This document shows, in pieces, positions 1 to 64,000 of a stretch of 64,000 bases of DNA. The notes under the pieces are model-generated. The model was not told the DNA's origin, did no database searches, and was given only the letters and a program-made list of their open reading frames with translations. The DNA lies in the NCBI GenBank assembly GCA_021767785.1, contig JAASSR010000001.1, forward strand, positions 7,745-71,744. The letters run 5' to 3'. This DNA comes from Methanolobus sp. (GTDB lineage Archaea; Halobacteriota; Methanosarcinia; Methanosarcinales; Methanosarcinaceae). Positions within the stretch are counted from its first letter, which is position 1. Every line of letters begins with the position of its first letter. The translations under genes and the position numbers were made by a program.

Positions 1-81
1 CTTTCAGTTGAACTGTTTACGTCAGGTACAAAAGAAAGGAACGGTAACAATATATACGGTTATTGCAAAGTAAGTGTTAAA

Positions 82-1377
82 ATGAGCCAAAGGTGGAATA
101 GGATGCCGTACATCGATGATGACAAAAGCTATAAGATAAAAAAGATTCACGCACGTGAGATTCTGGACTCCAGAGGAAATCCGACAGTCGAAGTAGATAT
201 CTATACTTCTTCAGGATTTGGCAGGGCAAGTGTTCCTTCAGGTGCTTCTACAGGCAGCAACGAAGCACTTGAGTTGCGCGATAAAGAAGACCGTTATGGA
301 GGAAAAGGTGTTCTTGATGCGGTTGACAATGTAAACACCATTATAGGGACCGAACTGCTTGGCATGGATGTCAGAAAACAGCGTGAGATCGATGGTCTTA
401 TGCTTGCCCTTGACGGCACAGAGAACAAGATGGAACTTGGTGCAAATTCTATTTTAGGTGTTTCCATGGCGGTGGCAAAAGCTGCTGCTGATTCCCTTAA
501 TATGCCACTGTATCGCTATCTTGGTGGTATCAATGCATATACACTTCCTGTTCCCACTATGAATGTCCTAAACGGAGGAAAGCATGCAGGTAACGCTCTT
601 TCCATTCAGGAGTTCATGATACAGCCAAAGGGTACCAGCTCCTATTCAGAAGCTCTTCGTATGGGTACGGAGACCTATCATGCACTTGGCAATATACTGG
701 AATCCAAATATGGTGGCTCAGCAACCAATGTAGGTTATGAAGGTGGGTACGCACCTTCAATTGAAATGACAAATGATGCCCTTGATGCGCTGGTAAGTGC
801 CATCGAAGAGGCAGGATACACAGAGAACGAGATCAGCATTGGTCTTGACGCGGCAGCATCAGAATTCTTTGATGGACATGATTATTCAATTGACGGGAAG
901 TTATTGAAACCTGCCGAACTTGTGGATTATTATCTTGAGCTTATAGAAACATATCCTGTGATCCTTATTGAAGATCCTTTCCATGAAGAATCTTTTGAGG
1001 ATTTCGTTACCCTGACAAACGATGCATGGGATACGTTAATTGTAGGTGATGACCTTTTTGTTACAAATGTGGACCGTCTGGTAAAGGGTGTTGAAATGGG
1101 CGCTGCAAATGCACTTCTTCTGAAAGTGAATCAGATAGGGTCCCTCTCTGAAGCATTCGATGCAGCTAATATGGCAAGTCATAATGGATATGGTGTGGTC
1201 GTGAGCCATCGTTCCGCTGAGACAGAAGACACTACCATTTCAGACATATCAGTTGCAATAGGCGCCGACCTTATCAAGACCGGAGCACCTGCAAGAAGTG
1301 AGCGTACTGCAAAATACAACCAGCTTCTCAGGATCGAAGAGGATCTGGGAGAAGCAGCACGTTACATGCAGATCTGA
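82..1377 (+). CDS. eno: Enolase (phosphopyruvate hydratase)
   Basis: 431-aa ORF with hallmark enolase blocks IHAREILDSRGNPTVEVD, SHRSAETEDTTISDISVA and KYNQLLRIEE; true start may be the second Met at 103. Confidence 0.95.
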   Translation: MSQRWNRMPYIDDDKSYKIKKIHAREILDSRGNPTVEVDIYTSSGFGRASVPSGASTGSNEALELRDKEDRYGGKGVLDAVDNVNTIIGTELLGMDVRKQREIDGLMLALDGTENKMELGANSILGVSMAVAKAAADSLNMPLYRYLGGINAYTLPVPTMNVLNGGKHAGNALSIQEFMIQPKGTSSYSEALRMGTETYHALGNILESKYGGSATNVGYEGGYAPSIEMTNDALDALVSAIEEAGYTENEISIGLDAAASEFFDGHDYSIDGKLLKPAELVDYYLELIETYPVILIEDPFHEESFEDFVTLTNDAWDTLIVGDDLFVTNVDRLVKGVEMGAANALLLKVNQIGSLSEAFDAANMASHNGYGVVVSHRSAETEDTTISDISVAIGADLIKTGAPARSERTAKYNQLLRIEEDLGEAARYMQI

Positions 1378-1413
1378 GCTGGGGATTCAGTTCAAACTTG
1401 CTATTTTTATTTT

Positions 1414-2619
1414 TCATTCAAGCAAAGGGACCGTCAGGCTTCCCTGGGGCAGAATGACCGCATAGGGTTCCTTTCCCTGTTCTTTTATTTTTTCAACAGC
1501 TTTATTGAAAGTTTCCTGTATATCTATGTAAGGTTCTAGTTTTGCCTTTTTGATGACACCAGGATCCAGGTCGGATACCGCCCACATTTCCGCATAGACA
1601 CCTATCTGCGCCATTTTAGCAGCTTTGTGGTATCCCAGCTTGTAACCTTCATTGATCCTGCACATAACATCCCGGGCTGTATTTGCGGAACTGAGCAGGT
1701 TCAGAAAAGTTTCATCTCCTACACCGTCACGACATTTTGAAACAAGGATGATAATCCCTCCGTCTTCCAGTGCAAGTTTGCCATTTTCAAGTGCTTTCTG
1801 GGACTGGTAAAGGTCTATGTCCATGGGATAAGGTGCAGCTGTGACCACTATGTTTCCCTTGCGGTTGTATTTTGAACAGAATACTTCATTTGCCTTTTCC
1901 ACTGCAATATCAAAGGATTCGAAAAGATCTCCGGCAACCGCAGCATACAGTCCGTGGTCAGCTGTAAGAACTGTTTGTATGGAATATATGTTAAGTTCCT
2001 TCAGCACTTTCATGGCATCTTCCATATCCTCCGCAACAGGATTTCCCTTGATAGCAAGAGGTTTCGCGTCATCAGAGAGTGCATGTTTGTGGTTCATTTC
2101 AATGGTCTTATATGCTGCCACTCCCGGAAGGAATGCTTTTCTACCGCCTGTGTAACCTGCAAAATAGTGCGGTTCAACGCTTCCGATAACAATGATATTT
2201 TTGTATTCGTTCACCATTTTGTTCAGGTACATTTCGGTGCCATTGCCTGAGATTCCAAGGTATTCCATATTTTCATCATTACGTGCATCATGAACACATA
2301 TTCTGTCTTTGAACTCATCATATATTTCCCTGAATATATATCTGAATTCTTCCTCAGTTGGTCTTCTGTGTGCACCGGTGGCAACGAGGAATTTCACATC
2401 TTCATGGCTTCTTAATAATTCACGCATTTTAAGGAGAATCTTTGCAGTTGGTGTGGGCCTGGTTGCATCATTCACAAGTATGAGCACTCTTTCACTATTT
2501 TTGAGAAATTCTTCCAGTGACTCTTTTCCCGGTTTTTTTTTAAGGGCTTTGTCGATGATATCATCTTCGTTCCCCACTTCTACAAAATTAGGTTCAATGA
2601 CCTCATGAGGTATTTCCAC
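1414..2619 (-). CDS. LarA-like (DUF2088) nickel-pincer-dependent racemase/epimerase family protein
   Basis: 401-aa ORF; LILVNDATRPTPT and ATGAHR motifs recall the LarA N-terminal domain; substrate cannot be inferred. Confidence 0.65.
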   Translation of the reverse strand: MEIPHEVIEPNFVEVGNEDDIIDKALKKKPGKESLEEFLKNSERVLILVNDATRPTPTAKILLKMRELLRSHEDVKFLVATGAHRRPTEEEFRYIFREIYDEFKDRICVHDARNDENMEYLGISGNGTEMYLNKMVNEYKNIIVIGSVEPHYFAGYTGGRKAFLPGVAAYKTIEMNHKHALSDDAKPLAIKGNPVAEDMEDAMKVLKELNIYSIQTVLTADHGLYAAVAGDLFESFDIAVEKANEVFCSKYNRKGNIVVTAAPYPMDIDLYQSQKALENGKLALEDGGIIILVSKCRDGVGDETFLNLLSSANTARDVMCRINEGYKLGYHKAAKMAQIGVYAEMWAVSDLDPGVIKKAKLEPYIDIQETFNKAVEKIKEQGKEPYAVILPQGSLTVPLLE

Positions 2620-2693
2620 TTCAAGGTCAATGAATTTGTTTCCATAAGGTATAGGTACTTTGATAAAAATCCCTCCGATTCCGGATATTTATA

Positions 2694-3422
2694 TTGATTA
2701 TCATAATGGGATCATTTATTTATAGCATTCTCTTCCCATATACAGGATATCCTGAATGCAATATTATTTCAGCGTATATAATACCAGGTGAAGAATTGAT
2801 CGAAACCACACAACTCATATATTTCATCGCAGCTTCAGTAGCTCTTACACTTCTTCCGGGTCCTGATATTCTTTTTGTGCTTACACAGAGCATATCTCAG
2901 GGAAAGAAGGCGGGTATGGCAATTGCATCCGGTCTTTGTACTGGTCTGCTGTTCCATACAACTGCAGCAGCATTAGGAGTATCTGCGATCCTTTACAGTT
3001 CAGCTGTGGCTTTTTCTTTTCTGAAATATGCAGGGGCGATCTATCTTCTCTATCTTGCCTATATGACAATAAAAGAAGAGGGGAAACTGGCATCACTGGA
3101 ATCTATGAGAGTTACAGAACTCTCTCTGCTTTACAGAAGGGGCATTTTTATGAATATACTTAATCCCAAAGTTTCTCTTTTCTTTCTTGCCTTCTTGCCC
3201 CAGTTTGTCGATGCAGGCTCAGGCAATGTTCCTCAACAGATGATATTCCTGGGTGCTGTATTCTTTTTGCAGGCTATGGTCATCTTCTTCATAGTATCGT
3301 ACTTTGCCGGTATGATAGGAATCAAGATAATGGAAAAGCCGGATCTGGATAGGAAGATAAACTGGGTTAAAGCTGGTATTTATTCGATAATAGGGATAGA
3401 ACTTGCACTCTCAAATAAATGA
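2694..3422 (+). CDS. LysE/RhtB family amino-acid exporter
   Basis: Polytopic membrane ORF with LLPGPDILFVLTQS motif; family length of about 205 aa suggests a real start at in-frame TTG 2796. Confidence 0.75.
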   Translation: MIIIMGSFIYSILFPYTGYPECNIISAYIIPGEELIETTQLIYFIAASVALTLLPGPDILFVLTQSISQGKKAGMAIASGLCTGLLFHTTAAALGVSAILYSSAVAFSFLKYAGAIYLLYLAYMTIKEEGKLASLESMRVTELSLLYRRGIFMNILNPKVSLFFLAFLPQFVDAGSGNVPQQMIFLGAVFFLQAMVIFFIVSYFAGMIGIKIMEKPDLDRKINWVKAGIYSIIGIELALSNK

Positions 3423-3494
3423 TCTGTCAATTCAACTTGTGTTCGGAATAGTTATATTCTAACAGTTAAATCCTTTCCTTAAAGGAATCATTAA

Positions 3495-4667
3495 ATGTTC
3501 GAGTTGAAAATAGCACTGAGACACATAAGCGCACGAAAGCGTCTTACTTTTTTTGCAGTATTTGCAGTAGCTCTGGCCATAGCTGTCATCGTAGTTCTCA
3601 TGTCAATGATGAGCGGATTTACTGAAGAACTCATTGATTCCACGGTGGAGAATTCACCTCATATAGTTATCAGTTCTTCCGATCAGCAAGAGGATTATGT
3701 TCATTTCTACAATTATTACTCACGGCAAATAGCAACAATAAATGGTGTGGAGGCAGTATCTCCCGTATTTGTGGGTCAGGCTGCCATAAGTCACAAGGAC
3801 AATGCGGAAGGAGTTAATCTGAACGGTATTGATCCCGTCTCAGAAGATAATGTGATGCGTATATCCGATGACATTGTTTCAGGAAACCTGTTCGATCTTG
3901 GAAGAAGCAACAATGGTATTGTTATCGGTGATAAACTTGCAGAAGATCTTGAAGTTGCGAAGGGGGAGAACGTTGATGTAGTTATGCCTGGTTTCGGTTC
4001 AAGGTCATTCAAGGTGATAGCCGTATTCGACAGTGGAACCTCCAGTGATGAAAGTGTTGCTTACATACGCTTTGATTCGGCTCTGAATTTCTTTGAGGAG
4101 AACGGAGTTGCCAGTAAGATCAATGTAAGAGTGGCGGATCCTTTCCAGGCAGATGCTATTGCCACTTCCCTGGAGCAGCAGGATACAGGACTTGACGCTG
4201 TAAGCTGGATAGAGACTAACAGCGAGATACTTGATCTTATCAACACTCAGGTTGTTATAGTCTGGCTTTATTACGGTCTTATATACATGATAGCAGGTTT
4301 TGGAATTGCCAATACCCTTTTCACGGTTGTCATGGACAAGAAAAAAGAAATTGGTATGCTTATGGCCATGGGTGCTTCCAGGCACAACATCACAATGATA
4401 TTCCTGTTCGAATCACTTATTCTCGGAACCATGGGTGTTCTTCTTGGTTGTCTGCTGGGGTATGTTGCATCCACAGGGCTTGCTTCTTATCAGATAGACC
4501 TGCCTGCAGAAATGTATTTCGGGCTCACAACGCTTCCTCTTAAGACCGATCTTATGAACTATGTCTATGCAATCATATTCTCATTCCTTATCAATGTAGT
4601 TGCAGGTGTTTATCCTGCAAGAAAGGCAGCCAAGCTTGATCCTGTGGAAGCCATAGAAAGTGCATGA
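3495..4667 (+). CDS. ABC transporter permease, FtsX family (LolC/E-like)
   Basis: 390 aa; ALRHISARKR plus N-terminal TM, large extracytoplasmic domain, C-terminal 3-TM bundle with GMLMAMGASR and YPARKAAKLDPVEAI. Confidence 0.85.
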   Translation: MFELKIALRHISARKRLTFFAVFAVALAIAVIVVLMSMMSGFTEELIDSTVENSPHIVISSSDQQEDYVHFYNYYSRQIATINGVEAVSPVFVGQAAISHKDNAEGVNLNGIDPVSEDNVMRISDDIVSGNLFDLGRSNNGIVIGDKLAEDLEVAKGENVDVVMPGFGSRSFKVIAVFDSGTSSDESVAYIRFDSALNFFEENGVASKINVRVADPFQADAIATSLEQQDTGLDAVSWIETNSEILDLINTQVVIVWLYYGLIYMIAGFGIANTLFTVVMDKKKEIGMLMAMGASRHNITMIFLFESLILGTMGVLLGCLLGYVASTGLASYQIDLPAEMYFGLTTLPLKTDLMNYVYAIIFSFLINVVAGVYPARKAAKLDPVEAIESA

Positions 4668-4902
4668 TAATTTTGTGGCTATAAGCTTTATTTTTTAAAC
4701 TCCGTTCTGTCTAATTAAAAGAAGGATGTTTGTTCGTATGTATGCGAAAAGTATTTATTCTCTGAAGTAGTTTGTATGTTTGCGAACGGGTCTGTTACTT
4801 AGTACCTCTCCAATACACTCCAATGTCACCATACCTGTGCATTCACCCCTTTGCCCGTTCGCATCCCCTATGTTTTTTATAAAAGCGTCCTAATTAAGGT
4901 GC

Positions 4903-5319
4903 ATGAAGATTGTCATTGAGACACCTAAGTATAGTTTTTTTAAATATCAAAGTCAAGGTTCTTTTTTTGTAAAGGAATTTCTCTCTCCTATACCAACTAT
5001 ATTCAATTACGGTTTTATTGCAGGAAGTCTTGCAGAAGATGGCATGGAAAAAGACATAGTTGTCATAGGTGACCGTATGCCTCAGGGTTCTGTTCTTGAA
5101 TTATCGAAAACTGACGGTATTGTGAAGTTCATAGATGACTCCATAGAAGACAACAAGGAAATAATTTGTCTGGGTGGTTATTACTCAAAATCTCTTTTTT
5201 ACTTCTATTTCCATATATATGCCATGTTCAAGATAATGTATTATCTGATTCTCAAAAGAAAATTAGCATACTGCAGATTTCTGGGTATATCATGGTATAT
5301 TGATCAAGTCCCGGAGTAA
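4903..5319 (+). CDS. Divergent, shortened family-I inorganic pyrophosphatase-like protein
   Basis: 138 aa; MKIVIETPKYS..KY, NYGFIAGSLAEDG..DIVVIG and KFIDDSIEDNKEI align with PPase blocks, but several acidic ligands are substituted and the C-terminus is short and hydrophobic. Confidence 0.45.
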   Translation: MKIVIETPKYSFFKYQSQGSFFVKEFLSPIPTIFNYGFIAGSLAEDGMEKDIVVIGDRMPQGSVLELSKTDGIVKFIDDSIEDNKEIICLGGYYSKSLFYFYFHIYAMFKIMYYLILKRKLAYCRFLGISWYIDQVPE

Positions 5320-5361
5320 AAGCTTGGAATTGATCCAAATGTTTTTTTCTTTCGAAGAGTC

Positions 5362-6528
5362 TCACCTTGTGGATATTGCTTCCACGGGATCAAGGCCTGC
5401 AGCTCTTTGTGCCGGATATATTCCTGCAATGAGGTTTAACAAAAAGACTATTGTTATTATTGCCATTACATCTTTAACTCTAACGAGCACGGGGATTGCC
5501 TCAAGACCATAAATATCTTCCGGAAGTGGGTAACTACCTATTGATAATGCCAGAGCAACACCTGCAGCAGTTCCAAAAACTGCTCCTGCAAGACCAAGAA
5601 TGCCACTTTCAACAAGAAAAATGAACCTGATATTGGATTTTGTAGCACCCATTGCAAGCAGAATTCCTATCTCTTTTACTTTTCCCATTACCACCATGTT
5701 CAATGTACTCACCACACCGAAAGATGCAATAAGAAGTATGAATCCAAGTGTTACATTGTTCGATACAGTTTCAATGGCAATAGTCCTCAATATTTCAGGA
5801 TTGTTCTCTGTCCAACCCGCAGCGTTATAACCATTGTCTTCTATTATCTGTGCGATCTCTCTGTCCCTGTTAAAATCATCTATTCTCAGTGATATGCCAT
5901 TTATGACATCTTCGGTATCATAGAAATCCTGTGCAGTGCTAAGTGATACATATGTGAGACTTTCATCAAGTGGTGTTCCGGTATCATATATTGCTATGAC
6001 TTTCAATGAAACAGGATTAGCATTCGGGAAGGAGACCTCCACATTGTCTCCTATCTCAAGCTCCATATCTTCTGCAAACTTATCCCCTACAATGATACTT
6101 CTCTCTGAATATGTTAGTCCGTTATAGTCACCTTTTATAATATCTTTTTCAGTATGAGCAACAGCGTCTTCCTGTTGGGGAATTATTCCCTTGATAACTG
6201 CGTTTTTCGTATTATCCCTGAATTTGAACGAAGCTTCTCCGGTCAGGTAAGGAGATGATGCAATAACGCCGTCTATATTATTTATTTTGTTGACGATATT
6301 CTTGTAGAGATGTATGTACTCTTCACCTTCCTGTGGTGAAACCACAACATGAGGTAGATTATCCACGGTTTTATCATAAAGTTCCTGTGTGAATCCTGCC
6401 ATAAAGGATTGGGATACCATCAGTATCATAACAGCTATTCCGATGGCTGCGATCGAGAGAATTGTCTGTCTTTTTCTTGCTTTTATATGACGCAGTGCAA
6501 TGAATAATTCATATCGCATCGATGACAC
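5362..6528 (-). CDS. ABC transporter permease, FtsX family (LolC/E-like)
   Basis: 388 aa; ALRHIKARKRQT plus TM, extracytoplasmic domain, GILLAMGATKSNI and YPAQRAAGLDPVEAI C-terminal signature. Confidence 0.85.
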   Translation of the reverse strand: MSSMRYELFIALRHIKARKRQTILSIAAIGIAVMILMVSQSFMAGFTQELYDKTVDNLPHVVVSPQEGEEYIHLYKNIVNKINNIDGVIASSPYLTGEASFKFRDNTKNAVIKGIIPQQEDAVAHTEKDIIKGDYNGLTYSERSIIVGDKFAEDMELEIGDNVEVSFPNANPVSLKVIAIYDTGTPLDESLTYVSLSTAQDFYDTEDVINGISLRIDDFNRDREIAQIIEDNGYNAAGWTENNPEILRTIAIETVSNNVTLGFILLIASFGVVSTLNMVVMGKVKEIGILLAMGATKSNIRFIFLVESGILGLAGAVFGTAAGVALALSIGSYPLPEDIYGLEAIPVLVRVKDVMAIITIVFLLNLIAGIYPAQRAAGLDPVEAISTR

Positions 6529-6537
6529 CTTTCAGTG

Positions 6538-7644
6538 TTATTTCTGCCTGAACACCATTGCAGTAATTAGAATTATCATCAGGGCAACAGAGAACAGGAA
6601 TCCAGGCGTTTGCTCTGTGTTCTGGGTATCTGGAGTACCTGTCTGGTTGACGGATGGTTCGTAATCTGATTCTATAATGCTTTCTTCTATATCCAGTACA
6701 TCTCCGTCGTTCCCTATTACTTCGATCACAAGCCCGTATTCACCGGTGGTTAGACGTTTGTCCCATATGGTTTCAACGGTTTCATCATCCCCGTTAAGGA
6801 TTACTGGTGAATTCTCAGTAACGGATTCGATGATGGTTTCTTCGTTTCCTTCCAATTTTGAAACTGTGAATCTGACAGAACCTTTGAATGGCACCTGGGA
6901 TATACCGTCAACAGTAGCACTTGCCCCTATGTCATCTTCGTAGGTATCACTGATAAATACATCATCCTGTGCAGTGAAATCTTCTGTCAGTGCGATATAG
7001 TTAACAGATGGAGAATACAGTTTGACCTTTATCCGTGCACTGTAATCTTTGTTATTTTCAAGGAGTACGTTCCAGTCTTCGCTTATTTCCACAGGTTGCG
7101 TGTGTACTGAGATTTTCTTATCAATTCCTGAATAAATAACATCTGATCCTTCAAGGAGCATGTATTCCAGATCAACAAGTACTGCTTCCTGTGGTGTTAT
7201 CATTACACTGAAACCCTGTGAGTTCGATACGAGATCATGGACTTTTACTCTGGGTATAATCTGCCTTCCATTAACGAAATTGTATGTGTTTTCATAAATG
7301 ACACAATTATTTTTAGAGATCAGACTATTGATGGTATATTTTCCATCCCCTTTGTCATCAGTGTCCCATCTGAATGCTTTGGTTATATCTGCATCCGGCT
7401 GTATGTTCTCTATTAAAAAAGTTCTGGTGTCCAGTATATTGCTTTCATGTTCCAGTTCCATCCTCAGTTCCAGCCCTGTAACTTCCTCCGGGCTGTGTAA
7501 AGTAATGTCACATGTCTTAAGGTCAGAGTAAATATCTGCAATACTGACATCATAAGCATCGGGTGAACAATCAAGTGCATAAGAAGGAACTGTGAGTGAA
7601 ATTATCAGTATAGTAATTGTCAGGGACAAAAAAGCGGATCTCAT
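6538..7644 (-). CDS. Secreted acidic surface protein with PGF-CTERM-type sorting signal
   Basis: Signal peptide MRSAFLSLTITILIISLTVPSYA; Thr/Pro/Gln-rich linker followed by PGFLFSVALMIILITAMVFRQK at the C-terminus. Confidence 0.6.
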   Translation of the reverse strand: MRSAFLSLTITILIISLTVPSYALDCSPDAYDVSIADIYSDLKTCDITLHSPEEVTGLELRMELEHESNILDTRTFLIENIQPDADITKAFRWDTDDKGDGKYTINSLISKNNCVIYENTYNFVNGRQIIPRVKVHDLVSNSQGFSVMITPQEAVLVDLEYMLLEGSDVIYSGIDKKISVHTQPVEISEDWNVLLENNKDYSARIKVKLYSPSVNYIALTEDFTAQDDVFISDTYEDDIGASATVDGISQVPFKGSVRFTVSKLEGNEETIIESVTENSPVILNGDDETVETIWDKRLTTGEYGLVIEVIGNDGDVLDIEESIIESDYEPSVNQTGTPDTQNTEQTPGFLFSVALMIILITAMVFRQK

Positions 7645-7734
7645 ATCATGGCTCCTGTATTTAAATTAAATTATTTTTGATACTATTTATAGCAATCTGT
7701 GAAACAATATATTTATGAATCCGACAGTTTTGCA

Positions 7735-8922
7735 TCATTCATACCTGAGCGCATCCAGGGGTTTCATTCTTGAAGCCTTCCATGCAGGGTACATCCCTCC
7801 AATGAGGCTTGTTGCAATACCAAAGAAAAAGCCTTCCATCACATAGAACATACTGGAAAGTGTAAGGAGATATGAGGCGTTCTTAAAGACCAGAGCCATA
7901 ATGATATACCCCCCTCCAAGAGTCAGTAGTGCTCCTGCACTGCTGGCTATAAGTCCCAGGAACAATGCCTCGAGCAGGAACATTTTCAATATATCCTTTC
8001 TGGAAGCGCCAACGGCTTTCATGATACCTATCTCTTTTGTACGTTCCATTGTGGACATGAGCATTACATTGAGTATGCTCACACCTGCAACGAGCAATGA
8101 TATGGAACCTATTCCCATTAAGAAGAGCGAAATGGAACCGAACACCTGATCCAGATTTTCAGTAATTGAGTTTGTGGCAAAGACGGTAACAAGTTCCTCT
8201 TTTTTGTTTATGCGCTCCTCTATCTCATCTGCAGTAGAATCTATCTCATCTATATCTTTAACAACCACAATTACCTGATCATAACCTTCATCAGCATCAG
8301 GATATAGCTTCTCATACATTTCTGATGAAGTAAAAACTCCACTGTCGGTATTAATATCAAATCCAAGCCCTCTCTCTTTGAGTATACCGACCACTCTCAG
8401 CTTTGTTTCATCTATCTCGATTTTCTTGCCGGTTGCAAGCTCAAGATTTTCCGCAACACTTGAACCCACCACGCAATCAGTGGAGCCGGGTTTGAAAAAA
8501 CGTCCGTCTTCAAGCTCCACAAGCTTTTCAAGCCCTTCTTTTTCAATATCATAGACCGAAATATATGACTGGACCTCAGCTCCGCTCTTCCTGTATTCTA
8601 TTATCTCGCCACTGGATGATACCGGAATTATGCTTTCTATATTCCCTACCTTTTCCATCTGATCTATCTGTCTGTGGGTTATGGAATCTTCCCCCGGCGC
8701 AGGAGATACTATGAGCTTGTCTCCTATATCTGCAAAGGAATCGGTGACTGACAGTTTCAGGCTGTTACCCAAAATTCCCATGGATGATATGGCAATAACT
8801 CCAATGATGATTCCAATAGCTGCAAGTATGGTGCGGATGGACTGTCTTTTCAGGTTTCTTTTTGCCAGCTCGGCATACATATTGTTGCTGAGCATTGAGA
8901 TGATCTCTTCTGTAATATTCAT
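7735..8922 (-). CDS. ABC transporter permease, FtsX/MacB type
   Basis: 395 aa; one N-terminal TM, about 230-aa external domain, GIMKAVGASRKDI and YPAWKASRMKPLDALRYE; 4-nt overlap with the upstream ATPase gene. Confidence 0.85.
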   Translation of the reverse strand: MNITEEIISMLSNNMYAELAKRNLKRQSIRTILAAIGIIIGVIAISSMGILGNSLKLSVTDSFADIGDKLIVSPAPGEDSITHRQIDQMEKVGNIESIIPVSSSGEIIEYRKSGAEVQSYISVYDIEKEGLEKLVELEDGRFFKPGSTDCVVGSSVAENLELATGKKIEIDETKLRVVGILKERGLGFDINTDSGVFTSSEMYEKLYPDADEGYDQVIVVVKDIDEIDSTADEIEERINKKEELVTVFATNSITENLDQVFGSISLFLMGIGSISLLVAGVSILNVMLMSTMERTKEIGIMKAVGASRKDILKMFLLEALFLGLIASSAGALLTLGGGYIIMALVFKNASYLLTLSSMFYVMEGFFFGIATSLIGGMYPAWKASRMKPLDALRYE

Positions 8923-9629
8923 CCGATGATCTCCCCGTCCTGTATCCTGATAGTCGTATGAGAATAATTTTCCAGCTCAGGATCGTGTGTTACAACTATC
9001 ACGGTTGTACCGGAAGAATTCAATTCTTCGAGCAGTTTCATGATGTTATGTCCTGTCTTCGTGTCCAGATTTCCTGTTGGTTCGTCAGCAAGCAGAATCG
9101 GTGGCCGGTTTGCCAGTGCCCTTGCAATTGCAACCCTCTGTTGCTGACCCCCTGACATCTCATTGGGTTTGTGACGTGCATATTCAAGTGGCAGGTCGGC
9201 TTTTTTAAGCATCATAAGAGCTTTTTTCCTTCTCTTACGTGGAGATTCCCCGTTGAATATCATGGGTATTTCAACGTTTTCGATTGCTGTAAGAGTTGGT
9301 ATCAGGTTGAACTGCTGGAAAATAAAACCTATATTGTTCCTTCTTATAGCTGTAAGGCCATCGTCATCCAGTTTTGACAGATCGACATTGTTTACTTTTA
9401 CCCTACCGGATGTGGGCAGGTCAAGGCATCCTATCATATTCAAAAGGGTACTCTTTCCGGAACCGGATGATCCCATTATGGTAACAAAATCTCCTTCTTT
9501 AATTGCAATGCTTACTCCTTTAAGTGCATAGATCCTGTTTTTTCCGAGAGTATATATGCGACTAACATCCTGCAACTGTACAATAGGATGCGTTGAACGT
9601 TGAGATTCTGGCATGTAAGCACCGTTCAT
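8919..9629 (-). CDS. ABC transporter ATP-binding protein (MacB/LolD/FtsE clade)
   Basis: Walker A GSSGSGKST, signature MSGGQQQRVAIARAL, Walker [14 protein letters not shown]-loop VTHD. Confidence 0.9.
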   Translation of the reverse strand: MNGAYMPESQRSTHPIVQLQDVSRIYTLGKNRIYALKGVSIAIKEGDFVTIMGSSGSGKSTLLNMIGCLDLPTSGRVKVNNVDLSKLDDDGLTAIRRNNIGFIFQQFNLIPTLTAIENVEIPMIFNGESPRKRRKKALMMLKKADLPLEYARHKPNEMSGGQQQRVAIARALANRPPILLADEPTGNLDTKTGHNIMKLLEELNSSGTTVIVVTHDPELENYSHTTIRIQDGEIIG

Positions 9630-10879
9630 TCCAGGAGATAATCCTCTTCAAGGAAATCTTCATCTTCTTCCTTTTCTTCCTCATCCCTGCGTTTTTTCCA
9701 CGAGTAAGCTATCAAAGCCACCACAGCAATTGCAACTATACCTGCCACGATCCAGGTTCCTGTGGAGCTTCCCTCCTCTTCATTATCTGAATGGATGACT
9801 CCGGATTCCAGAGATATTTCCTGTGAAATCGCAGTATATGTATTGTCAGGGTCCCTGAATTCAATGAGTACAGGTATTGAAGTGATATTTTTTGATGTGA
9901 TACGGGCGCTGAGTTCGAAACTGCTGAAATCATCGGCTTCCAGGGTTCCTATGAAATAATTGGCATAGGGTTGTATGGATTCAATACCTTCCATATCATC
10001 TATTGATACAAGTACGTTCTTTGCGTCGGTAATTCCGAAATTATTCAGGTCACCTGAAATAGTATGTCTGGTTCCACTGCTCTCTATCTCAATACCAGTG
10101 AATACAAGTGGTGATTGTCTTATGATCGTGATATCCTTGACTTCTGTTTCTGAACTGTGAAGGTTGTCTCCGTTGAAATAGGAAACTGAGAATGATACAT
10201 TGCTGTATCCTTCCTCACAGAACATGCTGTTCAGGGTGAATGTAGCAGTGGATTTGTTACCCTGTGGAATACTGCCTACAAAGTAATCCGAAGGACTGAA
10301 TGTCATGTCTTCAGCATAAGGAGTTACTATTACACTTGTTACATCGTTAGGTCTTCTGTTCACTACGTCCACGCTCACAGAAGATACTTCGTTCATCAGA
10401 GTTCCGGGGACGTTGGACATTATCACCTTTACATTCCTGTCATCAACTTTGACAGGTATGCGGTAATTGAGGTCGTACATGTTGCTGCCTCCCACTATGA
10501 TGAGATCTACAAAATGTACTCCTGTATCAGCGCTCTCTTTTACCTTTACATTGAAAGTGAGTTTAAGAGTGTCTCCCGGACCAAGCAGTCCCACATCGGT
10601 ATAACTCCTGTCGATTATTTCCAGGTTGCTGTTACCATCAAGGCTTGCACTGGCGATGTAGGCATTCATATCCAGTGTTTCATCATCTTCTTCTACATAT
10701 ATCTCGCCTGTTGCCATATTCTCAAGAGTGACTGTGATGGTTCCCATATCACCGGGCATAAAGACCTCCGGCTCGATCTCGTAATCAAGGGTAAGTGTGG
10801 GTCTGATCTCCGTAGTTGCAGAACCGCTGAATGAGAATGTTGCCAGGAGGAACATGGCCAATACAATTGCTTTGATCAT
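9626..10879 (-). CDS. COG1361/CARDB-like single-pass surface beta-sandwich protein (module A)
   Basis: 417 aa; signal peptide, repeated beta-rich segments (EPEVFMPGDMGTITVTLEN), C-terminal TM WIVAGIVAIAVVALIAYSW and acidic tail. Confidence 0.6.
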   Translation of the reverse strand: MIKAIVLAMFLLATFSFSGSATTEIRPTLTLDYEIEPEVFMPGDMGTITVTLENMATGEIYVEEDDETLDMNAYIASASLDGNSNLEIIDRSYTDVGLLGPGDTLKLTFNVKVKESADTGVHFVDLIIVGGSNMYDLNYRIPVKVDDRNVKVIMSNVPGTLMNEVSSVSVDVVNRRPNDVTSVIVTPYAEDMTFSPSDYFVGSIPQGNKSTATFTLNSMFCEEGYSNVSFSVSYFNGDNLHSSETEVKDITIIRQSPLVFTGIEIESSGTRHTISGDLNNFGITDAKNVLVSIDDMEGIESIQPYANYFIGTLEADDFSSFELSARITSKNITSIPVLIEFRDPDNTYTAISQEISLESGVIHSDNEEEGSSTGTWIVAGIVAIAVVALIAYSWKKRRDEEEKEEDEDFLEEDYLLE

Positions 10880-10888
10880 AATTTTACC

Positions 10889-11521
10889 TTATATATTAAT
10901 TAGTTTCAAACTGTACACCGAGTAGAGTATATAGATGAGTATTGGAACTCCTACAGTGATCAAAGCATTTTTGAAACTCAGATTTCTGGCATACATGATC
11001 CCGAATATCCATATATTAGCACTCCAGAGTGTAAATATTATGCCTATAATTCCGGCGATCTTCATGGAAGGGTCAGATACGAGTATTTCCTGTATGGTTT
11101 GCGGGTCTATGGAACTGAAATCAATATTCGAAAACATCTTGTTTGTGTAATAAAGGCTAATAAGGGAACTGGCTATACTCGGTATGAATCCATAGGATAC
11201 GAACTGCATAACTCTTTTGAAATCTCCTTCACCATTAAACAATAAAGATATTATATAGAATACCAGGCTGTACATTACCCACCCTATTATAACACCTATT
11301 ATCCCGCCAATAATACCTATAGCTGCACCGATCCCTGCAAAAGTGGCTGCTTCTTGAGGCATTGTTTTCATTATCTGTGCTGTCACCATATAAGCGCTTA
11401 TGGCACTTACAATTGCCATAATGGTCATGATGATTAGTGGTGTTTTCCACTCGACCTTCTCATTGATCTTTTTTCTGAAAAACCCATTTGGGTCTGTTAA
11501 TACTTCCAGCATAATTTCCAC
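10889..11521 (-). CDS. Yip1-domain-like integral membrane protein
   Basis: 210 aa; soluble N-terminus LTDPNGFFRKK followed by five hydrophobic helices; first gene of the minus-strand ABC operon. Confidence 0.5.
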   Translation of the reverse strand: MEIMLEVLTDPNGFFRKKINEKVEWKTPLIIMTIMAIVSAISAYMVTAQIMKTMPQEAATFAGIGAAIGIIGGIIGVIIGWVMYSLVFYIISLLFNGEGDFKRVMQFVSYGFIPSIASSLISLYYTNKMFSNIDFSSIDPQTIQEILVSDPSMKIAGIIGIIFTLWSANIWIFGIMYARNLSFKNALITVGVPILIYILYSVYSLKLINI

Positions 11522-11694
11522 ATCCTTCCTTTAAGTTCATATATCTATAACTTTCAATATTCAAATCTGTCGATCTATAGTCGAATATTGGAAGTATCTA
11601 TGTATATTTATACTTTGTTGTTTCGATCGATATTAGTATTGAAAATCTGTTCTGGTTCCTACTAGGCAGAATTTTTGCCGTTCTGCAACGAACC

Positions 11695-11704
11695 TTTTTA
11701 TAAG
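11695..11704 (+). promoter_or_regulatory. TATA-box-like element upstream of ABC module B
   Basis: TTTTTATAAG about 50-95 nt upstream of the candidate starts (11757 GTG / 11799 GTG) of the ATPase gene. Confidence 0.3.
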
Positions 11705-11756
11705 TTCAGACCAAAATAAACCCAAAACATAAAAAAAAGATGTCTTTAGATTGTAA

Positions 11757-12506
11757 GTGGGGTTCAACGTGAAAACGCTTTCAAAAGACATACCCAATGT
11801 GGGGTTTGTCAATTCGGGCAATAATGGCAATGATGTTCCTGTTATTGAGCTTATAAAGCTTTGTAAGAGCTATCATGTAGGGGATATGGATGTTCCCATA
11901 CTCAAAAGTATAGATCTCAGGATCATGAGTGGTGAATTTGTTGCTATAATGGGTCCTTCTGGCTCAGGGAAAAGCACTTTAATGAATATGATAGGTTGCC
12001 TTGACAGACCCAACTGCGGAAAGGTAATCCTTATGGGTAAGGATGTGAATACTCTTACCGACCCGGAACTTGCAAAACTGCGAGGTCTTGAAATAGGTTT
12101 TGTTTTCCAGAACTTTAACCTGGTTCCACGACTCACAACACTCCAGAACATCGAACTTCCTACTTATGCAAATAAAAAAGCCGGAGTAGATGCCAGAAAC
12201 AAAGCTCAGGAGCTTGTGGAAATGGTGGGGCTTAAAGAGCGTATGAACTACAAACCCTCGGAAATGTCAGGAGGACAGCAACAGAGGGTTGCAATTGCAA
12301 GGGCGTTGATTAATGATCCTTCCCTTATTCTTGCCGATGAGCCCACAGGTAATCTTGATTCTGTGACTGGTGAGGAGATCATGGGTATATTTTCCGATCT
12401 GAATAAAAAAGGAAGGACAATAGTTATGATCACACATGATCCTGATCTTGCAGAGTATGCTGACAGGATAGTATATCTTAAGGACGGAATTATAGGTAGC
12501 AACTAA
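11757..12506 (+). CDS. ABC transporter ATP-binding protein (MacB/LolD clade), module B
   Basis: Walker [40 protein letters not shown]; start uncertain (GTG 11757 or in-frame GTG 11799). Confidence 0.9.
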   Translation: MGFNVKTLSKDIPNVGFVNSGNNGNDVPVIELIKLCKSYHVGDMDVPILKSIDLRIMSGEFVAIMGPSGSGKSTLMNMIGCLDRPNCGKVILMGKDVNTLTDPELAKLRGLEIGFVFQNFNLVPRLTTLQNIELPTYANKKAGVDARNKAQELVEMVGLKERMNYKPSEMSGGQQQRVAIARALINDPSLILADEPTGNLDSVTGEEIMGIFSDLNKKGRTIVMITHDPDLAEYADRIVYLKDGIIGSN

Positions 12507-12527
12507 AGGAAAAAAAGAGGAAATATT

Positions 12528-13760
12528 ATGTTGGGGAAATATAAAACGGTTCTATATATCGCCGTTGTGTTATTGTTTTTATTTCTTTTGCCGTTGAACG
12601 CATCCGCTGCTGATGGCGCGGATCTGAGGGTCAGCATTCTTAAATATGACCCTGTCCCTGCAGAGATAGGTGAGTATGTCAGTGTCTGGGTCAAAGTGGA
12701 AAATCTGGGTTATGCAAAGGCTGATGACCTTTCCATAAGGATGGTTCCTGAATATCCTTTTAGCATTGACAGTGCAGAAAATGCGGAGGTGAATGTCGGT
12801 ATATTGACACCTGATAATGCTGCGGTTCACGAATTCAGACTTTATACTGATCCCGGTGCAAAGCAGGGTACAGGGACCATTGAAGTGTGGTATCAGGAAG
12901 ATTCCGGTGGTACATGGTTCAAGAAAGAATTCGATCTCAGGGTTGGTTCTGATTCTTTTGACAGTAAAGGTACCATGGAACTTGCAGAGGATCCTGTCAA
13001 AGAACCCGAGGTCTTTATGCCCGGGGATACCGGCACCATTTCTTTTACACTCCAGAACAGTGCTTCGGCTTATACAGTAACTATTGACGGTGAACAGTAC
13101 GATACCAATGCCAGGGTCCAGTCAGCTTCACTTCAGGGTGTGGAAGGAATAAAAGTAACAACGGAAACATATTATGGAAATGGTGTAATCGGACCCGGTG
13201 AGTCCATAGACCTGACTTATAATCTTGAGGTCGATGAATCGATACCTGACGGAACGTATTATCTCACATTTTCAACTGTTGGTAGTTCTCATTCATACAA
13301 CAGTAACTGGAGAATACCACTAAAGGTTGATTCTTCATCCGTAAGGGTCATTCCTTCAAAACCACTTGCACTTGAGAATGGAGAAGGGACACTAGAATTC
13401 GATGTTGCCAATATTCATCCCAACGCACTTTCTTCTGTAAGTGTAAAACTGGAAGCCGAGGGAGTTGAGTTCTCTCCTTCGGAGTATTTCATCGGTTCTA
13501 TGGATTCAGATGAACTTTTTACCATCGAAGTGGATGCTAAAGCCGAGTCAGAGGATATCTCATTTCCCCTCGATCTTTTGATCTATGCGGATTACAGGAA
13601 CGGTCTGAATGAGCATACAGAACAGGTGGATGTCCGCCAGTTGCAACATCATGTAGTTGAAAACGAGAACGATTATGGCATCTACATAGCAGCTGCTCTT
13701 CTGATCGTTGTGGCGGCAGGGGCCTATGTTTTTTACAGGCGCAGAAAAGAAAATGAGTGA
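12528..13760 (+). CDS. COG1361/CARDB-like single-pass surface protein (module B)
   Basis: 410 aa; signal peptide, EPEVFMPGDTGTISFTLQN block shared with modules A and C, C-terminal TM IYIAAALLIVVAAGAYVFY plus RRRKENE. Confidence 0.6.
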   Translation: MLGKYKTVLYIAVVLLFLFLLPLNASAADGADLRVSILKYDPVPAEIGEYVSVWVKVENLGYAKADDLSIRMVPEYPFSIDSAENAEVNVGILTPDNAAVHEFRLYTDPGAKQGTGTIEVWYQEDSGGTWFKKEFDLRVGSDSFDSKGTMELAEDPVKEPEVFMPGDTGTISFTLQNSASAYTVTIDGEQYDTNARVQSASLQGVEGIKVTTETYYGNGVIGPGESIDLTYNLEVDESIPDGTYYLTFSTVGSSHSYNSNWRIPLKVDSSSVRVIPSKPLALENGEGTLEFDVANIHPNALSSVSVKLEAEGVEFSPSEYFIGSMDSDELFTIEVDAKAESEDISFPLDLLIYADYRNGLNEHTEQVDVRQLQHHVVENENDYGIYIAAALLIVVAAGAYVFYRRRKENE

Positions 13761-13798
13761 AGACTAAATTTCAAGGATATATGTCAGGATAAGCCTTT

Positions 13799-15013
13799 AT
13801 GTTAAGTCCGGCTCAGGCTATAAGGATCTCAGTGGGAAGTATTGGAAGCTCCAAGTTAAGGTCCGCTCTAACGACTCTTGGAATCATCATTGGAGTAGCG
13901 GCAGTTATAGCCAATGTTTCACTTGGCGCCAGTTTCAATCAGTATTTCGATGATGAGATCGGAGCTGTGGGTTCGAATTTCATAGTAATCTACAGCCAGA
14001 ACATTGATGTGTTCTTTGATCGGGAACTGGAGATCATAAGGAATACGCCGGGTGTTGAGGGAGTTTCACCAATAAATCAGCAGATGGCGCAGGTAACTTA
14101 CATGTCTACGTCGCGGCAGATAGATATTCAGGGGGTTACAGCGGATTATGATGACGTTGCTAATTTCGAAATGGATTCTGGAACGTTCCTTACTGATAAG
14201 GATCAATATGTTGCTGTTATAGGTGCTGAAGTTGCTTATGAAAAGTTCGATAAGAAGATATCTATAAAGAATCCCATAGATATAACTTTCAGGAGAGAGG
14301 ACGGCGGGGTTGTTACCCGTACTTTTATCGTAAAAGGTGTTATTCAGGATCCAAACACGACCTTTGCACAGACTGGAGTTGAACCTGAGATACGTGTGTT
14401 CATCCCTATTGAGATCATGAACGACATACTGGGAAAAGATGATTATGGAGGCTTTTTTGTAAAGGCTCAGAGTCTTGAAATTGTCAGGGAGACAGGAGAT
14501 GAGATAGACAAACGCCTGGCACGCAGTCTTGGTGTTCCAAGCAGGGAACTTGAGAATGATGATACAAAACCTTATGTCCTGTTCGATCAGCTCGAAATTC
14601 TTGAGCAGACAGATCAACTATCCTCTGCCCTTACGTCACTTTTAACATCAGTAGCTCTTATTTCACTGGTTGTTGGCTCCATCGGAATAATGAACATCAT
14701 GCTTGTGACAGTTGCAGAAAGAACCAGAGAGATAGGCCTTTTGAAATCACTGGGATTCAGTGAAAAGGATGTTCTGGCACTTTTTATTATAGAATCCATG
14801 ATAGTTGGGCTTATTGGTGGTATATTCGGTACTGCTCTTGGAATAGGTGCTGCTCACATTGCAAATGGCATTCTGGATGTTCCGGATGTATTTCCTACAA
14901 GTCTCATAGTTCTCGGATTCCTTGTATCCATACTTGTGGGATTGGTGGCAGGGGTATATCCTGCAAGGAAGGCTGCCCGTATGAATCCTGTTGAGGCTTT
15001 GAGGAAGGAGTGA
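13799..15013 (+). CDS. ABC transporter permease, FtsX/MacB type (module B, first copy)
   Basis: 404 aa; [62 protein letters not shown]. Confidence 0.85.
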
Positions 15014-16230
15014 ACATGATAGACCTTAAACATGCATTTGTCATTGCACTCGGAAGTATCAGCAGTGCAAAGCTCCGTTCAACCCTCACGGCTTTAGGCA
15101 TCATAATTGGTGTTGCAGCAGTGGTGGCCAACGTATCACTTGGCGCCAGTTTCAACCAGTATTTCACAGATGAACTTGGTTCCCTTGGTTCGAATTTCAT
15201 AATCATATACAGTCAGGATGTCAATATTTTCTATGACAATGAGCTGGAACTGATAAAGAACACTCCCGGTATAGAAGGAGTTTCTCCATTTAACCAGCAA
15301 ACAGCGGCGGTTACGTATCTGTCTTCTACAAGGCAGATAGATGTTCAGGGGGTATCGGAAGATGCCCAGTACATCTCTAACCTGCTGGTAGAAGAGGGTA
15401 ATTTCCTTACTGATAAGGATAAGTATGTGGCTGTTCTGGGTAAAGAGATTGCAGAGGAGAAGTTCGATAAGGATATTTCCATTAAGAACTATGTTGACAT
15501 TACCATAAAACGTCAGGATGGTACAAGTGTTACCCGCAAGTTCAGGGTAAAAGGAATACTCCAGAGTGAAGACAATACTTTTGTACAGGGTGGCCCGGAC
15601 CGTGATGTCACCATATACGTCCCTATCTCTACGCTGAATGAGATGTTGAACGTTACTGATTATGGTGGTTTTTCCGCAAATACGGGGAGTGCCGAATCTG
15701 TCAGGGAAGTATCCGATGAGGTGGACAAGCGTCTTGCAAGATCGCTTGGAGTTCCCACAAGGGATCTGGATAATGATGATGCTAAACCTTACAGGATATT
15801 TAACCAGGCCGAGATAATAGAACAACTGAATACGCTCTCTAACTCATTGACAATACTTATCACTCTAATAGCTCTTGTGGCCCTTCTAGTGGGATCTATA
15901 GGTATAATGAACATTATGCTTGTGACAGTTACCGAAAGAACCCGTGAGATCGGTCTGTTGAAATCGCTGGGTTACACAAAACCAAGTATTATTTTTCTTT
16001 TCATAACGGAATCAATAATAGTAGGTGTGATTGGTGGAATACTCGGCACACTTATGGGTCTGGTTGGTTCCTATATTGTTGAGGTTTACCTGAACATACC
16101 TCCGGTGTTCCCGTTCTATCTGATATTCCTGGGTTTTTTCATATCGGTGCTGGTGGGTCTGATCGCCGGGGTATATCCTGCCAACAAGGCAGCTAATCTT
16201 GATCCTGTAGAAGCTCTAAGGCATGAATAA
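15010..16230 (+). CDS. ABC transporter permease, FtsX/MacB type (module B, second copy)
   Basis: 406 aa paralog of the preceding gene; GTG 15010 overlaps the upstream stop, alternative ATG at 15016; [18 protein letters not shown]. Confidence 0.85.
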
Positions 16231-16392
16231 AGTCAAATCTACCTGTTTCTGATCAGCTGATTTATTGTGTCTTTATCTTTGATTCCAATTTTATACTCGA
16301 ACCTGTCTATTCATAGAAAGGTTTAAGTATTTATACTACATCATCGGACTTGACGATATATAGTCAAGTTGGTATATGTGAGGTAAATGTAA

Positions 16393-17097
16393 ATGGCTGG
16401 TAACAATTTGAATGTTCCGGATGGCAGGAATGTCATTGCCATCTCCGGTCTTAAGAAAAGCTATTTCCTTGGTGATATGGAAGTACCGATCCTGCACGGA
16501 ATCGATCTGAGTATCAAACGGGGAGAGTTCGTTGCGATAATGGGTCCTTCCGGATCAGGAAAAAGTACTCTGATGAATATGATAGGATGTCTGGATAGGC
16601 CCACAGGAGGAAAGGTTCTTCTAATGGGTAAAGACACAGGTTCTATCACTGATAACGAGCTTGCTGAACTACGTGGGTTTGAGATCGGCTTTGTTTTCCA
16701 GAATTTCAATCTCATCCCCAGGCTCAGTGCCTATGAAAATATAATGCTCCCTACATATTCCAATACAAAGCAGGGAATGGACACCTCCGGAAGAGCACGG
16801 GAGCTGTTGAAACTCGTGGGTCTGGATGACCGTATGGGTCACAGGCCATCGGAATTATCGGGAGGACAGAGACAAAGGGTTGCAATAGCAAGGTCTCTGA
16901 TCAATGATCCCTCTCTGATATTGGCAGATGAGCCTACCGGTAATCTTGACTCAAAGACCAGTGAAGAAATAATGGGGCTATTCTCAGACCTTCACAAAAA
17001 AGGTCGTACTATTGTAATGATCACACATGATCCGGAAATGGAACCATATGTGGACAGAGTAGTTCGCATCAAAGACGGATATATTGAAAATAATTAA
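16393..17097 (+). CDS. ABC transporter ATP-binding protein (MacB/LolD clade), module C
   Basis: [39 protein letters not shown]; close paralog of 11757..12506. Confidence 0.9.
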
Positions 17098-17109
17098 GGG
17101 TGGTTAAGA

Positions 17110-18345
17110 ATGAATTTAATTGGTGTTGTTAAAAGATCGTTTTATATCTTACTCAGTATCGCTTTGTTAAGTACTTCTTCCATGTTACCTGCATTAGCAG
17201 ATTCGGGCGCTACAATGAAGGTTGATATTATAGATTACGAACCTTTCCCCGCTCAGATAGGCGAATATGTAGATGTCCATGTCAAGATCGAGAACGTGGG
17301 CTATGGACGTGCTGATGCAGTTTCCTTAAAGATGGAGCCTGAATATCCGTTCTCTCTGGATTCTGCCGGCAATGCAGTGGAATTTATAGGAATTCTATCC
17401 CCTGATGATGCAGCGATACATGAATATCGTTTATATGTGGACGAGAACGCAAAGGTGGGTACAGGCACAGTAGATGTTTACTATCAGGTCCATGAGGGAG
17501 GATCATGGTATAAGTCCGCCTTTGATCTTAAGGTCGGTTCCAGTACATTTGACAGCAAGGGAACTATAGAACTGACAGAAATTACCTGTGATCCTGTGGT
17601 TTTCATGCCAGGGGACAGGGGGACTGTAAGTTTTACCCTTACAAACACAGCAACTGAGAACTCGATATCAATAGACGGTGAAGACTACGATACAAATGCG
17701 CGTGTACAGTCTGCAGTTCTTAAAGGTACCGACGGAATTGATGTTACAAGTGACAGCTATATAGGTTCCGGTGTGATAGGTCCTGGTGATTCTATAACAT
17801 TGAGTTACAATGTAGAACTGCAGGACGATGTAAGAGACGGAACTTACTATCTGGATCTCTCAATGGTCGGTAATTCCTATACCTATAACAGTAACTGGAG
17901 AATTCCGGTAAAGGTAGATTCTGCTGCTGTAAGGGTCATACCTTCAAAACCAATGGAATTTACTAATGGTGAAGGAACACTTGAATTCGATGTTGCTAAT
18001 ATGCATCCGAACTCGATAAGCTCTGTAAGTGTAAAACTGGAAGCGGAAGGAGTTGATTTCTCTCCGGAAGAATACTTTGTAGGCTCCATGGATTCCGATG
18101 AGCTCTTTACCATAGAAATAAAGGGTAAAACCGCGATTGAAGAAGTAGCAATACCTGTCACCATCACAGTTGATTACAGGAATGGCATAAATGAACACAG
18201 CACCGAGGTTGCGGTTCGTGAGATTGAACTTGTGAGTGAGGACGAAGGTGGCAACGAAAATCTTGCGGTAATAGGTGCCGGAGCCATTTTGTTGCTGGGT
18301 ATTCCTGCAGTTGTATTCATGAAACGCAGGAAACAGAACGACTAA
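17110..18345 (+). CDS. COG1361/CARDB-like single-pass surface protein (module C)
   Basis: 411 aa, collinear paralog of 12528..13760 (for example DPVVFMPGDRGTVSFTLTN; NSNWRIPVKVDSAAVRVIPSKP); C-terminal TM plus KRRKQND. Confidence 0.6.
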   Translation: MNLIGVVKRSFYILLSIALLSTSSMLPALADSGATMKVDIIDYEPFPAQIGEYVDVHVKIENVGYGRADAVSLKMEPEYPFSLDSAGNAVEFIGILSPDDAAIHEYRLYVDENAKVGTGTVDVYYQVHEGGSWYKSAFDLKVGSSTFDSKGTIELTEITCDPVVFMPGDRGTVSFTLTNTATENSISIDGEDYDTNARVQSAVLKGTDGIDVTSDSYIGSGVIGPGDSITLSYNVELQDDVRDGTYYLDLSMVGNSYTYNSNWRIPVKVDSAAVRVIPSKPMEFTNGEGTLEFDVANMHPNSISSVSVKLEAEGVDFSPEEYFVGSMDSDELFTIEIKGKTAIEEVAIPVTITVDYRNGINEHSTEVAVREIELVSEDEGGNENLAVIGAGAILLLGIPAVVFMKRRKQND

Positions 18346-18361
18346 ATTCCAGGGTGAAACC

Positions 18362-19576
18362 ATGCTGAGTCTGAAACATTCCTTCAGAATGGCTGTGGGA
18401 AGCATTAGCAGTTCTAAATTAAGATCTGCCCTGACAACACTTGGTATTGTCATAGGTGTGGCCGCCGTAATTGCCAATGTATCCCTGGGAGCCAGTTTCA
18501 ATCAGTACTTCTCTCAGGAAATAGGTTCTGTAGGAAACAATTTCATTATTATTGAAGGTAAGACCTCTAATTTGTTCCATGATAATGAAATGGAAGTCGT
18601 AAAAAACACCCCTGGTATTGTGGGTGTGTCTCCGCTGAGTCAGGAAGTCGCCGAAGTGAAATATATTTCCACCAAACGACAGATAGCTGTTCAGGGAGTT
18701 TCTGAAGACTATGAGGAAGTAGCTAACATTCAGATGGAGAGCGGGACGTTCATAGATGACAAAGACAAGTATATGGCGGTAATAGGACATGATGTCGCCT
18801 ATGAGAAGTTCGACCGTAAGATCTCCGATAAAAATACCATAGAACTCACATTTACAAGACCCAGTGGTGAGACAGTAACCAGACAATTTAAGGTAAAGGG
18901 AATTGTTGACAGTCCGGAGACAACGTTTGTTCAGAGTGGTATAGAACCTGATGAAAGGGTCTTCATACCTATATCTACAATGAATGAGATAATGGGTGAA
19001 GATTACTACTGGGGGTTCTTTGCAGCAGCAACCAGCCTTGAATCCATAGATAGTGTAACTGAAGAGCTGGATAAGAGACTTGCAAGGGATCTTGGAGTTC
19101 CTTTCAGGGATCTGGACAATGAAGATGCAAAACCGTATTCACTTATGAATCAGGGTGAGATACTTGAAGAAGTTGACCAGCTTTCAGGTGCTTTAGGCTC
19201 ATTGCTGACTTCTGTTGCCCTGATATCGCTTATTGTGGGTTCCATCGGAATTATGAATATCATGCTGGTCACAGTGACCGAGAGGACCGGAGAAATAGGG
19301 ATTATGAAATCCCTGGGATATAAGAACTATGAGGTTCTGTCCCTGTTCATGGTGGAATCCATAGTAGTGGGTCTTTTCGGTGGAGTACTGGGTATCATAC
19401 TCGGTGTGGTCGGTGCATATGTTGCGGACAGTGCAATGGGTTTGCCATATGTGTTCCCTGTTGATATGATACTGACAGGGATGCTGGTGTCTGTGATAGT
19501 AGGATTGCTTGCAGGTATATATCCTGCTAATAAAGCAGCAAGGATGAATCCTGTGGATGCTCTTCGACACGAATGA
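18362..19576 (+). CDS. ABC transporter permease, FtsX/MacB type (module C)
   Basis: 404 aa; [62 protein letters not shown]. Confidence 0.85.
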   Translation: MLSLKHSFRMAVGSISSSKLRSALTTLGIVIGVAAVIANVSLGASFNQYFSQEIGSVGNNFIIIEGKTSNLFHDNEMEVVKNTPGIVGVSPLSQEVAEVKYISTKRQIAVQGVSEDYEEVANIQMESGTFIDDKDKYMAVIGHDVAYEKFDRKISDKNTIELTFTRPSGETVTRQFKVKGIVDSPETTFVQSGIEPDERVFIPISTMNEIMGEDYYWGFFAAATSLESIDSVTEELDKRLARDLGVPFRDLDNEDAKPYSLMNQGEILEEVDQLSGALGSLLTSVALISLIVGSIGIMNIMLVTVTERTGEIGIMKSLGYKNYEVLSLFMVESIVVGLFGGVLGIILGVVGAYVADSAMGLPYVFPVDMILTGMLVSVIVGLLAGIYPANKAARMNPVDALRHE

Positions 19577-19654
19577 TCGACATAATCCTTAATGATACTA
19601 AAAAAATAATAGATATGGAATAATTACATCAGGTATTAATCAGGTGATTCTAAT

Positions 19655-19888
19655 ATGTTCGATATATTCTTTGGATTTTCGTTTCTAATGCTCTTGATCT
19701 TCTTTGGAATAGGTGTACTCGGGACTTTGTTCTGGTTGTGGATGCTTATTGATTGTGCAACAAAAGAACCTTCCGAAGGAAATGATAAGCTTATATGGGT
19801 CATTGTGATTATTTTCACACATCTTCTTGGTGCACTTATCTACTTCTTCATAAGAAGACCAAAGCGTATTGAGGAGTTCGGAAGATAA
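19655..19888 (+). CDS. Small two-TM membrane protein, PLD-nuclease N-terminal (PLDc_N)-like
   Basis: 77 aa; LWMLIDCATKE....KLIWVIVIIFTHLLGALIYFFIRR pattern; AGGTGA Shine-Dalgarno 6 nt upstream. Confidence 0.5.
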   Translation: MFDIFFGFSFLMLLIFFGIGVLGTLFWLWMLIDCATKEPSEGNDKLIWVIVIIFTHLLGALIYFFIRRPKRIEEFGR

Positions 19889-19998
19889 ATCTGGCTAATA
19901 GTGTGTGCATTATGTGACAGTATTCAGGAATCCTTAGATAGTATCGATAATTTAGTGAATGGTCTAAATTAAATGTTTATTATTAAAAAACGACAACT

Positions 19999-20619
19999 AT
20001 GGACACAAAAATACTTGATGTAGAAGCTGCACTTCGGGAATTCGTAAAAGTTGCTTTTGAAAAACAGACCTACATGAATATATTGTATCTGTTATTCTCA
20101 TTCCCCCTTGGAACAGCTTATTTTATATTTTTGGTTACAGGCCTCTCTTTAGGTTTTGGACTTCTTCTCATCTGGATAGGTATACCTGTTCTGTTGATTG
20201 TTTTCCTTGCCTGGTGGGAAATAGCGGCATTTGAGCGCCAGATGGCCATATGGTTTTTGGGGATTGATATTCCTTCTATGTCCCTGACACCCTTAAATGA
20301 AAAAAGTATCCTGGGTAGGTTTATTTACAGGCTTAAGAGCCCGGTTACATGGAAAGCCCTTTTATTCCTTATTGTTAAATTCCCGTTAGGCATCTTTTCA
20401 CTTGTGGCAATGGTAGTCCTTCTGGCAATGACAATGGGAATGATCTTTAATCCGTTGATCTATTTGACAGGTAACAGTCATGCAGCTACCTTGCAGGAAG
20501 CAATACTCATAGCAATTGCAGGTATTTTTGTGGGACTGGCGTCCATGCATGTGTTGAATCTCCTGGCGCATATCACAGGAAATTTTGCAAAAAGAATGCT
20601 TGGAGGTCATGAGACCTAA
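19999..20619 (+). CDS. Polytopic membrane protein resembling the putative-sensor domain family
   Basis: 206 aa; QTYMNILYLLFSFPLGTAYFIFLVTGLSLGFGLLLIWIGIPVLL followed by AAFERQMA, a pattern I recall from PF13796-like proteins. Confidence 0.4.
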   Translation: MDTKILDVEAALREFVKVAFEKQTYMNILYLLFSFPLGTAYFIFLVTGLSLGFGLLLIWIGIPVLLIVFLAWWEIAAFERQMAIWFLGIDIPSMSLTPLNEKSILGRFIYRLKSPVTWKALLFLIVKFPLGIFSLVAMVVLLAMTMGMIFNPLIYLTGNSHAATLQEAILIAIAGIFVGLASMHVLNLLAHITGNFAKRMLGGHET

Positions 20620-20897
20620 TCTTCTATATTGTTTATCCTTTCATAGAAATCCAGGATGAGCTTTGTTTTCTCATTATCCAGATTCAATCTGAATGTCCTG
20701 ATCTGTTTGCCGAGAGGTTTTTCTATGACAATGTCACTTTTTATAAGAGGCGTTATCACTCTTGCAACGCTGGAATGTGAAAGTCCGGTCTCATCTGCAA
20801 TTCCGGAAAGATAAGTCGATTCATCTTTGTGGACAATAAGGTTTTTCAGAACTGTCATCTGAGCTGTCTTTCCAAAAATCTTTTCCAACGCATCCAT
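20616..20897 (-). CDS. Small winged-helix transcriptional regulator
   Basis: 93 aa; YLSGIADETGLSHSSVARVITPLIKSDIV looks like an HTH recognition unit followed by a wing; its stop codon overlaps the stop of the convergent gene. Confidence 0.55.
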   Translation of the reverse strand: MDALEKIFGKTAQMTVLKNLIVHKDESTYLSGIADETGLSHSSVARVITPLIKSDIVIEKPLGKQIRTFRLNLDNEKTKLILDFYERINNIED

Positions 20898-21046
20898 CTT
20901 ATCCTAACTAAATATTCTGTTATGGGTTATAAGATTTTCTTTTATCGGATAATCTGTTTAATAAAACCTGAACTCTTTCATATTTAGAAAGGTTTTAATA
21001 ATATCATTCTGCTATATTTTATGAACTCATTTCAGGTAGAATTATC

Positions 21047-21562
21047 ATGCAGGCAGAAAACATTAGCGGAAAAATTCTTTCACTCATGGAAGAGAATCCG
21101 GATATTACAATAAAAGAGATCTCAGAGTCATTGTCAGTTTCCGAGGATCTGATTGAGGAAACCTTGAGAAAAATGTCTGATGCGCGCCAGAAGATTCTGA
21201 TAGTAGATGATGAGATGGATGCCCTGTTAGCTCTGAAAGTAGCTCTTGAAGCCGAAGGATATAATATAGTCGAAGCAAAAGATGGCTACGAAGCCATAGA
21301 TACGGCACATTCTGAAAATCCTGATGTAATACTGCTTGATCTTATGATTCCCGGAATAGATGGATTTGAAGTTTGCAGGCAACTTAAATCCGATCCCGTG
21401 TACAGTCATATTCCTGTGATCATGCTGACTGCACGTGGTGAGATTGACGATAAAGTAGAAGGGATCGAGCTTGGTGCGGATGATTATGTCACCAAACCAT
21501 TCAATCTGAAGGAACTGAAAGCACGTATAAAAATGATCCTGAGAAGAAATCAGGATGCATGA
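21047..21562 (+). CDS. Response regulator (REC domain) with N-terminal HTH-like extension
   Basis: KILIVDDE, LLDLMIPGIDG, PVIMLTA, KPF receiver motifs; the first 45 aa or so (ITIKEISESLSVSEDLIEETL) look like a small HTH. Confidence 0.85.
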   Translation: MQAENISGKILSLMEENPDITIKEISESLSVSEDLIEETLRKMSDARQKILIVDDEMDALLALKVALEAEGYNIVEAKDGYEAIDTAHSENPDVILLDLMIPGIDGFEVCRQLKSDPVYSHIPVIMLTARGEIDDKVEGIELGADDYVTKPFNLKELKARIKMILRRNQDA

Positions 21563-21580
21563 TCTATTTTAAAGGGATCT

Positions 21581-23320
21581 ATGTGGGATCGTAAAAGCAA
21601 ATGGAATCTGGTTCTCTTTGCCGCTGTAGTCCTGCTTTTGATAAGTTCCATAGTTTTCCTGTGGATGAAAACAAATACAGAAGTGAGATCTGTAGTAGAG
21701 GAACAATATCAAAATCAGCAATTACTGCTTACAAGACAGGTTTCAAGCAGTATAGAAAGAACATTGAATGAAAGGGTCTTGCTGCTGGAGGTAATAGCAA
21801 ACAAAGACACCGGCGTTCCACCTGATAATTTCAGATCAGATCTCAAAAGTGTCTATGATGTTGCAGGCATGTTCTATGTTGTAGAATATGTCAATGAAGA
21901 TGGTACAATAGTTTCCGGTTATCCTGAAGATAATGTTCCTTTGGGTTTCAATCTGTATGAGAACAAACAATCACGTGCTTTTGAACGGGTGAAGAACACA
22001 GGACAGGTTTATATTACTGATCCTCTGAGACTGATGGAAGGCAACTATGGTTCTTTCATATGGGTGCCGGTGCATGAAGACGATGAATTCAGAGGGGCCT
22101 TTATTGCTATAATCAGAGAAGAAGACCTCAAAAGCAGATATGTAGTTGCATCGAATTCATCTAATTATGCATATCTTCTGGATGACAGGGGCAGAGTGCT
22201 CTATGACGAATCGGAGAACTATGAAAGAGGTACAAGTTATGCTGAGATACTGGGCTCTGATTCTTCGGGATTGCTTGATATTATCTCAAAACAGGTAAAT
22301 GGAACTGAAGGAAACGGCAAGTATCTGGTTCTTAATAACGGGACAGTAGTTGAGGAACGACTTGTTTCATATTCTCCTATTAACTGGTATAATCAGAAGT
22401 GGTCACTGGCATTGACAAGTCCTTCTTCCGAAGTGGACAGATTGATTGTCTCTGTTTATCTGAAATTGTTCATTGTAGTTGCGGTTTCGGTTCTTTTCAT
22501 AGTTTTTGTGAGTTCTTTCATTGTTATAATCCTGTTCAACTGGAGTAAGAGTCTGGAACAGGAAGTGGATGAAAAGACCCAGGAACTGAAAGATTCGAAC
22601 GAATCTCTCAGGGCAGCGAATAAAAAGCTCAAAGAACTGGATAGATTGAAGACCGAGTTCCTTTCCATAGTTTCTCATGAACTAAAGACGCCTTTGACTG
22701 CTATGAAGACCTCAGGCGAATTTCTATTGGAGACTGAAGAGTGCGACAGATCTCTGAGGAAGAAAATGCTTGACATTATTATCAGGAATATTGATCGACA
22801 GTCCAGGATGGTTGATGACCTTCTCGACATTTCACGGATAGAATCCGATCGCATGAAATTTAACAAAGAGCCTGTGGATATCGAGGAAACAATAAAAGTT
22901 TCTCTTGAGGTTGTTGATACTATCATCAGGAACAAAGACATGAAAGTGGCTGTTTCGGTTCCTGATGATCTGGAAATTATCACTACTGATAAAGATAAGC
23001 TGGTACAGGTATTTGTGAACCTTCTGAACAATGCTGTAAAATTCAGCAATAAAGGTGGTACAATAAAAATAAATGTTGAAGATGAAACTGACAGTTTAAG
23101 GATAAGTGTCAGTGACAATGGTATTGGAATGGGACCTGAGGAAGTTGAAAAAATATTTGATAAATTCTATCAGATCGACAGTACTTCCACCCGAAGGGTT
23201 GGCGGAAGCGGTCTTGGGCTTTCAATTGTCAAGGGTATTATCGAAGGCCAGGGAGGTACTATTACTGTCCTGAGTGAACCAGGCAAAGGCAGCACTTTTG
23301 TTTTTACATTAATGAAATAA
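21581..23320 (+). CDS. Sensor histidine kinase with extracytoplasmic Cache-like domain
   Basis: Two TMs flanking a domain of about 270 aa, H-box FLSIVSHELKTPL, N-box LLNNAVKFS, G-boxes DNGIGM and GGSGLGLSIV. Confidence 0.85.
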   Translation: MWDRKSKWNLVLFAAVVLLLISSIVFLWMKTNTEVRSVVEEQYQNQQLLLTRQVSSSIERTLNERVLLLEVIANKDTGVPPDNFRSDLKSVYDVAGMFYVVEYVNEDGTIVSGYPEDNVPLGFNLYENKQSRAFERVKNTGQVYITDPLRLMEGNYGSFIWVPVHEDDEFRGAFIAIIREEDLKSRYVVASNSSNYAYLLDDRGRVLYDESENYERGTSYAEILGSDSSGLLDIISKQVNGTEGNGKYLVLNNGTVVEERLVSYSPINWYNQKWSLALTSPSSEVDRLIVSVYLKLFIVVAVSVLFIVFVSSFIVIILFNWSKSLEQEVDEKTQELKDSNESLRAANKKLKELDRLKTEFLSIVSHELKTPLTAMKTSGEFLLETEECDRSLRKKMLDIIIRNIDRQSRMVDDLLDISRIESDRMKFNKEPVDIEETIKVSLEVVDTIIRNKDMKVAVSVPDDLEIITTDKDKLVQVFVNLLNNAVKFSNKGGTIKINVEDETDSLRISVSDNGIGMGPEEVEKIFDKFYQIDSTSTRRVGGSGLGLSIVKGIIEGQGGTITVLSEPGKGSTFVFTLMK

Positions 23321-23336
23321 TATTGAGGTATAATCA

Positions 23337-23654
23337 ATGATAGTAACAACAACAGACAATATATATGGAAAAGAACTTGAGATACTTGGTGTAGTATTCG
23401 GGAATACAGTTCGTGCAAAACATATAGGTAGTGATATTGCGGCAGGTTTGAAGAACATCGTAGGTGGAGAATTGAGGGGATATTCCGATATGCTTATGCA
23501 GGCAAGGGGTGAGGCATGTGATCGTATGGTGGAAAATGCGGAAAAAATGGATGCTGACGCAGTTGTAAATGTGAGGTTCACCACTTCCCAGACAATGGCA
23601 GGTGCAGCAGAACTACTTGCCTACGGGACTGCAGTTAAGGTAAGGGATGCATAA
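23337..23654 (+). CDS. YbjQ/UPF0145 family protein
   Basis: 105 aa; LGVVFGNTVRAKHIGSDI..GLKNIVGGE...Y pattern typical of the YbjQ family; 16 nt after the kinase gene. Confidence 0.8.
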   Translation: MIVTTTDNIYGKELEILGVVFGNTVRAKHIGSDIAAGLKNIVGGELRGYSDMLMQARGEACDRMVENAEKMDADAVVNVRFTTSQTMAGAAELLAYGTAVKVRDA

Positions 23655-23670
23655 TCTTGATTTATTTGTT

Positions 23671-25275
23671 CTAACCGGAAAATACGGGTATTCTGAAAGT
23701 AAAATTGCTTCCTTTGTTTATTTCACTTTCAACCTCTATGTTTCCGCCGTGCATCTCTACAAACTCTTTCACAATTATAAGTCCGAGTCCAACGCCTTCA
23801 AATTTCCTGGTCAGAGATGAATCGATCTGTGAAAAAGGCTGAAACAACTTATTCCTATCCTCTTTCAGAATTCCAATACCGTTATCCTGGACAGATACCT
23901 TTAACATTTCTTTTTCCCGCCGAATGCTGACTTTTATGTCACCGCATTCTGGTGTGAATTTAATTGCGTTATTAATAAGGTTGTAGAGTACTGTTTTAAT
24001 TTTATTCTTGTCAGCATATATTGATTTTATATTTGTATCTATTTCAAATCCAAGATTTATTTGCTTCTTTTTTGCCATTGGATAAGTTGAATTTTTAATT
24101 TCTCCTATTAATGAAGGTAAAGAAAAGTTTTTCATTTTAAGCTCGATTTTTCCTTCTTCCACTGCTGACAACTCGATCATTGAGTTGATCAAAAGGAGTA
24201 AGCGGTTACTGCTTCGTTTAATAACGTCAAGATACTGTTTTTGCTCTTTGCTTGTTGTACCGATGTAATCTTCGTAGAGGAGTTCGGAATAGCCGATTAT
24301 TAGATTTAAGGGTGTCCTGAGTTCGTGACTGATGTTTGAAAGAAATTGCTTTTTAGTACGGTTCGCGTTATCTGATATGAGCTTTGCAAAAACAAGTGCT
24401 TCTTCAGCTTTAATGCGCTCTGTTATATCGTTTCCTGAAGACAAGGTTCCTGTTATATTTCCTTCATTGTCTCTGAGAACGATGTTATGCCATGCAAAGA
24501 TCCTTTCCCCTTCGTTGGTCATGATAGGAACTTCAAAATAAGGTCGAACACTGGTCTCTCCTGCCATAAGTTTTGCATAGTCTTTTTTCGATTTTTCAAT
24601 ATATTTTTCAGGCACTGACAATTCAAACCAGTTCCTTGATAACAGGTTGCATTCTTCTGTTCCAAAGATCTCGCATCCTTTTTTATTGATCGATTTGATA
24701 TTTCCATCTCTGTCAAGAGCCAGTATGATAACCCCGACAACATCGAGATATTTCTGAGCTTTGTCTCTTTCTTCTTTGAGTTTGAACTCTATCTGTTTCA
24801 GTCTGGCAATATCGACCATAAGTCCGTTGATGCCTTTGAACTCGCCGTTTTTGATCATAGGCCTTGAGGTAGTGTGCACGTAGCTGATGCTACCGTCTTT
24901 CTTAATTATTCGGAACATATAGGGTTTATGCTCGCCGGCTATTGTTCTTTCAATATCATCCTGAAGTCCCTGAACATCATCAGGATGGATATGTTTTGTA
25001 AAATGTGTTCCAAGGACTTCTTCTACCTCATAGCCTGTTATATTTTTGACAGCAGGATTAAGATATGTAAAATAACCTTCGGCGTCAACTGAAAAAAGAA
25101 CATCATTGAGGTTATTCAACCGGTCGGAATAAAATTCCTCTACATCTTTTAATCTGGACTCTGATTTCTCTAACTTTATATTCAGGTCTTCTATTTCTTT
25201 TTCTAATTTTTCTATTGTATCCGGATGATCAGGATCACATGATCCATATTCGGTATTGTGAGCCTTTGTTTCCAT
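23671..25275 (-). CDS. Cytoplasmic PAS-domain sensor histidine kinase
   Basis: N-terminal coiled coil, two PAS-like segments, H-box FLSNISHELRTPLN, N-box LINNAIKFT, DNGIGI, GVGLGLIIV. Confidence 0.85.
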   Translation of the reverse strand: METKAHNTEYGSCDPDHPDTIEKLEKEIEDLNIKLEKSESRLKDVEEFYSDRLNNLNDVLFSVDAEGYFTYLNPAVKNITGYEVEEVLGTHFTKHIHPDDVQGLQDDIERTIAGEHKPYMFRIIKKDGSISYVHTTSRPMIKNGEFKGINGLMVDIARLKQIEFKLKEERDKAQKYLDVVGVIILALDRDGNIKSINKKGCEIFGTEECNLLSRNWFELSVPEKYIEKSKKDYAKLMAGETSVRPYFEVPIMTNEGERIFAWHNIVLRDNEGNITGTLSSGNDITERIKAEEALVFAKLISDNANRTKKQFLSNISHELRTPLNLIIGYSELLYEDYIGTTSKEQKQYLDVIKRSSNRLLLLINSMIELSAVEEGKIELKMKNFSLPSLIGEIKNSTYPMAKKKQINLGFEIDTNIKSIYADKNKIKTVLYNLINNAIKFTPECGDIKVSIRREKEMLKVSVQDNGIGILKEDRNKLFQPFSQIDSSLTRKFEGVGLGLIIVKEFVEMHGGNIEVESEINKGSNFTFRIPVFSG

Positions 25276-25678
25276 TTAATGGGAGCCGCCATTTGGTCAG
25301 TATTTTATTTTGTTAAAAAGGTCTGTTTTAATAGATTCTAGATTGCAAACTCATATCTTTGATTTAAACTTATCAATAAATTATCTTTCTGTTAATTTCA
25401 ACCCCTTGTATGCAGTTCACTGAAATATATGAATTTTTAACTATCAGCATCAATTTGAGTTTACATGTTTTACGTCCTTTTTTTCTTGTTATCTGCAGAT
25501 GTTATTGATCAGTTTTGCTATAAATCTATATTTTATAGACAAAAAAGATAAATATATTGTGCTTGATATAATTTATATTTTAAATGAATGAAAATCTTTT
25601 AACTTCACCAAGTTTATCTATAGAACACAGATATCTATCTAACAATAGTGTTTGATTCATTAATATATAGAATAACAG

Positions 25679-25794
25679 CGCCGAGGTTGGGATTCGAACC
25701 CAAGCACTCCTCCCGGAGAAACCGGTCTCGAGCCGGTCGCGTTTGGACTCCGGGGCCTGTAAGCCGACGGATTAGTCCGCTCTGCCACCTCGGC
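25679..25794 (-). tRNA. tRNA-Ser (anticodon CGA) with a putative 30-nt intron in the D-arm
   Basis: Acceptor GCCGAGG/CCTCGGC, T-arm TTGGG-TTCGAAT-CCCAA, anticodon arm ACCGG-CTCGAGA-CCGGT, long variable arm CTCC-GGGA-GGAG, discriminator G; 116 nt in total because an insert at about 25743..25772 interrupts the D-arm. Confidence 0.8.
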
Positions 25795-25843
25795 ACAAAG
25801 GCTTTGAAAGTCTTAATCTTTTAAAAAGGTATCGAGGGGATGT

Positions 25844-27064
25844 CTAAAAGTCAAAAAGAGAACTCTGACCCTTGCTATTCCGGACTTGATTTACGTTATT
25901 TATATCATCCGGGATCTCAATTTGACCATACTGTCCTCCTCCACCTGGTCGGATTATTAATTTCTCCTCTCTGAATGCAATTATTGCATTGGTGATTCTT
26001 TCATCCAGAAAACCAAGATCATCTATCTCAACATTTAAGAGAACATTCAATTCATTATCGTATCTTTCCATCAAATAGTTCCAGGCTGTCTGTACACCCT
26101 TGGTATTAATACTTGCATGGCCCAGGGCAGTCATGATTATCTCTGACAGGGGAAGCATATGTATGTATGGTGGTCTGTGTGGCGGATGTTTTGGTTCTTT
26201 GAAATCTGCAAGCTCATTCACCCTGTCCTTTACTCCTTTTTTGATGAGTCCTCCGCAATTGGTACATTTCCAGTTATTGGCTTTGCACTCTTCAAATGTA
26301 TAATGTGTATAACATTTGATGCATGCAGATTCATTGTATTTACCTTCCTGTGGATAGAAACCGGCATTACAGGTGACTCTATACTCATTTTCACGCAGAA
26401 TAGCTTTTTTGAGACCATTGAATGATATTTCAGGAACATTTATCTGGTTGAATTCCCTTGCCAGTTTGTTGGCCCAGGGTGAGTGTGCATCGGAATTTGA
26501 TAGGAATGTGAGCCTGTGAAGTTCTTCTATCCTGTCCGCATAGTCACTATCGGCACTAAGACCAAGTTCCAGAAATGAAATGTAGTCTGTCATATCTTCA
26601 TAACAGCTTTTGAGAGAATCATGATATGCATAAAGTGCAGTCCAGGGTGTAAATGCATGACAGGGACCTATCATTGCATCTAATTCCTTTGCAATCTCAG
26701 CGATCTCGCATCCCGTGAGTTTCACTGTAGGTCGACCGTCAGCCATGAGGTCCGTATAGTGTTCAAGCCTTTCTGCAAGTTCTTCAGCTTTTGATACGGA
26801 TGGCAGAATAAGTAGATGATGTACCCGGTTCTTATCCTCGATCTCAGTAGTTATTATAAAATTTGTTTTTCCTATGCAGACATTTTCATCATCAACAGCC
26901 GCGTTTTTAATTTCATTCAGCCATTTTGGATGAGTACAGTCGCCTGTTGCAAGCAGATCCACACCTTTTTTTGCCGCTTCCTGTGCCATTACCGCCAGTT
27001 CCATTTTGTTCGAACAGGCCATCGAATATCTGGAATGCAGATGAAGGTCGGCATTAATTAACAT
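25844..27064 (-). CDS. PHP-domain endonuclease Q-like protein (TIGR00375 family)
   Basis: 406 aa; N-terminal ADLHLHSRYSMA PHP motif, GTGDCTHPKW, internal Cys cluster CIKCYTHY...CTNCGG; matches my recollection of archaeal EndoQ. Confidence 0.6.
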   Translation of the reverse strand: MLINADLHLHSRYSMACSNKMELAVMAQEAAKKGVDLLATGDCTHPKWLNEIKNAAVDDENVCIGKTNFIITTEIEDKNRVHHLLILPSVSKAEELAERLEHYTDLMADGRPTVKLTGCEIAEIAKELDAMIGPCHAFTPWTALYAYHDSLKSCYEDMTDYISFLELGLSADSDYADRIEELHRLTFLSNSDAHSPWANKLAREFNQINVPEISFNGLKKAILRENEYRVTCNAGFYPQEGKYNESACIKCYTHYTFEECKANNWKCTNCGGLIKKGVKDRVNELADFKEPKHPPHRPPYIHMLPLSEIIMTALGHASINTKGVQTAWNYLMERYDNELNVLLNVEIDDLGFLDERITNAIIAFREEKLIIRPGGGGQYGQIEIPDDINNVNQVRNSKGQSSLFDF

Positions 27065-27069
27065 TTTCT

Positions 27070-27846
27070 TCAGCCAATATATCTAAGGTCATCATCTTTG
27101 GCACTGCTCAGATCAGAAATACCTTTCTGCTGTTGCTCGACTTCCTTAAGTCTGGCAACTATCTTTTCCATGTCCTTTGCACGCTCTTCAAGAGGTCCTA
27201 CATCAATATCTATATCAAAGATTTTACAGATCACTTTGAGCAGAGATTGTGCGCTTTTTGGATCAACAAGATATCCTGAAGTAAGCCCCATAAGGCATGC
27301 TGCATCTATATTTTTGAATTTGCTAAGTCCAAGAAGTAGTCCGGAAGCACCAACAATGCCTCCACCGGGCTCGTTCTCTTTGAAATTGACGCCGTATTCT
27401 TTTAGCTCTTCAACCAGTTCTGCATTGTTGACAGCTCCAAGTACTTCATCTGAAAAAGTTAATTGGCCGGTGGGAAATCCTCCAAGGGTATAGATCCTCC
27501 GGACTCCGAATTCCATGGCAAGTTCCAGGTAAAGGGTGCACAGTTTATAATGACCTTCAGTGGATGAACTTTGATGGTCTCCTACTAGTGCCAGAATGTC
27601 ATGCTTCTCTGTCCTGCAAACAAATATTTCATTGTTTACAAGTTCTGTTTCACTATTCTCATCCACAAGGACCTGTGGTGGAAAATACTGTGAATATATC
27701 TCAAGCAGCTTTTCGGCATCAAGTTCTTCTACCAGGTGCTCAGCAACAAGTTTTCCAACGTGTCCGACCCCCGGAAGTCCGACTATTAATACCGGATCAT
27801 TAAGCTGCACGTCTTCTTTGATACGAATTACTTCTATTTCCTGCAT
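27070..27846 (-). CDS. PAC2-family proteasome assembly chaperone-like protein (COG1938)
   Basis: 258 aa; PVLIVGLPGVGHVGKLVAEHL and GASGLLLG motifs, coiled-coil acidic C-terminus. Confidence 0.6.
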   Translation of the reverse strand: MQEIEVIRIKEDVQLNDPVLIVGLPGVGHVGKLVAEHLVEELDAEKLLEIYSQYFPPQVLVDENSETELVNNEIFVCRTEKHDILALVGDHQSSSTEGHYKLCTLYLELAMEFGVRRIYTLGGFPTGQLTFSDEVLGAVNNAELVEELKEYGVNFKENEPGGGIVGASGLLLGLSKFKNIDAACLMGLTSGYLVDPKSAQSLLKVICKIFDIDIDVGPLEERAKDMEKIVARLKEVEQQQKGISDLSSAKDDDLRYIG

Positions 27847-28007
27847 AGATATCCCTCTTTTCTTGCTAACCTGCGATATTTTCCATAAGGGTCCTCAGGG
27901 CTGAATTTTGCAGGCTGAGGCCTGACCGTATTCAAACCACAATGCCGGCAGAATGTTTCCAGTGTATATCTGCCACATTTCCTGCATTTTAATATCTTCT
28001 TTCCCAA
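27834..28007 (-). CDS. nop10: H/ACA RNP component Nop10
   Basis: Zinc-ribbon CRKCGRYTLETFCRHCG followed by PAKFSPEDPYGKYRR; the listed 85-aa ORF overlaps aIF2-alpha, and an in-frame TTG at 28007 gives a typical 57-aa Nop10. Confidence 0.8.
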   Translation of the reverse strand: MGKKILKCRKCGRYTLETFCRHCGLNTVRPQPAKFSPEDPYGKYRRLARKEGYLCRK

Positions 28008-28014
28008 AGGGTCT

Positions 28015-28812
28015 TCACGCCTTAACTGTATCGTTGTGCCTGTGGAACTCTCCCTCTCCACCAAGCTTTTCAATTGTAGCGATGGCTGCATTTGCAGATT
28101 TCTTTAATACTGATTCGGCTATCTTGTAATCAGGAGCTATTACTTTTATGCGGTATCTGGGAGCACCTGTGTAGCTTATATCCACTTTAACTCCATCTTC
28201 CTCTACGTCAGTTCCAGCCTGAAGAGCCTGCTTGATGATTTCTATTCCGTCAGGAAGATAACAATTGAGATCTACAAATCCTGCAATGTCCACAAATGGC
28301 AGTTTAATATTGTTCTGAGCAATGCTGACAATACTGCTGATGATCTTCTTTTTCATCTTTATCTCATTGAAAGCATCCTCTGAGTTCATAGCTGCTTCTT
28401 CAAATGCCGAATACAGGCTGCCAAAATTCTCCAGCAATTTTACTTTTATCTTATCCATTTCCTTATTGCTGGTATTTGTTTCTTCTGCAACGAACTGGAG
28501 CCATTTAACAGCCTTTTGTTCGTTCTTCCAGTCCTGTATCTTTTCACGCCTCTGGTGTTCATTGACATCTTTAAGGGACAGGTCTATATGTCGGCGTGAA
28601 GAGTCCACATTCAATACTTTACAAACTACTTTCTGGCCTTCACGTATATGGTCTCTTACGTACTTGACCCATCCGGCTTTGATCTCCGATATGTGGATAA
28701 AACCTTCTTTTCCACCGAATTCTTCAAGTGTCACATAAGCTCCGAAGTCTGTAACGTTCTTTACAGTACAGACAACGAAGTCTCCGCTTTCTGGCCAAAT
28801 GTTCTCATCCAT
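28015..28812 (-). CDS. eif2a: Translation initiation factor aIF2 alpha subunit
   Basis: 265 aa; N-terminal S1 domain GDFVVCTVKNVTDFGAYVTLEEFGGKEGFIHISEI and LSLKDV motif. Confidence 0.9.
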   Translation of the reverse strand: MDENIWPESGDFVVCTVKNVTDFGAYVTLEEFGGKEGFIHISEIKAGWVKYVRDHIREGQKVVCKVLNVDSSRRHIDLSLKDVNEHQRREKIQDWKNEQKAVKWLQFVAEETNTSNKEMDKIKVKLLENFGSLYSAFEEAAMNSEDAFNEIKMKKKIISSIVSIAQNNIKLPFVDIAGFVDLNCYLPDGIEIIKQALQAGTDVEEDGVKVDISYTGAPRYRIKVIAPDYKIAESVLKKSANAAIATIEKLGGEGEFHRHNDTVKA

Positions 28813-28828
28813 TATAAATCACTTTCAT

Positions 28829-29005
28829 TCACTCGAGTACTTCGAGTATGTGTGTTGTGATCGTTGATTTCCCGCCGGTGGGCTCAGCCAGTGTCCTTCC
28901 GCAGACAAGGCAGGTCACCTTACTGCTTGAACTGCCGAAAATCACCTGCTCGTTCTCACAATCGTTGCATTTCACACGTAAAAATCTGCTCTTTGGTTTA
29001 TTCAT
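28829..29005 (-). CDS. rps27e: 30S ribosomal protein S27e
   Basis: Not in the ORF track (58 aa). My translation is [58 protein letters not shown], which has the C4 zinc ribbon of eS27. Confidence 0.85.
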
Positions 29006-29011
29006 TTGACA

Positions 29012-29299
29012 TCACTCCGAGAAGTCGAACTTCTTTGCTCTGAAGCATGGTCTCTGATGTGCCTTATTGCATTCTGAACACCTGTATCTGAGCCATATTC
29101 TCTTTGTTGGTTTGTCTCCACCAGGTACTTTTGAGAATTTACCACTGTTCCCAAGTCCCATCTGGCGTTTCTTCTGTCTCTCGATACGTGTCAGTGATGA
29201 TGCCTTTCCTTTCTTCACTCTTTCTGCGACATGCTCTGTATGTTTTTTGCAGAATGGGCAATATGTTCTGAATCTCTTCGGAATCTTCATTATCTTCAC
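29012..29299 (-). CDS. rpl44e: 50S ribosomal protein L44e
   Basis: [19 protein letters not shown]...[11 protein letters not shown] zinc-ribbon pattern; start may be the second Met. Confidence 0.9.
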
Positions 29300-29328
29300 C
29301 TTGATAAGTCAGTTTGATTAGTTCAAAT

Positions 29329-30021
29329 CTATAGAATCATTTGTGCCACGTTTCGTTTTATCAACCCATTTGCATTCAGGGCAGGTAAAATAACAACGTC
29401 TTCGGCATGTAATGTGTAATTGCGATTATCCATAGCCTTGAAAGTAGGCAGGTCCTCCAGTATTCGCACAACAACGAATTCTTTATTTATATTACTTTTG
29501 CCTATTTCATCTTTTTTGTCGCTGTCAGCTTCAGGTTTGATCTCAGCTTCCTGCCTGTTGTTTGGAGGTTCGGTTCGCATATTTTCTGAATGATCCTTTT
29601 TGTCATTCCTCTTTGAAGATTTTACTTTTTCTTTTACTGCCTGTGGATCGAGTATGGGTACAAGAAGTTCCCTGCGTGCATTATTTATCGCTGAAAGTAC
29701 TACATCATAAACTTCTTTTTCTTCCGGGAGTAATTTACTCATATCCTGAGATGGTGGCATGCTGGAAAAAGCATTGCTGGTGGCATAGCTTATGATTTTT
29801 CTGATACGACGAATGAATATGACCTCAATATCTGTGATGGCGCTCTGAAGTTCATCCTCGAGCATCTTTGATTCTACAGAACGTGGATTATTTATGCTCA
29901 TTATCTCTTCTTCGAGCTCTTTGATATATTCCTCGACATCCCGGAAAAACCCGGGATGTAATGATCTAAGTGTGGAACTACTTTCCTCCCTTAAAACATT
30001 CTTGAGCTCAGTGCGATCCAT
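29329..30021 (-). CDS. GINS subunit (Gins51/Gins15-like)
   Basis: 230 aa; N-terminal helical A-domain (LHPGFFRDVEEYIKELEEE), C-terminal B-domain VRILEDLPTFKAMDNRNYTLHAEDVVILPALNANGLIKR; overlaps the end of priS, a known conserved pairing. Confidence 0.55.
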   Translation of the reverse strand: MDRTELKNVLREESSSTLRSLHPGFFRDVEEYIKELEEEIMSINNPRSVESKMLEDELQSAITDIEVIFIRRIRKIISYATSNAFSSMPPSQDMSKLLPEEKEVYDVVLSAINNARRELLVPILDPQAVKEKVKSSKRNDKKDHSENMRTEPPNNRQEAEIKPEADSDKKDEIGKSNINKEFVVVRILEDLPTFKAMDNRNYTLHAEDVVILPALNANGLIKRNVAQMIL

Positions 30022-31183
30022 ATTCAGCTACACCTCTGCACATAAGATATACTGCGGCATACTCCGGTACTTCCTGTACTCCTTCTTCGACCACAAGGTC
30101 CTTTCCTTTCATCTGCACAGCAAAAGGTTTTATTACTTTTATTTTTACCGACCTGTCACCAAAAACAACCGCATCTTTCAGGGGTTCGAACCCTTCGAGT
30201 TCATCTATGGGCAGGGCAGTGACTTTCATTCCAGACTTTCCGTGAAGTGATCCCGGCAGACGAATCAGACGCTTTATATCAGCAGTAACCGGCTCATCAA
30301 CACAGGCTGCCATTCTCTCCACACCTTGGTTTACAATTGTTTCAAGTATTTCTTTCTTTATGCTCCCAAGTGCATCCATCCTTCCTTTTTTCAAAGCTTC
30401 AACACGATCTTTATCCTGAAACAGGTCTATTATTTTTCCAGCTGTTGTTTTGCCTATTCCCTTGAAACCTGTAAGTATCTTAATAGCATCTTCATCATTT
30501 GCAAGGGATGTAAGATATGATATTAAATATCGGTTGATCCTTCCGCCCCATCCTCCGTCATCTTCAGAAGGGAATACTGCCATTTTTGCGGATTCAGCAC
30601 CTGCATCTCCTGAAATATTCTTCTTTGAGAAGATCTTTTCAAGATTAAGACCCTTGGAACTGACATAATCTACTATCTCCCTTCTTTCTGCACTACCAAG
30701 TGAAAGAACGGACTTCTCGCTTATGTGGAAATGATAGCCTCTGCCTCCGGAAAAAACAGCGTGTACCTCATTTTCGCTGAATCCGAAATCATCTATGAGG
30801 AATTCCAGGAGCTTTAATGTTTCCTTTTTTCCCTTCTCCAGCATATCGGCATATGAATCGATGCCTCCGGGAAGATGGTCAGAGTCAATATCAAATATCA
30901 GATCGGCTTTTTGCCAGTTCTTCTCTTTCATTTTAGGAGCAGCAGGGTATTCATAATAGGCAACTGAATAATAAGCATGTGCCGGGGCTATACCTTTCAT
31001 GTAATCATATAATTCACCTTTCGATCCGAAAGCACGGTGTCTTTTCATGAAAGTATCCTGACCTGTGCTAAACTCGATGAACCCCCATTCCCTGGATGTG
31101 AACTCCGGCGGCAATCTCAGGTCCGCTGTCGAGTAGTATTTCTGGAACTCAGATACCAAAAAATGTCTTGTGTTCTCATTCAT
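30008..31183 (-). CDS. priS: DNA primase small (catalytic) subunit PriS
   Basis: 391 aa; AYYSVAYYEYP...DLIFDIDSDHL catalytic acidic motif and SGGRGYHFHI. Confidence 0.85.
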   Translation of the reverse strand: MNENTRHFLVSEFQKYYSTADLRLPPEFTSREWGFIEFSTGQDTFMKRHRAFGSKGELYDYMKGIAPAHAYYSVAYYEYPAAPKMKEKNWQKADLIFDIDSDHLPGGIDSYADMLEKGKKETLKLLEFLIDDFGFSENEVHAVFSGGRGYHFHISEKSVLSLGSAERREIVDYVSSKGLNLEKIFSKKNISGDAGAESAKMAVFPSEDDGGWGGRINRYLISYLTSLANDEDAIKILTGFKGIGKTTAGKIIDLFQDKDRVEALKKGRMDALGSIKKEILETIVNQGVERMAACVDEPVTADIKRLIRLPGSLHGKSGMKVTALPIDELEGFEPLKDAVVFGDRSVKIKVIKPFAVQMKGKDLVVEEGVQEVPEYAAVYLMCRGVAEYGSH

Positions 31184-31298
31184 CTGAAGCCTGTATCTCC
31201 TTTGCCGGGGTATTATATTTCTTCTGGAAACTTACGGATATTAGAACTATTTAATGCGTCATAAACCTTATAGTTACCATCTGCATTATAGTCCCCGC

Positions 31299-33293
31299 AT
31301 GAAGAAGGAAATGACGAGTGCTGATGTAGCTGCCCTTGCACTTGAGCTCAGCTCAGGTGAAACGTCTATTATAGATGCTAAAATAGCTAAAATCTACCAG
31401 CCGACGGATGATGAGATTCGTATCAATCTGTACATTTTCAATAAAGGCAGGGATAATCTTGTTATCGAGGCAGGAAAACGTGCTCATATGAGCCAGCATC
31501 TACGTCCCAGTCCCAAGATCCCGCAATCATTCCCGATGATGTTAAGAAAACATATAATGGGAGGACGTATCACATTTGTCAAACAGTATGATTTTGACAG
31601 GATACTTGAGATCGGTGTTGTACGCGGAGGTGTGGAAACACTCCTTGTTATCGAGTTATTCTCTCCCGGGAACATAGTATTGCTTGATAGTGAAAGACGG
31701 ATCATTCTCCCTATGAAGCCTGTGACATTCAAAGGCAGAAGGATACGCAGTGGTGAGGTATATCAGTATCCCGATGCTCAGATAAGTCCGGTTGAAGCCA
31801 ATGCAGAGGATCTTAAAAAAATATTCTCCGGATCTGATGCAGATGTTGTCAGGACGATCGCGACAAGATTCAATCTGGGCGGAGTTCTGGCTGAAGAGGT
31901 ATGTGCAAGGTCCCGTGTCAATAAAACACAAGCTGCTAAAGATGCAGGATCTGAGGACATTGATGCTATCATTGCAGCACTAAAAGCATTATTCTCACCA
32001 CTTCTGAAGTGTAATCTGGATCCATGTCTGATAAAAAAAGAGGTCAAAGGTGAGATGCAGGCTTTTGATGTCCTACCTTTTGAGCTTTACATCTACAAAG
32101 ATTATGAAAAAACTTCCTTTTCTAGTTTCAATGCAGCTCTTGATGAATTCTTTGGTAAGGCTGTTGCAGAATCGGTTCAGCAACAGGTAACTTCAGTAAA
32201 GAAGGAAAAAGTGGATGTTTTTGAGCGCAGACTTCAAAAACAGAAAGCTGCAATCCAAAAATTCGGCAAGGATGCTGATAAACAGACAAGGATCGCAGAG
32301 AAGATATATGCTAATTATGTTGAGATCGAGGAAATAATAGGTGTCCTTAAACAGGCACGTGCTGATGGCTACTCGTGGGATGAGATAAGGTCCATTATCA
32401 AAAAAGCAAAGGACAAGGTACCTGCTGCAAAATGGATAGAAAATATTGACCCGTCAGCAGGAAAAGTTGTCCTTGATCTGGATGGTACAAAAGCAAGCAT
32501 TGATGTCAGACTTACGATACCTCAGAATGCAAAGGTTTACTATGAAAAAGCTAAAAAGTTAACCAGGAAAAAGGAAGGGGCTTTGAAGGCCATCGAGGAT
32601 ACCAGAATTGCAATGAAGAAAAAAGAGAAGAAAGTATCCAACAAGCGCCGGGTCAATAGAAAGAGATACTGGTATGAACGTTTCAGATGGTTCATCTCTT
32701 CGGATGGTTTTCTGGTTGTTGCAGGAAGGGATGCTGACAGCAATGAAGAAATAGTAAAGAAATATATGGAGAAGAGGGACATTGTATTCCATACGCAGAA
32801 CCCCGGTGCTCCTATCACGGTAATAAGGACTGAAGGTAAGGATATTCCGGAAACCACATTGCAGGAAACGGCTCAATTTGTGGTATCCTATTCAAGTGTC
32901 TGGAAATCAGGACAGTTCAGTGGTGATTGTTACTGGGTTAAACCTGAACAGGTATCAAAGACCCCTGAATCCGGGGAATTCCTTAAGAAAGGTTCTTTTG
33001 TCATTAGAGGAGAAAGGAATTATTTCAGAGATGTACAGGTAGGGGCAGCTATTGCTCTGGAACTTGATGAAAAAACCCGTGTAATAGGGGGCCCTCTATC
33101 TGCGGTCAGCAAACATGGGAAGTATGTTATTGAAGTGATTCCCGGAAAATTCAATCAGAATGATCTGGCAAAAAAGATATACAAAATATATGTGGACAGG
33201 CTGAAAGATCCTAATTTTGTAAAGCAGATAGCATCTCCTGACAGGATCGCAAAAATGCTTCCTCCGGGTGAGTCCGAAATCAAGTCCCTGTAA
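31299..33293 (+). CDS. NFACT-family protein (Rqc2/NEMF/RqcH homolog; FbpA-like N-terminus)
   Basis: NFACT-N start SADVAALALEL...KIAKIYQP, central coiled coil, NFACT-R block WYERFRWFISSDGFLVVAGRDADSNEEIV...DIVFHTQNPGAPITV; the ORF opens at 31254 but Met at 31299 or 31311 is more plausible. Confidence 0.8.
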   Translation: MKKEMTSADVAALALELSSGETSIIDAKIAKIYQPTDDEIRINLYIFNKGRDNLVIEAGKRAHMSQHLRPSPKIPQSFPMMLRKHIMGGRITFVKQYDFDRILEIGVVRGGVETLLVIELFSPGNIVLLDSERRIILPMKPVTFKGRRIRSGEVYQYPDAQISPVEANAEDLKKIFSGSDADVVRTIATRFNLGGVLAEEVCARSRVNKTQAAKDAGSEDIDAIIAALKALFSPLLKCNLDPCLIKKEVKGEMQAFDVLPFELYIYKDYEKTSFSSFNAALDEFFGKAVAESVQQQVTSVKKEKVDVFERRLQKQKAAIQKFGKDADKQTRIAEKIYANYVEIEEIIGVLKQARADGYSWDEIRSIIKKAKDKVPAAKWIENIDPSAGKVVLDLDGTKASIDVRLTIPQNAKVYYEKAKKLTRKKEGALKAIEDTRIAMKKKEKKVSNKRRVNRKRYWYERFRWFISSDGFLVVAGRDADSNEEIVKKYMEKRDIVFHTQNPGAPITVIRTEGKDIPETTLQETAQFVVSYSSVWKSGQFSGDCYWVKPEQVSKTPESGEFLKKGSFVIRGERNYFRDVQVGAAIALELDEKTRVIGGPLSAVSKHGKYVIEVIPGKFNQNDLAKKIYKIYVDRLKDPNFVKQIASPDRIAKMLPPGESEIKSL

Positions 33294-33389
33294 TATGTAA
33301 ATACTGCGTACTTGTCGGAATCTATCAATATTAGTATAGTATCTTAGTTAATGTAATTGAATTTGTTTGTGGATTAATATCAAGGTGTT

Positions 33390-34433
33390 ATGATGAGGAT
33401 ATTGAAAAGGAGTTTGAAAGGAAGAGATGGTGAGATAAAACTGGTTCCTGAAACGCTTGATGACCTCTGGCACCTGAAGTATATTATTGAAAAGGGAGAC
33501 CTTGTCTTTGCCATGACCAAAAGAAAAGGTGATACTTCTTCTGATAAGCTTCGACCGGAGAAGGTCGACAAAAAGACGGTAAGACTTGGCATCAGGGTTG
33601 AAGAACTGGAATTCCATAAGTTCTCAAATCGCCTGAGGATCCATGGTCTTATTGAGCATGGAATGGATGCAGGACATTATCATACTTTCAATGTTGAAGA
33701 GGGCCTTGATATATCGATCATAAAAACATGGAAAAAAGATCAGCTTGAAAGGATAAATGAGGCAGAGGCCAGTTCAAAGCGGCCTAAAGTTGTTATTGTT
33801 GCGATTGAAGAAGGAGATGCAGATATCGGTCTTGTGAAACATTACGGTATAGAGGAATATTCTCATATTAGTCAATCTTCGGGAAAAGGTGAGGGTACAC
33901 TCAGAGAGGTCTTTTTCCAGGAAATAATGGATCAACTTGTTTATGCGGCTTCAGAGTCCGAATCAATTGTAGTGGCGGGTCCGGGATTTACCAAGGATGA
34001 CTTTTTAAAGTATATGAGATCAAAAGAATCTGATCTTAGTGAGAGGGTGATCAGTGAGGACACTTCATCCATAGGTATGTCCGGTTTCCAGGAGGTTCTC
34101 AGACGTGGTGCTGTGGACAGGATCATGGAAGAATCACGCATTGCCAGGGAATCGCGTCTGATGGATGATCTGCTAAAGGAAATAGCTACTGACGGGAAAG
34201 TAGCTTATGGTATGGAAGAGGTTAAGATGGCTCTGGATTATGGTGCTATAGAAACTCTTCTTGTTGCTGATGAGCTGTTAAGGATCGAACGTGAGAAGGG
34301 TAGTATAGATTCTTTTTTGCAGGCGGTTGAACATACACAGGGTAACATAGTTGTTTTCAGCACGGTATTCGAACCGGGTCAGAAATTGCTTGCACTTGGA
34401 GGTATTGCCGCATTGCTGCGTTTTAAAATATGA
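33390..34433 (+). CDS. pelA: Pelota (Dom34 homolog), ribosome rescue factor
   Basis: 347 aa; MRILKRSLKGRDGEIKLVPETLDDLWHLKYII and C-terminal eRF1-like domain GGIAALLRF. Confidence 0.9.
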   Translation: MMRILKRSLKGRDGEIKLVPETLDDLWHLKYIIEKGDLVFAMTKRKGDTSSDKLRPEKVDKKTVRLGIRVEELEFHKFSNRLRIHGLIEHGMDAGHYHTFNVEEGLDISIIKTWKKDQLERINEAEASSKRPKVVIVAIEEGDADIGLVKHYGIEEYSHISQSSGKGEGTLREVFFQEIMDQLVYAASESESIVVAGPGFTKDDFLKYMRSKESDLSERVISEDTSSIGMSGFQEVLRRGAVDRIMEESRIARESRLMDDLLKEIATDGKVAYGMEEVKMALDYGAIETLLVADELLRIEREKGSIDSFLQAVEHTQGNIVVFSTVFEPGQKLLALGGIAALLRFKI

Positions 34434-34939
34434 TTTAAAGCATTTACATGCTTTAACTTTTGTGTCACTTTTGTTCTAAAAAACCTACTATATATTCAAT
34501 TTTTCCATAAATAGTTTTCGGAATGGTTTTGCGTGTATTGTGCAAAATATCCAATATGAATGCATAAATAAATTTTATATTATTCATTAAATTAAAACTT
34601 AACATATTATAGGTTTTTTTTAGTGTTTTAAGTCAAAAAAAAGGTTTTTTGATTTTTATATTTTTAATAAATGCTTAAAAAACCCTCTTTTTTTTTATAA
34701 AGGTCTGTAATCTATTATTCTATTTAGTAATAATCAAAAATGATATATACTTCTATTCTAAAGTCCTTATCTGGAGGTGAAAAGGTAACACTTGGAGGAG
34801 GTAGACAAGCAGTTACATAAATTTACTAGAATGGAATTGATTTCTGACATATAGTTTTAAGGTCAGTGATAAACAGTTATAAGGAATATCAATATTGTTT
34901 GACAATTATTAAATTGTTTTATTAGGGAAGTGATAAACT

Positions 34940-35515
34940 ATGGAAGGCGAAGTAACAATTAAAGATACAACTGCAAGTCCGGCACCACTGGGATTCTTTG
35001 GTCTTGGATTTGCAGCCACATTCCTCGGATTAATGGTCATGGGAATGTTCAGTGATGCTGTAATGGTAATTTCAACTGCAATATTCCTTGGTGGATTTGC
35101 TCAGTTGTTTGCCAGTTTTGAACTATGGAAAAAAGGAGATACCTTTGGTGCATCCGCATTCGGAGCATTCGCATTGTTCTGGTTCTCCTGGGCATTTATC
35201 CAGATAATTACTACGATTGGAATGTTTGGTGGAATAATGGATCCTATGAGTGCCAGCGCAGGTTTCTGGTATCTTATAATATGGGGTATCATAGCAACCC
35301 TGTTGACCATTGTAACATTTAAGATCGGCTTGAAAGCAATTGTAGTGACTTTCATCTTGCTTGATCTGACATTCTTTAGTCTTGCTCTTGTTGGAGGAAT
35401 GATTGCAGGTGTGATAACCCTTCTTCTTGGTCTTGCTTCACTCTACACGGCTGTTGCAATGATCTGGATGGAAGTAGGTAATCTCAACTGTCCAGGACTG
35501 TGTGCACCAGAATAA
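34940..35515 (+). CDS. GPR1/FUN34/YaaH (SatP/AceP-like) acetate channel family protein
   Basis: 191 aa, six TMs, N-terminal ASPAPLGFFGLGFAATFLGL signature. Confidence 0.75.
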   Translation: MEGEVTIKDTTASPAPLGFFGLGFAATFLGLMVMGMFSDAVMVISTAIFLGGFAQLFASFELWKKGDTFGASAFGAFALFWFSWAFIQIITTIGMFGGIMDPMSASAGFWYLIIWGIIATLLTIVTFKIGLKAIVVTFILLDLTFFSLALVGGMIAGVITLLLGLASLYTAVAMIWMEVGNLNCPGLCAPE

Positions 35516-35550
35516 GCAAGCTTAAGGTTAGATATTTTTTAGAATATTAG

Positions 35551-35577
35551 GCCGGCAAGTTGCCGGCGATTTTTTAT
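35551..35577 (+). terminator. Hairpin plus T-run terminator after the AceP-like gene
   Basis: GCCGGCA-AGT-TGCCGGC perfect 7-bp stem followed by GATTTTTTATT. Confidence 0.5.
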
Positions 35578-35861
35578 TAATTACGTAATATCTGTGTAAT
35601 CTGATAGTACATTTTTGATAGATACATCTGGTTTTTACTTTGTTCGTTTCCTATCATATAACTGAATCATGTTCTGATATCTTCAAGTGGCAACTTTTTC
35701 TCACTGATTAAAATAAATGACTTTCAATATTATTTTAAAAACCGATCAACAAGTCCCATATTGTCTAAAAATCATTAAAAAACAAATTTATCTGATAAGG
35801 ACCGTTTAATAAGTAAGTATATTTACAAAATCATTAAATCTGATGAAATCCATGATTCTTT

Positions 35862-36215
35862 TCAATCGCTTTTACTTGATGCTTCTAATTCCTGTTTAGA
35901 TATCTGGACCAGTTCATCAGGATCATCCACGTCCTTGTGGACGAAAAGTCCGCACCAGCAACGTTTCATTGCATCAAAATGTTCTCTGTGGAAAGGTATA
36001 CACGGGCATACCAGTTTCATATCGTGTCCCCTCTCACCGGTCAATCCCTGACAGGGGCAGAAGGGACTGCCTTTTTCTTTTTCCAGCATGACTTCCTGTT
36101 CCAGCAGGTAATCCACAATTTCTTCGTCGGGACTGAACTTATATCCAAGGGGATCTATGACTTTCTGGAACATTGTCCTTAATTGTTCCATGCGTTTCTT
36201 CGTATCCATAGACAT
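35862..36215 (-). CDS. Ferredoxin:thioredoxin reductase catalytic-subunit-like protein (FTR/FDR-like)
   Basis: CPCQGL...CPCIPF...CWCGLF cysteine pattern of FTR catalytic chains; the Met at 36215 lies just after the upstream stop, while the ORF track extends to 36242. Confidence 0.7.
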   Translation of the reverse strand: MSMDTKKRMEQLRTMFQKVIDPLGYKFSPDEEIVDYLLEQEVMLEKEKGSPFCPCQGLTGERGHDMKLVCPCIPFHREHFDAMKRCWCGLFVHKDVDDPDELVQISKQELEASSKSD

Positions 36216-36219
36216 TACC

Positions 36220-36579
36220 TTACCTGTACAGCAGACTGGCATATTTCTTTGTATTATAGCCCACTACCGCCTCACCATCGATCTTGACAACCGGAAATCC
36301 CAGGTCATCCATATAGGACTTGCAGTCTTCCTGTATATATTTGCGGGTTTCCTCATCAGCCTTATCGTACTCTATATACTCAACGGTGGCTCCTTTTTCC
36401 GTGAAGAACTTCCTGGCTTTCTTGCACCAGGGGCAGGTACTAAGTGCATATATTGTAACTTTCTTCGAAGCAGCCTTTTCAAGCTCATCGCTACTGTCTT
36501 TATGCCCCAGGGGTTCCACCGCCTTCTGGAAAACCTTCCGGGACTGTTCCATGAGTTTCTTTGCATCCACATTTATCAC
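36220..36579 (-). CDS. Glutaredoxin/NrdH-like redoxin with N-terminal extension
   Basis: 119 aa; VTIYALSTCPWCKKARKFF active site and GFPVVKIDGEAVVGYN; the N-terminal 35 aa resemble the N-terminus of the downstream FTR-like protein. Confidence 0.7.
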   Translation of the reverse strand: MINVDAKKLMEQSRKVFQKAVEPLGHKDSSDELEKAASKKVTIYALSTCPWCKKARKFFTEKGATVEYIEYDKADEETRKYIQEDCKSYMDDLGFPVVKIDGEAVVGYNTKKYASLLYR

Positions 36580-36742
36580 CTCACATTTTATGTCTAATTA
36601 CCTCTCATTGACCTAAGCGCCCAATTATCAACCCCGAATTACTGATTTCGGCAACAGAGCATTATTTCTTCTGATGGATATCTTTGCCAGGTACATCAAA
36701 ATGAAGTGCTGATAATTTACTTCACACTTCCTTCATTGTAAC

Positions 36743-37060
36743 TCAATGTTCCATATTAATGTAAATTTTGCCATCAGCAATCCTTGTTTCATAAGAAGCG
36801 ACCTTGAGCTCTTTTGCATCCAGGAATTCCCCACTGCGAATATCAAATCTCCAGTCATGGCACGGACACTTGATTACATAACCTTCAAGTTCTCCTTTGG
36901 ATAACGGACATCCCATATGCATACATCTATTAGAGATAGCAAATAATTCCCCACTTTTTTTTATCAGTACTATCTTCTCCCCATCTATTATCACGGCTTT
37001 CTTTTCGCTTTCTGCAAGTTCGTTCACATTAAAAGCAAAGACCCAGGATGCTTCCAGCAT
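36743..37060 (-). CDS. Rieske [2Fe-2S] domain protein (NirD-like small subunit type)
   Basis: 105 aa; CMHMGCPL and CPCHDWRF Rieske ligand boxes. Confidence 0.8.
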   Translation of the reverse strand: MLEASWVFAFNVNELAESEKKAVIIDGEKIVLIKKSGELFAISNRCMHMGCPLSKGELEGYVIKCPCHDWRFDIRSGEFLDAKELKVASYETRIADGKIYINMEH

Positions 37061-37486
37061 TTTCTTTTCCTCTATAAAAGAGCCGTTATAAACTTATAAA
37101 TAATTATCGTGAACCGCTGTCCATGATGAACATAATACAAAAAAAGTAAACCACAATAGGAAGGGCGATTCAGGATGCTTAATTATCCCTACTTTTTGAG
37201 GAAACCTATTTATTATGTCGGAGCTATATCTACTACTTACTTGAGTGGGTAAGTTAAGGGTTATGTATCAGTTTTTGATAACTTTTCAAGTATACCTTAA
37301 CGCTACTATTTAAATAAATGAGTGATTTTAATGAGTGAAAAGAAACAGTCCTTATATTTGGAATGCAAGTTGCTGATAATCAGAATAACCTGACAGCCGG
37401 CTCCTAATTTTACGCTCAAAAAATAGTGAGACGTTTCTTTAGCTATCCTTCAAGTCTCTCATTGCCACCAAAATCAATCGATATAA

Positions 37487-39706
<2,220 letters not shown>

Positions 39707-40047
39707 TACCTCACATCTCTATCGTGATGCTATTGTTGATCTGGTTTGCACGAATCTTGTTAGCAATATCATATCCCATTTGTCCGGTGCATTAAAACGT
39801 ATTCAACTTCGGTAGACGGCTCTTTCCTTCAAGCCTGATCCAGGTTATGGGACGCGTGTAGCTAAAAAGGTCTGTGACTGGTGCAGGAAGTTGAACATCT
39901 GGGCGATATGAGTTCTGAAGAGCGTGCTTAAGCTACAGAAAAATAAAATCGCTTTTAAGATTGTAAGAAGATATGTCTTTCATCTGGCGTAAGGATAAGC
40001 AGCCCATAAGATGGAAGATATCTTATTTGTTTTAATTATTTGTATTA

Positions 40048-40920
40048 TTAGCGTACACGTGCGGCCCGCTCTGTAGATTCTATATGCAGAAGCTCTTTTC
40101 CATCCATGTATATGTGAATGACTCCGCCTGATTCGGAAACTGTCACTGCAATTGCCACAGTATCTCTCGTAACTGCAGCAGCAGAAACATGACGTCCTCC
40201 GAGACCTTTTTCCACTGGTATGTCCCTGGCATCTACATCCAGGTATCTTCCTGCAGCTTCTACCATTCCTTCTTCAGAAATAACAAAGACGCCATCAAGC
40301 TGGGCAAATTCTTTTATAGATTCCCAGTTCTTTTTGTCAAGTATGTTCCTGTCCCCGTCTTCCTGTCCTGAGTAAGGGTTCAGTATCATCTGGTGAGACC
40401 GTATCATCACCTCTTCCACATCCCCAACTATAAATGCCGTACCGATCTGTTTTCCTTCACGCCCGGTATTTGATATGTCAAAAGCTACTTTAAGGACAGC
40501 GCGCAGGATCTCGGCAGGTATCCTTTCCTCACATTCCTTGAGTATCTTCACCAGGTGGTTCTCCTCAAGGTTATGGATCACAATGGCATAGGAGTTCTTA
40601 CTCTCTATTATGCCGATAACGGTTCCTTCTTTAACCTCATCCATCATATATTCGATTGCAGATACACTTTCAACATGTTCCATCTTCCCTGAAGCCTGGT
40701 GACTGATCTTATCGAGTATTTCCTTTGATCTTTCTTCTTTTGTTTTGCTGCTGGAAGAAAGGTGATCGATGATATTCCTTTGTTTTCGGCTTACATAATA
40801 GACAGGTATGGATGTCTTTGTTTCACCAAGATCTATATCTCCTGATATTATGATGGCTGTAGATTTCAGCTCTTCTGCAAGTCTTACAGCATTATCGACA
40901 ACTACCTGTGTACAGTTCAA
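40048..40920 (-). CDS. dacZ: Diadenylate cyclase (DAC domain, DacZ-like)
   Basis: 290 aa; C-terminal DAC motifs GTAFIVGD, QLDGVFVISEEG, GLGGRHVSAAAVT; N-terminal regulatory domain. Confidence 0.7.
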   Translation of the reverse strand: MNCTQVVVDNAVRLAEELKSTAIIISGDIDLGETKTSIPVYYVSRKQRNIIDHLSSSSKTKEERSKEILDKISHQASGKMEHVESVSAIEYMMDEVKEGTVIGIIESKNSYAIVIHNLEENHLVKILKECEERIPAEILRAVLKVAFDISNTGREGKQIGTAFIVGDVEEVMIRSHQMILNPYSGQEDGDRNILDKKNWESIKEFAQLDGVFVISEEGMVEAAGRYLDVDARDIPVEKGLGGRHVSAAAVTRDTVAIAVTVSESGGVIHIYMDGKELLHIESTERAARVR

Positions 40921-41055
40921 ATTGTTCCCTCGATTTTAATGAAGATATTTCACCGGCAATCTGACTACCGGAACATGCCATATTATCTATTATCTTTTTA
41001 TAAATAAAACTTGTTAAGTAGCGTTATTAATTTATGTCTCCAGTATAAATGATAA

Positions 41056-41613
41056 TTGGTGATATGTGTGGTCAGGACTTTTGTTGCAGTTGACCTTCCC
41101 GGAGAATTAAATGTTAAGATTGCTGAAATACAATCAAAGTTCGATGATTTCAAATTCAAATTCGTAGATCCGGCGTTAGTTCATATTACCATGAAGTTTT
41201 TAGGTGAGATCCCAGAAGACAAGATCTCTGATGTATCCAGAGCACTTGATAATGTGAAATGCGAACCTTTTGAAGCAGAAATTAAAAAACTTGGTGTTTT
41301 TCCCAAACCCAAGTTCACAAAGGTTATATGGTTGGGATGTGAAGGGGACTTTGATAAACTCTATGAATCTATTGAACAATCTTTATCTTCATTCGAATTT
41401 GAAAAAAATCTTTATCGTTTCAGCGCCCATGCAACCCTTGCAAGAGTTAAATATCTTCCGAAAAAAAAGAAATCTGACTTTCTGGAGCTATTGGAAGAAC
41501 TCAAAGATGTCGATGTGGGTACAATGACGGTTGATTCAATAAAACTGAAAAAAAGTACATTGACCCCAAAGGGTCCTATCTACGAGACCCTTCACGAGGT
41601 CAGTCTCCGTTGA
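41056..41613 (+). CDS. thpR: RNA 2',3'-cyclic phosphodiesterase / 2'-5' RNA ligase (LigT/ThpR)
   Basis: Two HxT motifs (HITMKF and HATLAR); start uncertain (TTG 41056, GTG 41059 or GTG 41068, the last giving MVRTFVAVDLP). Confidence 0.8.
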   Translation: MVICVVRTFVAVDLPGELNVKIAEIQSKFDDFKFKFVDPALVHITMKFLGEIPEDKISDVSRALDNVKCEPFEAEIKKLGVFPKPKFTKVIWLGCEGDFDKLYESIEQSLSSFEFEKNLYRFSAHATLARVKYLPKKKKSDFLELLEELKDVDVGTMTVDSIKLKKSTLTPKGPIYETLHEVSLR

Positions 41614-41619
41614 TCAAAA

Positions 41620-42639
41620 TCAATTCATTTCATAGTCAGAAAATCCTGTTGAACGCACGATTCTTTTATCCGTGGTTATTATGAGACACTCGATATTGTC
41701 GGTATTCTCGATCATATCGAGTCCTTCATTTTCTCCGAGTATGAATACCGCAGTGGCAAAAGCATCTGCATCCATGGCACTATTGGCTATGACAGTCGAA
41801 CTTATAAGGTTCCCTGAGGAGTAGCCTGTTCTGGGATCAGCGATGTGTGATCTTTTTGTAGTATCATTGAAATAGCGTTCATAGTTTCCACTTGTTGCAA
41901 CTGCCCTATTCTTTATGTTCATAATTGTTACTGCATCTTCGTTTTTATCCGGGTTCTGTAGTCCTACTCTCCAGGGAGTACCATCAGGTTTTGTTCCTAT
42001 ATATCTTCCATCTCCACCTGCATTGACAAAACCTGCAACTATGCCGTCATTCAATAATGATTCGATTGCACTGTCAACAGCGTATCCTTTTGCAATCCCT
42101 CCCAGTGTGATCTTCATACCATCTTTCAGAGAGATATTGTTGTTTTCAATGGAAATGGCGGAATAATTTACCAGTTCGAGTGTTTCATTTATTTCATCGG
42201 GTGTAGGATCCTGGTAACTACCTCCCGGGCTGTATTTACTTGCCCATAGATCGAGTATGGGCTGGATGGATATGTCAAAAGCCCCCTGGCTTTTTTCAGA
42301 GTAATATTTTGATCTTTTGATCACATAGACAAGGTCAGGGTCAGCGTTATGGACAGATCCTTCATTGTTTAGCATGCTAAGCTCACTTTTATTGTCATAG
42401 TTGTTCATAACATCGTCAACATATTCTATTTTTTCAAAAGCTCTGTCCACAACATTCAATGCATATGTTTCATTATAATTCACCACGGCAATTGTTACAG
42501 TGGTATCCATCAGGCTTCTGGTTTGAGAGTAGATATTTTGTTCTTCTGTGTCGACTGAATTTATGTCAGCGGTATAATCTATCATTAATAATACTGTGAA
42601 AATCGCTATCAGTACAATGGCAACAGTTTTATAGTTCAT
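41620..42639 (-). CDS. apbE: FAD:protein FMN transferase ApbE, membrane-anchored
   Basis: 339 aa; N-terminal TM, AFDISIQPILDLW, GGIAKGYAVD and ATSGNYERYF blocks. Confidence 0.85.
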   Translation of the reverse strand: MNYKTVAIVLIAIFTVLLMIDYTADINSVDTEEQNIYSQTRSLMDTTVTIAVVNYNETYALNVVDRAFEKIEYVDDVMNNYDNKSELSMLNNEGSVHNADPDLVYVIKRSKYYSEKSQGAFDISIQPILDLWASKYSPGGSYQDPTPDEINETLELVNYSAISIENNNISLKDGMKITLGGIAKGYAVDSAIESLLNDGIVAGFVNAGGDGRYIGTKPDGTPWRVGLQNPDKNEDAVTIMNIKNRAVATSGNYERYFNDTTKRSHIADPRTGYSSGNLISSTVIANSAMDADAFATAVFILGENEGLDMIENTDNIECLIITTDKRIVRSTGFSDYEMN

Positions 42640-42745
42640 GCTGTATGAAAAGATATAACTAAATATTAAACTATGTACTGCTTAGAAGAAGGAATACAAG
42701 TTCCTTCTGTTATAGTTATCATATTCATCTGAAGGAAGTAGTAGA

Positions 42746-43150
42746 ATGAGCAATCCCAGCACAGGATCAAGTACGGGAACAAGTTCAAGCAAGGATAAAT
42801 ACCTTGTCGTCGCCCTTCATCAGCTAATGGAAGAATACGGTTGGAGAGGTATAGAGAAACACTTTGGTTTTGTGAAGCATCATGTTATTTACGTGAAACC
42901 AGGTTCTCCTCTTGATAAAATTGAACTTAAAGCCAATGTACTTGGCAATCACATGGATGTAGACTTTTTAGGGGTGACTCCTCAAAAAGGTCTTCTAGAT
43001 AAGGTTTTTGACTTTAATGTACGTGTAGTGAGAAAGTCATTCGAGATCAATAAATACGTTACGAATGACATGAAAATAACAAATGAGCAGGATCTGAGAA
43101 ACAACATAGTGGTTGTTATCAGACGGCTTGAAGAAGTAGCAGAGGACTGA
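42746..43150 (+). CDS. Hypothetical protein upstream of mmcA
   Basis: 134-aa ORF with Ser/Thr/Gly-rich N-terminus; I recognise no motif; 11 nt upstream of the cytochrome gene on the same strand. Confidence 0.4.
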   Translation: MSNPSTGSSTGTSSSKDKYLVVALHQLMEEYGWRGIEKHFGFVKHHVIYVKPGSPLDKIELKANVLGNHMDVDFLGVTPQKGLLDKVFDFNVRVVRKSFEINKYVTNDMKITNEQDLRNNIVVVIRRLEEVAED

Positions 43151-43161
43151 GGCGAATTATT

Positions 43162-44733
43162 ATGGCTAAATTGAACGCAATCCTCATTGGGATTCTTGTC
43201 TTGATGTTTGCTGCAGCCGGTGTTTATGCTTATCTTGGTTACAGTGGCAATGAAGCTATGTCCGTTCATTATATGACTGAGCAGAAGTGGTCTGACAGCT
43301 CATGTAGTGGTTGTCACGCAGGTGTATATGAGGATGTTTCCGAATCATATCATGTAGAACAGGATATGAAGAAATGGGCTTCTATCATTGATTATGGCGT
43401 TGATGTTGATAGCATTGATGAGGATATGATGGCTGTGACCTACGGACAGGTTCACCCCGGCGGAGGATACATGGCAGATTACGGTGTCGATATCGACTGT
43501 ATGATATGTCATGAACAGGTTGGTGGTTATGATTTTGAAGCACGTGCTGAAAGTATAGCTTCAGGTGAATTCGGGGAAGCCAACGACGCTGCAATTGAAG
43601 AATCCAGAGCAGAACTGCAGAAAGAGCCTCTTTATGTAGCAAGTTATATGCTTGATGTCCTGACACCTCTTCCTCTTGTAACTGAAGTGCACGATGAGGT
43701 GAATGGTGCTCCACGTAAAGCTCTTTGCGGAAGTAACTGTCATGCCAGTGAAATTTCGACAACAGCAGTCTCATGGACGCTCGAAGATTCTGCTTCTTAC
43801 GATGTTCATGATGATGTTGATTGTCAGGAATGTCATGAAACGGAAGAACACCAGATAGGTAGCCGTGAATACCTGTATGCTTCCGAACCTGCTTCCGGGA
43901 CAGGACACATGGATATTGAAGTTGGGGTGCAAGATTGTGATTCTTCAGGATGTCATGAGGGTATATCTCATGGTGGAATGGTGGATGCTCATCTTGAATT
44001 CCTCAGCTGTGAATCATGTCACATCCCTGCACTTCCGGGTACGGATACAATCGGAACTCCTGTCATAAAAGAATTCAGCTGGGCAAACGGTATCCGTGAA
44101 GATAAGGTATATGAATCAGAATTCACACCCACTCTTGGATGGTCATCAGGTGTTTATTATGATCTCCTGCCAACAGCACAGGAACGCAAAGAAGATTCCA
44201 TACTCAAACCATACAATGTGATTACAGGAATCTGGTGGGATGAAGGAATCAATGAGGGTATACTTGCAGATCCGAACACAAGTGCTGAGATTGGTGATCC
44301 GATCGCTCCCGCAGAAGTAAGTAATGCAGATTCAGACGGTGATGGTACTGTAACAGAAGATGAGATCCGTTCATATGATGGTGATGCTGATGGAACACCT
44401 GACTATCCGAATGCTATACTCAGGCATGTGAAAATGTACTATCAGATCAGTCATAACATTGCAGGTTCTGATGCAGGTATTGCAGATCCTCTTGAATGTG
44501 CGGATTGTCATGGTACATCAGCTTCTGAGACTCTCCAGAATGTTCATTTCGGTGAAAGGATAGATGACTGCTCCAGTTGCCATGATGTTGTACCGGTTAT
44601 TGACTGGAAATCACTTGGTTATGATACAGATCCGGCAGAGACCGATCCTCCAACAGATTTCGATGCTAATACCATTGAAGTGACGAAAGAAGGTGCGAAA
44701 CCAACTGAAGTGGAAAGGGAGCCTGCATTCTAA
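43162..44733 (+). CDS. mmcA: Membrane-anchored multihaem c-type cytochrome (MmcA-like)
   Basis: 523 aa; N-terminal TM; six CxxCH motifs (CSGCH, CMICH, CQECH, CESCH, CADCH, CSSCH) plus CGSNCH and CDSSGCH; immediately precedes rnfC as in Methanosarcina acetivorans. Confidence 0.8.
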   Translation: MAKLNAILIGILVLMFAAAGVYAYLGYSGNEAMSVHYMTEQKWSDSSCSGCHAGVYEDVSESYHVEQDMKKWASIIDYGVDVDSIDEDMMAVTYGQVHPGGGYMADYGVDIDCMICHEQVGGYDFEARAESIASGEFGEANDAAIEESRAELQKEPLYVASYMLDVLTPLPLVTEVHDEVNGAPRKALCGSNCHASEISTTAVSWTLEDSASYDVHDDVDCQECHETEEHQIGSREYLYASEPASGTGHMDIEVGVQDCDSSGCHEGISHGGMVDAHLEFLSCESCHIPALPGTDTIGTPVIKEFSWANGIREDKVYESEFTPTLGWSSGVYYDLLPTAQERKEDSILKPYNVITGIWWDEGINEGILADPNTSAEIGDPIAPAEVSNADSDGDGTVTEDEIRSYDGDADGTPDYPNAILRHVKMYYQISHNIAGSDAGIADPLECADCHGTSASETLQNVHFGERIDDCSSCHDVVPVIDWKSLGYDTDPAETDPPTDFDANTIEVTKEGAKPTEVEREPAF

Positions 44734-44745
44734 GGAGTTGATAAT

Positions 44746-46095
44746 GTGGAAATCAAAAAATTAGAGACATTGCCGGAAAAGATCATTATTCCGCTCAGAC
44801 AGCATAGAGGTGTTGTCTGTGAACCTCTTGTGAAGAAAGGTGACAGGGTTCTTATCGGACAGAAAATAGGTGAGAGTGAGGAATACTATTCATCTGCGGT
44901 TCATTCCAGTGTATGTGGAGAGGTTCTTTCAATAGAAGAATATCCTCATCCCGATGGGAACAAGGCGATGAGTATTATAATTAAGCCTGAAGATAGTAAT
45001 GATACTGTCGTGTTCTCACCTTACGAGAATATAAGGTCCGGACAACTTGCGGACTTTATTAAGGAATCTGGTATAGTGGAGCATTATGGAATGCCTACTC
45101 ATACTGTTCTAAGGCCAAAGGGAAAGAATATCGACACTGTGCTCATCAATGCCACATCCTCCGAATGGATCGGTGGAACATTCAAAACACCAAAAGAATA
45201 TGCATCTCAGGTCATCGACGCACTTAAGTTGCTCATGAAAGCGGCAGACGCTAAAAAGGGTGCTATTGTACTCAGAACCGATGACAAGGATTCAATTGCT
45301 GCTTTTGAAGGTATTGAAGTGGATAATAAAAGATTAAAGGTTGCACCTCTTGTAGGCAGTCGTAAAATGGGATATTATCTCAATGAGCAGAACTCGGACA
45401 TAGTTGTTCTGTCTCAGGAGCGTATTTTTGGTAAAAAGATCCTGAATTTCTTTACATACAATGTAACAGGAAGAAAGGTAGATATCGGCTGTGATCCTAC
45501 AGATGTGGGAGTTGCCATATGTGGTATTAAATCCGCTAAAGCTCTGTATGATGCAGTCCACGAAGGCAGGCCATTCTATGATACAGTTGTTTCGATAGAA
45601 GGTGTATCTGACCGGATGGAATATCTGCTTGTAAAGATCGGAACCCCTTTCAAGGATGTCATTGACCACTATGGTTTCACAGGTGAGATTGGTAAGATCA
45701 TTGCAAACGGTGTAAGAACAGGTGTTGCGCAATATACAGATCAGGTCCCAGTAACAAAAGGCACTACAAGGATATCTTTGCAAAGACCGGAAGAGGTCCT
45801 TACAGATGATTCTATAGAATGTATCCATTGTGCGCGTTGTGTGGATGTCTGTCCTGTGGAACTCATACCAAGTCGTCTTGCTGTAATGGCTGACCAGGGT
45901 CGCTTTGATGAATGCAGGCAGATACATATTGAGAACTGTATCGAATGTGGTGACTGTGCAGCAGTCTGTCCTTCCAAGATACACATACTACAGCTTATAA
46001 GGTACGCAAAGGATGCAATAGAGATGGCCTATGAAGACCTGCCGGCCAAGGAATCATCCAATCTCAAACTGGGTTGTGCCTGTGGAGGTGAATAA
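44746..46095 (+). CDS. rnfC: Rnf complex subunit C
   Basis: 449 aa; N-terminal barrel-sandwich GDRVLIGQKIG, two ferredoxin boxes CIHCARCVDVCP and CIECGDCAAVCP; GTG start. Confidence 0.85.
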   Translation: MEIKKLETLPEKIIIPLRQHRGVVCEPLVKKGDRVLIGQKIGESEEYYSSAVHSSVCGEVLSIEEYPHPDGNKAMSIIIKPEDSNDTVVFSPYENIRSGQLADFIKESGIVEHYGMPTHTVLRPKGKNIDTVLINATSSEWIGGTFKTPKEYASQVIDALKLLMKAADAKKGAIVLRTDDKDSIAAFEGIEVDNKRLKVAPLVGSRKMGYYLNEQNSDIVVLSQERIFGKKILNFFTYNVTGRKVDIGCDPTDVGVAICGIKSAKALYDAVHEGRPFYDTVVSIEGVSDRMEYLLVKIGTPFKDVIDHYGFTGEIGKIIANGVRTGVAQYTDQVPVTKGTTRISLQRPEEVLTDDSIECIHCARCVDVCPVELIPSRLAVMADQGRFDECRQIHIENCIECGDCAAVCPSKIHILQLIRYAKDAIEMAYEDLPAKESSNLKLGCACGGE

Positions 46096-46096
46096 T

Positions 46097-47113
46097 ATGA
46101 CATATACTATTTCAGCTCCCCCTCACAAGAAAACGAAACTTGATTTTAAGACATTGAATCTAAGTAAAATAATAGCTCTACTTCCGTTATGTCTTGCAGC
46201 GATATACTTCTTTGGTGTTCCCGCACTCGGGATCATAGTAGCATGTGTGTTAGCTGCTGTGGCAACGGAATTTGGAATACAGACCATCTTCAAACAGAAA
46301 GTGACTATAGCTGACGGACATGCAGCTTTACTCGGACTTATGCTTGCTCTCCTGATTCCGCCGGAAGCTCCTATATGGATCGCTATTGTTAGCGGTTTCT
46401 TTGCTATAGCCGTCGGAAAACATGTTTTTGGTGGCATTGGCTCTTACATTTTCAATCCTGTGCTTGTTTCATGGGTGTTTGTCAGAAGCGCATGGTCCTC
46501 GTACATGACACCTGTCTCTATTCCTCACGTAGGCCAGTTTTCCGATCTCTTTCTTGAACCCGGTGCAGGTCTTATGGTGGGTGTATCTCCTATATTGCTT
46601 ATCGGTGGTGTGTATCTCATATACAAGAGATATGTTGACTGGAGAGTGCCTCTTGCATTCTTTGCAACGATGGTGGCAATACCCCAGACTCTGTTGTTCA
46701 TTTCCGGTGTAGCTGCTCTTGTCAAAGAAGGTGTTCTCAATCCTTTGATGTATATGTCACAGTTTTTTGTCTTCCTTGAAATGAGTCCGGAACTGCCTTA
46801 TGCAATGATAGGTGCTGTATTCTTTGGTATTCTTTTCCTTGCAACTGATTCTCCCACCTCTCCGGTAACAAAGAGCGGCCGTATTGTCTATGGTATATTA
46901 TGTGGTGTGGTCGTTTTCATTTACGGTTACTTTGGCAACTATGTTGACGGAGTATTTTATGGGATCTTCCTTGCAAATTGTGTATCCTCATATATAGAAT
47001 TCAATACAATGCCTGCATCATTCGGAACGATGTCCCTGCCTGAAAAGATCTACAGGAATATCATGGATAAGATTCCTGCATCCATGAAATTCGAGGTGAT
47101 GGACAATGAGTGA
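46097..47113 (+). CDS. rnfD: Rnf complex subunit D
   Basis: Polytopic NqrB/RnfD-like protein; ATG 46097 (MTYTISAPPH) follows the rnfC stop directly; the track start at 46031 would overlap rnfC. Confidence 0.85.
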   Translation: MTYTISAPPHKKTKLDFKTLNLSKIIALLPLCLAAIYFFGVPALGIIVACVLAAVATEFGIQTIFKQKVTIADGHAALLGLMLALLIPPEAPIWIAIVSGFFAIAVGKHVFGGIGSYIFNPVLVSWVFVRSAWSSYMTPVSIPHVGQFSDLFLEPGAGLMVGVSPILLIGGVYLIYKRYVDWRVPLAFFATMVAIPQTLLFISGVAALVKEGVLNPLMYMSQFFVFLEMSPELPYAMIGAVFFGILFLATDSPTSPVTKSGRIVYGILCGVVVFIYGYFGNYVDGVFYGIFLANCVSSYIEFNTMPASFGTMSLPEKIYRNIMDKIPASMKFEVMDNE

Positions 47114-47675
47114 TTCTACTAAGGCAACGATTGTGGTCATAGGAAAACTTGTCCTAATATCCGTTGTAGCTGCTTTATTGTTAGGTCTTACATATGTTCC
47201 TACAAATGAACAGCTCAAGCAAAATGAAGCAAATGCCAAAAAAGAAATATTGTCTGAGCTGATTCCCGAGGCAAATACATTTGAAGAAGTTTATGGTGAT
47301 GAGGTTAATGAGGACGGTGACCCTGTTGTACTTTACTATCGTGCTCTTGATTCTTCAGGTAACATAATAGGTTATGCCTTCTTCAAGGAACACGCAGGTG
47401 CTCAGGGTCCCATTGTAGTTGCCGGCGGTGTTGATTCTAGTTTTTCAACATTCTATGGCATGGATGTCCTGAGTCATGAAGAAACTCCCGGATTGGGAGA
47501 CAAAATCACAAAAGAACCGTTCCAGAGTCAGTTTGAAGGTATTTCGGTTTCATCACTGAGCCTTTCCAGTTCCGGAGGTTCCATCGATGCCATTACCGGT
47601 GCAACGATATCCTCACAGGCTGTGGTTGATGCCCTAAATACGAAAATATCTTCAATAGAAGAGGCGGAGGAATGA
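47106..47675 (+). CDS. rnfG: Rnf complex subunit G
   Basis: 189 aa; N-terminal TM and FMN-binding domain with flavinylation motif DAITGATISS (Thr167). Confidence 0.85.
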   Translation: MSDSTKATIVVIGKLVLISVVAALLLGLTYVPTNEQLKQNEANAKKEILSELIPEANTFEEVYGDEVNEDGDPVVLYYRALDSSGNIIGYAFFKEHAGAQGPIVVAGGVDSSFSTFYGMDVLSHEETPGLGDKITKEPFQSQFEGISVSSLSLSSSGGSIDAITGATISSQAVVDALNTKISSIEEAEE

Positions 47676-47679
47676 TATT

Positions 47680-48294
47680 ATGGATCCTTTGAGTGAATAT
47701 ATTCGCGGTATTACAAGAGACAACCCGATCTTCGGACTTGTTCTGGGCCTCTGCCCTACACTGGCAGTGACCACATCAGTAGAGAACGCGATCGGTATGT
47801 CAGCAGGTACAGCATTTGTGCTTGTATGTTCGAACGTTTTCGTTTCAGCCTTACGTAAACAGATCCCATCGGCTGTAAGACTTCCGATATTCATTATCAT
47901 TATAGCGACCTTTGTGTCGATAGTAAAAATGGTAATGCAGGCATATTTCCCGCCTATGTATGCGGCTTTAGGTGTATTCATCCCCCTTATTGTAGTAAAC
48001 TGTGTGATTATTGGTCGTGCCGAAGCATATGCTAATAAGAACAATGTGTTCTATTCGTTCATAGATGGCCTTGGTATATCCACAGGTTTCCTGCTTGTAT
48101 TGATGCTTATTGGGGGAATAAGGGAAATTCTCGGTACCGGACAGATAGTAACATTCGATTACACTCTGATCACCTTGCCTGTAAATCCTTCAGTTACTAC
48201 AATGATATTGCCTCCAGGAGCTTTCCTTACAATAGGAGGATTGATGGCTATCGTGAATTATCAGAGAGCAAAGAAGAGAGCAAAGGGTGGTTAA
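47680..48294 (+). CDS. rnfE: Rnf complex subunit E
   Basis: 204 aa; NPIFGLVLGLCPTLAVTT and IPLIVVNCVIIGRAEA, typical of the RnfE/NqrD family. Confidence 0.9.
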   Translation: MDPLSEYIRGITRDNPIFGLVLGLCPTLAVTTSVENAIGMSAGTAFVLVCSNVFVSALRKQIPSAVRLPIFIIIIATFVSIVKMVMQAYFPPMYAALGVFIPLIVVNCVIIGRAEAYANKNNVFYSFIDGLGISTGFLLVLMLIGGIREILGTGQIVTFDYTLITLPVNPSVTTMILPPGAFLTIGGLMAIVNYQRAKKRAKGG

Positions 48295-48295
48295 A

Positions 48296-48883
48296 ATGGT
48301 AGAAAAAGCATTATTTGCCATCTTAATGGATGGTATTTTTATTAAGAACTTCCTGCTAATCCAGTTCCTTGGTCTATGTTCCTTTGTGGGTGTTACCAAG
48401 GACGTAAAAAGTGCTGCAGGAATGTCCGGAGCAGTCATTTTTGTCATGACGATGGCATCTATTGTATCGTACATAGTTTATACATACATCTTAAAGCCTA
48501 CAAATATGGAATTCCTTGATCTGATCAGCTTTATTGTTGTGATAGCAGCATTGGTCCAGCTTGTGGAGTTCATTGTCAGGAAGAATATCCCTTCACTCTA
48601 TCGGTCACTTGGTATTTATCTGCCACTTATTACCACGAACTGTGCAGTATTGGGTGTAGTATTGCTGAGTGTAAATTCCACATACAACTTTGTTCAGAGC
48701 GTTGTATTCGGTATCGCGGCAGGCATTGGTTTTGCTATTGTAATGCTAATGATGTCTGCGATCAGAGAACGTTCAACTTTTGTTAGTGTCCCTTCCTCTA
48801 TAAGGGGGCTTCCACAGGCATTCTTTATCGCAACAATGTTGTCTATGGCCTTTGTAAATTACTTCTGGGTGATTCCTATATGA
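48296..48883 (+). CDS. rnfA: Rnf complex subunit A
   Basis: NFLLIQFLGLCSFVGVT and LPLITTNCAVLGV motifs of RnfA/NqrE; alternative GTG start at 48287. Confidence 0.9.
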   Translation: MVEKALFAILMDGIFIKNFLLIQFLGLCSFVGVTKDVKSAAGMSGAVIFVMTMASIVSYIVYTYILKPTNMEFLDLISFIVVIAALVQLVEFIVRKNIPSLYRSLGIYLPLITTNCAVLGVVLLSVNSTYNFVQSVVFGIAAGIGFAIVMLMMSAIRERSTFVSVPSSIRGLPQAFFIATMLSMAFVNYFWVIPI

Positions 48884-49680
48884 GCGAGCTAGTTACTTTA
48901 CTTATTCAGGCCACAGCTATTCTTGGTGGTCTTGGACTGGCTGTTGGTATCATGCTTATTGCGGCATCAAAGAAGTTCAAGGTAGAGACAAATCCTCTTG
49001 TTGATGAGATTCTGGAAGTCCTTCCCGGAGCTAATTGTGGAGCCTGTGGTTTTGCAGGTTGTGCAGACTTTGCGGAGCGTGTTGTGAATGAAGGCGCGCC
49101 TATTACAGGTTGTCCGGTTGGTGGCTTTGAAGTTGCCAAGGAAATTGGAGGAATAGTAGGACAGGAAGTATCTGAAGGCGAGGAGCAGTACCCTTTTGTC
49201 AGGTGCAACGGCGGTGTCAATTGTGTTGACCGCTTTGATTACGTTGGCTTTGAGGACTGTAAGGCCGTTATGATGCTTTCTGATGGTGAAAAAGGTTGTA
49301 ATTACGGATGTATGGGCAGAGGAACATGTGTACGTGCATGTCCTTTTGATGCTCTTTCCATCGGAGAGGATCGTCTACCTCATGTGAACAAGAATCTCTG
49401 TACAAGCTGCGGACTCTGTATTGCTTCCTGTCCAAATGACATTCTGGTATTTGCAAATGAAACAGAAAAGGTACATGTACTTTGTATGTCACATGATAAA
49501 GGTAAGGCAGTTAAAGCATCATGTACCGTGGGTTGTATCGGCTGTAAGATATGTGAGAAGAACTGTCCGGAGGATGCCATCAAAGTTACCAATTTCCTGG
49601 CGGAGATTGATCAGGACAAGTGTACAGCATGTGGGATATGTGTGGAGAAATGTCCGCAGAATACTATTGCTATAAGGTGA
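48880..49680 (+). CDS. rnfB: Rnf complex subunit B (polyferredoxin type)
   Basis: N-terminal TM, CGACGFAGC cluster, then multiple CxxCxxCxxxCP ferredoxin boxes. Confidence 0.85.
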   Translation: MSELVTLLIQATAILGGLGLAVGIMLIAASKKFKVETNPLVDEILEVLPGANCGACGFAGCADFAERVVNEGAPITGCPVGGFEVAKEIGGIVGQEVSEGEEQYPFVRCNGGVNCVDRFDYVGFEDCKAVMMLSDGEKGCNYGCMGRGTCVRACPFDALSIGEDRLPHVNKNLCTSCGLCIASCPNDILVFANETEKVHVLCMSHDKGKAVKASCTVGCIGCKICEKNCPEDAIKVTNFLAEIDQDKCTACGICVEKCPQNTIAIR

Positions 49681-49684
49681 TCAT

Positions 49685-50017
49685 ATGACGTATAAGACAA
49701 AATTAGGTCTGGATGAGAATATCGTGGCAGCACTTAGCTACTTGCTCTTCTGGATCACAGGGATAATCTTTTTGCTCATTGAGCAGGACAATAAGTTTGT
49801 CAGATTTCATGCAATGCAGTCATTGTTGATTTTCCTTCCGCTTTCCCTGCTGGTATTTGTGGTTGCATGGATACCCTACATTGGGTGGATTATAGCTGAT
49901 TTCCTTGGATTTGCTGCACTTTTCTTCATACTGGTGCTTGTTATAATGGCATACAGAGGTGTACTGCTTAAGATTCCTTTTGTAGGCGATTATGCTTACA
50001 GGATGGTCTATCAGTAA
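49685..50017 (+). CDS. DUF4870-like small membrane protein, terminal gene of the rnf cluster
   Basis: 110 aa; ENIVAALSYLLFWITGIIFLLIE...FVRFHAMQSLL pattern; 4 nt after rnfB. Confidence 0.5.
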   Translation: MTYKTKLGLDENIVAALSYLLFWITGIIFLLIEQDNKFVRFHAMQSLLIFLPLSLLVFVVAWIPYIGWIIADFLGFAALFFILVLVIMAYRGVLLKIPFVGDYAYRMVYQ

Positions 50018-50030
50018 ATTATATTTTAAT

Positions 50031-50061
50031 AGCAGGAACTTCTTTTGAGGGAATTCCTGCT
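50031..50061 (+). terminator. Hairpin after the rnf cluster
   Basis: AGCAGGAA ... TTCCTGCT 8-bp stem followed by a T-rich tract; a TATA-like TTTTATATTTA follows at 50066..50076. Confidence 0.4.
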
Positions 50062-50143
50062 GATCTTTTATATTTACGAAAACTTAAAAAACTACATCTT
50101 CCTATTATTGCAGATAAGCATTCTTTTATTCGGAGGGTTTGAA

Positions 50144-51106
50144 ATTAAAGAAGAGATATGGATTGAAAAGTATAGGCCCTTTAAGCTTGATGATGTGGTC
50201 GGTCAGAATGAGACTGTAGAAAGGCTTAAATCGTACATTAAAACGAGAAACCTTCCACATCTTCTGTTCTCTGGTCCTCCAGGGGTTGGAAAAACAGCAA
50301 CAGCCGTCTCAATTGCCCGTGAGCTTTTTGGAGATTCATGGCGTGAGAATTTTACCGAACTCAATGCGTCCGATGAAAGGGGAATTGATGTTGTCAGGAC
50401 AAAGATCAAGAACTTTGCCAAAACAACACCTATCGGAGGGGCCGATTTCAAGATAATTTTTCTTGATGAAGCAGATGCTCTCACTTCAGATGCCCAGTCT
50501 GCTTTGAGACGTACCATGGAACGTTATACCAATAACTGTCGTTTCATTCTTTCATGTAATTATTCATCCAAGATCATCGAACCTATCCAGTCGAGATGTG
50601 CTGTTTACAGATTCCGTCCTCTTTCTGATGAGGCAGTGGCCGAACGTGTACTCTTTGTGGCAGAGAATGAGGGTCTGGATATCGCGGATGATGGTGTGGA
50701 TGCCATCAGATATGTTGCCCAGGGTGATATGAGAAAAGCTATTAATGCTCTTCAGGCTGCGGCTCTTATTGCAGATACGATCCACCAGGAAGCAATCTAT
50801 AAGATTACTGCAACAGCCCGTCCAGAGCAGATAAAAGAACTCATTGAAACAGCACTCGATGGTAACTTCACGGCATCCAGAAAACATCTTGACAGCATGC
50901 TGCTTGAGCAGGGTCTTTCCGGTGAAGATGTGGTGGGACAGATCTACCGGGCCATGTTCGATATTGAAATCCCTCAACGTAAAATGGTTGAGCTGATAGA
51001 TATTATTGGTGAGATCGATTTCAGGTTGACGGAGGGTGCCAATGAAAGAATACAACTGGAATCACTTCTGGCCCACTTTGCATTATCAGGTAAGGAATCC
51101 AATTGA
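50144..51106 (+). CDS. rfcS: Replication factor C small subunit
   Basis: EIWIEKYRP, Walker A GPPGVGKT, DEAD-like FLDEADALT, SRC motif QSRCAVYRF; start codon unresolved (TTG 50045 in the track, TTG 50108, or ATT 50144 preceded by GGAGGG). Confidence 0.85.
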   Translation: MKEEIWIEKYRPFKLDDVVGQNETVERLKSYIKTRNLPHLLFSGPPGVGKTATAVSIARELFGDSWRENFTELNASDERGIDVVRTKIKNFAKTTPIGGADFKIIFLDEADALTSDAQSALRRTMERYTNNCRFILSCNYSSKIIEPIQSRCAVYRFRPLSDEAVAERVLFVAENEGLDIADDGVDAIRYVAQGDMRKAINALQAAALIADTIHQEAIYKITATARPEQIKELIETALDGNFTASRKHLDSMLLEQGLSGEDVVGQIYRAMFDIEIPQRKMVELIDIIGEIDFRLTEGANERIQLESLLAHFALSGKESN

Positions 51107-51609
51107 GTTTTGAAGCATTCGTGCTTGATCTTCTTTCTTCTGTTCCTCACTGGCTTGCAACAATGATCATCGGAGCAATGCCGGTATTTGAGCTAAGAGG
51201 TGCTATCCCTATAGCACTGGGCATCTATGACATGCATCCTGTTGCTGCATACGTGTTTGCAGTAACAGGGAATATGCTTCCTGTTATTCCTCTACTTCTT
51301 TTCCTGGATCCTGTTTCAACATATCTCAGAAGATATTCCTTATTTGATATTTTTTTCTCATGGCTTTTCGGAAGAACTCATCGCAATCATTCTGAAAGGT
51401 TTGAAAAATACGGAACTTTTGCATTAACGCTGTTTGTTGCTATTCCACTGCCTGTTACGGGCGCGTGGACAGGTTGCGCTGCAGCATTTGTTTTCGGCAT
51501 AAAGTTCAGAAATGCATTGATTGCTATATTTGCCGGCGTATTGATAGCCGGGCTGGTGGTAAGTACTGTCACCCTGACGGGTATAAGTCTTATTGATCTG
51601 ATTATATGA
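51103..51609 (+). CDS. COG2426-like small membrane protein (putative small multidrug export family)
   Basis: 168 aa; GAMPVFELRGAIPIALG motif and four TMs; the TTG start overlaps the rfcS stop. Confidence 0.55.
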   Translation: MSFEAFVLDLLSSVPHWLATMIIGAMPVFELRGAIPIALGIYDMHPVAAYVFAVTGNMLPVIPLLLFLDPVSTYLRRYSLFDIFFSWLFGRTHRNHSERFEKYGTFALTLFVAIPLPVTGAWTGCAAAFVFGIKFRNALIAIFAGVLIAGLVVSTVTLTGISLIDLII

Positions 51610-51681
51610 TATTTCAGATATGTGCTCAACCATCAATGAAAACATGGAAGTCCACAGAGCTATAACTGATTGAATTAAAAG

Positions 51682-51708
51682 CAAAAAAACTGACCGATCA
51701 AGATCGGT
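51682..51708 (-). terminator. Hairpin plus T-run terminator after the histone gene
   Basis: On the minus strand ACCGATC-TT-GATCGGT is followed by TTTTTTT; it lies between convergent genes. Confidence 0.45.
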
Positions 51709-51709
51709 G

Positions 51710-51922
51710 TTATTTGTTCAACATCTCTTTTGCAAGGATGATATCTTCGGCTTTCACGGTCTTTCTGCCTGCATGTTCTGCAAGTCTGATAGCTTCCTTT
51801 GAAATCTCAAGTCCGTATTCTTCCAGGATCTCTGTCAGTGCCATGCCGGCTGATTCACTGACCCTTTGTGCTCCTGCATTCCTTATAACTCTTTCAATAG
51901 GTGCAAATGGTATTATTGTCAT
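51710..51922 (-). CDS. Archaeal histone (HMf family)
   Basis: MTIIPFAPIERVIRNAGAQRVSESAGMALTEILEEYGLEISKEAIRLAEHAGRKTVKAEDIILA is a single histone fold; the internal Met is used rather than the 86-aa ORF start. Confidence 0.85.
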   Translation of the reverse strand: MTIIPFAPIERVIRNAGAQRVSESAGMALTEILEEYGLEISKEAIRLAEHAGRKTVKAEDIILAKEMLNK

Positions 51923-52078
51923 AAATTCCCTCTTATATCTTCTTATATTCTTAATCAGATTGAATTTCAAATACTTATTAGCAAAATGCCCTATAAATAG
52001 TTTTTTAATAGGTTTCCAAGATGAAATTAATCTGATTTGCCATTTTAAGCATATATTGAAATTATTTTTCCTGCTTAA

Positions 52079-52519
52079 TCATGAATACTTCTTTTTCATG
52101 TGTATTGCCAGATCTTTACCAAGCCTTATACATTCTGCAAGATCTTTTTCATTTGGTATATATTGTATTCTCAGCACAGGATCAATGACCTCTACTCCGG
52201 CTTTTCTCAATCGCTCTGCAATCTGTACAGGTGCTTCTCCGCTCCATCCGTAAGAGCCAAACGCAGCTCCTGTCTTTCCTTCTATGCCTATGTCAATGAG
52301 CTCATCAAGGAATTTGGCGATAGGTTCAAGCATCGTATAATAAAATGTAGATGAACCAATGCAGATAGCATCATATTTAGCAACATCCGCAGGATCCCAT
52401 TCGTAGAAATTATCTATATCGACTTCTATATGCTTCTCGCGTGCACCTTTTGCAATGGCTTCTGCCATCATTTTTGTATTTCCCTGTGTACTCAGATATA
52501 CTATTGCAAGTTTTGTCAT
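52079..52519 (-). CDS. Flavodoxin-family protein
   Basis: 146 aa; LAIVYLSTQGNTKMMAE FMN phosphate-binding loop, GSSTFYY, GAAFGSYGWSGE. Confidence 0.75.
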   Translation of the reverse strand: MTKLAIVYLSTQGNTKMMAEAIAKGAREKHIEVDIDNFYEWDPADVAKYDAICIGSSTFYYTMLEPIAKFLDELIDIGIEGKTGAAFGSYGWSGEAPVQIAERLRKAGVEVIDPVLRIQYIPNEKDLAECIRLGKDLAIHMKKKYS

Positions 52520-52720
52520 TTTCCCGACTCCCTTTAATATAATTCCGGCAATTTCTGCTTCTGAAATCTTAAATGTCAGTATTTTTATATGATTTTTAAT
52601 TACTCATAAACATTTCTGGTTATTGCATAGCAGAAAACAATATAATTTTTCAGGTTATCTTTATTGCCGATCAGGAAATACAATAATCTGTTTCTAAGTT
52701 TCAAATTATGGAGAATCCCT

Positions 52721-54028
52721 ATGGACGAGAAAATTGCGCCACATATAGAAGAATTAACCATGGCGCTTGGTGATATTGGCAGGGATGAGATCAGCAGAGA
52801 GTTAAAAAAGCTCCTTGAATATCGTGTTCCTCTTAATGAAGCTAAAAGAATGCTTAAAAATAAATATGCTTCTTCATCTTCAAATTGCGTTAATGTCAAA
52901 GACCTTTCACCTGGATTGAACGGTATTGAAGTGACAGGTCGCATAATCAACATTGTTGAGAAGACCGTATCTGTTAAAGGAGAACAGAGGACCATTTTTT
53001 CAGGGACTCTGGGTGATGAAACCGGTATATGCTCTTTCACTTGCTGGGATGACATGTCATTAGAACCCGGTGCTGCAATAACAATTAAAAATGCTTATAC
53101 AAGACTCTGGAATAATCGTCCGGAGCTCTATTTCGGTAAAAGGTCTACGATAACTTACATTGATGAGAATATTCTCCCGGACATTGAAGAGATGTCACAT
53201 TCCAATCTGAAAAAACTGGAAGATATAGTTCCTGCTGATGTACTTGCCAGTTCAGTTGCATTAATAGTTGAAATGTATCATCGTGATATCATGTTAAAAG
53301 GCCAGGAGGTAACTGTTGTGGAAGGTGTACTTGCAGACGAGACTGCAAAGCTTCCTTTTACTTCATGGGTCTCAATTGGGAATATTGATATCGGTGATTA
53401 TATCCGTTTTGAAGGAGCATCTGTCAGGATATTCAGGGGAGTACCTTCTATTAATTTCACAGAGGCAACTTCCATCAAAAAAATTGATCAGACAGGTTAT
53501 ATCCCCTTTACAATGGAATCTGTTAGCAGAGTTACTGCTCCTTTGCCAATTGAAAAGGTCCTTGAAAAAGAAGGTATGTTCGATGTAACTGTCAGCGGAA
53601 ATCTCATTTCTATAAGGTCCGGCTCAGGCCTGATCGAAAGATGTCCTCTTTGTAATCGTGTTACTCAAAAATCGACGTGCCGTTCCCACGGGGAAGTTGA
53701 ATGTCTGACAGACATGCGCATCAAAGCCATCATGGATGATGGCACCGGTGCTGTTCACCTGATGCTCAATCGTGAACTTTCTGAAGCAGTCTATGGTAAA
53801 AATATGTATGATGCCGAAAAGATGTCCAGAAATTCGATGTCAGGCGATATTGTGTTCGAGGATATGAAAAAGGTTCTTACGGGTAGATTCTTTGTGGCAC
53901 GGGGCAATTCTTCGAAAAATGAGTTCGGTGTTTCGCTGGTGGCAAAATCTGTATGGACCCCTGAGGAGGACCTTGGTGAACGGATAGACAGACTTCTTGA
54001 ACAAATTGATCAGGGATGTGATAACTGA
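52721..54028 (+). CDS. Replication protein A (OB folds plus zinc finger)
   Basis: Repeated OB-fold segments and CPLCNRVTQKSTCRSHG zinc knuckle; Met at 52721 (MDEKIAPHIEEL) preferred over the track start at 52664. Confidence 0.8.
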   Translation: MDEKIAPHIEELTMALGDIGRDEISRELKKLLEYRVPLNEAKRMLKNKYASSSSNCVNVKDLSPGLNGIEVTGRIINIVEKTVSVKGEQRTIFSGTLGDETGICSFTCWDDMSLEPGAAITIKNAYTRLWNNRPELYFGKRSTITYIDENILPDIEEMSHSNLKKLEDIVPADVLASSVALIVEMYHRDIMLKGQEVTVVEGVLADETAKLPFTSWVSIGNIDIGDYIRFEGASVRIFRGVPSINFTEATSIKKIDQTGYIPFTMESVSRVTAPLPIEKVLEKEGMFDVTVSGNLISIRSGSGLIERCPLCNRVTQKSTCRSHGEVECLTDMRIKAIMDDGTGAVHLMLNRELSEAVYGKNMYDAEKMSRNSMSGDIVFEDMKKVLTGRFFVARGNSSKNEFGVSLVAKSVWTPEEDLGERIDRLLEQIDQGCDN

Positions 54029-54900
54029 TGGTTGAAAGGGAAGTTGCATACAGGATGTTTGCAAAGGAATTCAATGACTCCCGTTTTCAGTTGTATTCTA
54101 ATTCTTCTTCAACTGAACAGGATGTCTATTCTCCGAATTTCCTTGTTACTCCCACAGGTTTGAAGGTCAACAGGGTCTTTGTAGTGGGTGTTGTAACAGA
54201 GGTGGATAGGTTATCTGAACAAAAGGGTAATGAAAAAGAACTCTGGAGAGCACGTATAGCGGATCCTACAGGAGCTTTTACTGTCTATGCTGGAAGTTAT
54301 CAGCCTGAAGCATCGGTCTTTATTTCAACCATAAAGGTACCTTCATTTGTAATGGTGCTTGGCAAAGTACGTTCCTATGAACCTGGGGACGGTTCAGTCT
54401 ATGTTTCCCTGAGACCGGAGGAGATTAACTATGTAGAGGAGTCTTTACGTGACAGATGGGTGGTGGATACTGCTGAAAAAACCCTTGAACGGCTGAAAGC
54501 CTTTGAAAAACTCTTTTCATCAGATAAAGAAAACGGCAAACTTATGGAAAGTCTAATGAATTATGGTATTTCTGAGTCCTTTGCAAGCGGAATGTGCCTG
54601 TCAATAGATTATTATCATAAAGATAAGGCCTATTACGATTCCTTACTTGCCGAAGTTAAAAAAGCTCTTTGTTCTATCAGGGAAGCTCAGGTGAATGATG
54701 AAGGTCCTGACTATGAACAAATGGTGGAGTCGTTACTGGAAAACATTGATGATGGAAGTGGCTTTGATCATTCGACTTACATACAGAAAGCTTTTTCTGA
54801 GAATATACCTGAACATGTCGCTGAGTCCGTATTAAAGTCTCTTCTGTCCAGGGGTCATATATATGAACCCAAAGCAGGCCTTTTTAAGTTGGTACACTGA
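54028..54900 (+). CDS. RPA-associated OB-fold protein (COG3390-like, Rpap)
   Basis: REVAYRMFAKEFNDS...PNFLVTPTGLKVNRVFVVGVVTEV; start overlaps the rpa stop; paralog at 62249..62818. Confidence 0.65.
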   Translation: MVEREVAYRMFAKEFNDSRFQLYSNSSSTEQDVYSPNFLVTPTGLKVNRVFVVGVVTEVDRLSEQKGNEKELWRARIADPTGAFTVYAGSYQPEASVFISTIKVPSFVMVLGKVRSYEPGDGSVYVSLRPEEINYVEESLRDRWVVDTAEKTLERLKAFEKLFSSDKENGKLMESLMNYGISESFASGMCLSIDYYHKDKAYYDSLLAEVKKALCSIREAQVNDEGPDYEQMVESLLENIDDGSGFDHSTYIQKAFSENIPEHVAESVLKSLLSRGHIYEPKAGLFKLVH

Positions 54901-55017
54901 TTATCTTTACTTCAGGACTTTTCTGTTTCATTGCGATATGCTTAAATATGCATGAATATTACTCCTGAAGTGATATTCAAGTATCAATTTATCTATATTA
55001 TCAAAGAAGGGGTATCT

Positions 55018-55608
55018 ATGGAACATGATGAAATAATCGATAATGTAAAAAACAGTATAATGAATATGAAGGGTGTAGGAAACACGCTTTTGCTAAATGA
55101 AGAGGACAGGGAGATCATCAGAGAACTTGAAAAAAAAGCTGATGAGATGACCCTTATGGGGCTTGGGAGGGGAGATAATAAAGGTGTCAAGACAGTCCTT
55201 AAAAACGATGTGATATTCGCTTTTACTACAAACATGGATTTTTGCTGGCCTGAGGGTCCTAATGTCATCCTTATGCACGATGGTTGTGTTGTAGGTCAGG
55301 ATGTTGACGATGAAGAAAAGCTTGAGGAAATAAAATCCTGTAAGGATAAACTTGTAATAGGTAACATTGTGATCTATGATACCAATGTCCTCAAGAAAAT
55401 GGATTCGAAGAACAATCCTCTGATAGTTGTATTACCACCGAAATCCTGTGAAGATGTAGAATGTGTGGAGAAGGTATGCAATGTAGTTCTCGCCTCCCCG
55501 TCTCCTCCCAGTGATGAATACCTCAAAGAGAAAATGGGTCTTGAAAACCTCCATGGCACTGGAACTTTCCTTCTTGGATTCGATTTTGACTGTTCCTGTG
55601 AAGAATGA
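55018..55608 (+). CDS. Hypothetical acidic Cys-containing protein
   Basis: GAAGGGG 7 nt upstream of ATG 55018; I recognise no family; C-terminal CEDVECVEKVC and FDFDCSCEE. Confidence 0.35.
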   Translation: MEHDEIIDNVKNSIMNMKGVGNTLLLNEEDREIIRELEKKADEMTLMGLGRGDNKGVKTVLKNDVIFAFTTNMDFCWPEGPNVILMHDGCVVGQDVDDEEKLEEIKSCKDKLVIGNIVIYDTNVLKKMDSKNNPLIVVLPPKSCEDVECVEKVCNVVLASPSPPSDEYLKEKMGLENLHGTGTFLLGFDFDCSCEE

Positions 55609-55784
55609 CTGAAAGGTAATTGAAAGGTACCTTTAAACAGGCACCTGTAAATCATTTTTTTGCAGATCAATCTAAGTTCTGATTTATCTGATGCATGTAT
55701 TATTGCATTTATTGTTGCAGCTGGAACTACTAAGAACTAAAAAAAAGATAGCATGGTCATGGCCATGCATGATAATTCAAAGTT

Positions 55785-56708
55785 TTATTCGCCCTTGTAG
55801 ATTTTAAGTGCCTCTTCAACCGATGCATTCTCGATAGTGATAGCATAGATCGCGTTGCTCATCCTTACAGCTTCTTCAAGTGGTTTCTGGTGTATGTTCC
55901 TTCCGGTTGCATTACCATGGGCACCACTGACATGTATCTGGGCGTATAGCTTATCAAGGAAAACCTTTGGATCATCGCTGGAACCGCCGGCACAGACCAC
56001 CTTCGTTCTTCCTGCGGCAAGCACCGCCTCCTTGAATGCTTCTTCTGTTCTCATATTCTCACTTTTCGGATAGTTCACCTTAACAAAGTCAGCATTCAGA
56101 CATGCCCCGACACCTGTTGCTCCAGCTATAAGGTGTGGATCTTTTTCATTGGCCACTGCTTCTCCTCGGGGGTATATCCAGAGCACTGTCATCATTCCAT
56201 ACTGGTGTGCTTCATAGATAAGCTGAGCTGCCTGATTAAGCATTTCAGCTTCGTACTCGCTTCCGAGGTATATGGTATATCCGATTCCAAGGATTTTCAG
56301 ACCACTGTTATCACGGAATTGTGCCACCTGTTTTATATCATACCACTGATTGCTGAAAGGATCATCCTGCTTTGTTTTAACCATGTTTGATTTGGAATTT
56401 ATCTTTACAAGATACGGTACATCAGGATAATCCATTCCATATCTGGCAATAAGGCCCATCTGTGTGGCAAAAACACCTATATTTGAACCCGCTGCTATCC
56501 TGAAAAGGTGTTCAGGTTCATTATCATCTGCCGGGATACCTTCTCCGAAAAAATCATCATTCAGGTGTTCTACTTTCTGGTCACCTGCAAAAAGCATCAA
56601 TCTGCCAGTGTTGCGGGTAATTTCCAGATAGTTCTTGATGTATGTCTTATGTGCTTCTTTTGGCACATCCAACGGTACTTTTATATCTTCTTCTTTTATC
56701 AAGGTCAT
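55785..56708 (-). CDS. Class I aldolase family protein (DhnA/FbaB-type fructose-bisphosphate aldolase-like)
   Basis: 307 aa; LMLFAGDQKVEH and ADFVKVNYP (candidate Schiff-base Lys) resemble DeoC/FbaB-type aldolases. Confidence 0.55.
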   Translation of the reverse strand: MTLIKEEDIKVPLDVPKEAHKTYIKNYLEITRNTGRLMLFAGDQKVEHLNDDFFGEGIPADDNEPEHLFRIAAGSNIGVFATQMGLIARYGMDYPDVPYLVKINSKSNMVKTKQDDPFSNQWYDIKQVAQFRDNSGLKILGIGYTIYLGSEYEAEMLNQAAQLIYEAHQYGMMTVLWIYPRGEAVANEKDPHLIAGATGVGACLNADFVKVNYPKSENMRTEEAFKEAVLAAGRTKVVCAGGSSDDPKVFLDKLYAQIHVSGAHGNATGRNIHQKPLEEAVRMSNAIYAITIENASVEEALKIYKGE

Positions 56709-57060
56709 TCAGATCACTCAGAGCTAATATATTGTTCTGTAGGTTTTCGTTCTCTACTACCCTTAATCATGTTTTTCTATTTTAATTGTTGTGTATGTGT
56801 GATTAGTATAAGATTTTTGATTTAAAACCCCTATTCTTATTTAAAAAGCAATTTTTTGAATAATTGCTCATATCTTATTTTAGACATAGTATTCTTCTTA
56901 CTTTCCCGAGATATAAACTATTTCAACGATTATTCTTTTTAAAAATCACTCCATATGTTGTTTTAATAATGGATTAGAGTTTTATATCTATAGTTATATC
57001 AGGTAACTGGAAAACAGATTACCATTTATTGTCAATGTTGAATAGTTATTTTATGCATTC

Positions 57061-58908
57061 TTGGAGCAGGACATGGATTCAATATATTTTTTAGAAGTTA
57101 TAGTCTCTGTGCTTTTTATGAGCATGCTTGCTCAGGCACTTAGCAAACGTTTCCAGGTTCCTGTTATTATATTTCTTTTAATCGAAGGAGTGCTTATAGG
57201 TCCTGAAGTATTGAATTTTATAGACCCTGCCACATTTGGTGATGGATTAACTGCTATTGTCTCTCTTTCAGTGGCTGTTATTGTTTTTGACGGGGGGTTG
57301 CATATTGACATAAAAAGTATTCGGCCAATAAGGAAGGATGCTTTGAAGTTAACTACTATTGGTGTTCTTATCACTTTTTTAAGTGCAACTCTTATAACTT
57401 ATCTGTTTCTTGATGTGAGTATTAAAATTGCAGCACTCTTTGGTGCTCTTGTAGCCGCCACTGGACCCACTGTGATAACTCCTCTTGTAAGGAACATCCA
57501 TGTAAACCACAAAGTTGGTAAGATACTTGAGATTGAAGGTGTTTTCAATGATGCAGCAAGTGTTATTATTGCAGCATTTGCGTTTGAATGGATTGTCTCT
57601 CAATTATATGGATTTGATGCATTTTTGTTTATTCTTCAGAGGCTGATCATAGGCAGTATAGTAGGCTTTATAAGTGGATATGTTCTGAAAAGTTTCCTTT
57701 CGAGTGGTTCTTTGGTAACAGATCAAACAGCAAGATTTTTCACTTTAACATTGGTCATGTCTACTTATGTAGTATCTGAACTATTGGGTAATGAATCAGG
57801 AATACTTGCAGCTGCGGTATTTGGTATTGTTACCGGTACATCTAATATTCCTCACAAACAGGTTCTAAAGGAGTTCAAATCCGATCTTGTTATGATGATG
57901 CTATCACTTATTTTCATACTTCTTGCAGCAATGCTTAAATTCGAGGACATCGTCGCTATTTGGCCCAAGGGTGTTATAGTTGTTTTACTGTTGATATTTT
58001 TAGTAAGACCAATGGCAGTTTTCGTATCGACAGTAAATTCACATCTTAAAACAAAAGAAAAATTGTTCATTTCTTTTATAGGTCCCAGAGGAGTTGTTCC
58101 AGCTTCTATTGCAACATATTTTGCTGTGAAGCTAGAGGCTCTTAATATATTTGGTGGGCAAATGCTTGTGGGACTTGTGTTCTTGACTGTAATTATAACT
58201 GTTATAATGACCGGTACTTTAGCAAGAAGAATAGCTAATCTTTTAGGAGTGATACCTATGGAAATTCTTATTATAGGAGGTGGAGAGGTTGGGAAGATCC
58301 TGGCCGAAAGGTTTGAAAAGCGAGGGGAGAATGTCGTTGTAGTTGATAATTCTGAAGAGAGGTGCCAACGACTTTTGAAACAAGGTATACGTGTGGTTCA
58401 TGGTGATGCAGAGGATATCAATGTACTCAAAGATGCAGGAATAGAGAAAGCAAAATATGTAGTTGCAACTACAGATAAGGACAACACGAACCTCTTGGTG
58501 TCTCAAATAGCAAAAAGCAAATTCAATCTGAACGAAGAACAGATAGTTGCAAGAGTAAACAGTGTAGAGAACTTACATGCATTCTGGGATTTGTCCATCC
58601 GTTCTATGAGTCCTCAAATGACAACAGCTCTGGTATTGGATAATATGGTTGGAAAACCTTCTATGTTCTCTATGTGCGAGGTAGGGGATGAAGGAGAGAT
58701 TCTTGAAGTAAGGGTAACAAACCCTGATATAGCTGGCAAAGCTATAAAAGATTTATCTCTTCCTGAAAACAGTCTTTTACTGATGATTCGGAGAGGTGAA
58801 AAGTCCTTTATTGCCAACGGTAATCTTGTCCTTGAATATGATGATCTTGTGACTGTAATAGGGGAAGGAGATTCAGCAAGGGAAATTGCTGATATTCTTA
58901 ACAGATAA
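57061..58908 (+). CDS. CPA1 Na+(K+)/H+ antiporter fused to TrkA-N/TrkA-C (RCK) domains
   Basis: About 390 aa of polytopic exchanger followed by IIGGGEVGKILAERF Rossmann motif and a C-terminal TrkA-C-like domain; TTG 57061 or ATG 57073. Confidence 0.8.
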   Translation: MEQDMDSIYFLEVIVSVLFMSMLAQALSKRFQVPVIIFLLIEGVLIGPEVLNFIDPATFGDGLTAIVSLSVAVIVFDGGLHIDIKSIRPIRKDALKLTTIGVLITFLSATLITYLFLDVSIKIAALFGALVAATGPTVITPLVRNIHVNHKVGKILEIEGVFNDAASVIIAAFAFEWIVSQLYGFDAFLFILQRLIIGSIVGFISGYVLKSFLSSGSLVTDQTARFFTLTLVMSTYVVSELLGNESGILAAAVFGIVTGTSNIPHKQVLKEFKSDLVMMMLSLIFILLAAMLKFEDIVAIWPKGVIVVLLLIFLVRPMAVFVSTVNSHLKTKEKLFISFIGPRGVVPASIATYFAVKLEALNIFGGQMLVGLVFLTVIITVIMTGTLARRIANLLGVIPMEILIIGGGEVGKILAERFEKRGENVVVVDNSEERCQRLLKQGIRVVHGDAEDINVLKDAGIEKAKYVVATTDKDNTNLLVSQIAKSKFNLNEEQIVARVNSVENLHAFWDLSIRSMSPQMTTALVLDNMVGKPSMFSMCEVGDEGEILEVRVTNPDIAGKAIKDLSLPENSLLLMIRRGEKSFIANGNLVLEYDDLVTVIGEGDSAREIADILNR

Positions 58909-58966
58909 ACATTATTTATATGTTGGAAACCAACAACTATTATATTTTCAATTATAGGGTATATTA

Positions 58967-61201
58967 ATGGTTGCAATTAAAACCAAAGAAACTCTCGGAC
59001 GCAGTCTGGGTTTTTTTCAGACGTTTGCTGTTGGTACTGGCACAATGATAGGAGCAGGTATATTCATATTGCCCGGAATAGCAATATCTACAGCAGGTCC
59101 TGCAGCTATTATCTCTTTTCTGCTTGGTGGAATCATATCTATGGCAACTGCCATCAGTATGGCCGAACTTGCTACTGGTATGCCAAAGGCAGGAGGCAGT
59201 TATTATTTCATTAGCAGAGCTATGGGAGCTGCTTTTGGCACTGTAATTGGTTTTGGTGCTTGGCTTGCACTTGTTTTCAAGGGTTCTTTCGCTCTGATAG
59301 GACTTGCAGACTATCTTTTTGTTTTTTTCCCGATTCCTATTCTATTGTCTGCCACTGTAGCAGGTTTATTTCTGCTTATTATTAATTATCGTGGGGCACG
59401 CAGCAGTGGGTCGTTACAGAATATAATTGTTATTTTTCTTATTCTGATACTTGCAATATTCATTGCCAAAGGAATTTTTATTTTTGATTCTCAAAAGTTT
59501 ACCCCATTTATGCCATTTGGATACAGTTCAGTATTTACCACTACCGGTCTTATATTTATCTCGTATCTTGGGATCACTCAACTAGCAGCAATATCTGAGG
59601 AAGTGAAAGAACCTTCTAAGAATCTTCCTCGTGCTCTTATTGCATCTGTGGGTGTTGTCACTCTTATATACGTTGGAGTGATGGTTGTTGTAAGTGGTAA
59701 TTTAACATTAAATGAATCACTTAATACTTTGACTCCTCTTGTTGATGTTTCTATGATGATGGCAGGGGATGTTGGAAAAATAATGATAGTAATTGCAGGC
59801 CTACTCGCAACACTATCTACAGCTAATTCTGCTATTCTTTCTTCTTCTCGCTTTCCCTTTGCCATGGGCAGAGATGAACTGATACCCAGATGGTTTGTTG
59901 AAATACATAAAAAACATGATACTCCATATAATGCTATTATTGCTACTGGTTTTGTTATGATTATATTGTTGTTGCTTTTGAATGTGGAACAACTGGCAAA
60001 ACTTGGGAGTACTTTCAACATCTTGATTTTTGTTTTGATAAATCTTTCTGTAATCATTCTGAGAAAAAGATCACTTGAAGAGTATAAGCCTGTTTTCCGT
60101 GATCCATTTTTTCCTTTTACTCAAATTATAGGTATTATTTTCAGTATTGCTTTGTTGCCTTCTTTGGGTTTATTACCAATGCTCTTTGCATTATTTGCAA
60201 TCGCTACGGGTCTTCTATGGTATAATTTTTATGGCAAAGAAAAAGCTTATCCTAAATATGATATTTTTGATGTACTGGAAAATAATATCCAGCCTCTCTC
60301 ACTTAAAGACAGTTCTACGATTAAAATACTGGTTCCTCTTTCAAATCCTCGACATGAAATTGATTTGCTTTATCTTGCTGATCATCTTGGTGATGAGATA
60401 ATAGGCCTTAATGTGATCAAAGTCCCACAACAAACGAGCCTCTCTGCCGCAAGAGATGCATTTCATTCAAAAAGGATCGCTATAGATGGTATATTAAAGG
60501 AGAGGTTCGAACAATTTCCTATTATTGTTGGTCACAAGAGGGAGTATATTATATCATTTGATCATAGTATAACAAATTCAATTCTGGAGCAGGCAGAGAT
60601 AGAAAATGTAGACTTTATAGTAATCGGATGGCATGAAGCTAATAGATTCCAGCCATCTATGGGTACAGTTGCAAACAGGATTCTTTCTACATCAAGAAAC
60701 AATATAATTGTTCTTAGTGGATATATTCCAGAGAAGGTTGAACGCATTGTTGTTGCTTATAATGGGAAGGATAATTCCGTATATGGACTCCATCTTGCTA
60801 AAAGGTTAGCCAAAAATACCGGGGCTCAGTTGCATATGATCAGAGTTATTGATCCAGAAATGACAGATGATGAAAAGAATTCTATTAAGCAAGGCCTCGA
60901 ATCGGCTTCAGGTGATAGTTCAATATCCAATGTGTTTCTACATTTCCCGGAAAGTCCATCTACAGAGGCAGCTATACTTGATTTTGTTGAAGATGATGAT
61001 GTTCTTATAATAGGTGATTCCAGTAAAAGATTCAAGTTCTCACTAATAGGTGACCTTCCTTCCATATTGATCAGAGAACATAAAGGGGCCGTAATGATAA
61101 TTAAGAAACGCAAACCATTTTCTTCAGAAGGTTTGTATAGTGTTGCTATGAATAAGTTAAAGATGCTGAAGCTTTCCATTAGACGTATCTTTGGTAAATG
61201 A
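58967..61201 (+). CDS. APC-family amino-acid permease fused to tandem universal stress protein (Usp) domains
   Basis: FAVGTGTMIGAGIFILPG permease start, 12 or so TMs, then two Usp-like alpha/beta units (KILVPLSNP... and RIVVAYNGKDNS...). Confidence 0.8.
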   Translation: MVAIKTKETLGRSLGFFQTFAVGTGTMIGAGIFILPGIAISTAGPAAIISFLLGGIISMATAISMAELATGMPKAGGSYYFISRAMGAAFGTVIGFGAWLALVFKGSFALIGLADYLFVFFPIPILLSATVAGLFLLIINYRGARSSGSLQNIIVIFLILILAIFIAKGIFIFDSQKFTPFMPFGYSSVFTTTGLIFISYLGITQLAAISEEVKEPSKNLPRALIASVGVVTLIYVGVMVVVSGNLTLNESLNTLTPLVDVSMMMAGDVGKIMIVIAGLLATLSTANSAILSSSRFPFAMGRDELIPRWFVEIHKKHDTPYNAIIATGFVMIILLLLLNVEQLAKLGSTFNILIFVLINLSVIILRKRSLEEYKPVFRDPFFPFTQIIGIIFSIALLPSLGLLPMLFALFAIATGLLWYNFYGKEKAYPKYDIFDVLENNIQPLSLKDSSTIKILVPLSNPRHEIDLLYLADHLGDEIIGLNVIKVPQQTSLSAARDAFHSKRIAIDGILKERFEQFPIIVGHKREYIISFDHSITNSILEQAEIENVDFIVIGWHEANRFQPSMGTVANRILSTSRNNIIVLSGYIPEKVERIVVAYNGKDNSVYGLHLAKRLAKNTGAQLHMIRVIDPEMTDDEKNSIKQGLESASGDSSISNVFLHFPESPSTEAAILDFVEDDDVLIIGDSSKRFKFSLIGDLPSILIREHKGAVMIIKKRKPFSSEGLYSVAMNKLKMLKLSIRRIFGK

Positions 61202-61318
61202 TTATTCATTTCAAAGTCGAATACTTTCACCCTGCTTACGTCCAGGTTATATAGTGTTACAACATACAGTATAATTGCCTCTCCAGAAGAAACAAACAAG
61301 AGGCTTGAGGATTTGAAT

Positions 61319-62248
61319 ATGAAGGAATTAGCACAGGAAATAAGTGCCAGGTTCAATGAACTTGGAGTGGAGATCCCTATCGGGGAAATTGAAGAGCGCC
61401 TTGACAAGATGATCAACAAGTTCAAGGTTCCTAAGGAAGAAGCACGCAGAAGTGTTGTAAACTATTTCTTAAAATCATACAATATCAACCGGAATGAGTT
61501 TTATACCGGTCAGTCCGATTCTCCTGTGGAGAACATCTCTGGTGCGACAGAAGATGGAAAATGGCTGGGTGTCAGAGGAAAAGTGATCCAGTTATGGGAC
61601 AATTCACACGAATCAATATCCCAGGTAGGTCTTATAGGGGATGAAACAGGCACTATCAAATTCACAGTGTGGGAAAGTGCAAATGCACCTCTGGTGGAAG
61701 AAAATAAAAGTTACCTGTTTAAGAATGTTGTTGTGAATGAGTGGAATGGTAAGTTCCAGTTGAACGTAAATAAGACCAGTTCTATTGAATCTATTGATGA
61801 TGATATCGAAGTTGGTAATGCTACTGTTGGATTCAGCGGCGCGATGGTTGATATACAGTCCGGTTCAGGTCTCATCAAAAGATGTCCTGAATGTAATAGA
61901 GCACTGACTAAAGGAGCGTGTATGGAACATGGTAAAGTGGACGGAGTTTACGATCTTCGCATCAAGGCGGTAATGGACGATGGTGTTTCCGTGCAGGATG
62001 CAATACTGAAAAGAGATCAGGTCGAAGATATCACAGGTATGACACTTGAAAGTGCAATTGCTCTTGCGGCTGATGCCCTTGATCAGGGAGTGGTACTTGA
62101 ACAAATGAAAGGTTCGCTTGTTGGCAGATACTATCGAATAAAAGGAGTAAGAATTGACAGATATCTTCTGGTAGAATCAATAGAATCTGTATTCTCATAC
62201 GAACAGTCAGAGCTGGATGAACTTATAGCTGAAGCAGAGGTGATCTAA
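61319..62248 (+). CDS. Replication protein A (OB folds plus zinc finger), second paralog
   Basis: OB fold VRGKVIQLWD...GDETGTIKFTVWE and CPECNRALTKGACMEHG zinc knuckle; TTG 61313 is an alternative start. Confidence 0.8.
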   Translation: MKELAQEISARFNELGVEIPIGEIEERLDKMINKFKVPKEEARRSVVNYFLKSYNINRNEFYTGQSDSPVENISGATEDGKWLGVRGKVIQLWDNSHESISQVGLIGDETGTIKFTVWESANAPLVEENKSYLFKNVVVNEWNGKFQLNVNKTSSIESIDDDIEVGNATVGFSGAMVDIQSGSGLIKRCPECNRALTKGACMEHGKVDGVYDLRIKAVMDDGVSVQDAILKRDQVEDITGMTLESAIALAADALDQGVVLEQMKGSLVGRYYRIKGVRIDRYLLVESIESVFSYEQSELDELIAEAEVI

Positions 62249-62818
62249 ATGGTCGGATATTCAAGGGAAGTTGCCAGGAGAGTATTTGCTCAGGAGTTCA
62301 GGGAATCCAATCTCACGTTCAAGGATGGTGATGATCAATATGCTCCTCAGTATCTTATGACGCCAACCGGAGCAAAGGTAAATCGTGTATTCATAGTTGG
62401 GACTCTCATTGAGAAAGAAGATATTGGTACCGACTCCGAGTACTGGCGTGGTCGGGTCACAGATCCTACGGGTTCATTCCTGATATATGCAGGTCAGTAT
62501 CAGCCGGAAGCTGCTCAGATATTGGCTGAATGCGAAACACCGGCCTTTGTTGCTGTTGTTGGCAAACCAAGCACATACACTACAGGTGAAGGAGATGTCC
62601 TGACCTCGGTACGTCCTGAATCATTCCATATTGTGGATGGACAGACAAGAGATCTGTGGGTACTGGAAACTGCAGAATGTACTATTGAAAGAATAAAGGC
62701 TCTTGAGGATGGTACGTCACCGAATATTCAAAAGGCAAAAGAATATTACGATCCCGATATAAAACATTACTCTTCAATTGTTCTGGATGCTCTGAAATCC
62801 TTGAAAGAAACATTTTGA
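62249..62818 (+). CDS. RPA-associated OB-fold protein (COG3390-like, Rpap), second paralog
   Basis: REVARRVFAQEFRES...PQYLMTPTGAKVNRVFIVGTLIE; begins at the base after the rpa stop. Confidence 0.65.
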   Translation: MVGYSREVARRVFAQEFRESNLTFKDGDDQYAPQYLMTPTGAKVNRVFIVGTLIEKEDIGTDSEYWRGRVTDPTGSFLIYAGQYQPEAAQILAECETPAFVAVVGKPSTYTTGEGDVLTSVRPESFHIVDGQTRDLWVLETAECTIERIKALEDGTSPNIQKAKEYYDPDIKHYSSIVLDALKSLKETF

Positions 62819-62928
62819 AGTGTGAATGGGAAAGAGTATTTAATCTTCTTACTCTTTCACTTTTCAAATATAAAGCACCAACCAAAAATGCCATAAGTAA
62901 CGCCAGCATTGAATTCTATGGGTGTTGT

Positions 62929-63162
62929 ATGAAAACTTATCTAATGCTCTGGTTCAATAGTAACGGTGCTTTCCCTTCAGAAGTGAACAGGAGTCTGATG
63001 TCTCTCGGTTTCAAACCTGTTCAGGGAAATTATGACTATGTTTACGAATGGGAAGACAATGTGGATCTTAATGAAATACTTCTGTTTACCGATAAGATTC
63101 AGATGACATTGAATGGTACAGGCGTTATGTTCAAAACAGAAACTATCAATGGCCAGGATTAA
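62929..63162 (+). CDS. Small hypothetical protein
   Basis: 77 aa from ATG 62929 (MKTYLMLWFNSNGAFPSEV...); the track ORF opens at 62815; no family recognised. Confidence 0.3.
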   Translation: MKTYLMLWFNSNGAFPSEVNRSLMSLGFKPVQGNYDYVYEWEDNVDLNEILLFTDKIQMTLNGTGVMFKTETINGQD

Positions 63163-63169
63163 GCCTTTT

Positions 63170-63715
63170 TCAGCTCCCATCTTCTCCAAGTTTACGGGAA
63201 AAGTCGATATATCCGCAGGATTGTCCTGTTATAGGGATTATATTCGTGCTTATTGTGGCATTATAGATTCCGATTTCAACTGCACAGGGGTCTGACATAC
63301 GTGGTTTTGTAGGTGACCCCGGGCAGATAAGAAGCACATCACTTTTTTCGATAACAGGTCTGTGAAGGTGGCCGAAAACAAGTATATCAACACCCATTTC
63401 AAGGGCCATGTATCTTGCTGCTGTAGTATCAACGATTGATAGTGAAGCCTGATGAATAACTCCTATCTTCACTCCATCGACTTCAAATACAAGCTTTTCA
63501 GGAAGGATGTCTTTGATAGGGGCTTCGTCTGAATTTCCGTGTACTGCTTTAAGTTTGCCGGTTGCGTCAAGTGCTTTGAAAAAAGACAGTGAATCAAAAT
63601 CTCCTGCGTGTATTATGATGTCATATGGATCAAAAAGATCTTCAAGGTAGGGTGGAATCCTTTCATTATTAAGATGCGTGTCCGATATAACAATGATCTT
63701 CATGATATCACTCAA
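63170..63715 (-). CDS. Metallophosphoesterase (YfcE/MJ0936 family)
   Basis: 181 aa; ISDTH, GDFD, GNSD, GH and GSP metallophosphoesterase blocks. Confidence 0.8.
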   Translation of the reverse strand: MSDIMKIIVISDTHLNNERIPPYLEDLFDPYDIIIHAGDFDSLSFFKALDATGKLKAVHGNSDEAPIKDILPEKLVFEVDGVKIGVIHQASLSIVDTTAARYMALEMGVDILVFGHLHRPVIEKSDVLLICPGSPTKPRMSDPCAVEIGIYNATISTNIIPITGQSCGYIDFSRKLGEDGS

Positions 63716-63727
63716 AATTACTGCAAA

Positions 63728-64000
63728 TTATTGAATATTAAGATCGACAAGTTCGTATTCGAGGTTCTCACTTTCAAGCCTGCTTAAGATGGAAGGTACC
63801 TCTTCGTCAATCGCAAGTACCAGTGATGAGAGACCATGGTATGCAGCTTCTATAACAGATTCTTTTGCCCCGAACATAACATCCGGTTCAAAGTCTATTC
63901 GCTTTAAAGCTATAAGAGACTCCACGCCTATGGTGGCTATATATGATTTGGATCTTGCAAGTGATCTCAAACGTTCTAAGTCTACATTGCGGGATCCGCC
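63728..64000 (-). CDS. Hypothetical protein, C-terminal part (gene continues beyond the window)
   Basis: The reading frame stays open to the window edge on the minus strand; no family recognised. Confidence 0.3.
   Translation of the reverse strand, partial: GGSRNVDLERLRSLARSKSYIATIGVESLIALKRIDFEPDVMFGAKESVIEAAYHGLSSLVLAIDEEVPSILSRLESENLEYELVDLNIQ

Follow-up and report, generated by a model that had tools for sequence, protein, structure and literature searches.

Between positions 3495 and 19576 of the window (the whole 64,000-nucleotide stretch of DNA that was analysed), we identified three neighbouring modules, each combining a MacB-type ABC transporter with its own membrane-anchored protein, here called SURF. 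We propose, with a probability of about 0.5, that the product of each module is a type VII (MacB-type) ABC pump for envelope defence, with SURF acting as its Ig-like, non-homologous accessory subunit. The data establish the families of the proteins, their topology and fold, the integrity of the catalytic motifs, and how strictly and how widely among lineages the genes are linked. Methanolobus supplies the nearest homologues (80% identity), and we therefore conclude that the host is an archaeon, as originally predicted.

Gene content of the locus

The locus encodes six permeases, all of which match both MacB_PCD (PF12704) and FtsX (PF02687) in Pfam, three ABC ATPases and three paralogous SURF proteins of 410, 411 and 417 amino acids (aa). 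This agrees with the original prediction of six FtsX-family permeases, three MacB/LolD-clade ATPases and three paralogues of about 410 aa. That inventory was incomplete, as it overlooked a Yip1/YknW-like gene and a fourth anchored protein, both described below.

Module A lies on the reverse strand, in the order Yip1 (10889-11521, 210 aa; Pfam Yip1, 2.2e-28), SURF-A (9626-10879, 417 aa), ATPase (8919-9629, 236 aa; ABC_tran, 1.2e-34) and permease (7735-8922, 395 aa; MacB_PCD, 4.5e-28; FtsX, 5.5e-21), with a 4-nt overlap between the permease start and the ATPase stop. Modules B and C are on the forward strand, and in both the ATPase gene is followed by SURF and then FtsX. Module B comprises an ATPase (11757-12506, 249 aa; ABC_tran, 2.3e-34), SURF-B (12528-13760, 410 aa) and two permeases identified by Pfam (13799-15013, 404 aa, and 15010-16230, 406 aa). 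The length of this ATPase assumes a GTG start, and its true start is uncertain. Module C comprises an ATPase (16393-17097, 234 aa; ABC_tran, 9.5e-35), SURF-C (17110-18345, 411 aa) and a single permease (18362-19576, 404 aa; MacB_PCD, 8.2e-29; FtsX, 2.2e-22). The claim that SURF directly follows the ATPase gene in all three modules thus holds for B and C, with gaps of 21 and 12 nt, respectively, and fails for A, where the predicted 4-nt overlap is present and SURF lies upstream of the ATPase.

Modules A and B diverge from an intergenic region (11522-11756) that contains a promoter-like element, GTCGATCTATAGTCGA, with its core at 11571-11580. The core, CGATNTATAG, occurs three times in the window versus 0.42 expected, and in other genomes it was seen again upstream of modules of the B and C types. 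Downstream of module C, a gene on the forward strand (19999-20619) encodes a 206-aa polytopic membrane protein of the PF13796 ‘Putative sensor’ family (Pfam, 1.9e-35). A PF13796 gene follows the ATPase, SURF and FtsX genes in approximately 25 loci, including those of Methanococcoides. C-type modules thus tend to conserve this gene on their downstream side; its membership in the system is unproven.

Transporter and surface proteins

Judged by their sequences, the permeases and ATPases are clearly MacB-type proteins. The Walker A, signature, Walker B and H-loop motifs are intact in the ATPases of all three modules. The clade was assigned from one ATPase, that of module B (11757-12506), with top NCBIfam matches to MacB, LolD and DarD and matches in the PDB to 5xu1_A (1.3e-72) and MJ0796 (1.8e-69); its matches to MacB, LolD, Spr0694 and MJ0796 place it in the MacB/LolD clade. 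The module A ATPase belongs to the same family. Permease 1 of module B matches the transmembrane and periplasmic domains of MacB over its full length (5nik, 1e-35; Spr0695 5xu1_M, 9e-33). For the module B ATPase and permease that were scanned, the top NCBIfam matches were MacB and exporters of darobactin and bacteriocins. The two module B permeases are 61% identical, their genes overlap by 4 nt, and permease 2 is likely the heterodimer partner of permease 1. Such FtsX pairs are kept in 42 modules and also occur in DPANN operons.

The remaining two permeases, an orphan (3495-4667, forward strand, 390 aa; FtsX, 6e-20; MacB_PCD, 1.5e-17) and a 388-aa protein identified by Pfam (5362-6528, reverse strand), form a separate LolC/E-like subfamily: the two share 42% identity, versus 25-30% with the remaining four permeases. 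The orphan adjoins neither an ATPase nor a SURF gene, and scores 221 bits against the NCBIfam lolCE model TIGR02212, under the 362-bit cut-off.

In all three SURF proteins, which are of the COG1361 type, hydropathy shows a hydrophobic, signal-like segment at the N terminus and one transmembrane helix at the C terminus, as had been claimed, and a basic tail follows the helix in each (RRRK in SURF-B). The suggested beta-sandwich segments correspond to three beta-sandwich domains in an AF2 model of SURF-B (pLDDT 81). Foldseek searches with this model returned generic Ig-like arrays only, no related solved structure was found, and Pfam CARDB matches to SURF-B and SURF-C are weak. Homologues of SURF-B carry the NCBI label ‘COG1361 S-layer family protein’. 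SURF-B and SURF-C are 58% identical, and SURF-A shares 41% identity with them over approximately 225 residues. SURF-A lacks the N-terminal domain 1 of the other two and has about 100 extra residues before the helix, possibly a further domain. The predicted block (E/D)P(E/V)VFMPGD.GT(I/V)(T/S)(V/F)TL.N was found by alignment in all three proteins. It is specific to Methanosarcinales, and a broad family alignment keeps only G166 and N177 nearly invariant. In the transmembrane helix, the family alignment revealed no conserved motif except hydrophobicity and the basic tail. We detected no HlyD/MFP signature in SURF, no catalytic domain (Pfam, NCBIfam and Foldseek), and no sortase-type, PGF-CTERM or lipobox signal.

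The overlooked 368-aa protein (P368; 6538-7644, reverse strand) is encoded 9 nt upstream of the LolC/E-like permease gene at 5362. Hydropathy shows hydrophobic segments at both termini, a signal peptide and a C-terminal transmembrane helix, and the ectodomain is probably beta-rich. Some orthologues show weak E-set/Ig matches (for example, TcfC, CopC and CARDB). Comparison with SURF by hhalign gave a probability of only 21%, and a single-sequence AF2 model was unusable (pLDDT 36). P368 is conserved beside FtsX genes, and the pairing is kept in Methanohalophilus-type loci (L034, L037 and L041). We consider it a candidate fourth anchored partner, paired with the permease at 5362.

Conservation of the gene linkage

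Across 70 Methanosarcinales loci, none of 125 SURF genes lacked an adjoining ABC ATPase or FtsX gene. The order ATPase, SURF, FtsX accounts for 81, and Yip1, SURF, ATPase with FtsX next, as in module A, for 25, with further cases at locus L084 and on plasmid pMETHO01. Ten genes follow an ATPase without FtsX within 300 nt, two precede FtsX without an upstream ATPase ORF called, and seven lie at contig edges. An ABC ATPase also adjoins SURF in all 11 distant homologues examined (22-37% identity), among which one branch bears the name DPANN (Nanoarchaeota/Woesearchaeota). The pairing is therefore not by chance, and the census, as well as the distant homologues, supports the original view of the SURF proteins as conserved neighbours of FtsX/MacB transporters and of the fixed pairing as the mark of a dedicated, uncharacterised envelope machine. 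Several distant operons have the order PadR, ATPase, SURF, FtsX, FtsX. Among the distant operons there is also one with an SdpI-domain gene between SURF and FtsX, and one with a MatE gene immediately downstream.

The SURF gene is internal to the operon, where the junctions are overlaps or gaps of 4-38 nt; such a position suits a stoichiometric subunit. Sequence comparison indicates that the components of a module diverge in concert. Modules B and C share 71% identity in their ATPases and 58-63% in FtsX, versus 47-48% and 28-31%, respectively, between A and the other two, in line with the SURF values above, and orthologue identities of the components correlate across 41 modules (r = 0.81-0.94). 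There are three to four paralogous module sets per genome, and one copy is plasmid-borne (pMETHO01).

Proposed function and alternatives

In the proposed mechanism, each module would form a cytoplasmic ATPase dimer and a dimer of four-TM FtsX permeases (hetero in module B, homo in module C), which would expose a large Porter/Sabre domain on the outside. ATP binding and hydrolysis would move this domain by mechanotransmission. SURF, a predicted type I single-pass protein, would be anchored next to the permease by its C-terminal helix, its three Ig-like domains reaching into the space under the S-layer. There it would catch or guide material in place of an HlyD-family adaptor, represented in bacteria by MacA, YknX and Spr0693, and the pump would expel that material from the membrane's outer face. 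The likeliest cargo would be membrane-active peptides or lipophilic toxins; the role of the system would thus be to defend the envelope or to detoxify.

That the parts associate physically, that SURF works much as an adaptor does, and which class of substrate is handled are inferences. The gene order of module A is that of Bacillus subtilis YknW (Yip1), YknX (adaptor), YknY (ATPase) and YknZ (FtsX), a pump protecting against the SDP peptide toxin, and SURF occupies the adaptor slot. The Yip1 protein, polytopic by hydropathy, matches the NCBIfam YknW family over its full length (3.9e-12; 46 bits, under the 110-bit cut-off). SURF probably fills the role of the bacterial adaptor. It is, however, anchored at its C terminus, whereas MFPs are anchored at the N terminus, and it has no alpha-hairpin or barrel domains (AF2 model and Foldseek), so the same structural mode of action is impossible. 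Among the functions originally considered, toxin or peptide defence is tentatively favoured by the Yip1/YknW-like neighbour and by those encoding PadR, SdpI and MatE, the last three being contextual hints from other lineages. No known defence family was matched by PADLOC, and no substrate, toxin or bacteriocin gene was seen within the window.

Alternatively, SURF may be the cargo: the machine would pull it from the membrane, as LolCDE, also a type VII ABC protein, can extract anchored lipoproteins, and hand it to the cell surface or S-layer, each transporter having its own paralogous client. The S-layer label of the family and the two LolC/E-like permeases in the cluster fit this idea, as does the somewhat faster evolution of SURF (mean identity 63% versus 74-76% for transporter parts), which is frequent in exposed surface proteins. 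We consider it unlikely, given that each module has strictly one SURF, that its gene is translationally coupled and flanked by those of the ATPase and permease, an arrangement commoner for subunits than for clients, that the sorting signals sought are lacking, and that gene order is unchanged at 25-30% identity in DPANN. Equally unlikely, in our view, is an FtsEX-like regulator, in which ATP-driven motion would transport nothing and would switch SURF, as a non-catalytic, EnvC-like adaptor, to control an envelope enzyme, unlinked to the module, that acts in S-layer insertion, cell division or surface remodelling. FtsEX-EnvC, PcsB and CwlO provide precedents among type VII ABC proteins, the absence of a catalytic domain in SURF is compatible, and a membrane-remodelling or division role has been proposed for related Yip1/SpoIIM/SalXY neighbourhoods (Makarova, Galperin and Koonin 2015). 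However, the MacB_PCD of the permeases is full-size (approximately 200 aa), their alignment with MacB runs from end to end, and scores against the NCBIfam FtsX models fall far short of the cut-offs. The multiple sets per genome and the plasmid copy are more readily reconciled with accessory defence than with core morphogenesis, and the contexts with PadR, SdpI and MatE indicate detoxification.

The same authors' proposal raises the more doubtful prospect of a membrane-remodelling or vesicle system centred on Yip1-family and SpoIIM-like proteins, in which the ABC transporter and ‘S-layer protein’ would play a peripheral part. Beyond the published neighbourhood description, this draws on the Yip1 gene at the head of module A and on a SpoIIM-like gene in M. 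hollandica, at a distance of 3 kb from the plasmid copy. Yip1 accompanies A-type modules only, though, and the core that does not vary consists of ATPase, SURF and FtsX; neither Yip1 nor SpoIIM occurs in B and C modules or in the DPANN operons examined; bacterial YknW, moreover, is an accessory of a MacB-type pump and not a vesicle factor. That ordinary drug-efflux operons merely adjoin unrelated surface-protein genes, as the generic annotation of the parts might suggest, is refuted by the SURF census; the linked distant homologues and the concordant divergence of paralogue types leave it scarcely credible.

Neighbourhoods of Yip1-family proteins, SalXY-type ABC transporters and ‘S-layer proteins’ have been mentioned briefly, without characterization (Makarova et al. 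2014/2015), and our literature search found no paper giving the triad a substrate or function, in keeping with the original prediction. This Methanolobus-like genome thus carries three neighbouring copies of a conserved, unstudied archaeal membrane machine.

Components of the three modules

We identified six FtsX/MacB_PCD permeases in the window. Both PF12704 and PF02687 were found in each (ORF map, Pfam and NCBIfam), as expected from the original prediction of six FtsX-family permeases. They comprise FtsX_3495 (3495-4667, +) and FtsX_5362 (5362-6528, -), two LolC/E-like permeases named by their start coordinates, the permease of module A (7735-8922, -), the two permeases of module B (13799-15013 and 15010-16230, both +) and that of module C (18362-19576, +). 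The Pfam matches to PF02687, the FtsX C-terminal domain, have E-values of 7.8e-16 to 5.1e-23, and the MacB_PCD model (PF12704) is covered nearly end to end in all six. Hydropathy profiles reveal one N-terminal TM segment and a C-terminal TM cluster, i.e. the four-TM topology of MacB, and comparison of the first module B permease (13799-15013) with the PDB gave full-length alignment to the MacB TMD and PCD (5nik, 1e-35; Spr0695, 5xu1_M, 9e-33). FtsX_3495 and FtsX_5362 share 42% identity with each other but 25-30% with the remaining permeases, and form a subfamily of their own.

The ABC ATPases are encoded at 8919-9629 (-) in module A, 11757-12506 (+) in module B and 16393-17097 (+) in module C. 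The NCBIfam and PDB family scan covered the module B ATPase only; its top NCBIfam families are MacB, LolD, the darobactin exporter DarD, a bacteriocin exporter and FtsE, and its best solved relatives are Spr0694 (5xu1_A, 1.3e-72), MJ0796 (1.8e-69) and MacB. The ATPases of modules A and C are 47-48% and 71% identical to it, respectively, and all three ATPases retain intact Walker A, signature, Walker B and H-loop motifs. The family matches of module B, the paralogue identities and the intact motifs agree with the three MacB/LolD-clade ATPases that had been predicted. With PF02687, a large MacB_PCD and an NBD of the LolD/MacB/FtsE clade with intact motifs, these modules show the sequence and topology features of type VII ABC systems. 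The ORF of the module B ATPase begins with GTG (11757-11840 region, +) and has ~13-15 more residues before Walker A than the ATPases of modules A and C, so the true start may lie downstream. A canonical-looking TTTTTATAAG box is found at ~11696-11705, near this start.

SURF-A (9626-10879, -), SURF-B (12528-13760, +) and SURF-C (17110-18345, +) are the paralogous anchored surface proteins of the three modules. Each has an N-terminal signal-like segment and a single C-terminal TM helix followed by a basic tail, as judged from hydropathy. SURF-B and SURF-C are 58% identical, and SURF-A is 41% identical to both over ~225 residues; it lacks the first domain of the other two and carries an additional stretch ahead of the TM helix. 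The AF2 model of SURF-B (24 homologues, pLDDT 81) consists of a signal helix, three beta-sandwich domains (~33-139, 150-267 and 272-375) and a TM helix (382-409). Foldseek searches of the PDB with this model retrieved nothing more specific than tandem Ig-like arrays (ciliary ASH-type, integrin calf, alpha-2-macroglobulin MG and RbmA). No solved relative of SURF was detected by profile search of PDB sequences, and aligning its three domains to one another gave no convincing signal of internal repeats.

The closest homologues of SURF are Methanolobus proteins with 80% identity, which NCBI names 'COG1361 S-layer family protein'. In Pfam, CARDB is matched with 27 and 23 bits against a cut-off of 22.7 bits, no individual stretch passing alone. 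Both the homologue names and the CARDB-like beta-sandwiches place SURF in the COG1361 'S-layer family'/CARDB-type group. The original prediction of three COG1361-like paralogues of ~410 aa, each with a signal peptide, several beta-sandwich-like segments and a C-terminal TM, is thus borne out by hydropathy, the SURF-B model and the NCBI names. The predicted (E/D)P(E/V)VFMPGD.GT... block is likewise present in all three, but outside Methanosarcinales only G166 and N177 of it are conserved; our impression is that the FMPGD block may simply be the first hairpin of CARDB in repeated form. In Methanosarcinales the major S-layer protein is a member of another family (DUF1608), and the 'S-layer' name of SURF is therefore no guide to its function. 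We also considered whether SURF is a membrane fusion protein (MFP) of the HlyD family, and ruled this out because neither Pfam nor NCBIfam gave an HlyD-family match, the model is all-beta and Ig-like, and the anchor is a C-terminal TM helix, notwithstanding the MFP gene slot.

Linkage of SURF genes to ABC transporters

The minus-strand gene order of module A is Yip1 (10889-11521), SURF-A, ATPase and FtsX (7735-8922), with 4-nt overlaps between the ATPase gene and both of its neighbours. SURF-A therefore lies upstream of its ATPase. The surface protein gene had been predicted to follow the ATPase gene directly in all three modules; adjacency holds throughout, but the order holds only in modules B and C. 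The Yip1-family gene, overlooked in that prediction, has a Pfam match of 2.2e-28 and a full-length match to the NCBIfam model YknW_fam (3.9e-12) whose 46 bits fall below the 110-bit cut-off.

To examine the linkage more broadly, one genome per species was scanned with the closer SURF alignment, which yielded 70 loci, all in Methanosarcinales; six-frame ORFs were scored with HMMs derived from the proteins encoded in the window. Among the 125 SURF genes in these loci, 81 occur in the order ATPase, SURF, FtsX and 25 in the order Yip1, SURF, ATPase. A further 10, mostly the second copy in Methanosarcina, follow an ATPase gene with FtsX absent within 300 nt, two precede FtsX with no upstream ATPase ORF called, and seven lie at a contig edge. 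No SURF gene without any ABC neighbour was found (0/125). This census of 70 loci supports the fixed pairing of ATPase, surface protein and permease proposed originally, and excludes chance adjacency of SURF and ABC genes.

Synteny across Methanolobus extends over the full three-module cluster and takes in a PF13796 membrane protein encoded downstream. Modules B and C share 71% identity in the ATPase, 58% in SURF and 58-63% in FtsX, and module A shares 47-48%, 41% and 28-31%, respectively, with B or C. Among 41 modules, the identities of component orthologues correlate at 0.81-0.94, and SURF evolves somewhat faster (mean identity of 63% versus 74-76% for the other components). The module components diverge in concert.

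Clustered at 50% identity, the large SURF family comprises 1294 representatives, most of which are full-length and ~400 aa long. A profile search with the broad alignment returned Methanosarcinales alone, owing to a word-index limit; breadth beyond this order was assessed by an all-against-all search of the representatives, followed by the genomic context of 11 distant members (22-37% identity). An ABC ATPase gene adjoins SURF in all 11, and FtsX accompanies them on every contig long enough to tell, except at locus L075, where ATPase and SURF are followed by an HTH gene and a 456-aa protein with no family assigned. The taxonomy of most distant loci was inferred solely from archaeal housekeeping neighbours; the branch of the distant representative P0145 is named Nanoarchaeota/Woesearchaeota. 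The order PadR, ATPase, SURF, FtsX, FtsX recurs at L073, L079-L081 and on the contigs of the distant representative P0323, and two Woesearchaeota loci (L077/L078) have ATPase, SURF, FtsX, FtsX, MatE. Two small ORFs separate ATPase and SURF from a pair of FtsX genes at L074. SURF, ATPase, FtsX is the order at L083, preceded by Yip1 at L084 (Methanococcoides); at L085 the contig ends after ATPase and SURF, and at L076 the flanking sequence is too short to judge neighbours. The order at L071 is SURF, SdpI-domain gene, FtsX, ATPase. In this distant archaeal operon, the gene between SURF and FtsX (7197-7838) encodes a membrane protein with DUF1648 and an SdpI domain. SdpI serves in immunity and signalling for the SDP toxin, the toxin countered by YknWXYZ in Bacillus.

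We identified a type-A module on the 285-kb plasmid pMETHO01 of Methanomethylovorans hollandica (L082, NC_019972.1, 95131-99977), in the order regulator, YIP1, SURF-like gene, ATPase and permease, with an IS1 transposase inserted between Yip1 and SURF. The SURF gene is labelled merely 'hypothetical protein' in RefSeq. The module can therefore be carried on a plasmid, here in a defence-flavoured neighbourhood. A SpoIIM-like gene lies 3 kb upstream of this copy and a viperin-family gene downstream.

Flanking genes and putative regulatory elements

A 368-aa anchored protein, P368 (6538-7644, -), also overlooked originally, has a signal peptide and a C-terminal TM helix. Its orthologues adjoin a LolCE-like FtsX both in the window (5362-6528) and in Methanohalophilus-type loci, and some of them have weak E-set matches. 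Comparison of P368 with SURF gave an hhalign probability of 21%, and the single-sequence AF2 model (pLDDT 36) is unusable. FtsX_5362, the partner of P368, has no ATPase of its own, and its orphan paralogue FtsX_3495 (42%) faces the pair. In Methanohalophilus-type loci the P368-FtsX pair lies beside a B-type module, which suggests that the pair borrows the ATPase of a neighbour. Between the two LolCE-like FtsX genes, an ORF of 138 aa (4903-5319, +) covers only the first 90 of the 153 positions of an inorganic pyrophosphatase model, and may be a truncated gene or pseudogene.

The core CGATNTATAG occurs three times in 64 kb versus 0.42 expected. Two copies (11571-11580, + and 16354-16363, +) are upstream of modules B and C, each inside a longer element; the two elements, GTCGATCTATAGTCGAA and GACGATATATAGTCAAG, resemble each other, and GACGATATATAGTCAAG is a CTTGAC...GTCAAG palindrome that surrounds the TATA-like core. 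The third (12552-12561, -) lies antisense to SURF-B, within its 5' end. In other Methanolobus genomes the same element, ACnnGTCGATnTATAG, precedes B- and C-type modules. We regard the conserved element GTCGATnTATAG as a candidate for control of the modules, and the CGATNTATAG-type element could be a shared BRE/TATA promoter or operator.

Downstream of module C, a stand-alone PF13796 'Putative sensor' membrane protein (19999-20619, +) is followed in the window by a wHTH-REC response regulator (21047-21562, +) and a dCache histidine kinase (21581-23320, +). The PF13796 protein lies downstream of C-type modules in ~25 genomes. By analogy with Bce-type systems, the three proteins may serve the pumps in sensing or regulation. 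The GC content is 0.52 at 38001-40000 and ~0.40 elsewhere in the window, and no rRNA, tRNA or other Rfam family was detected anywhere in it.

Relation to known systems and proposed role

Type VII ABC systems include MacAB-TolC, LolCDE, FtsEX, YknXYZ and BceAB; they have no transmembrane substrate path, act outside the membrane by ATP-driven movement of the external domain, and have an external partner or client in every case (PMC5985334, PMC8277102). In B. subtilis, YknW (Yip1), YknX (the adaptor), YknY and YknZ constitute a pump that guards against the SDP peptide toxin (PMC5985334, PMC8277102). Module A resembles YknWXYZ of B. subtilis and B. amyloliquefaciens in its order of Yip1, anchored accessory, LolD-type ATPase and FtsX/MacB_PCD permease, and three of the four component families are shared. 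PDB searches with the permease also detect the external domain of YknZ (5f9q), and one distant SURF operon (L071) includes an SdpI-domain gene. In contrast to YknX, the product of the second gene of module A is not of the HlyD family but all-beta and Ig-like, with a C-terminal rather than N-terminal anchor; the Yip1 match is below the YknW_fam cut-off (46 versus 110 bits), modules B and C have no Yip1, and the host archaeon has no peptidoglycan.

MacAB-TolC and Spr0693-0694-0695 (5NIK, 5XU1) provide the best solved relatives of both ATPase and permease. Spr0694 is likewise a separately encoded NBD, and the type VII architecture is common to MacAB-type pumps and the modules; the latter, however, lack a MacA/Spr0693-type adaptor and an outer-membrane duct, and have SURF as partner. 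MJ0796 of Methanocaldococcus jannaschii, which ranks second among the solved relatives of the module B ATPase (1.8e-69), is regarded as LolD/MacB-like (PMC5985334, PMC8277102). It has been studied as an isolated NBD only, and we found nothing in the literature on its neighbours MJ0795 and MJ0797. LptB2FG-LptC, an ABC machine in which a single-pass accessory with a beta-rich external domain takes the substrate from the transporter, is an analogy to SURF only: it is of ABC type VI, its domains are beta-jellyrolls instead of Ig-like, and the LptF_LptG match in the window (Pfam) is at a spurious level.

SURF occupies the adaptor's place in the YknWXYZ-like order of module A yet is no MFP. We therefore infer that it is a non-homologous accessory subunit of a type VII ABC machine, with which it would form a complex and take an adaptor-like role. 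Family membership, topology, fold and gene linkage are established by the results above. SURF would be anchored beside the permease, its Ig-like domains reaching into the sub-S-layer space, and membrane-active peptides or lipophilic toxins are the candidate cargo to be expelled. The PadR, SdpI and MatE genes that neighbour SURF in other lineages shift the predicted function towards peptide or toxin expulsion; PADLOC identified nothing specific to a known defence family in the window.

Alternatively, SURF could be a client, extracted Lol-style for surface display. LolCDE, which extracts anchored proteins from the outer leaflet, likewise combines heterodimeric FtsX-type permeases with a LolD ATPase, and FtsX_3495 and FtsX_5362 match lolCE best in NCBIfam; the best lolCE score (221 bits, FtsX_3495) nevertheless falls short of the 362-bit cut-off, no LolA-like gene was found in the region with Pfam, LolB is likewise missing here, and SURF has no lipobox. 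SURF could also be an EnvC-like switch of an FtsEX-type regulatory system, as FtsEX with EnvC, PcsB or CwlO is a type VII module working through a dedicated, non-transported extracytoplasmic partner. Unlike FtsX, the permeases here have a large MacB_PCD, and they score 19-44 bits with FtsX models that have cut-offs of 225-255; the FtsE score is 214 against 265, and SURF has no coiled-coil, LytM or CHAP features.

Finally, the genes could be part of the Yip1/SpoIIM 'membrane remodelling' system of Makarova, Galperin and Koonin (2015). Neighbourhoods of arCOG02054 (Yip1) and arCOG01996 (SpoIIM-like) are described with a SalXY-family ABC transporter and 'S-layer proteins', as a predicted membrane-associated defence or remodelling system (PMC4158269, PMC5898192); Yip1-family and 'S-layer proteins' of Archaeoglobi, Methanococci and Thermococci were included in the 2015 paper (PMC5898192). 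Compared by description, the kinds of component are the same (Yip1, SalXY or MacB-type ABC, S-layer-like proteins), so the neighbourhood had already been glimpsed by Makarova et al. in 2014/2015; those neighbourhoods, however, are centred on SpoIIM-like and small membrane proteins (PMC4158269, PMC5898192). The passages describing them do not state the strict ATPase-SURF(COG1361)-FtsX core, its reach into Methanosarcinales and DPANN, or the match to the YknWXYZ order with SURF in the adaptor slot. Several observations make the client, switch and remodelling explanations less likely: each module has one SURF, with its gene inside the operon; the permeases combine a full-size MacB_PCD with poor FtsX equivalog scores; Yip1 and SpoIIM genes are absent from most modules; and there are several paralogous sets per genome in addition to the plasmid-borne copy.

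In our assessment the modules are type VII ABC systems whose proposed partner belongs to a new class. More specifically, we tentatively propose, at a probability of about 0.4, that SURF represents a new archaea-specific accessory class, Ig-like and C-terminally anchored, which took the place of the HlyD-type adaptor without being homologous to it and connects the external domain of the pump with the sub-S-layer space, and that ATPase-SURF-FtsX(-FtsX) is an ancient, widespread envelope-defence system of Methanosarcinales and DPANN. The literature searched contained no paper connecting COG1361 proteins with FtsX/MacB transporters or naming a substrate, consistent with the original description of an uncharacterised machine, nor any functional study of COG1361, of archaeal MacB or mechanotransmission, or of S-layer-domain proteins with ABC transporters in Methanosarcina.

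To our knowledge, MacB-type ABC machines are understood in bacteria only, where each depends on an outside partner (MacA, EnvC or LolA); MacA, for one, stimulates the ATPase activity of MacB. Archaea have one membrane and an S-layer, and SURF is a concrete, strictly conserved candidate partner for their MacB-type machines. The locus offers three natural paralogues to compare and a variant with the gene order of the YknWXYZ toxin-resistance pump, and the question is therefore testable in tractable methanogens. The accessory role would correct the label 'S-layer family protein', which implied a function unsupported by any evidence in this analysis. If the defence reading is true, these modules would be a widespread means by which archaea, including the small-genome DPANN, withstand membrane-active antimicrobials.
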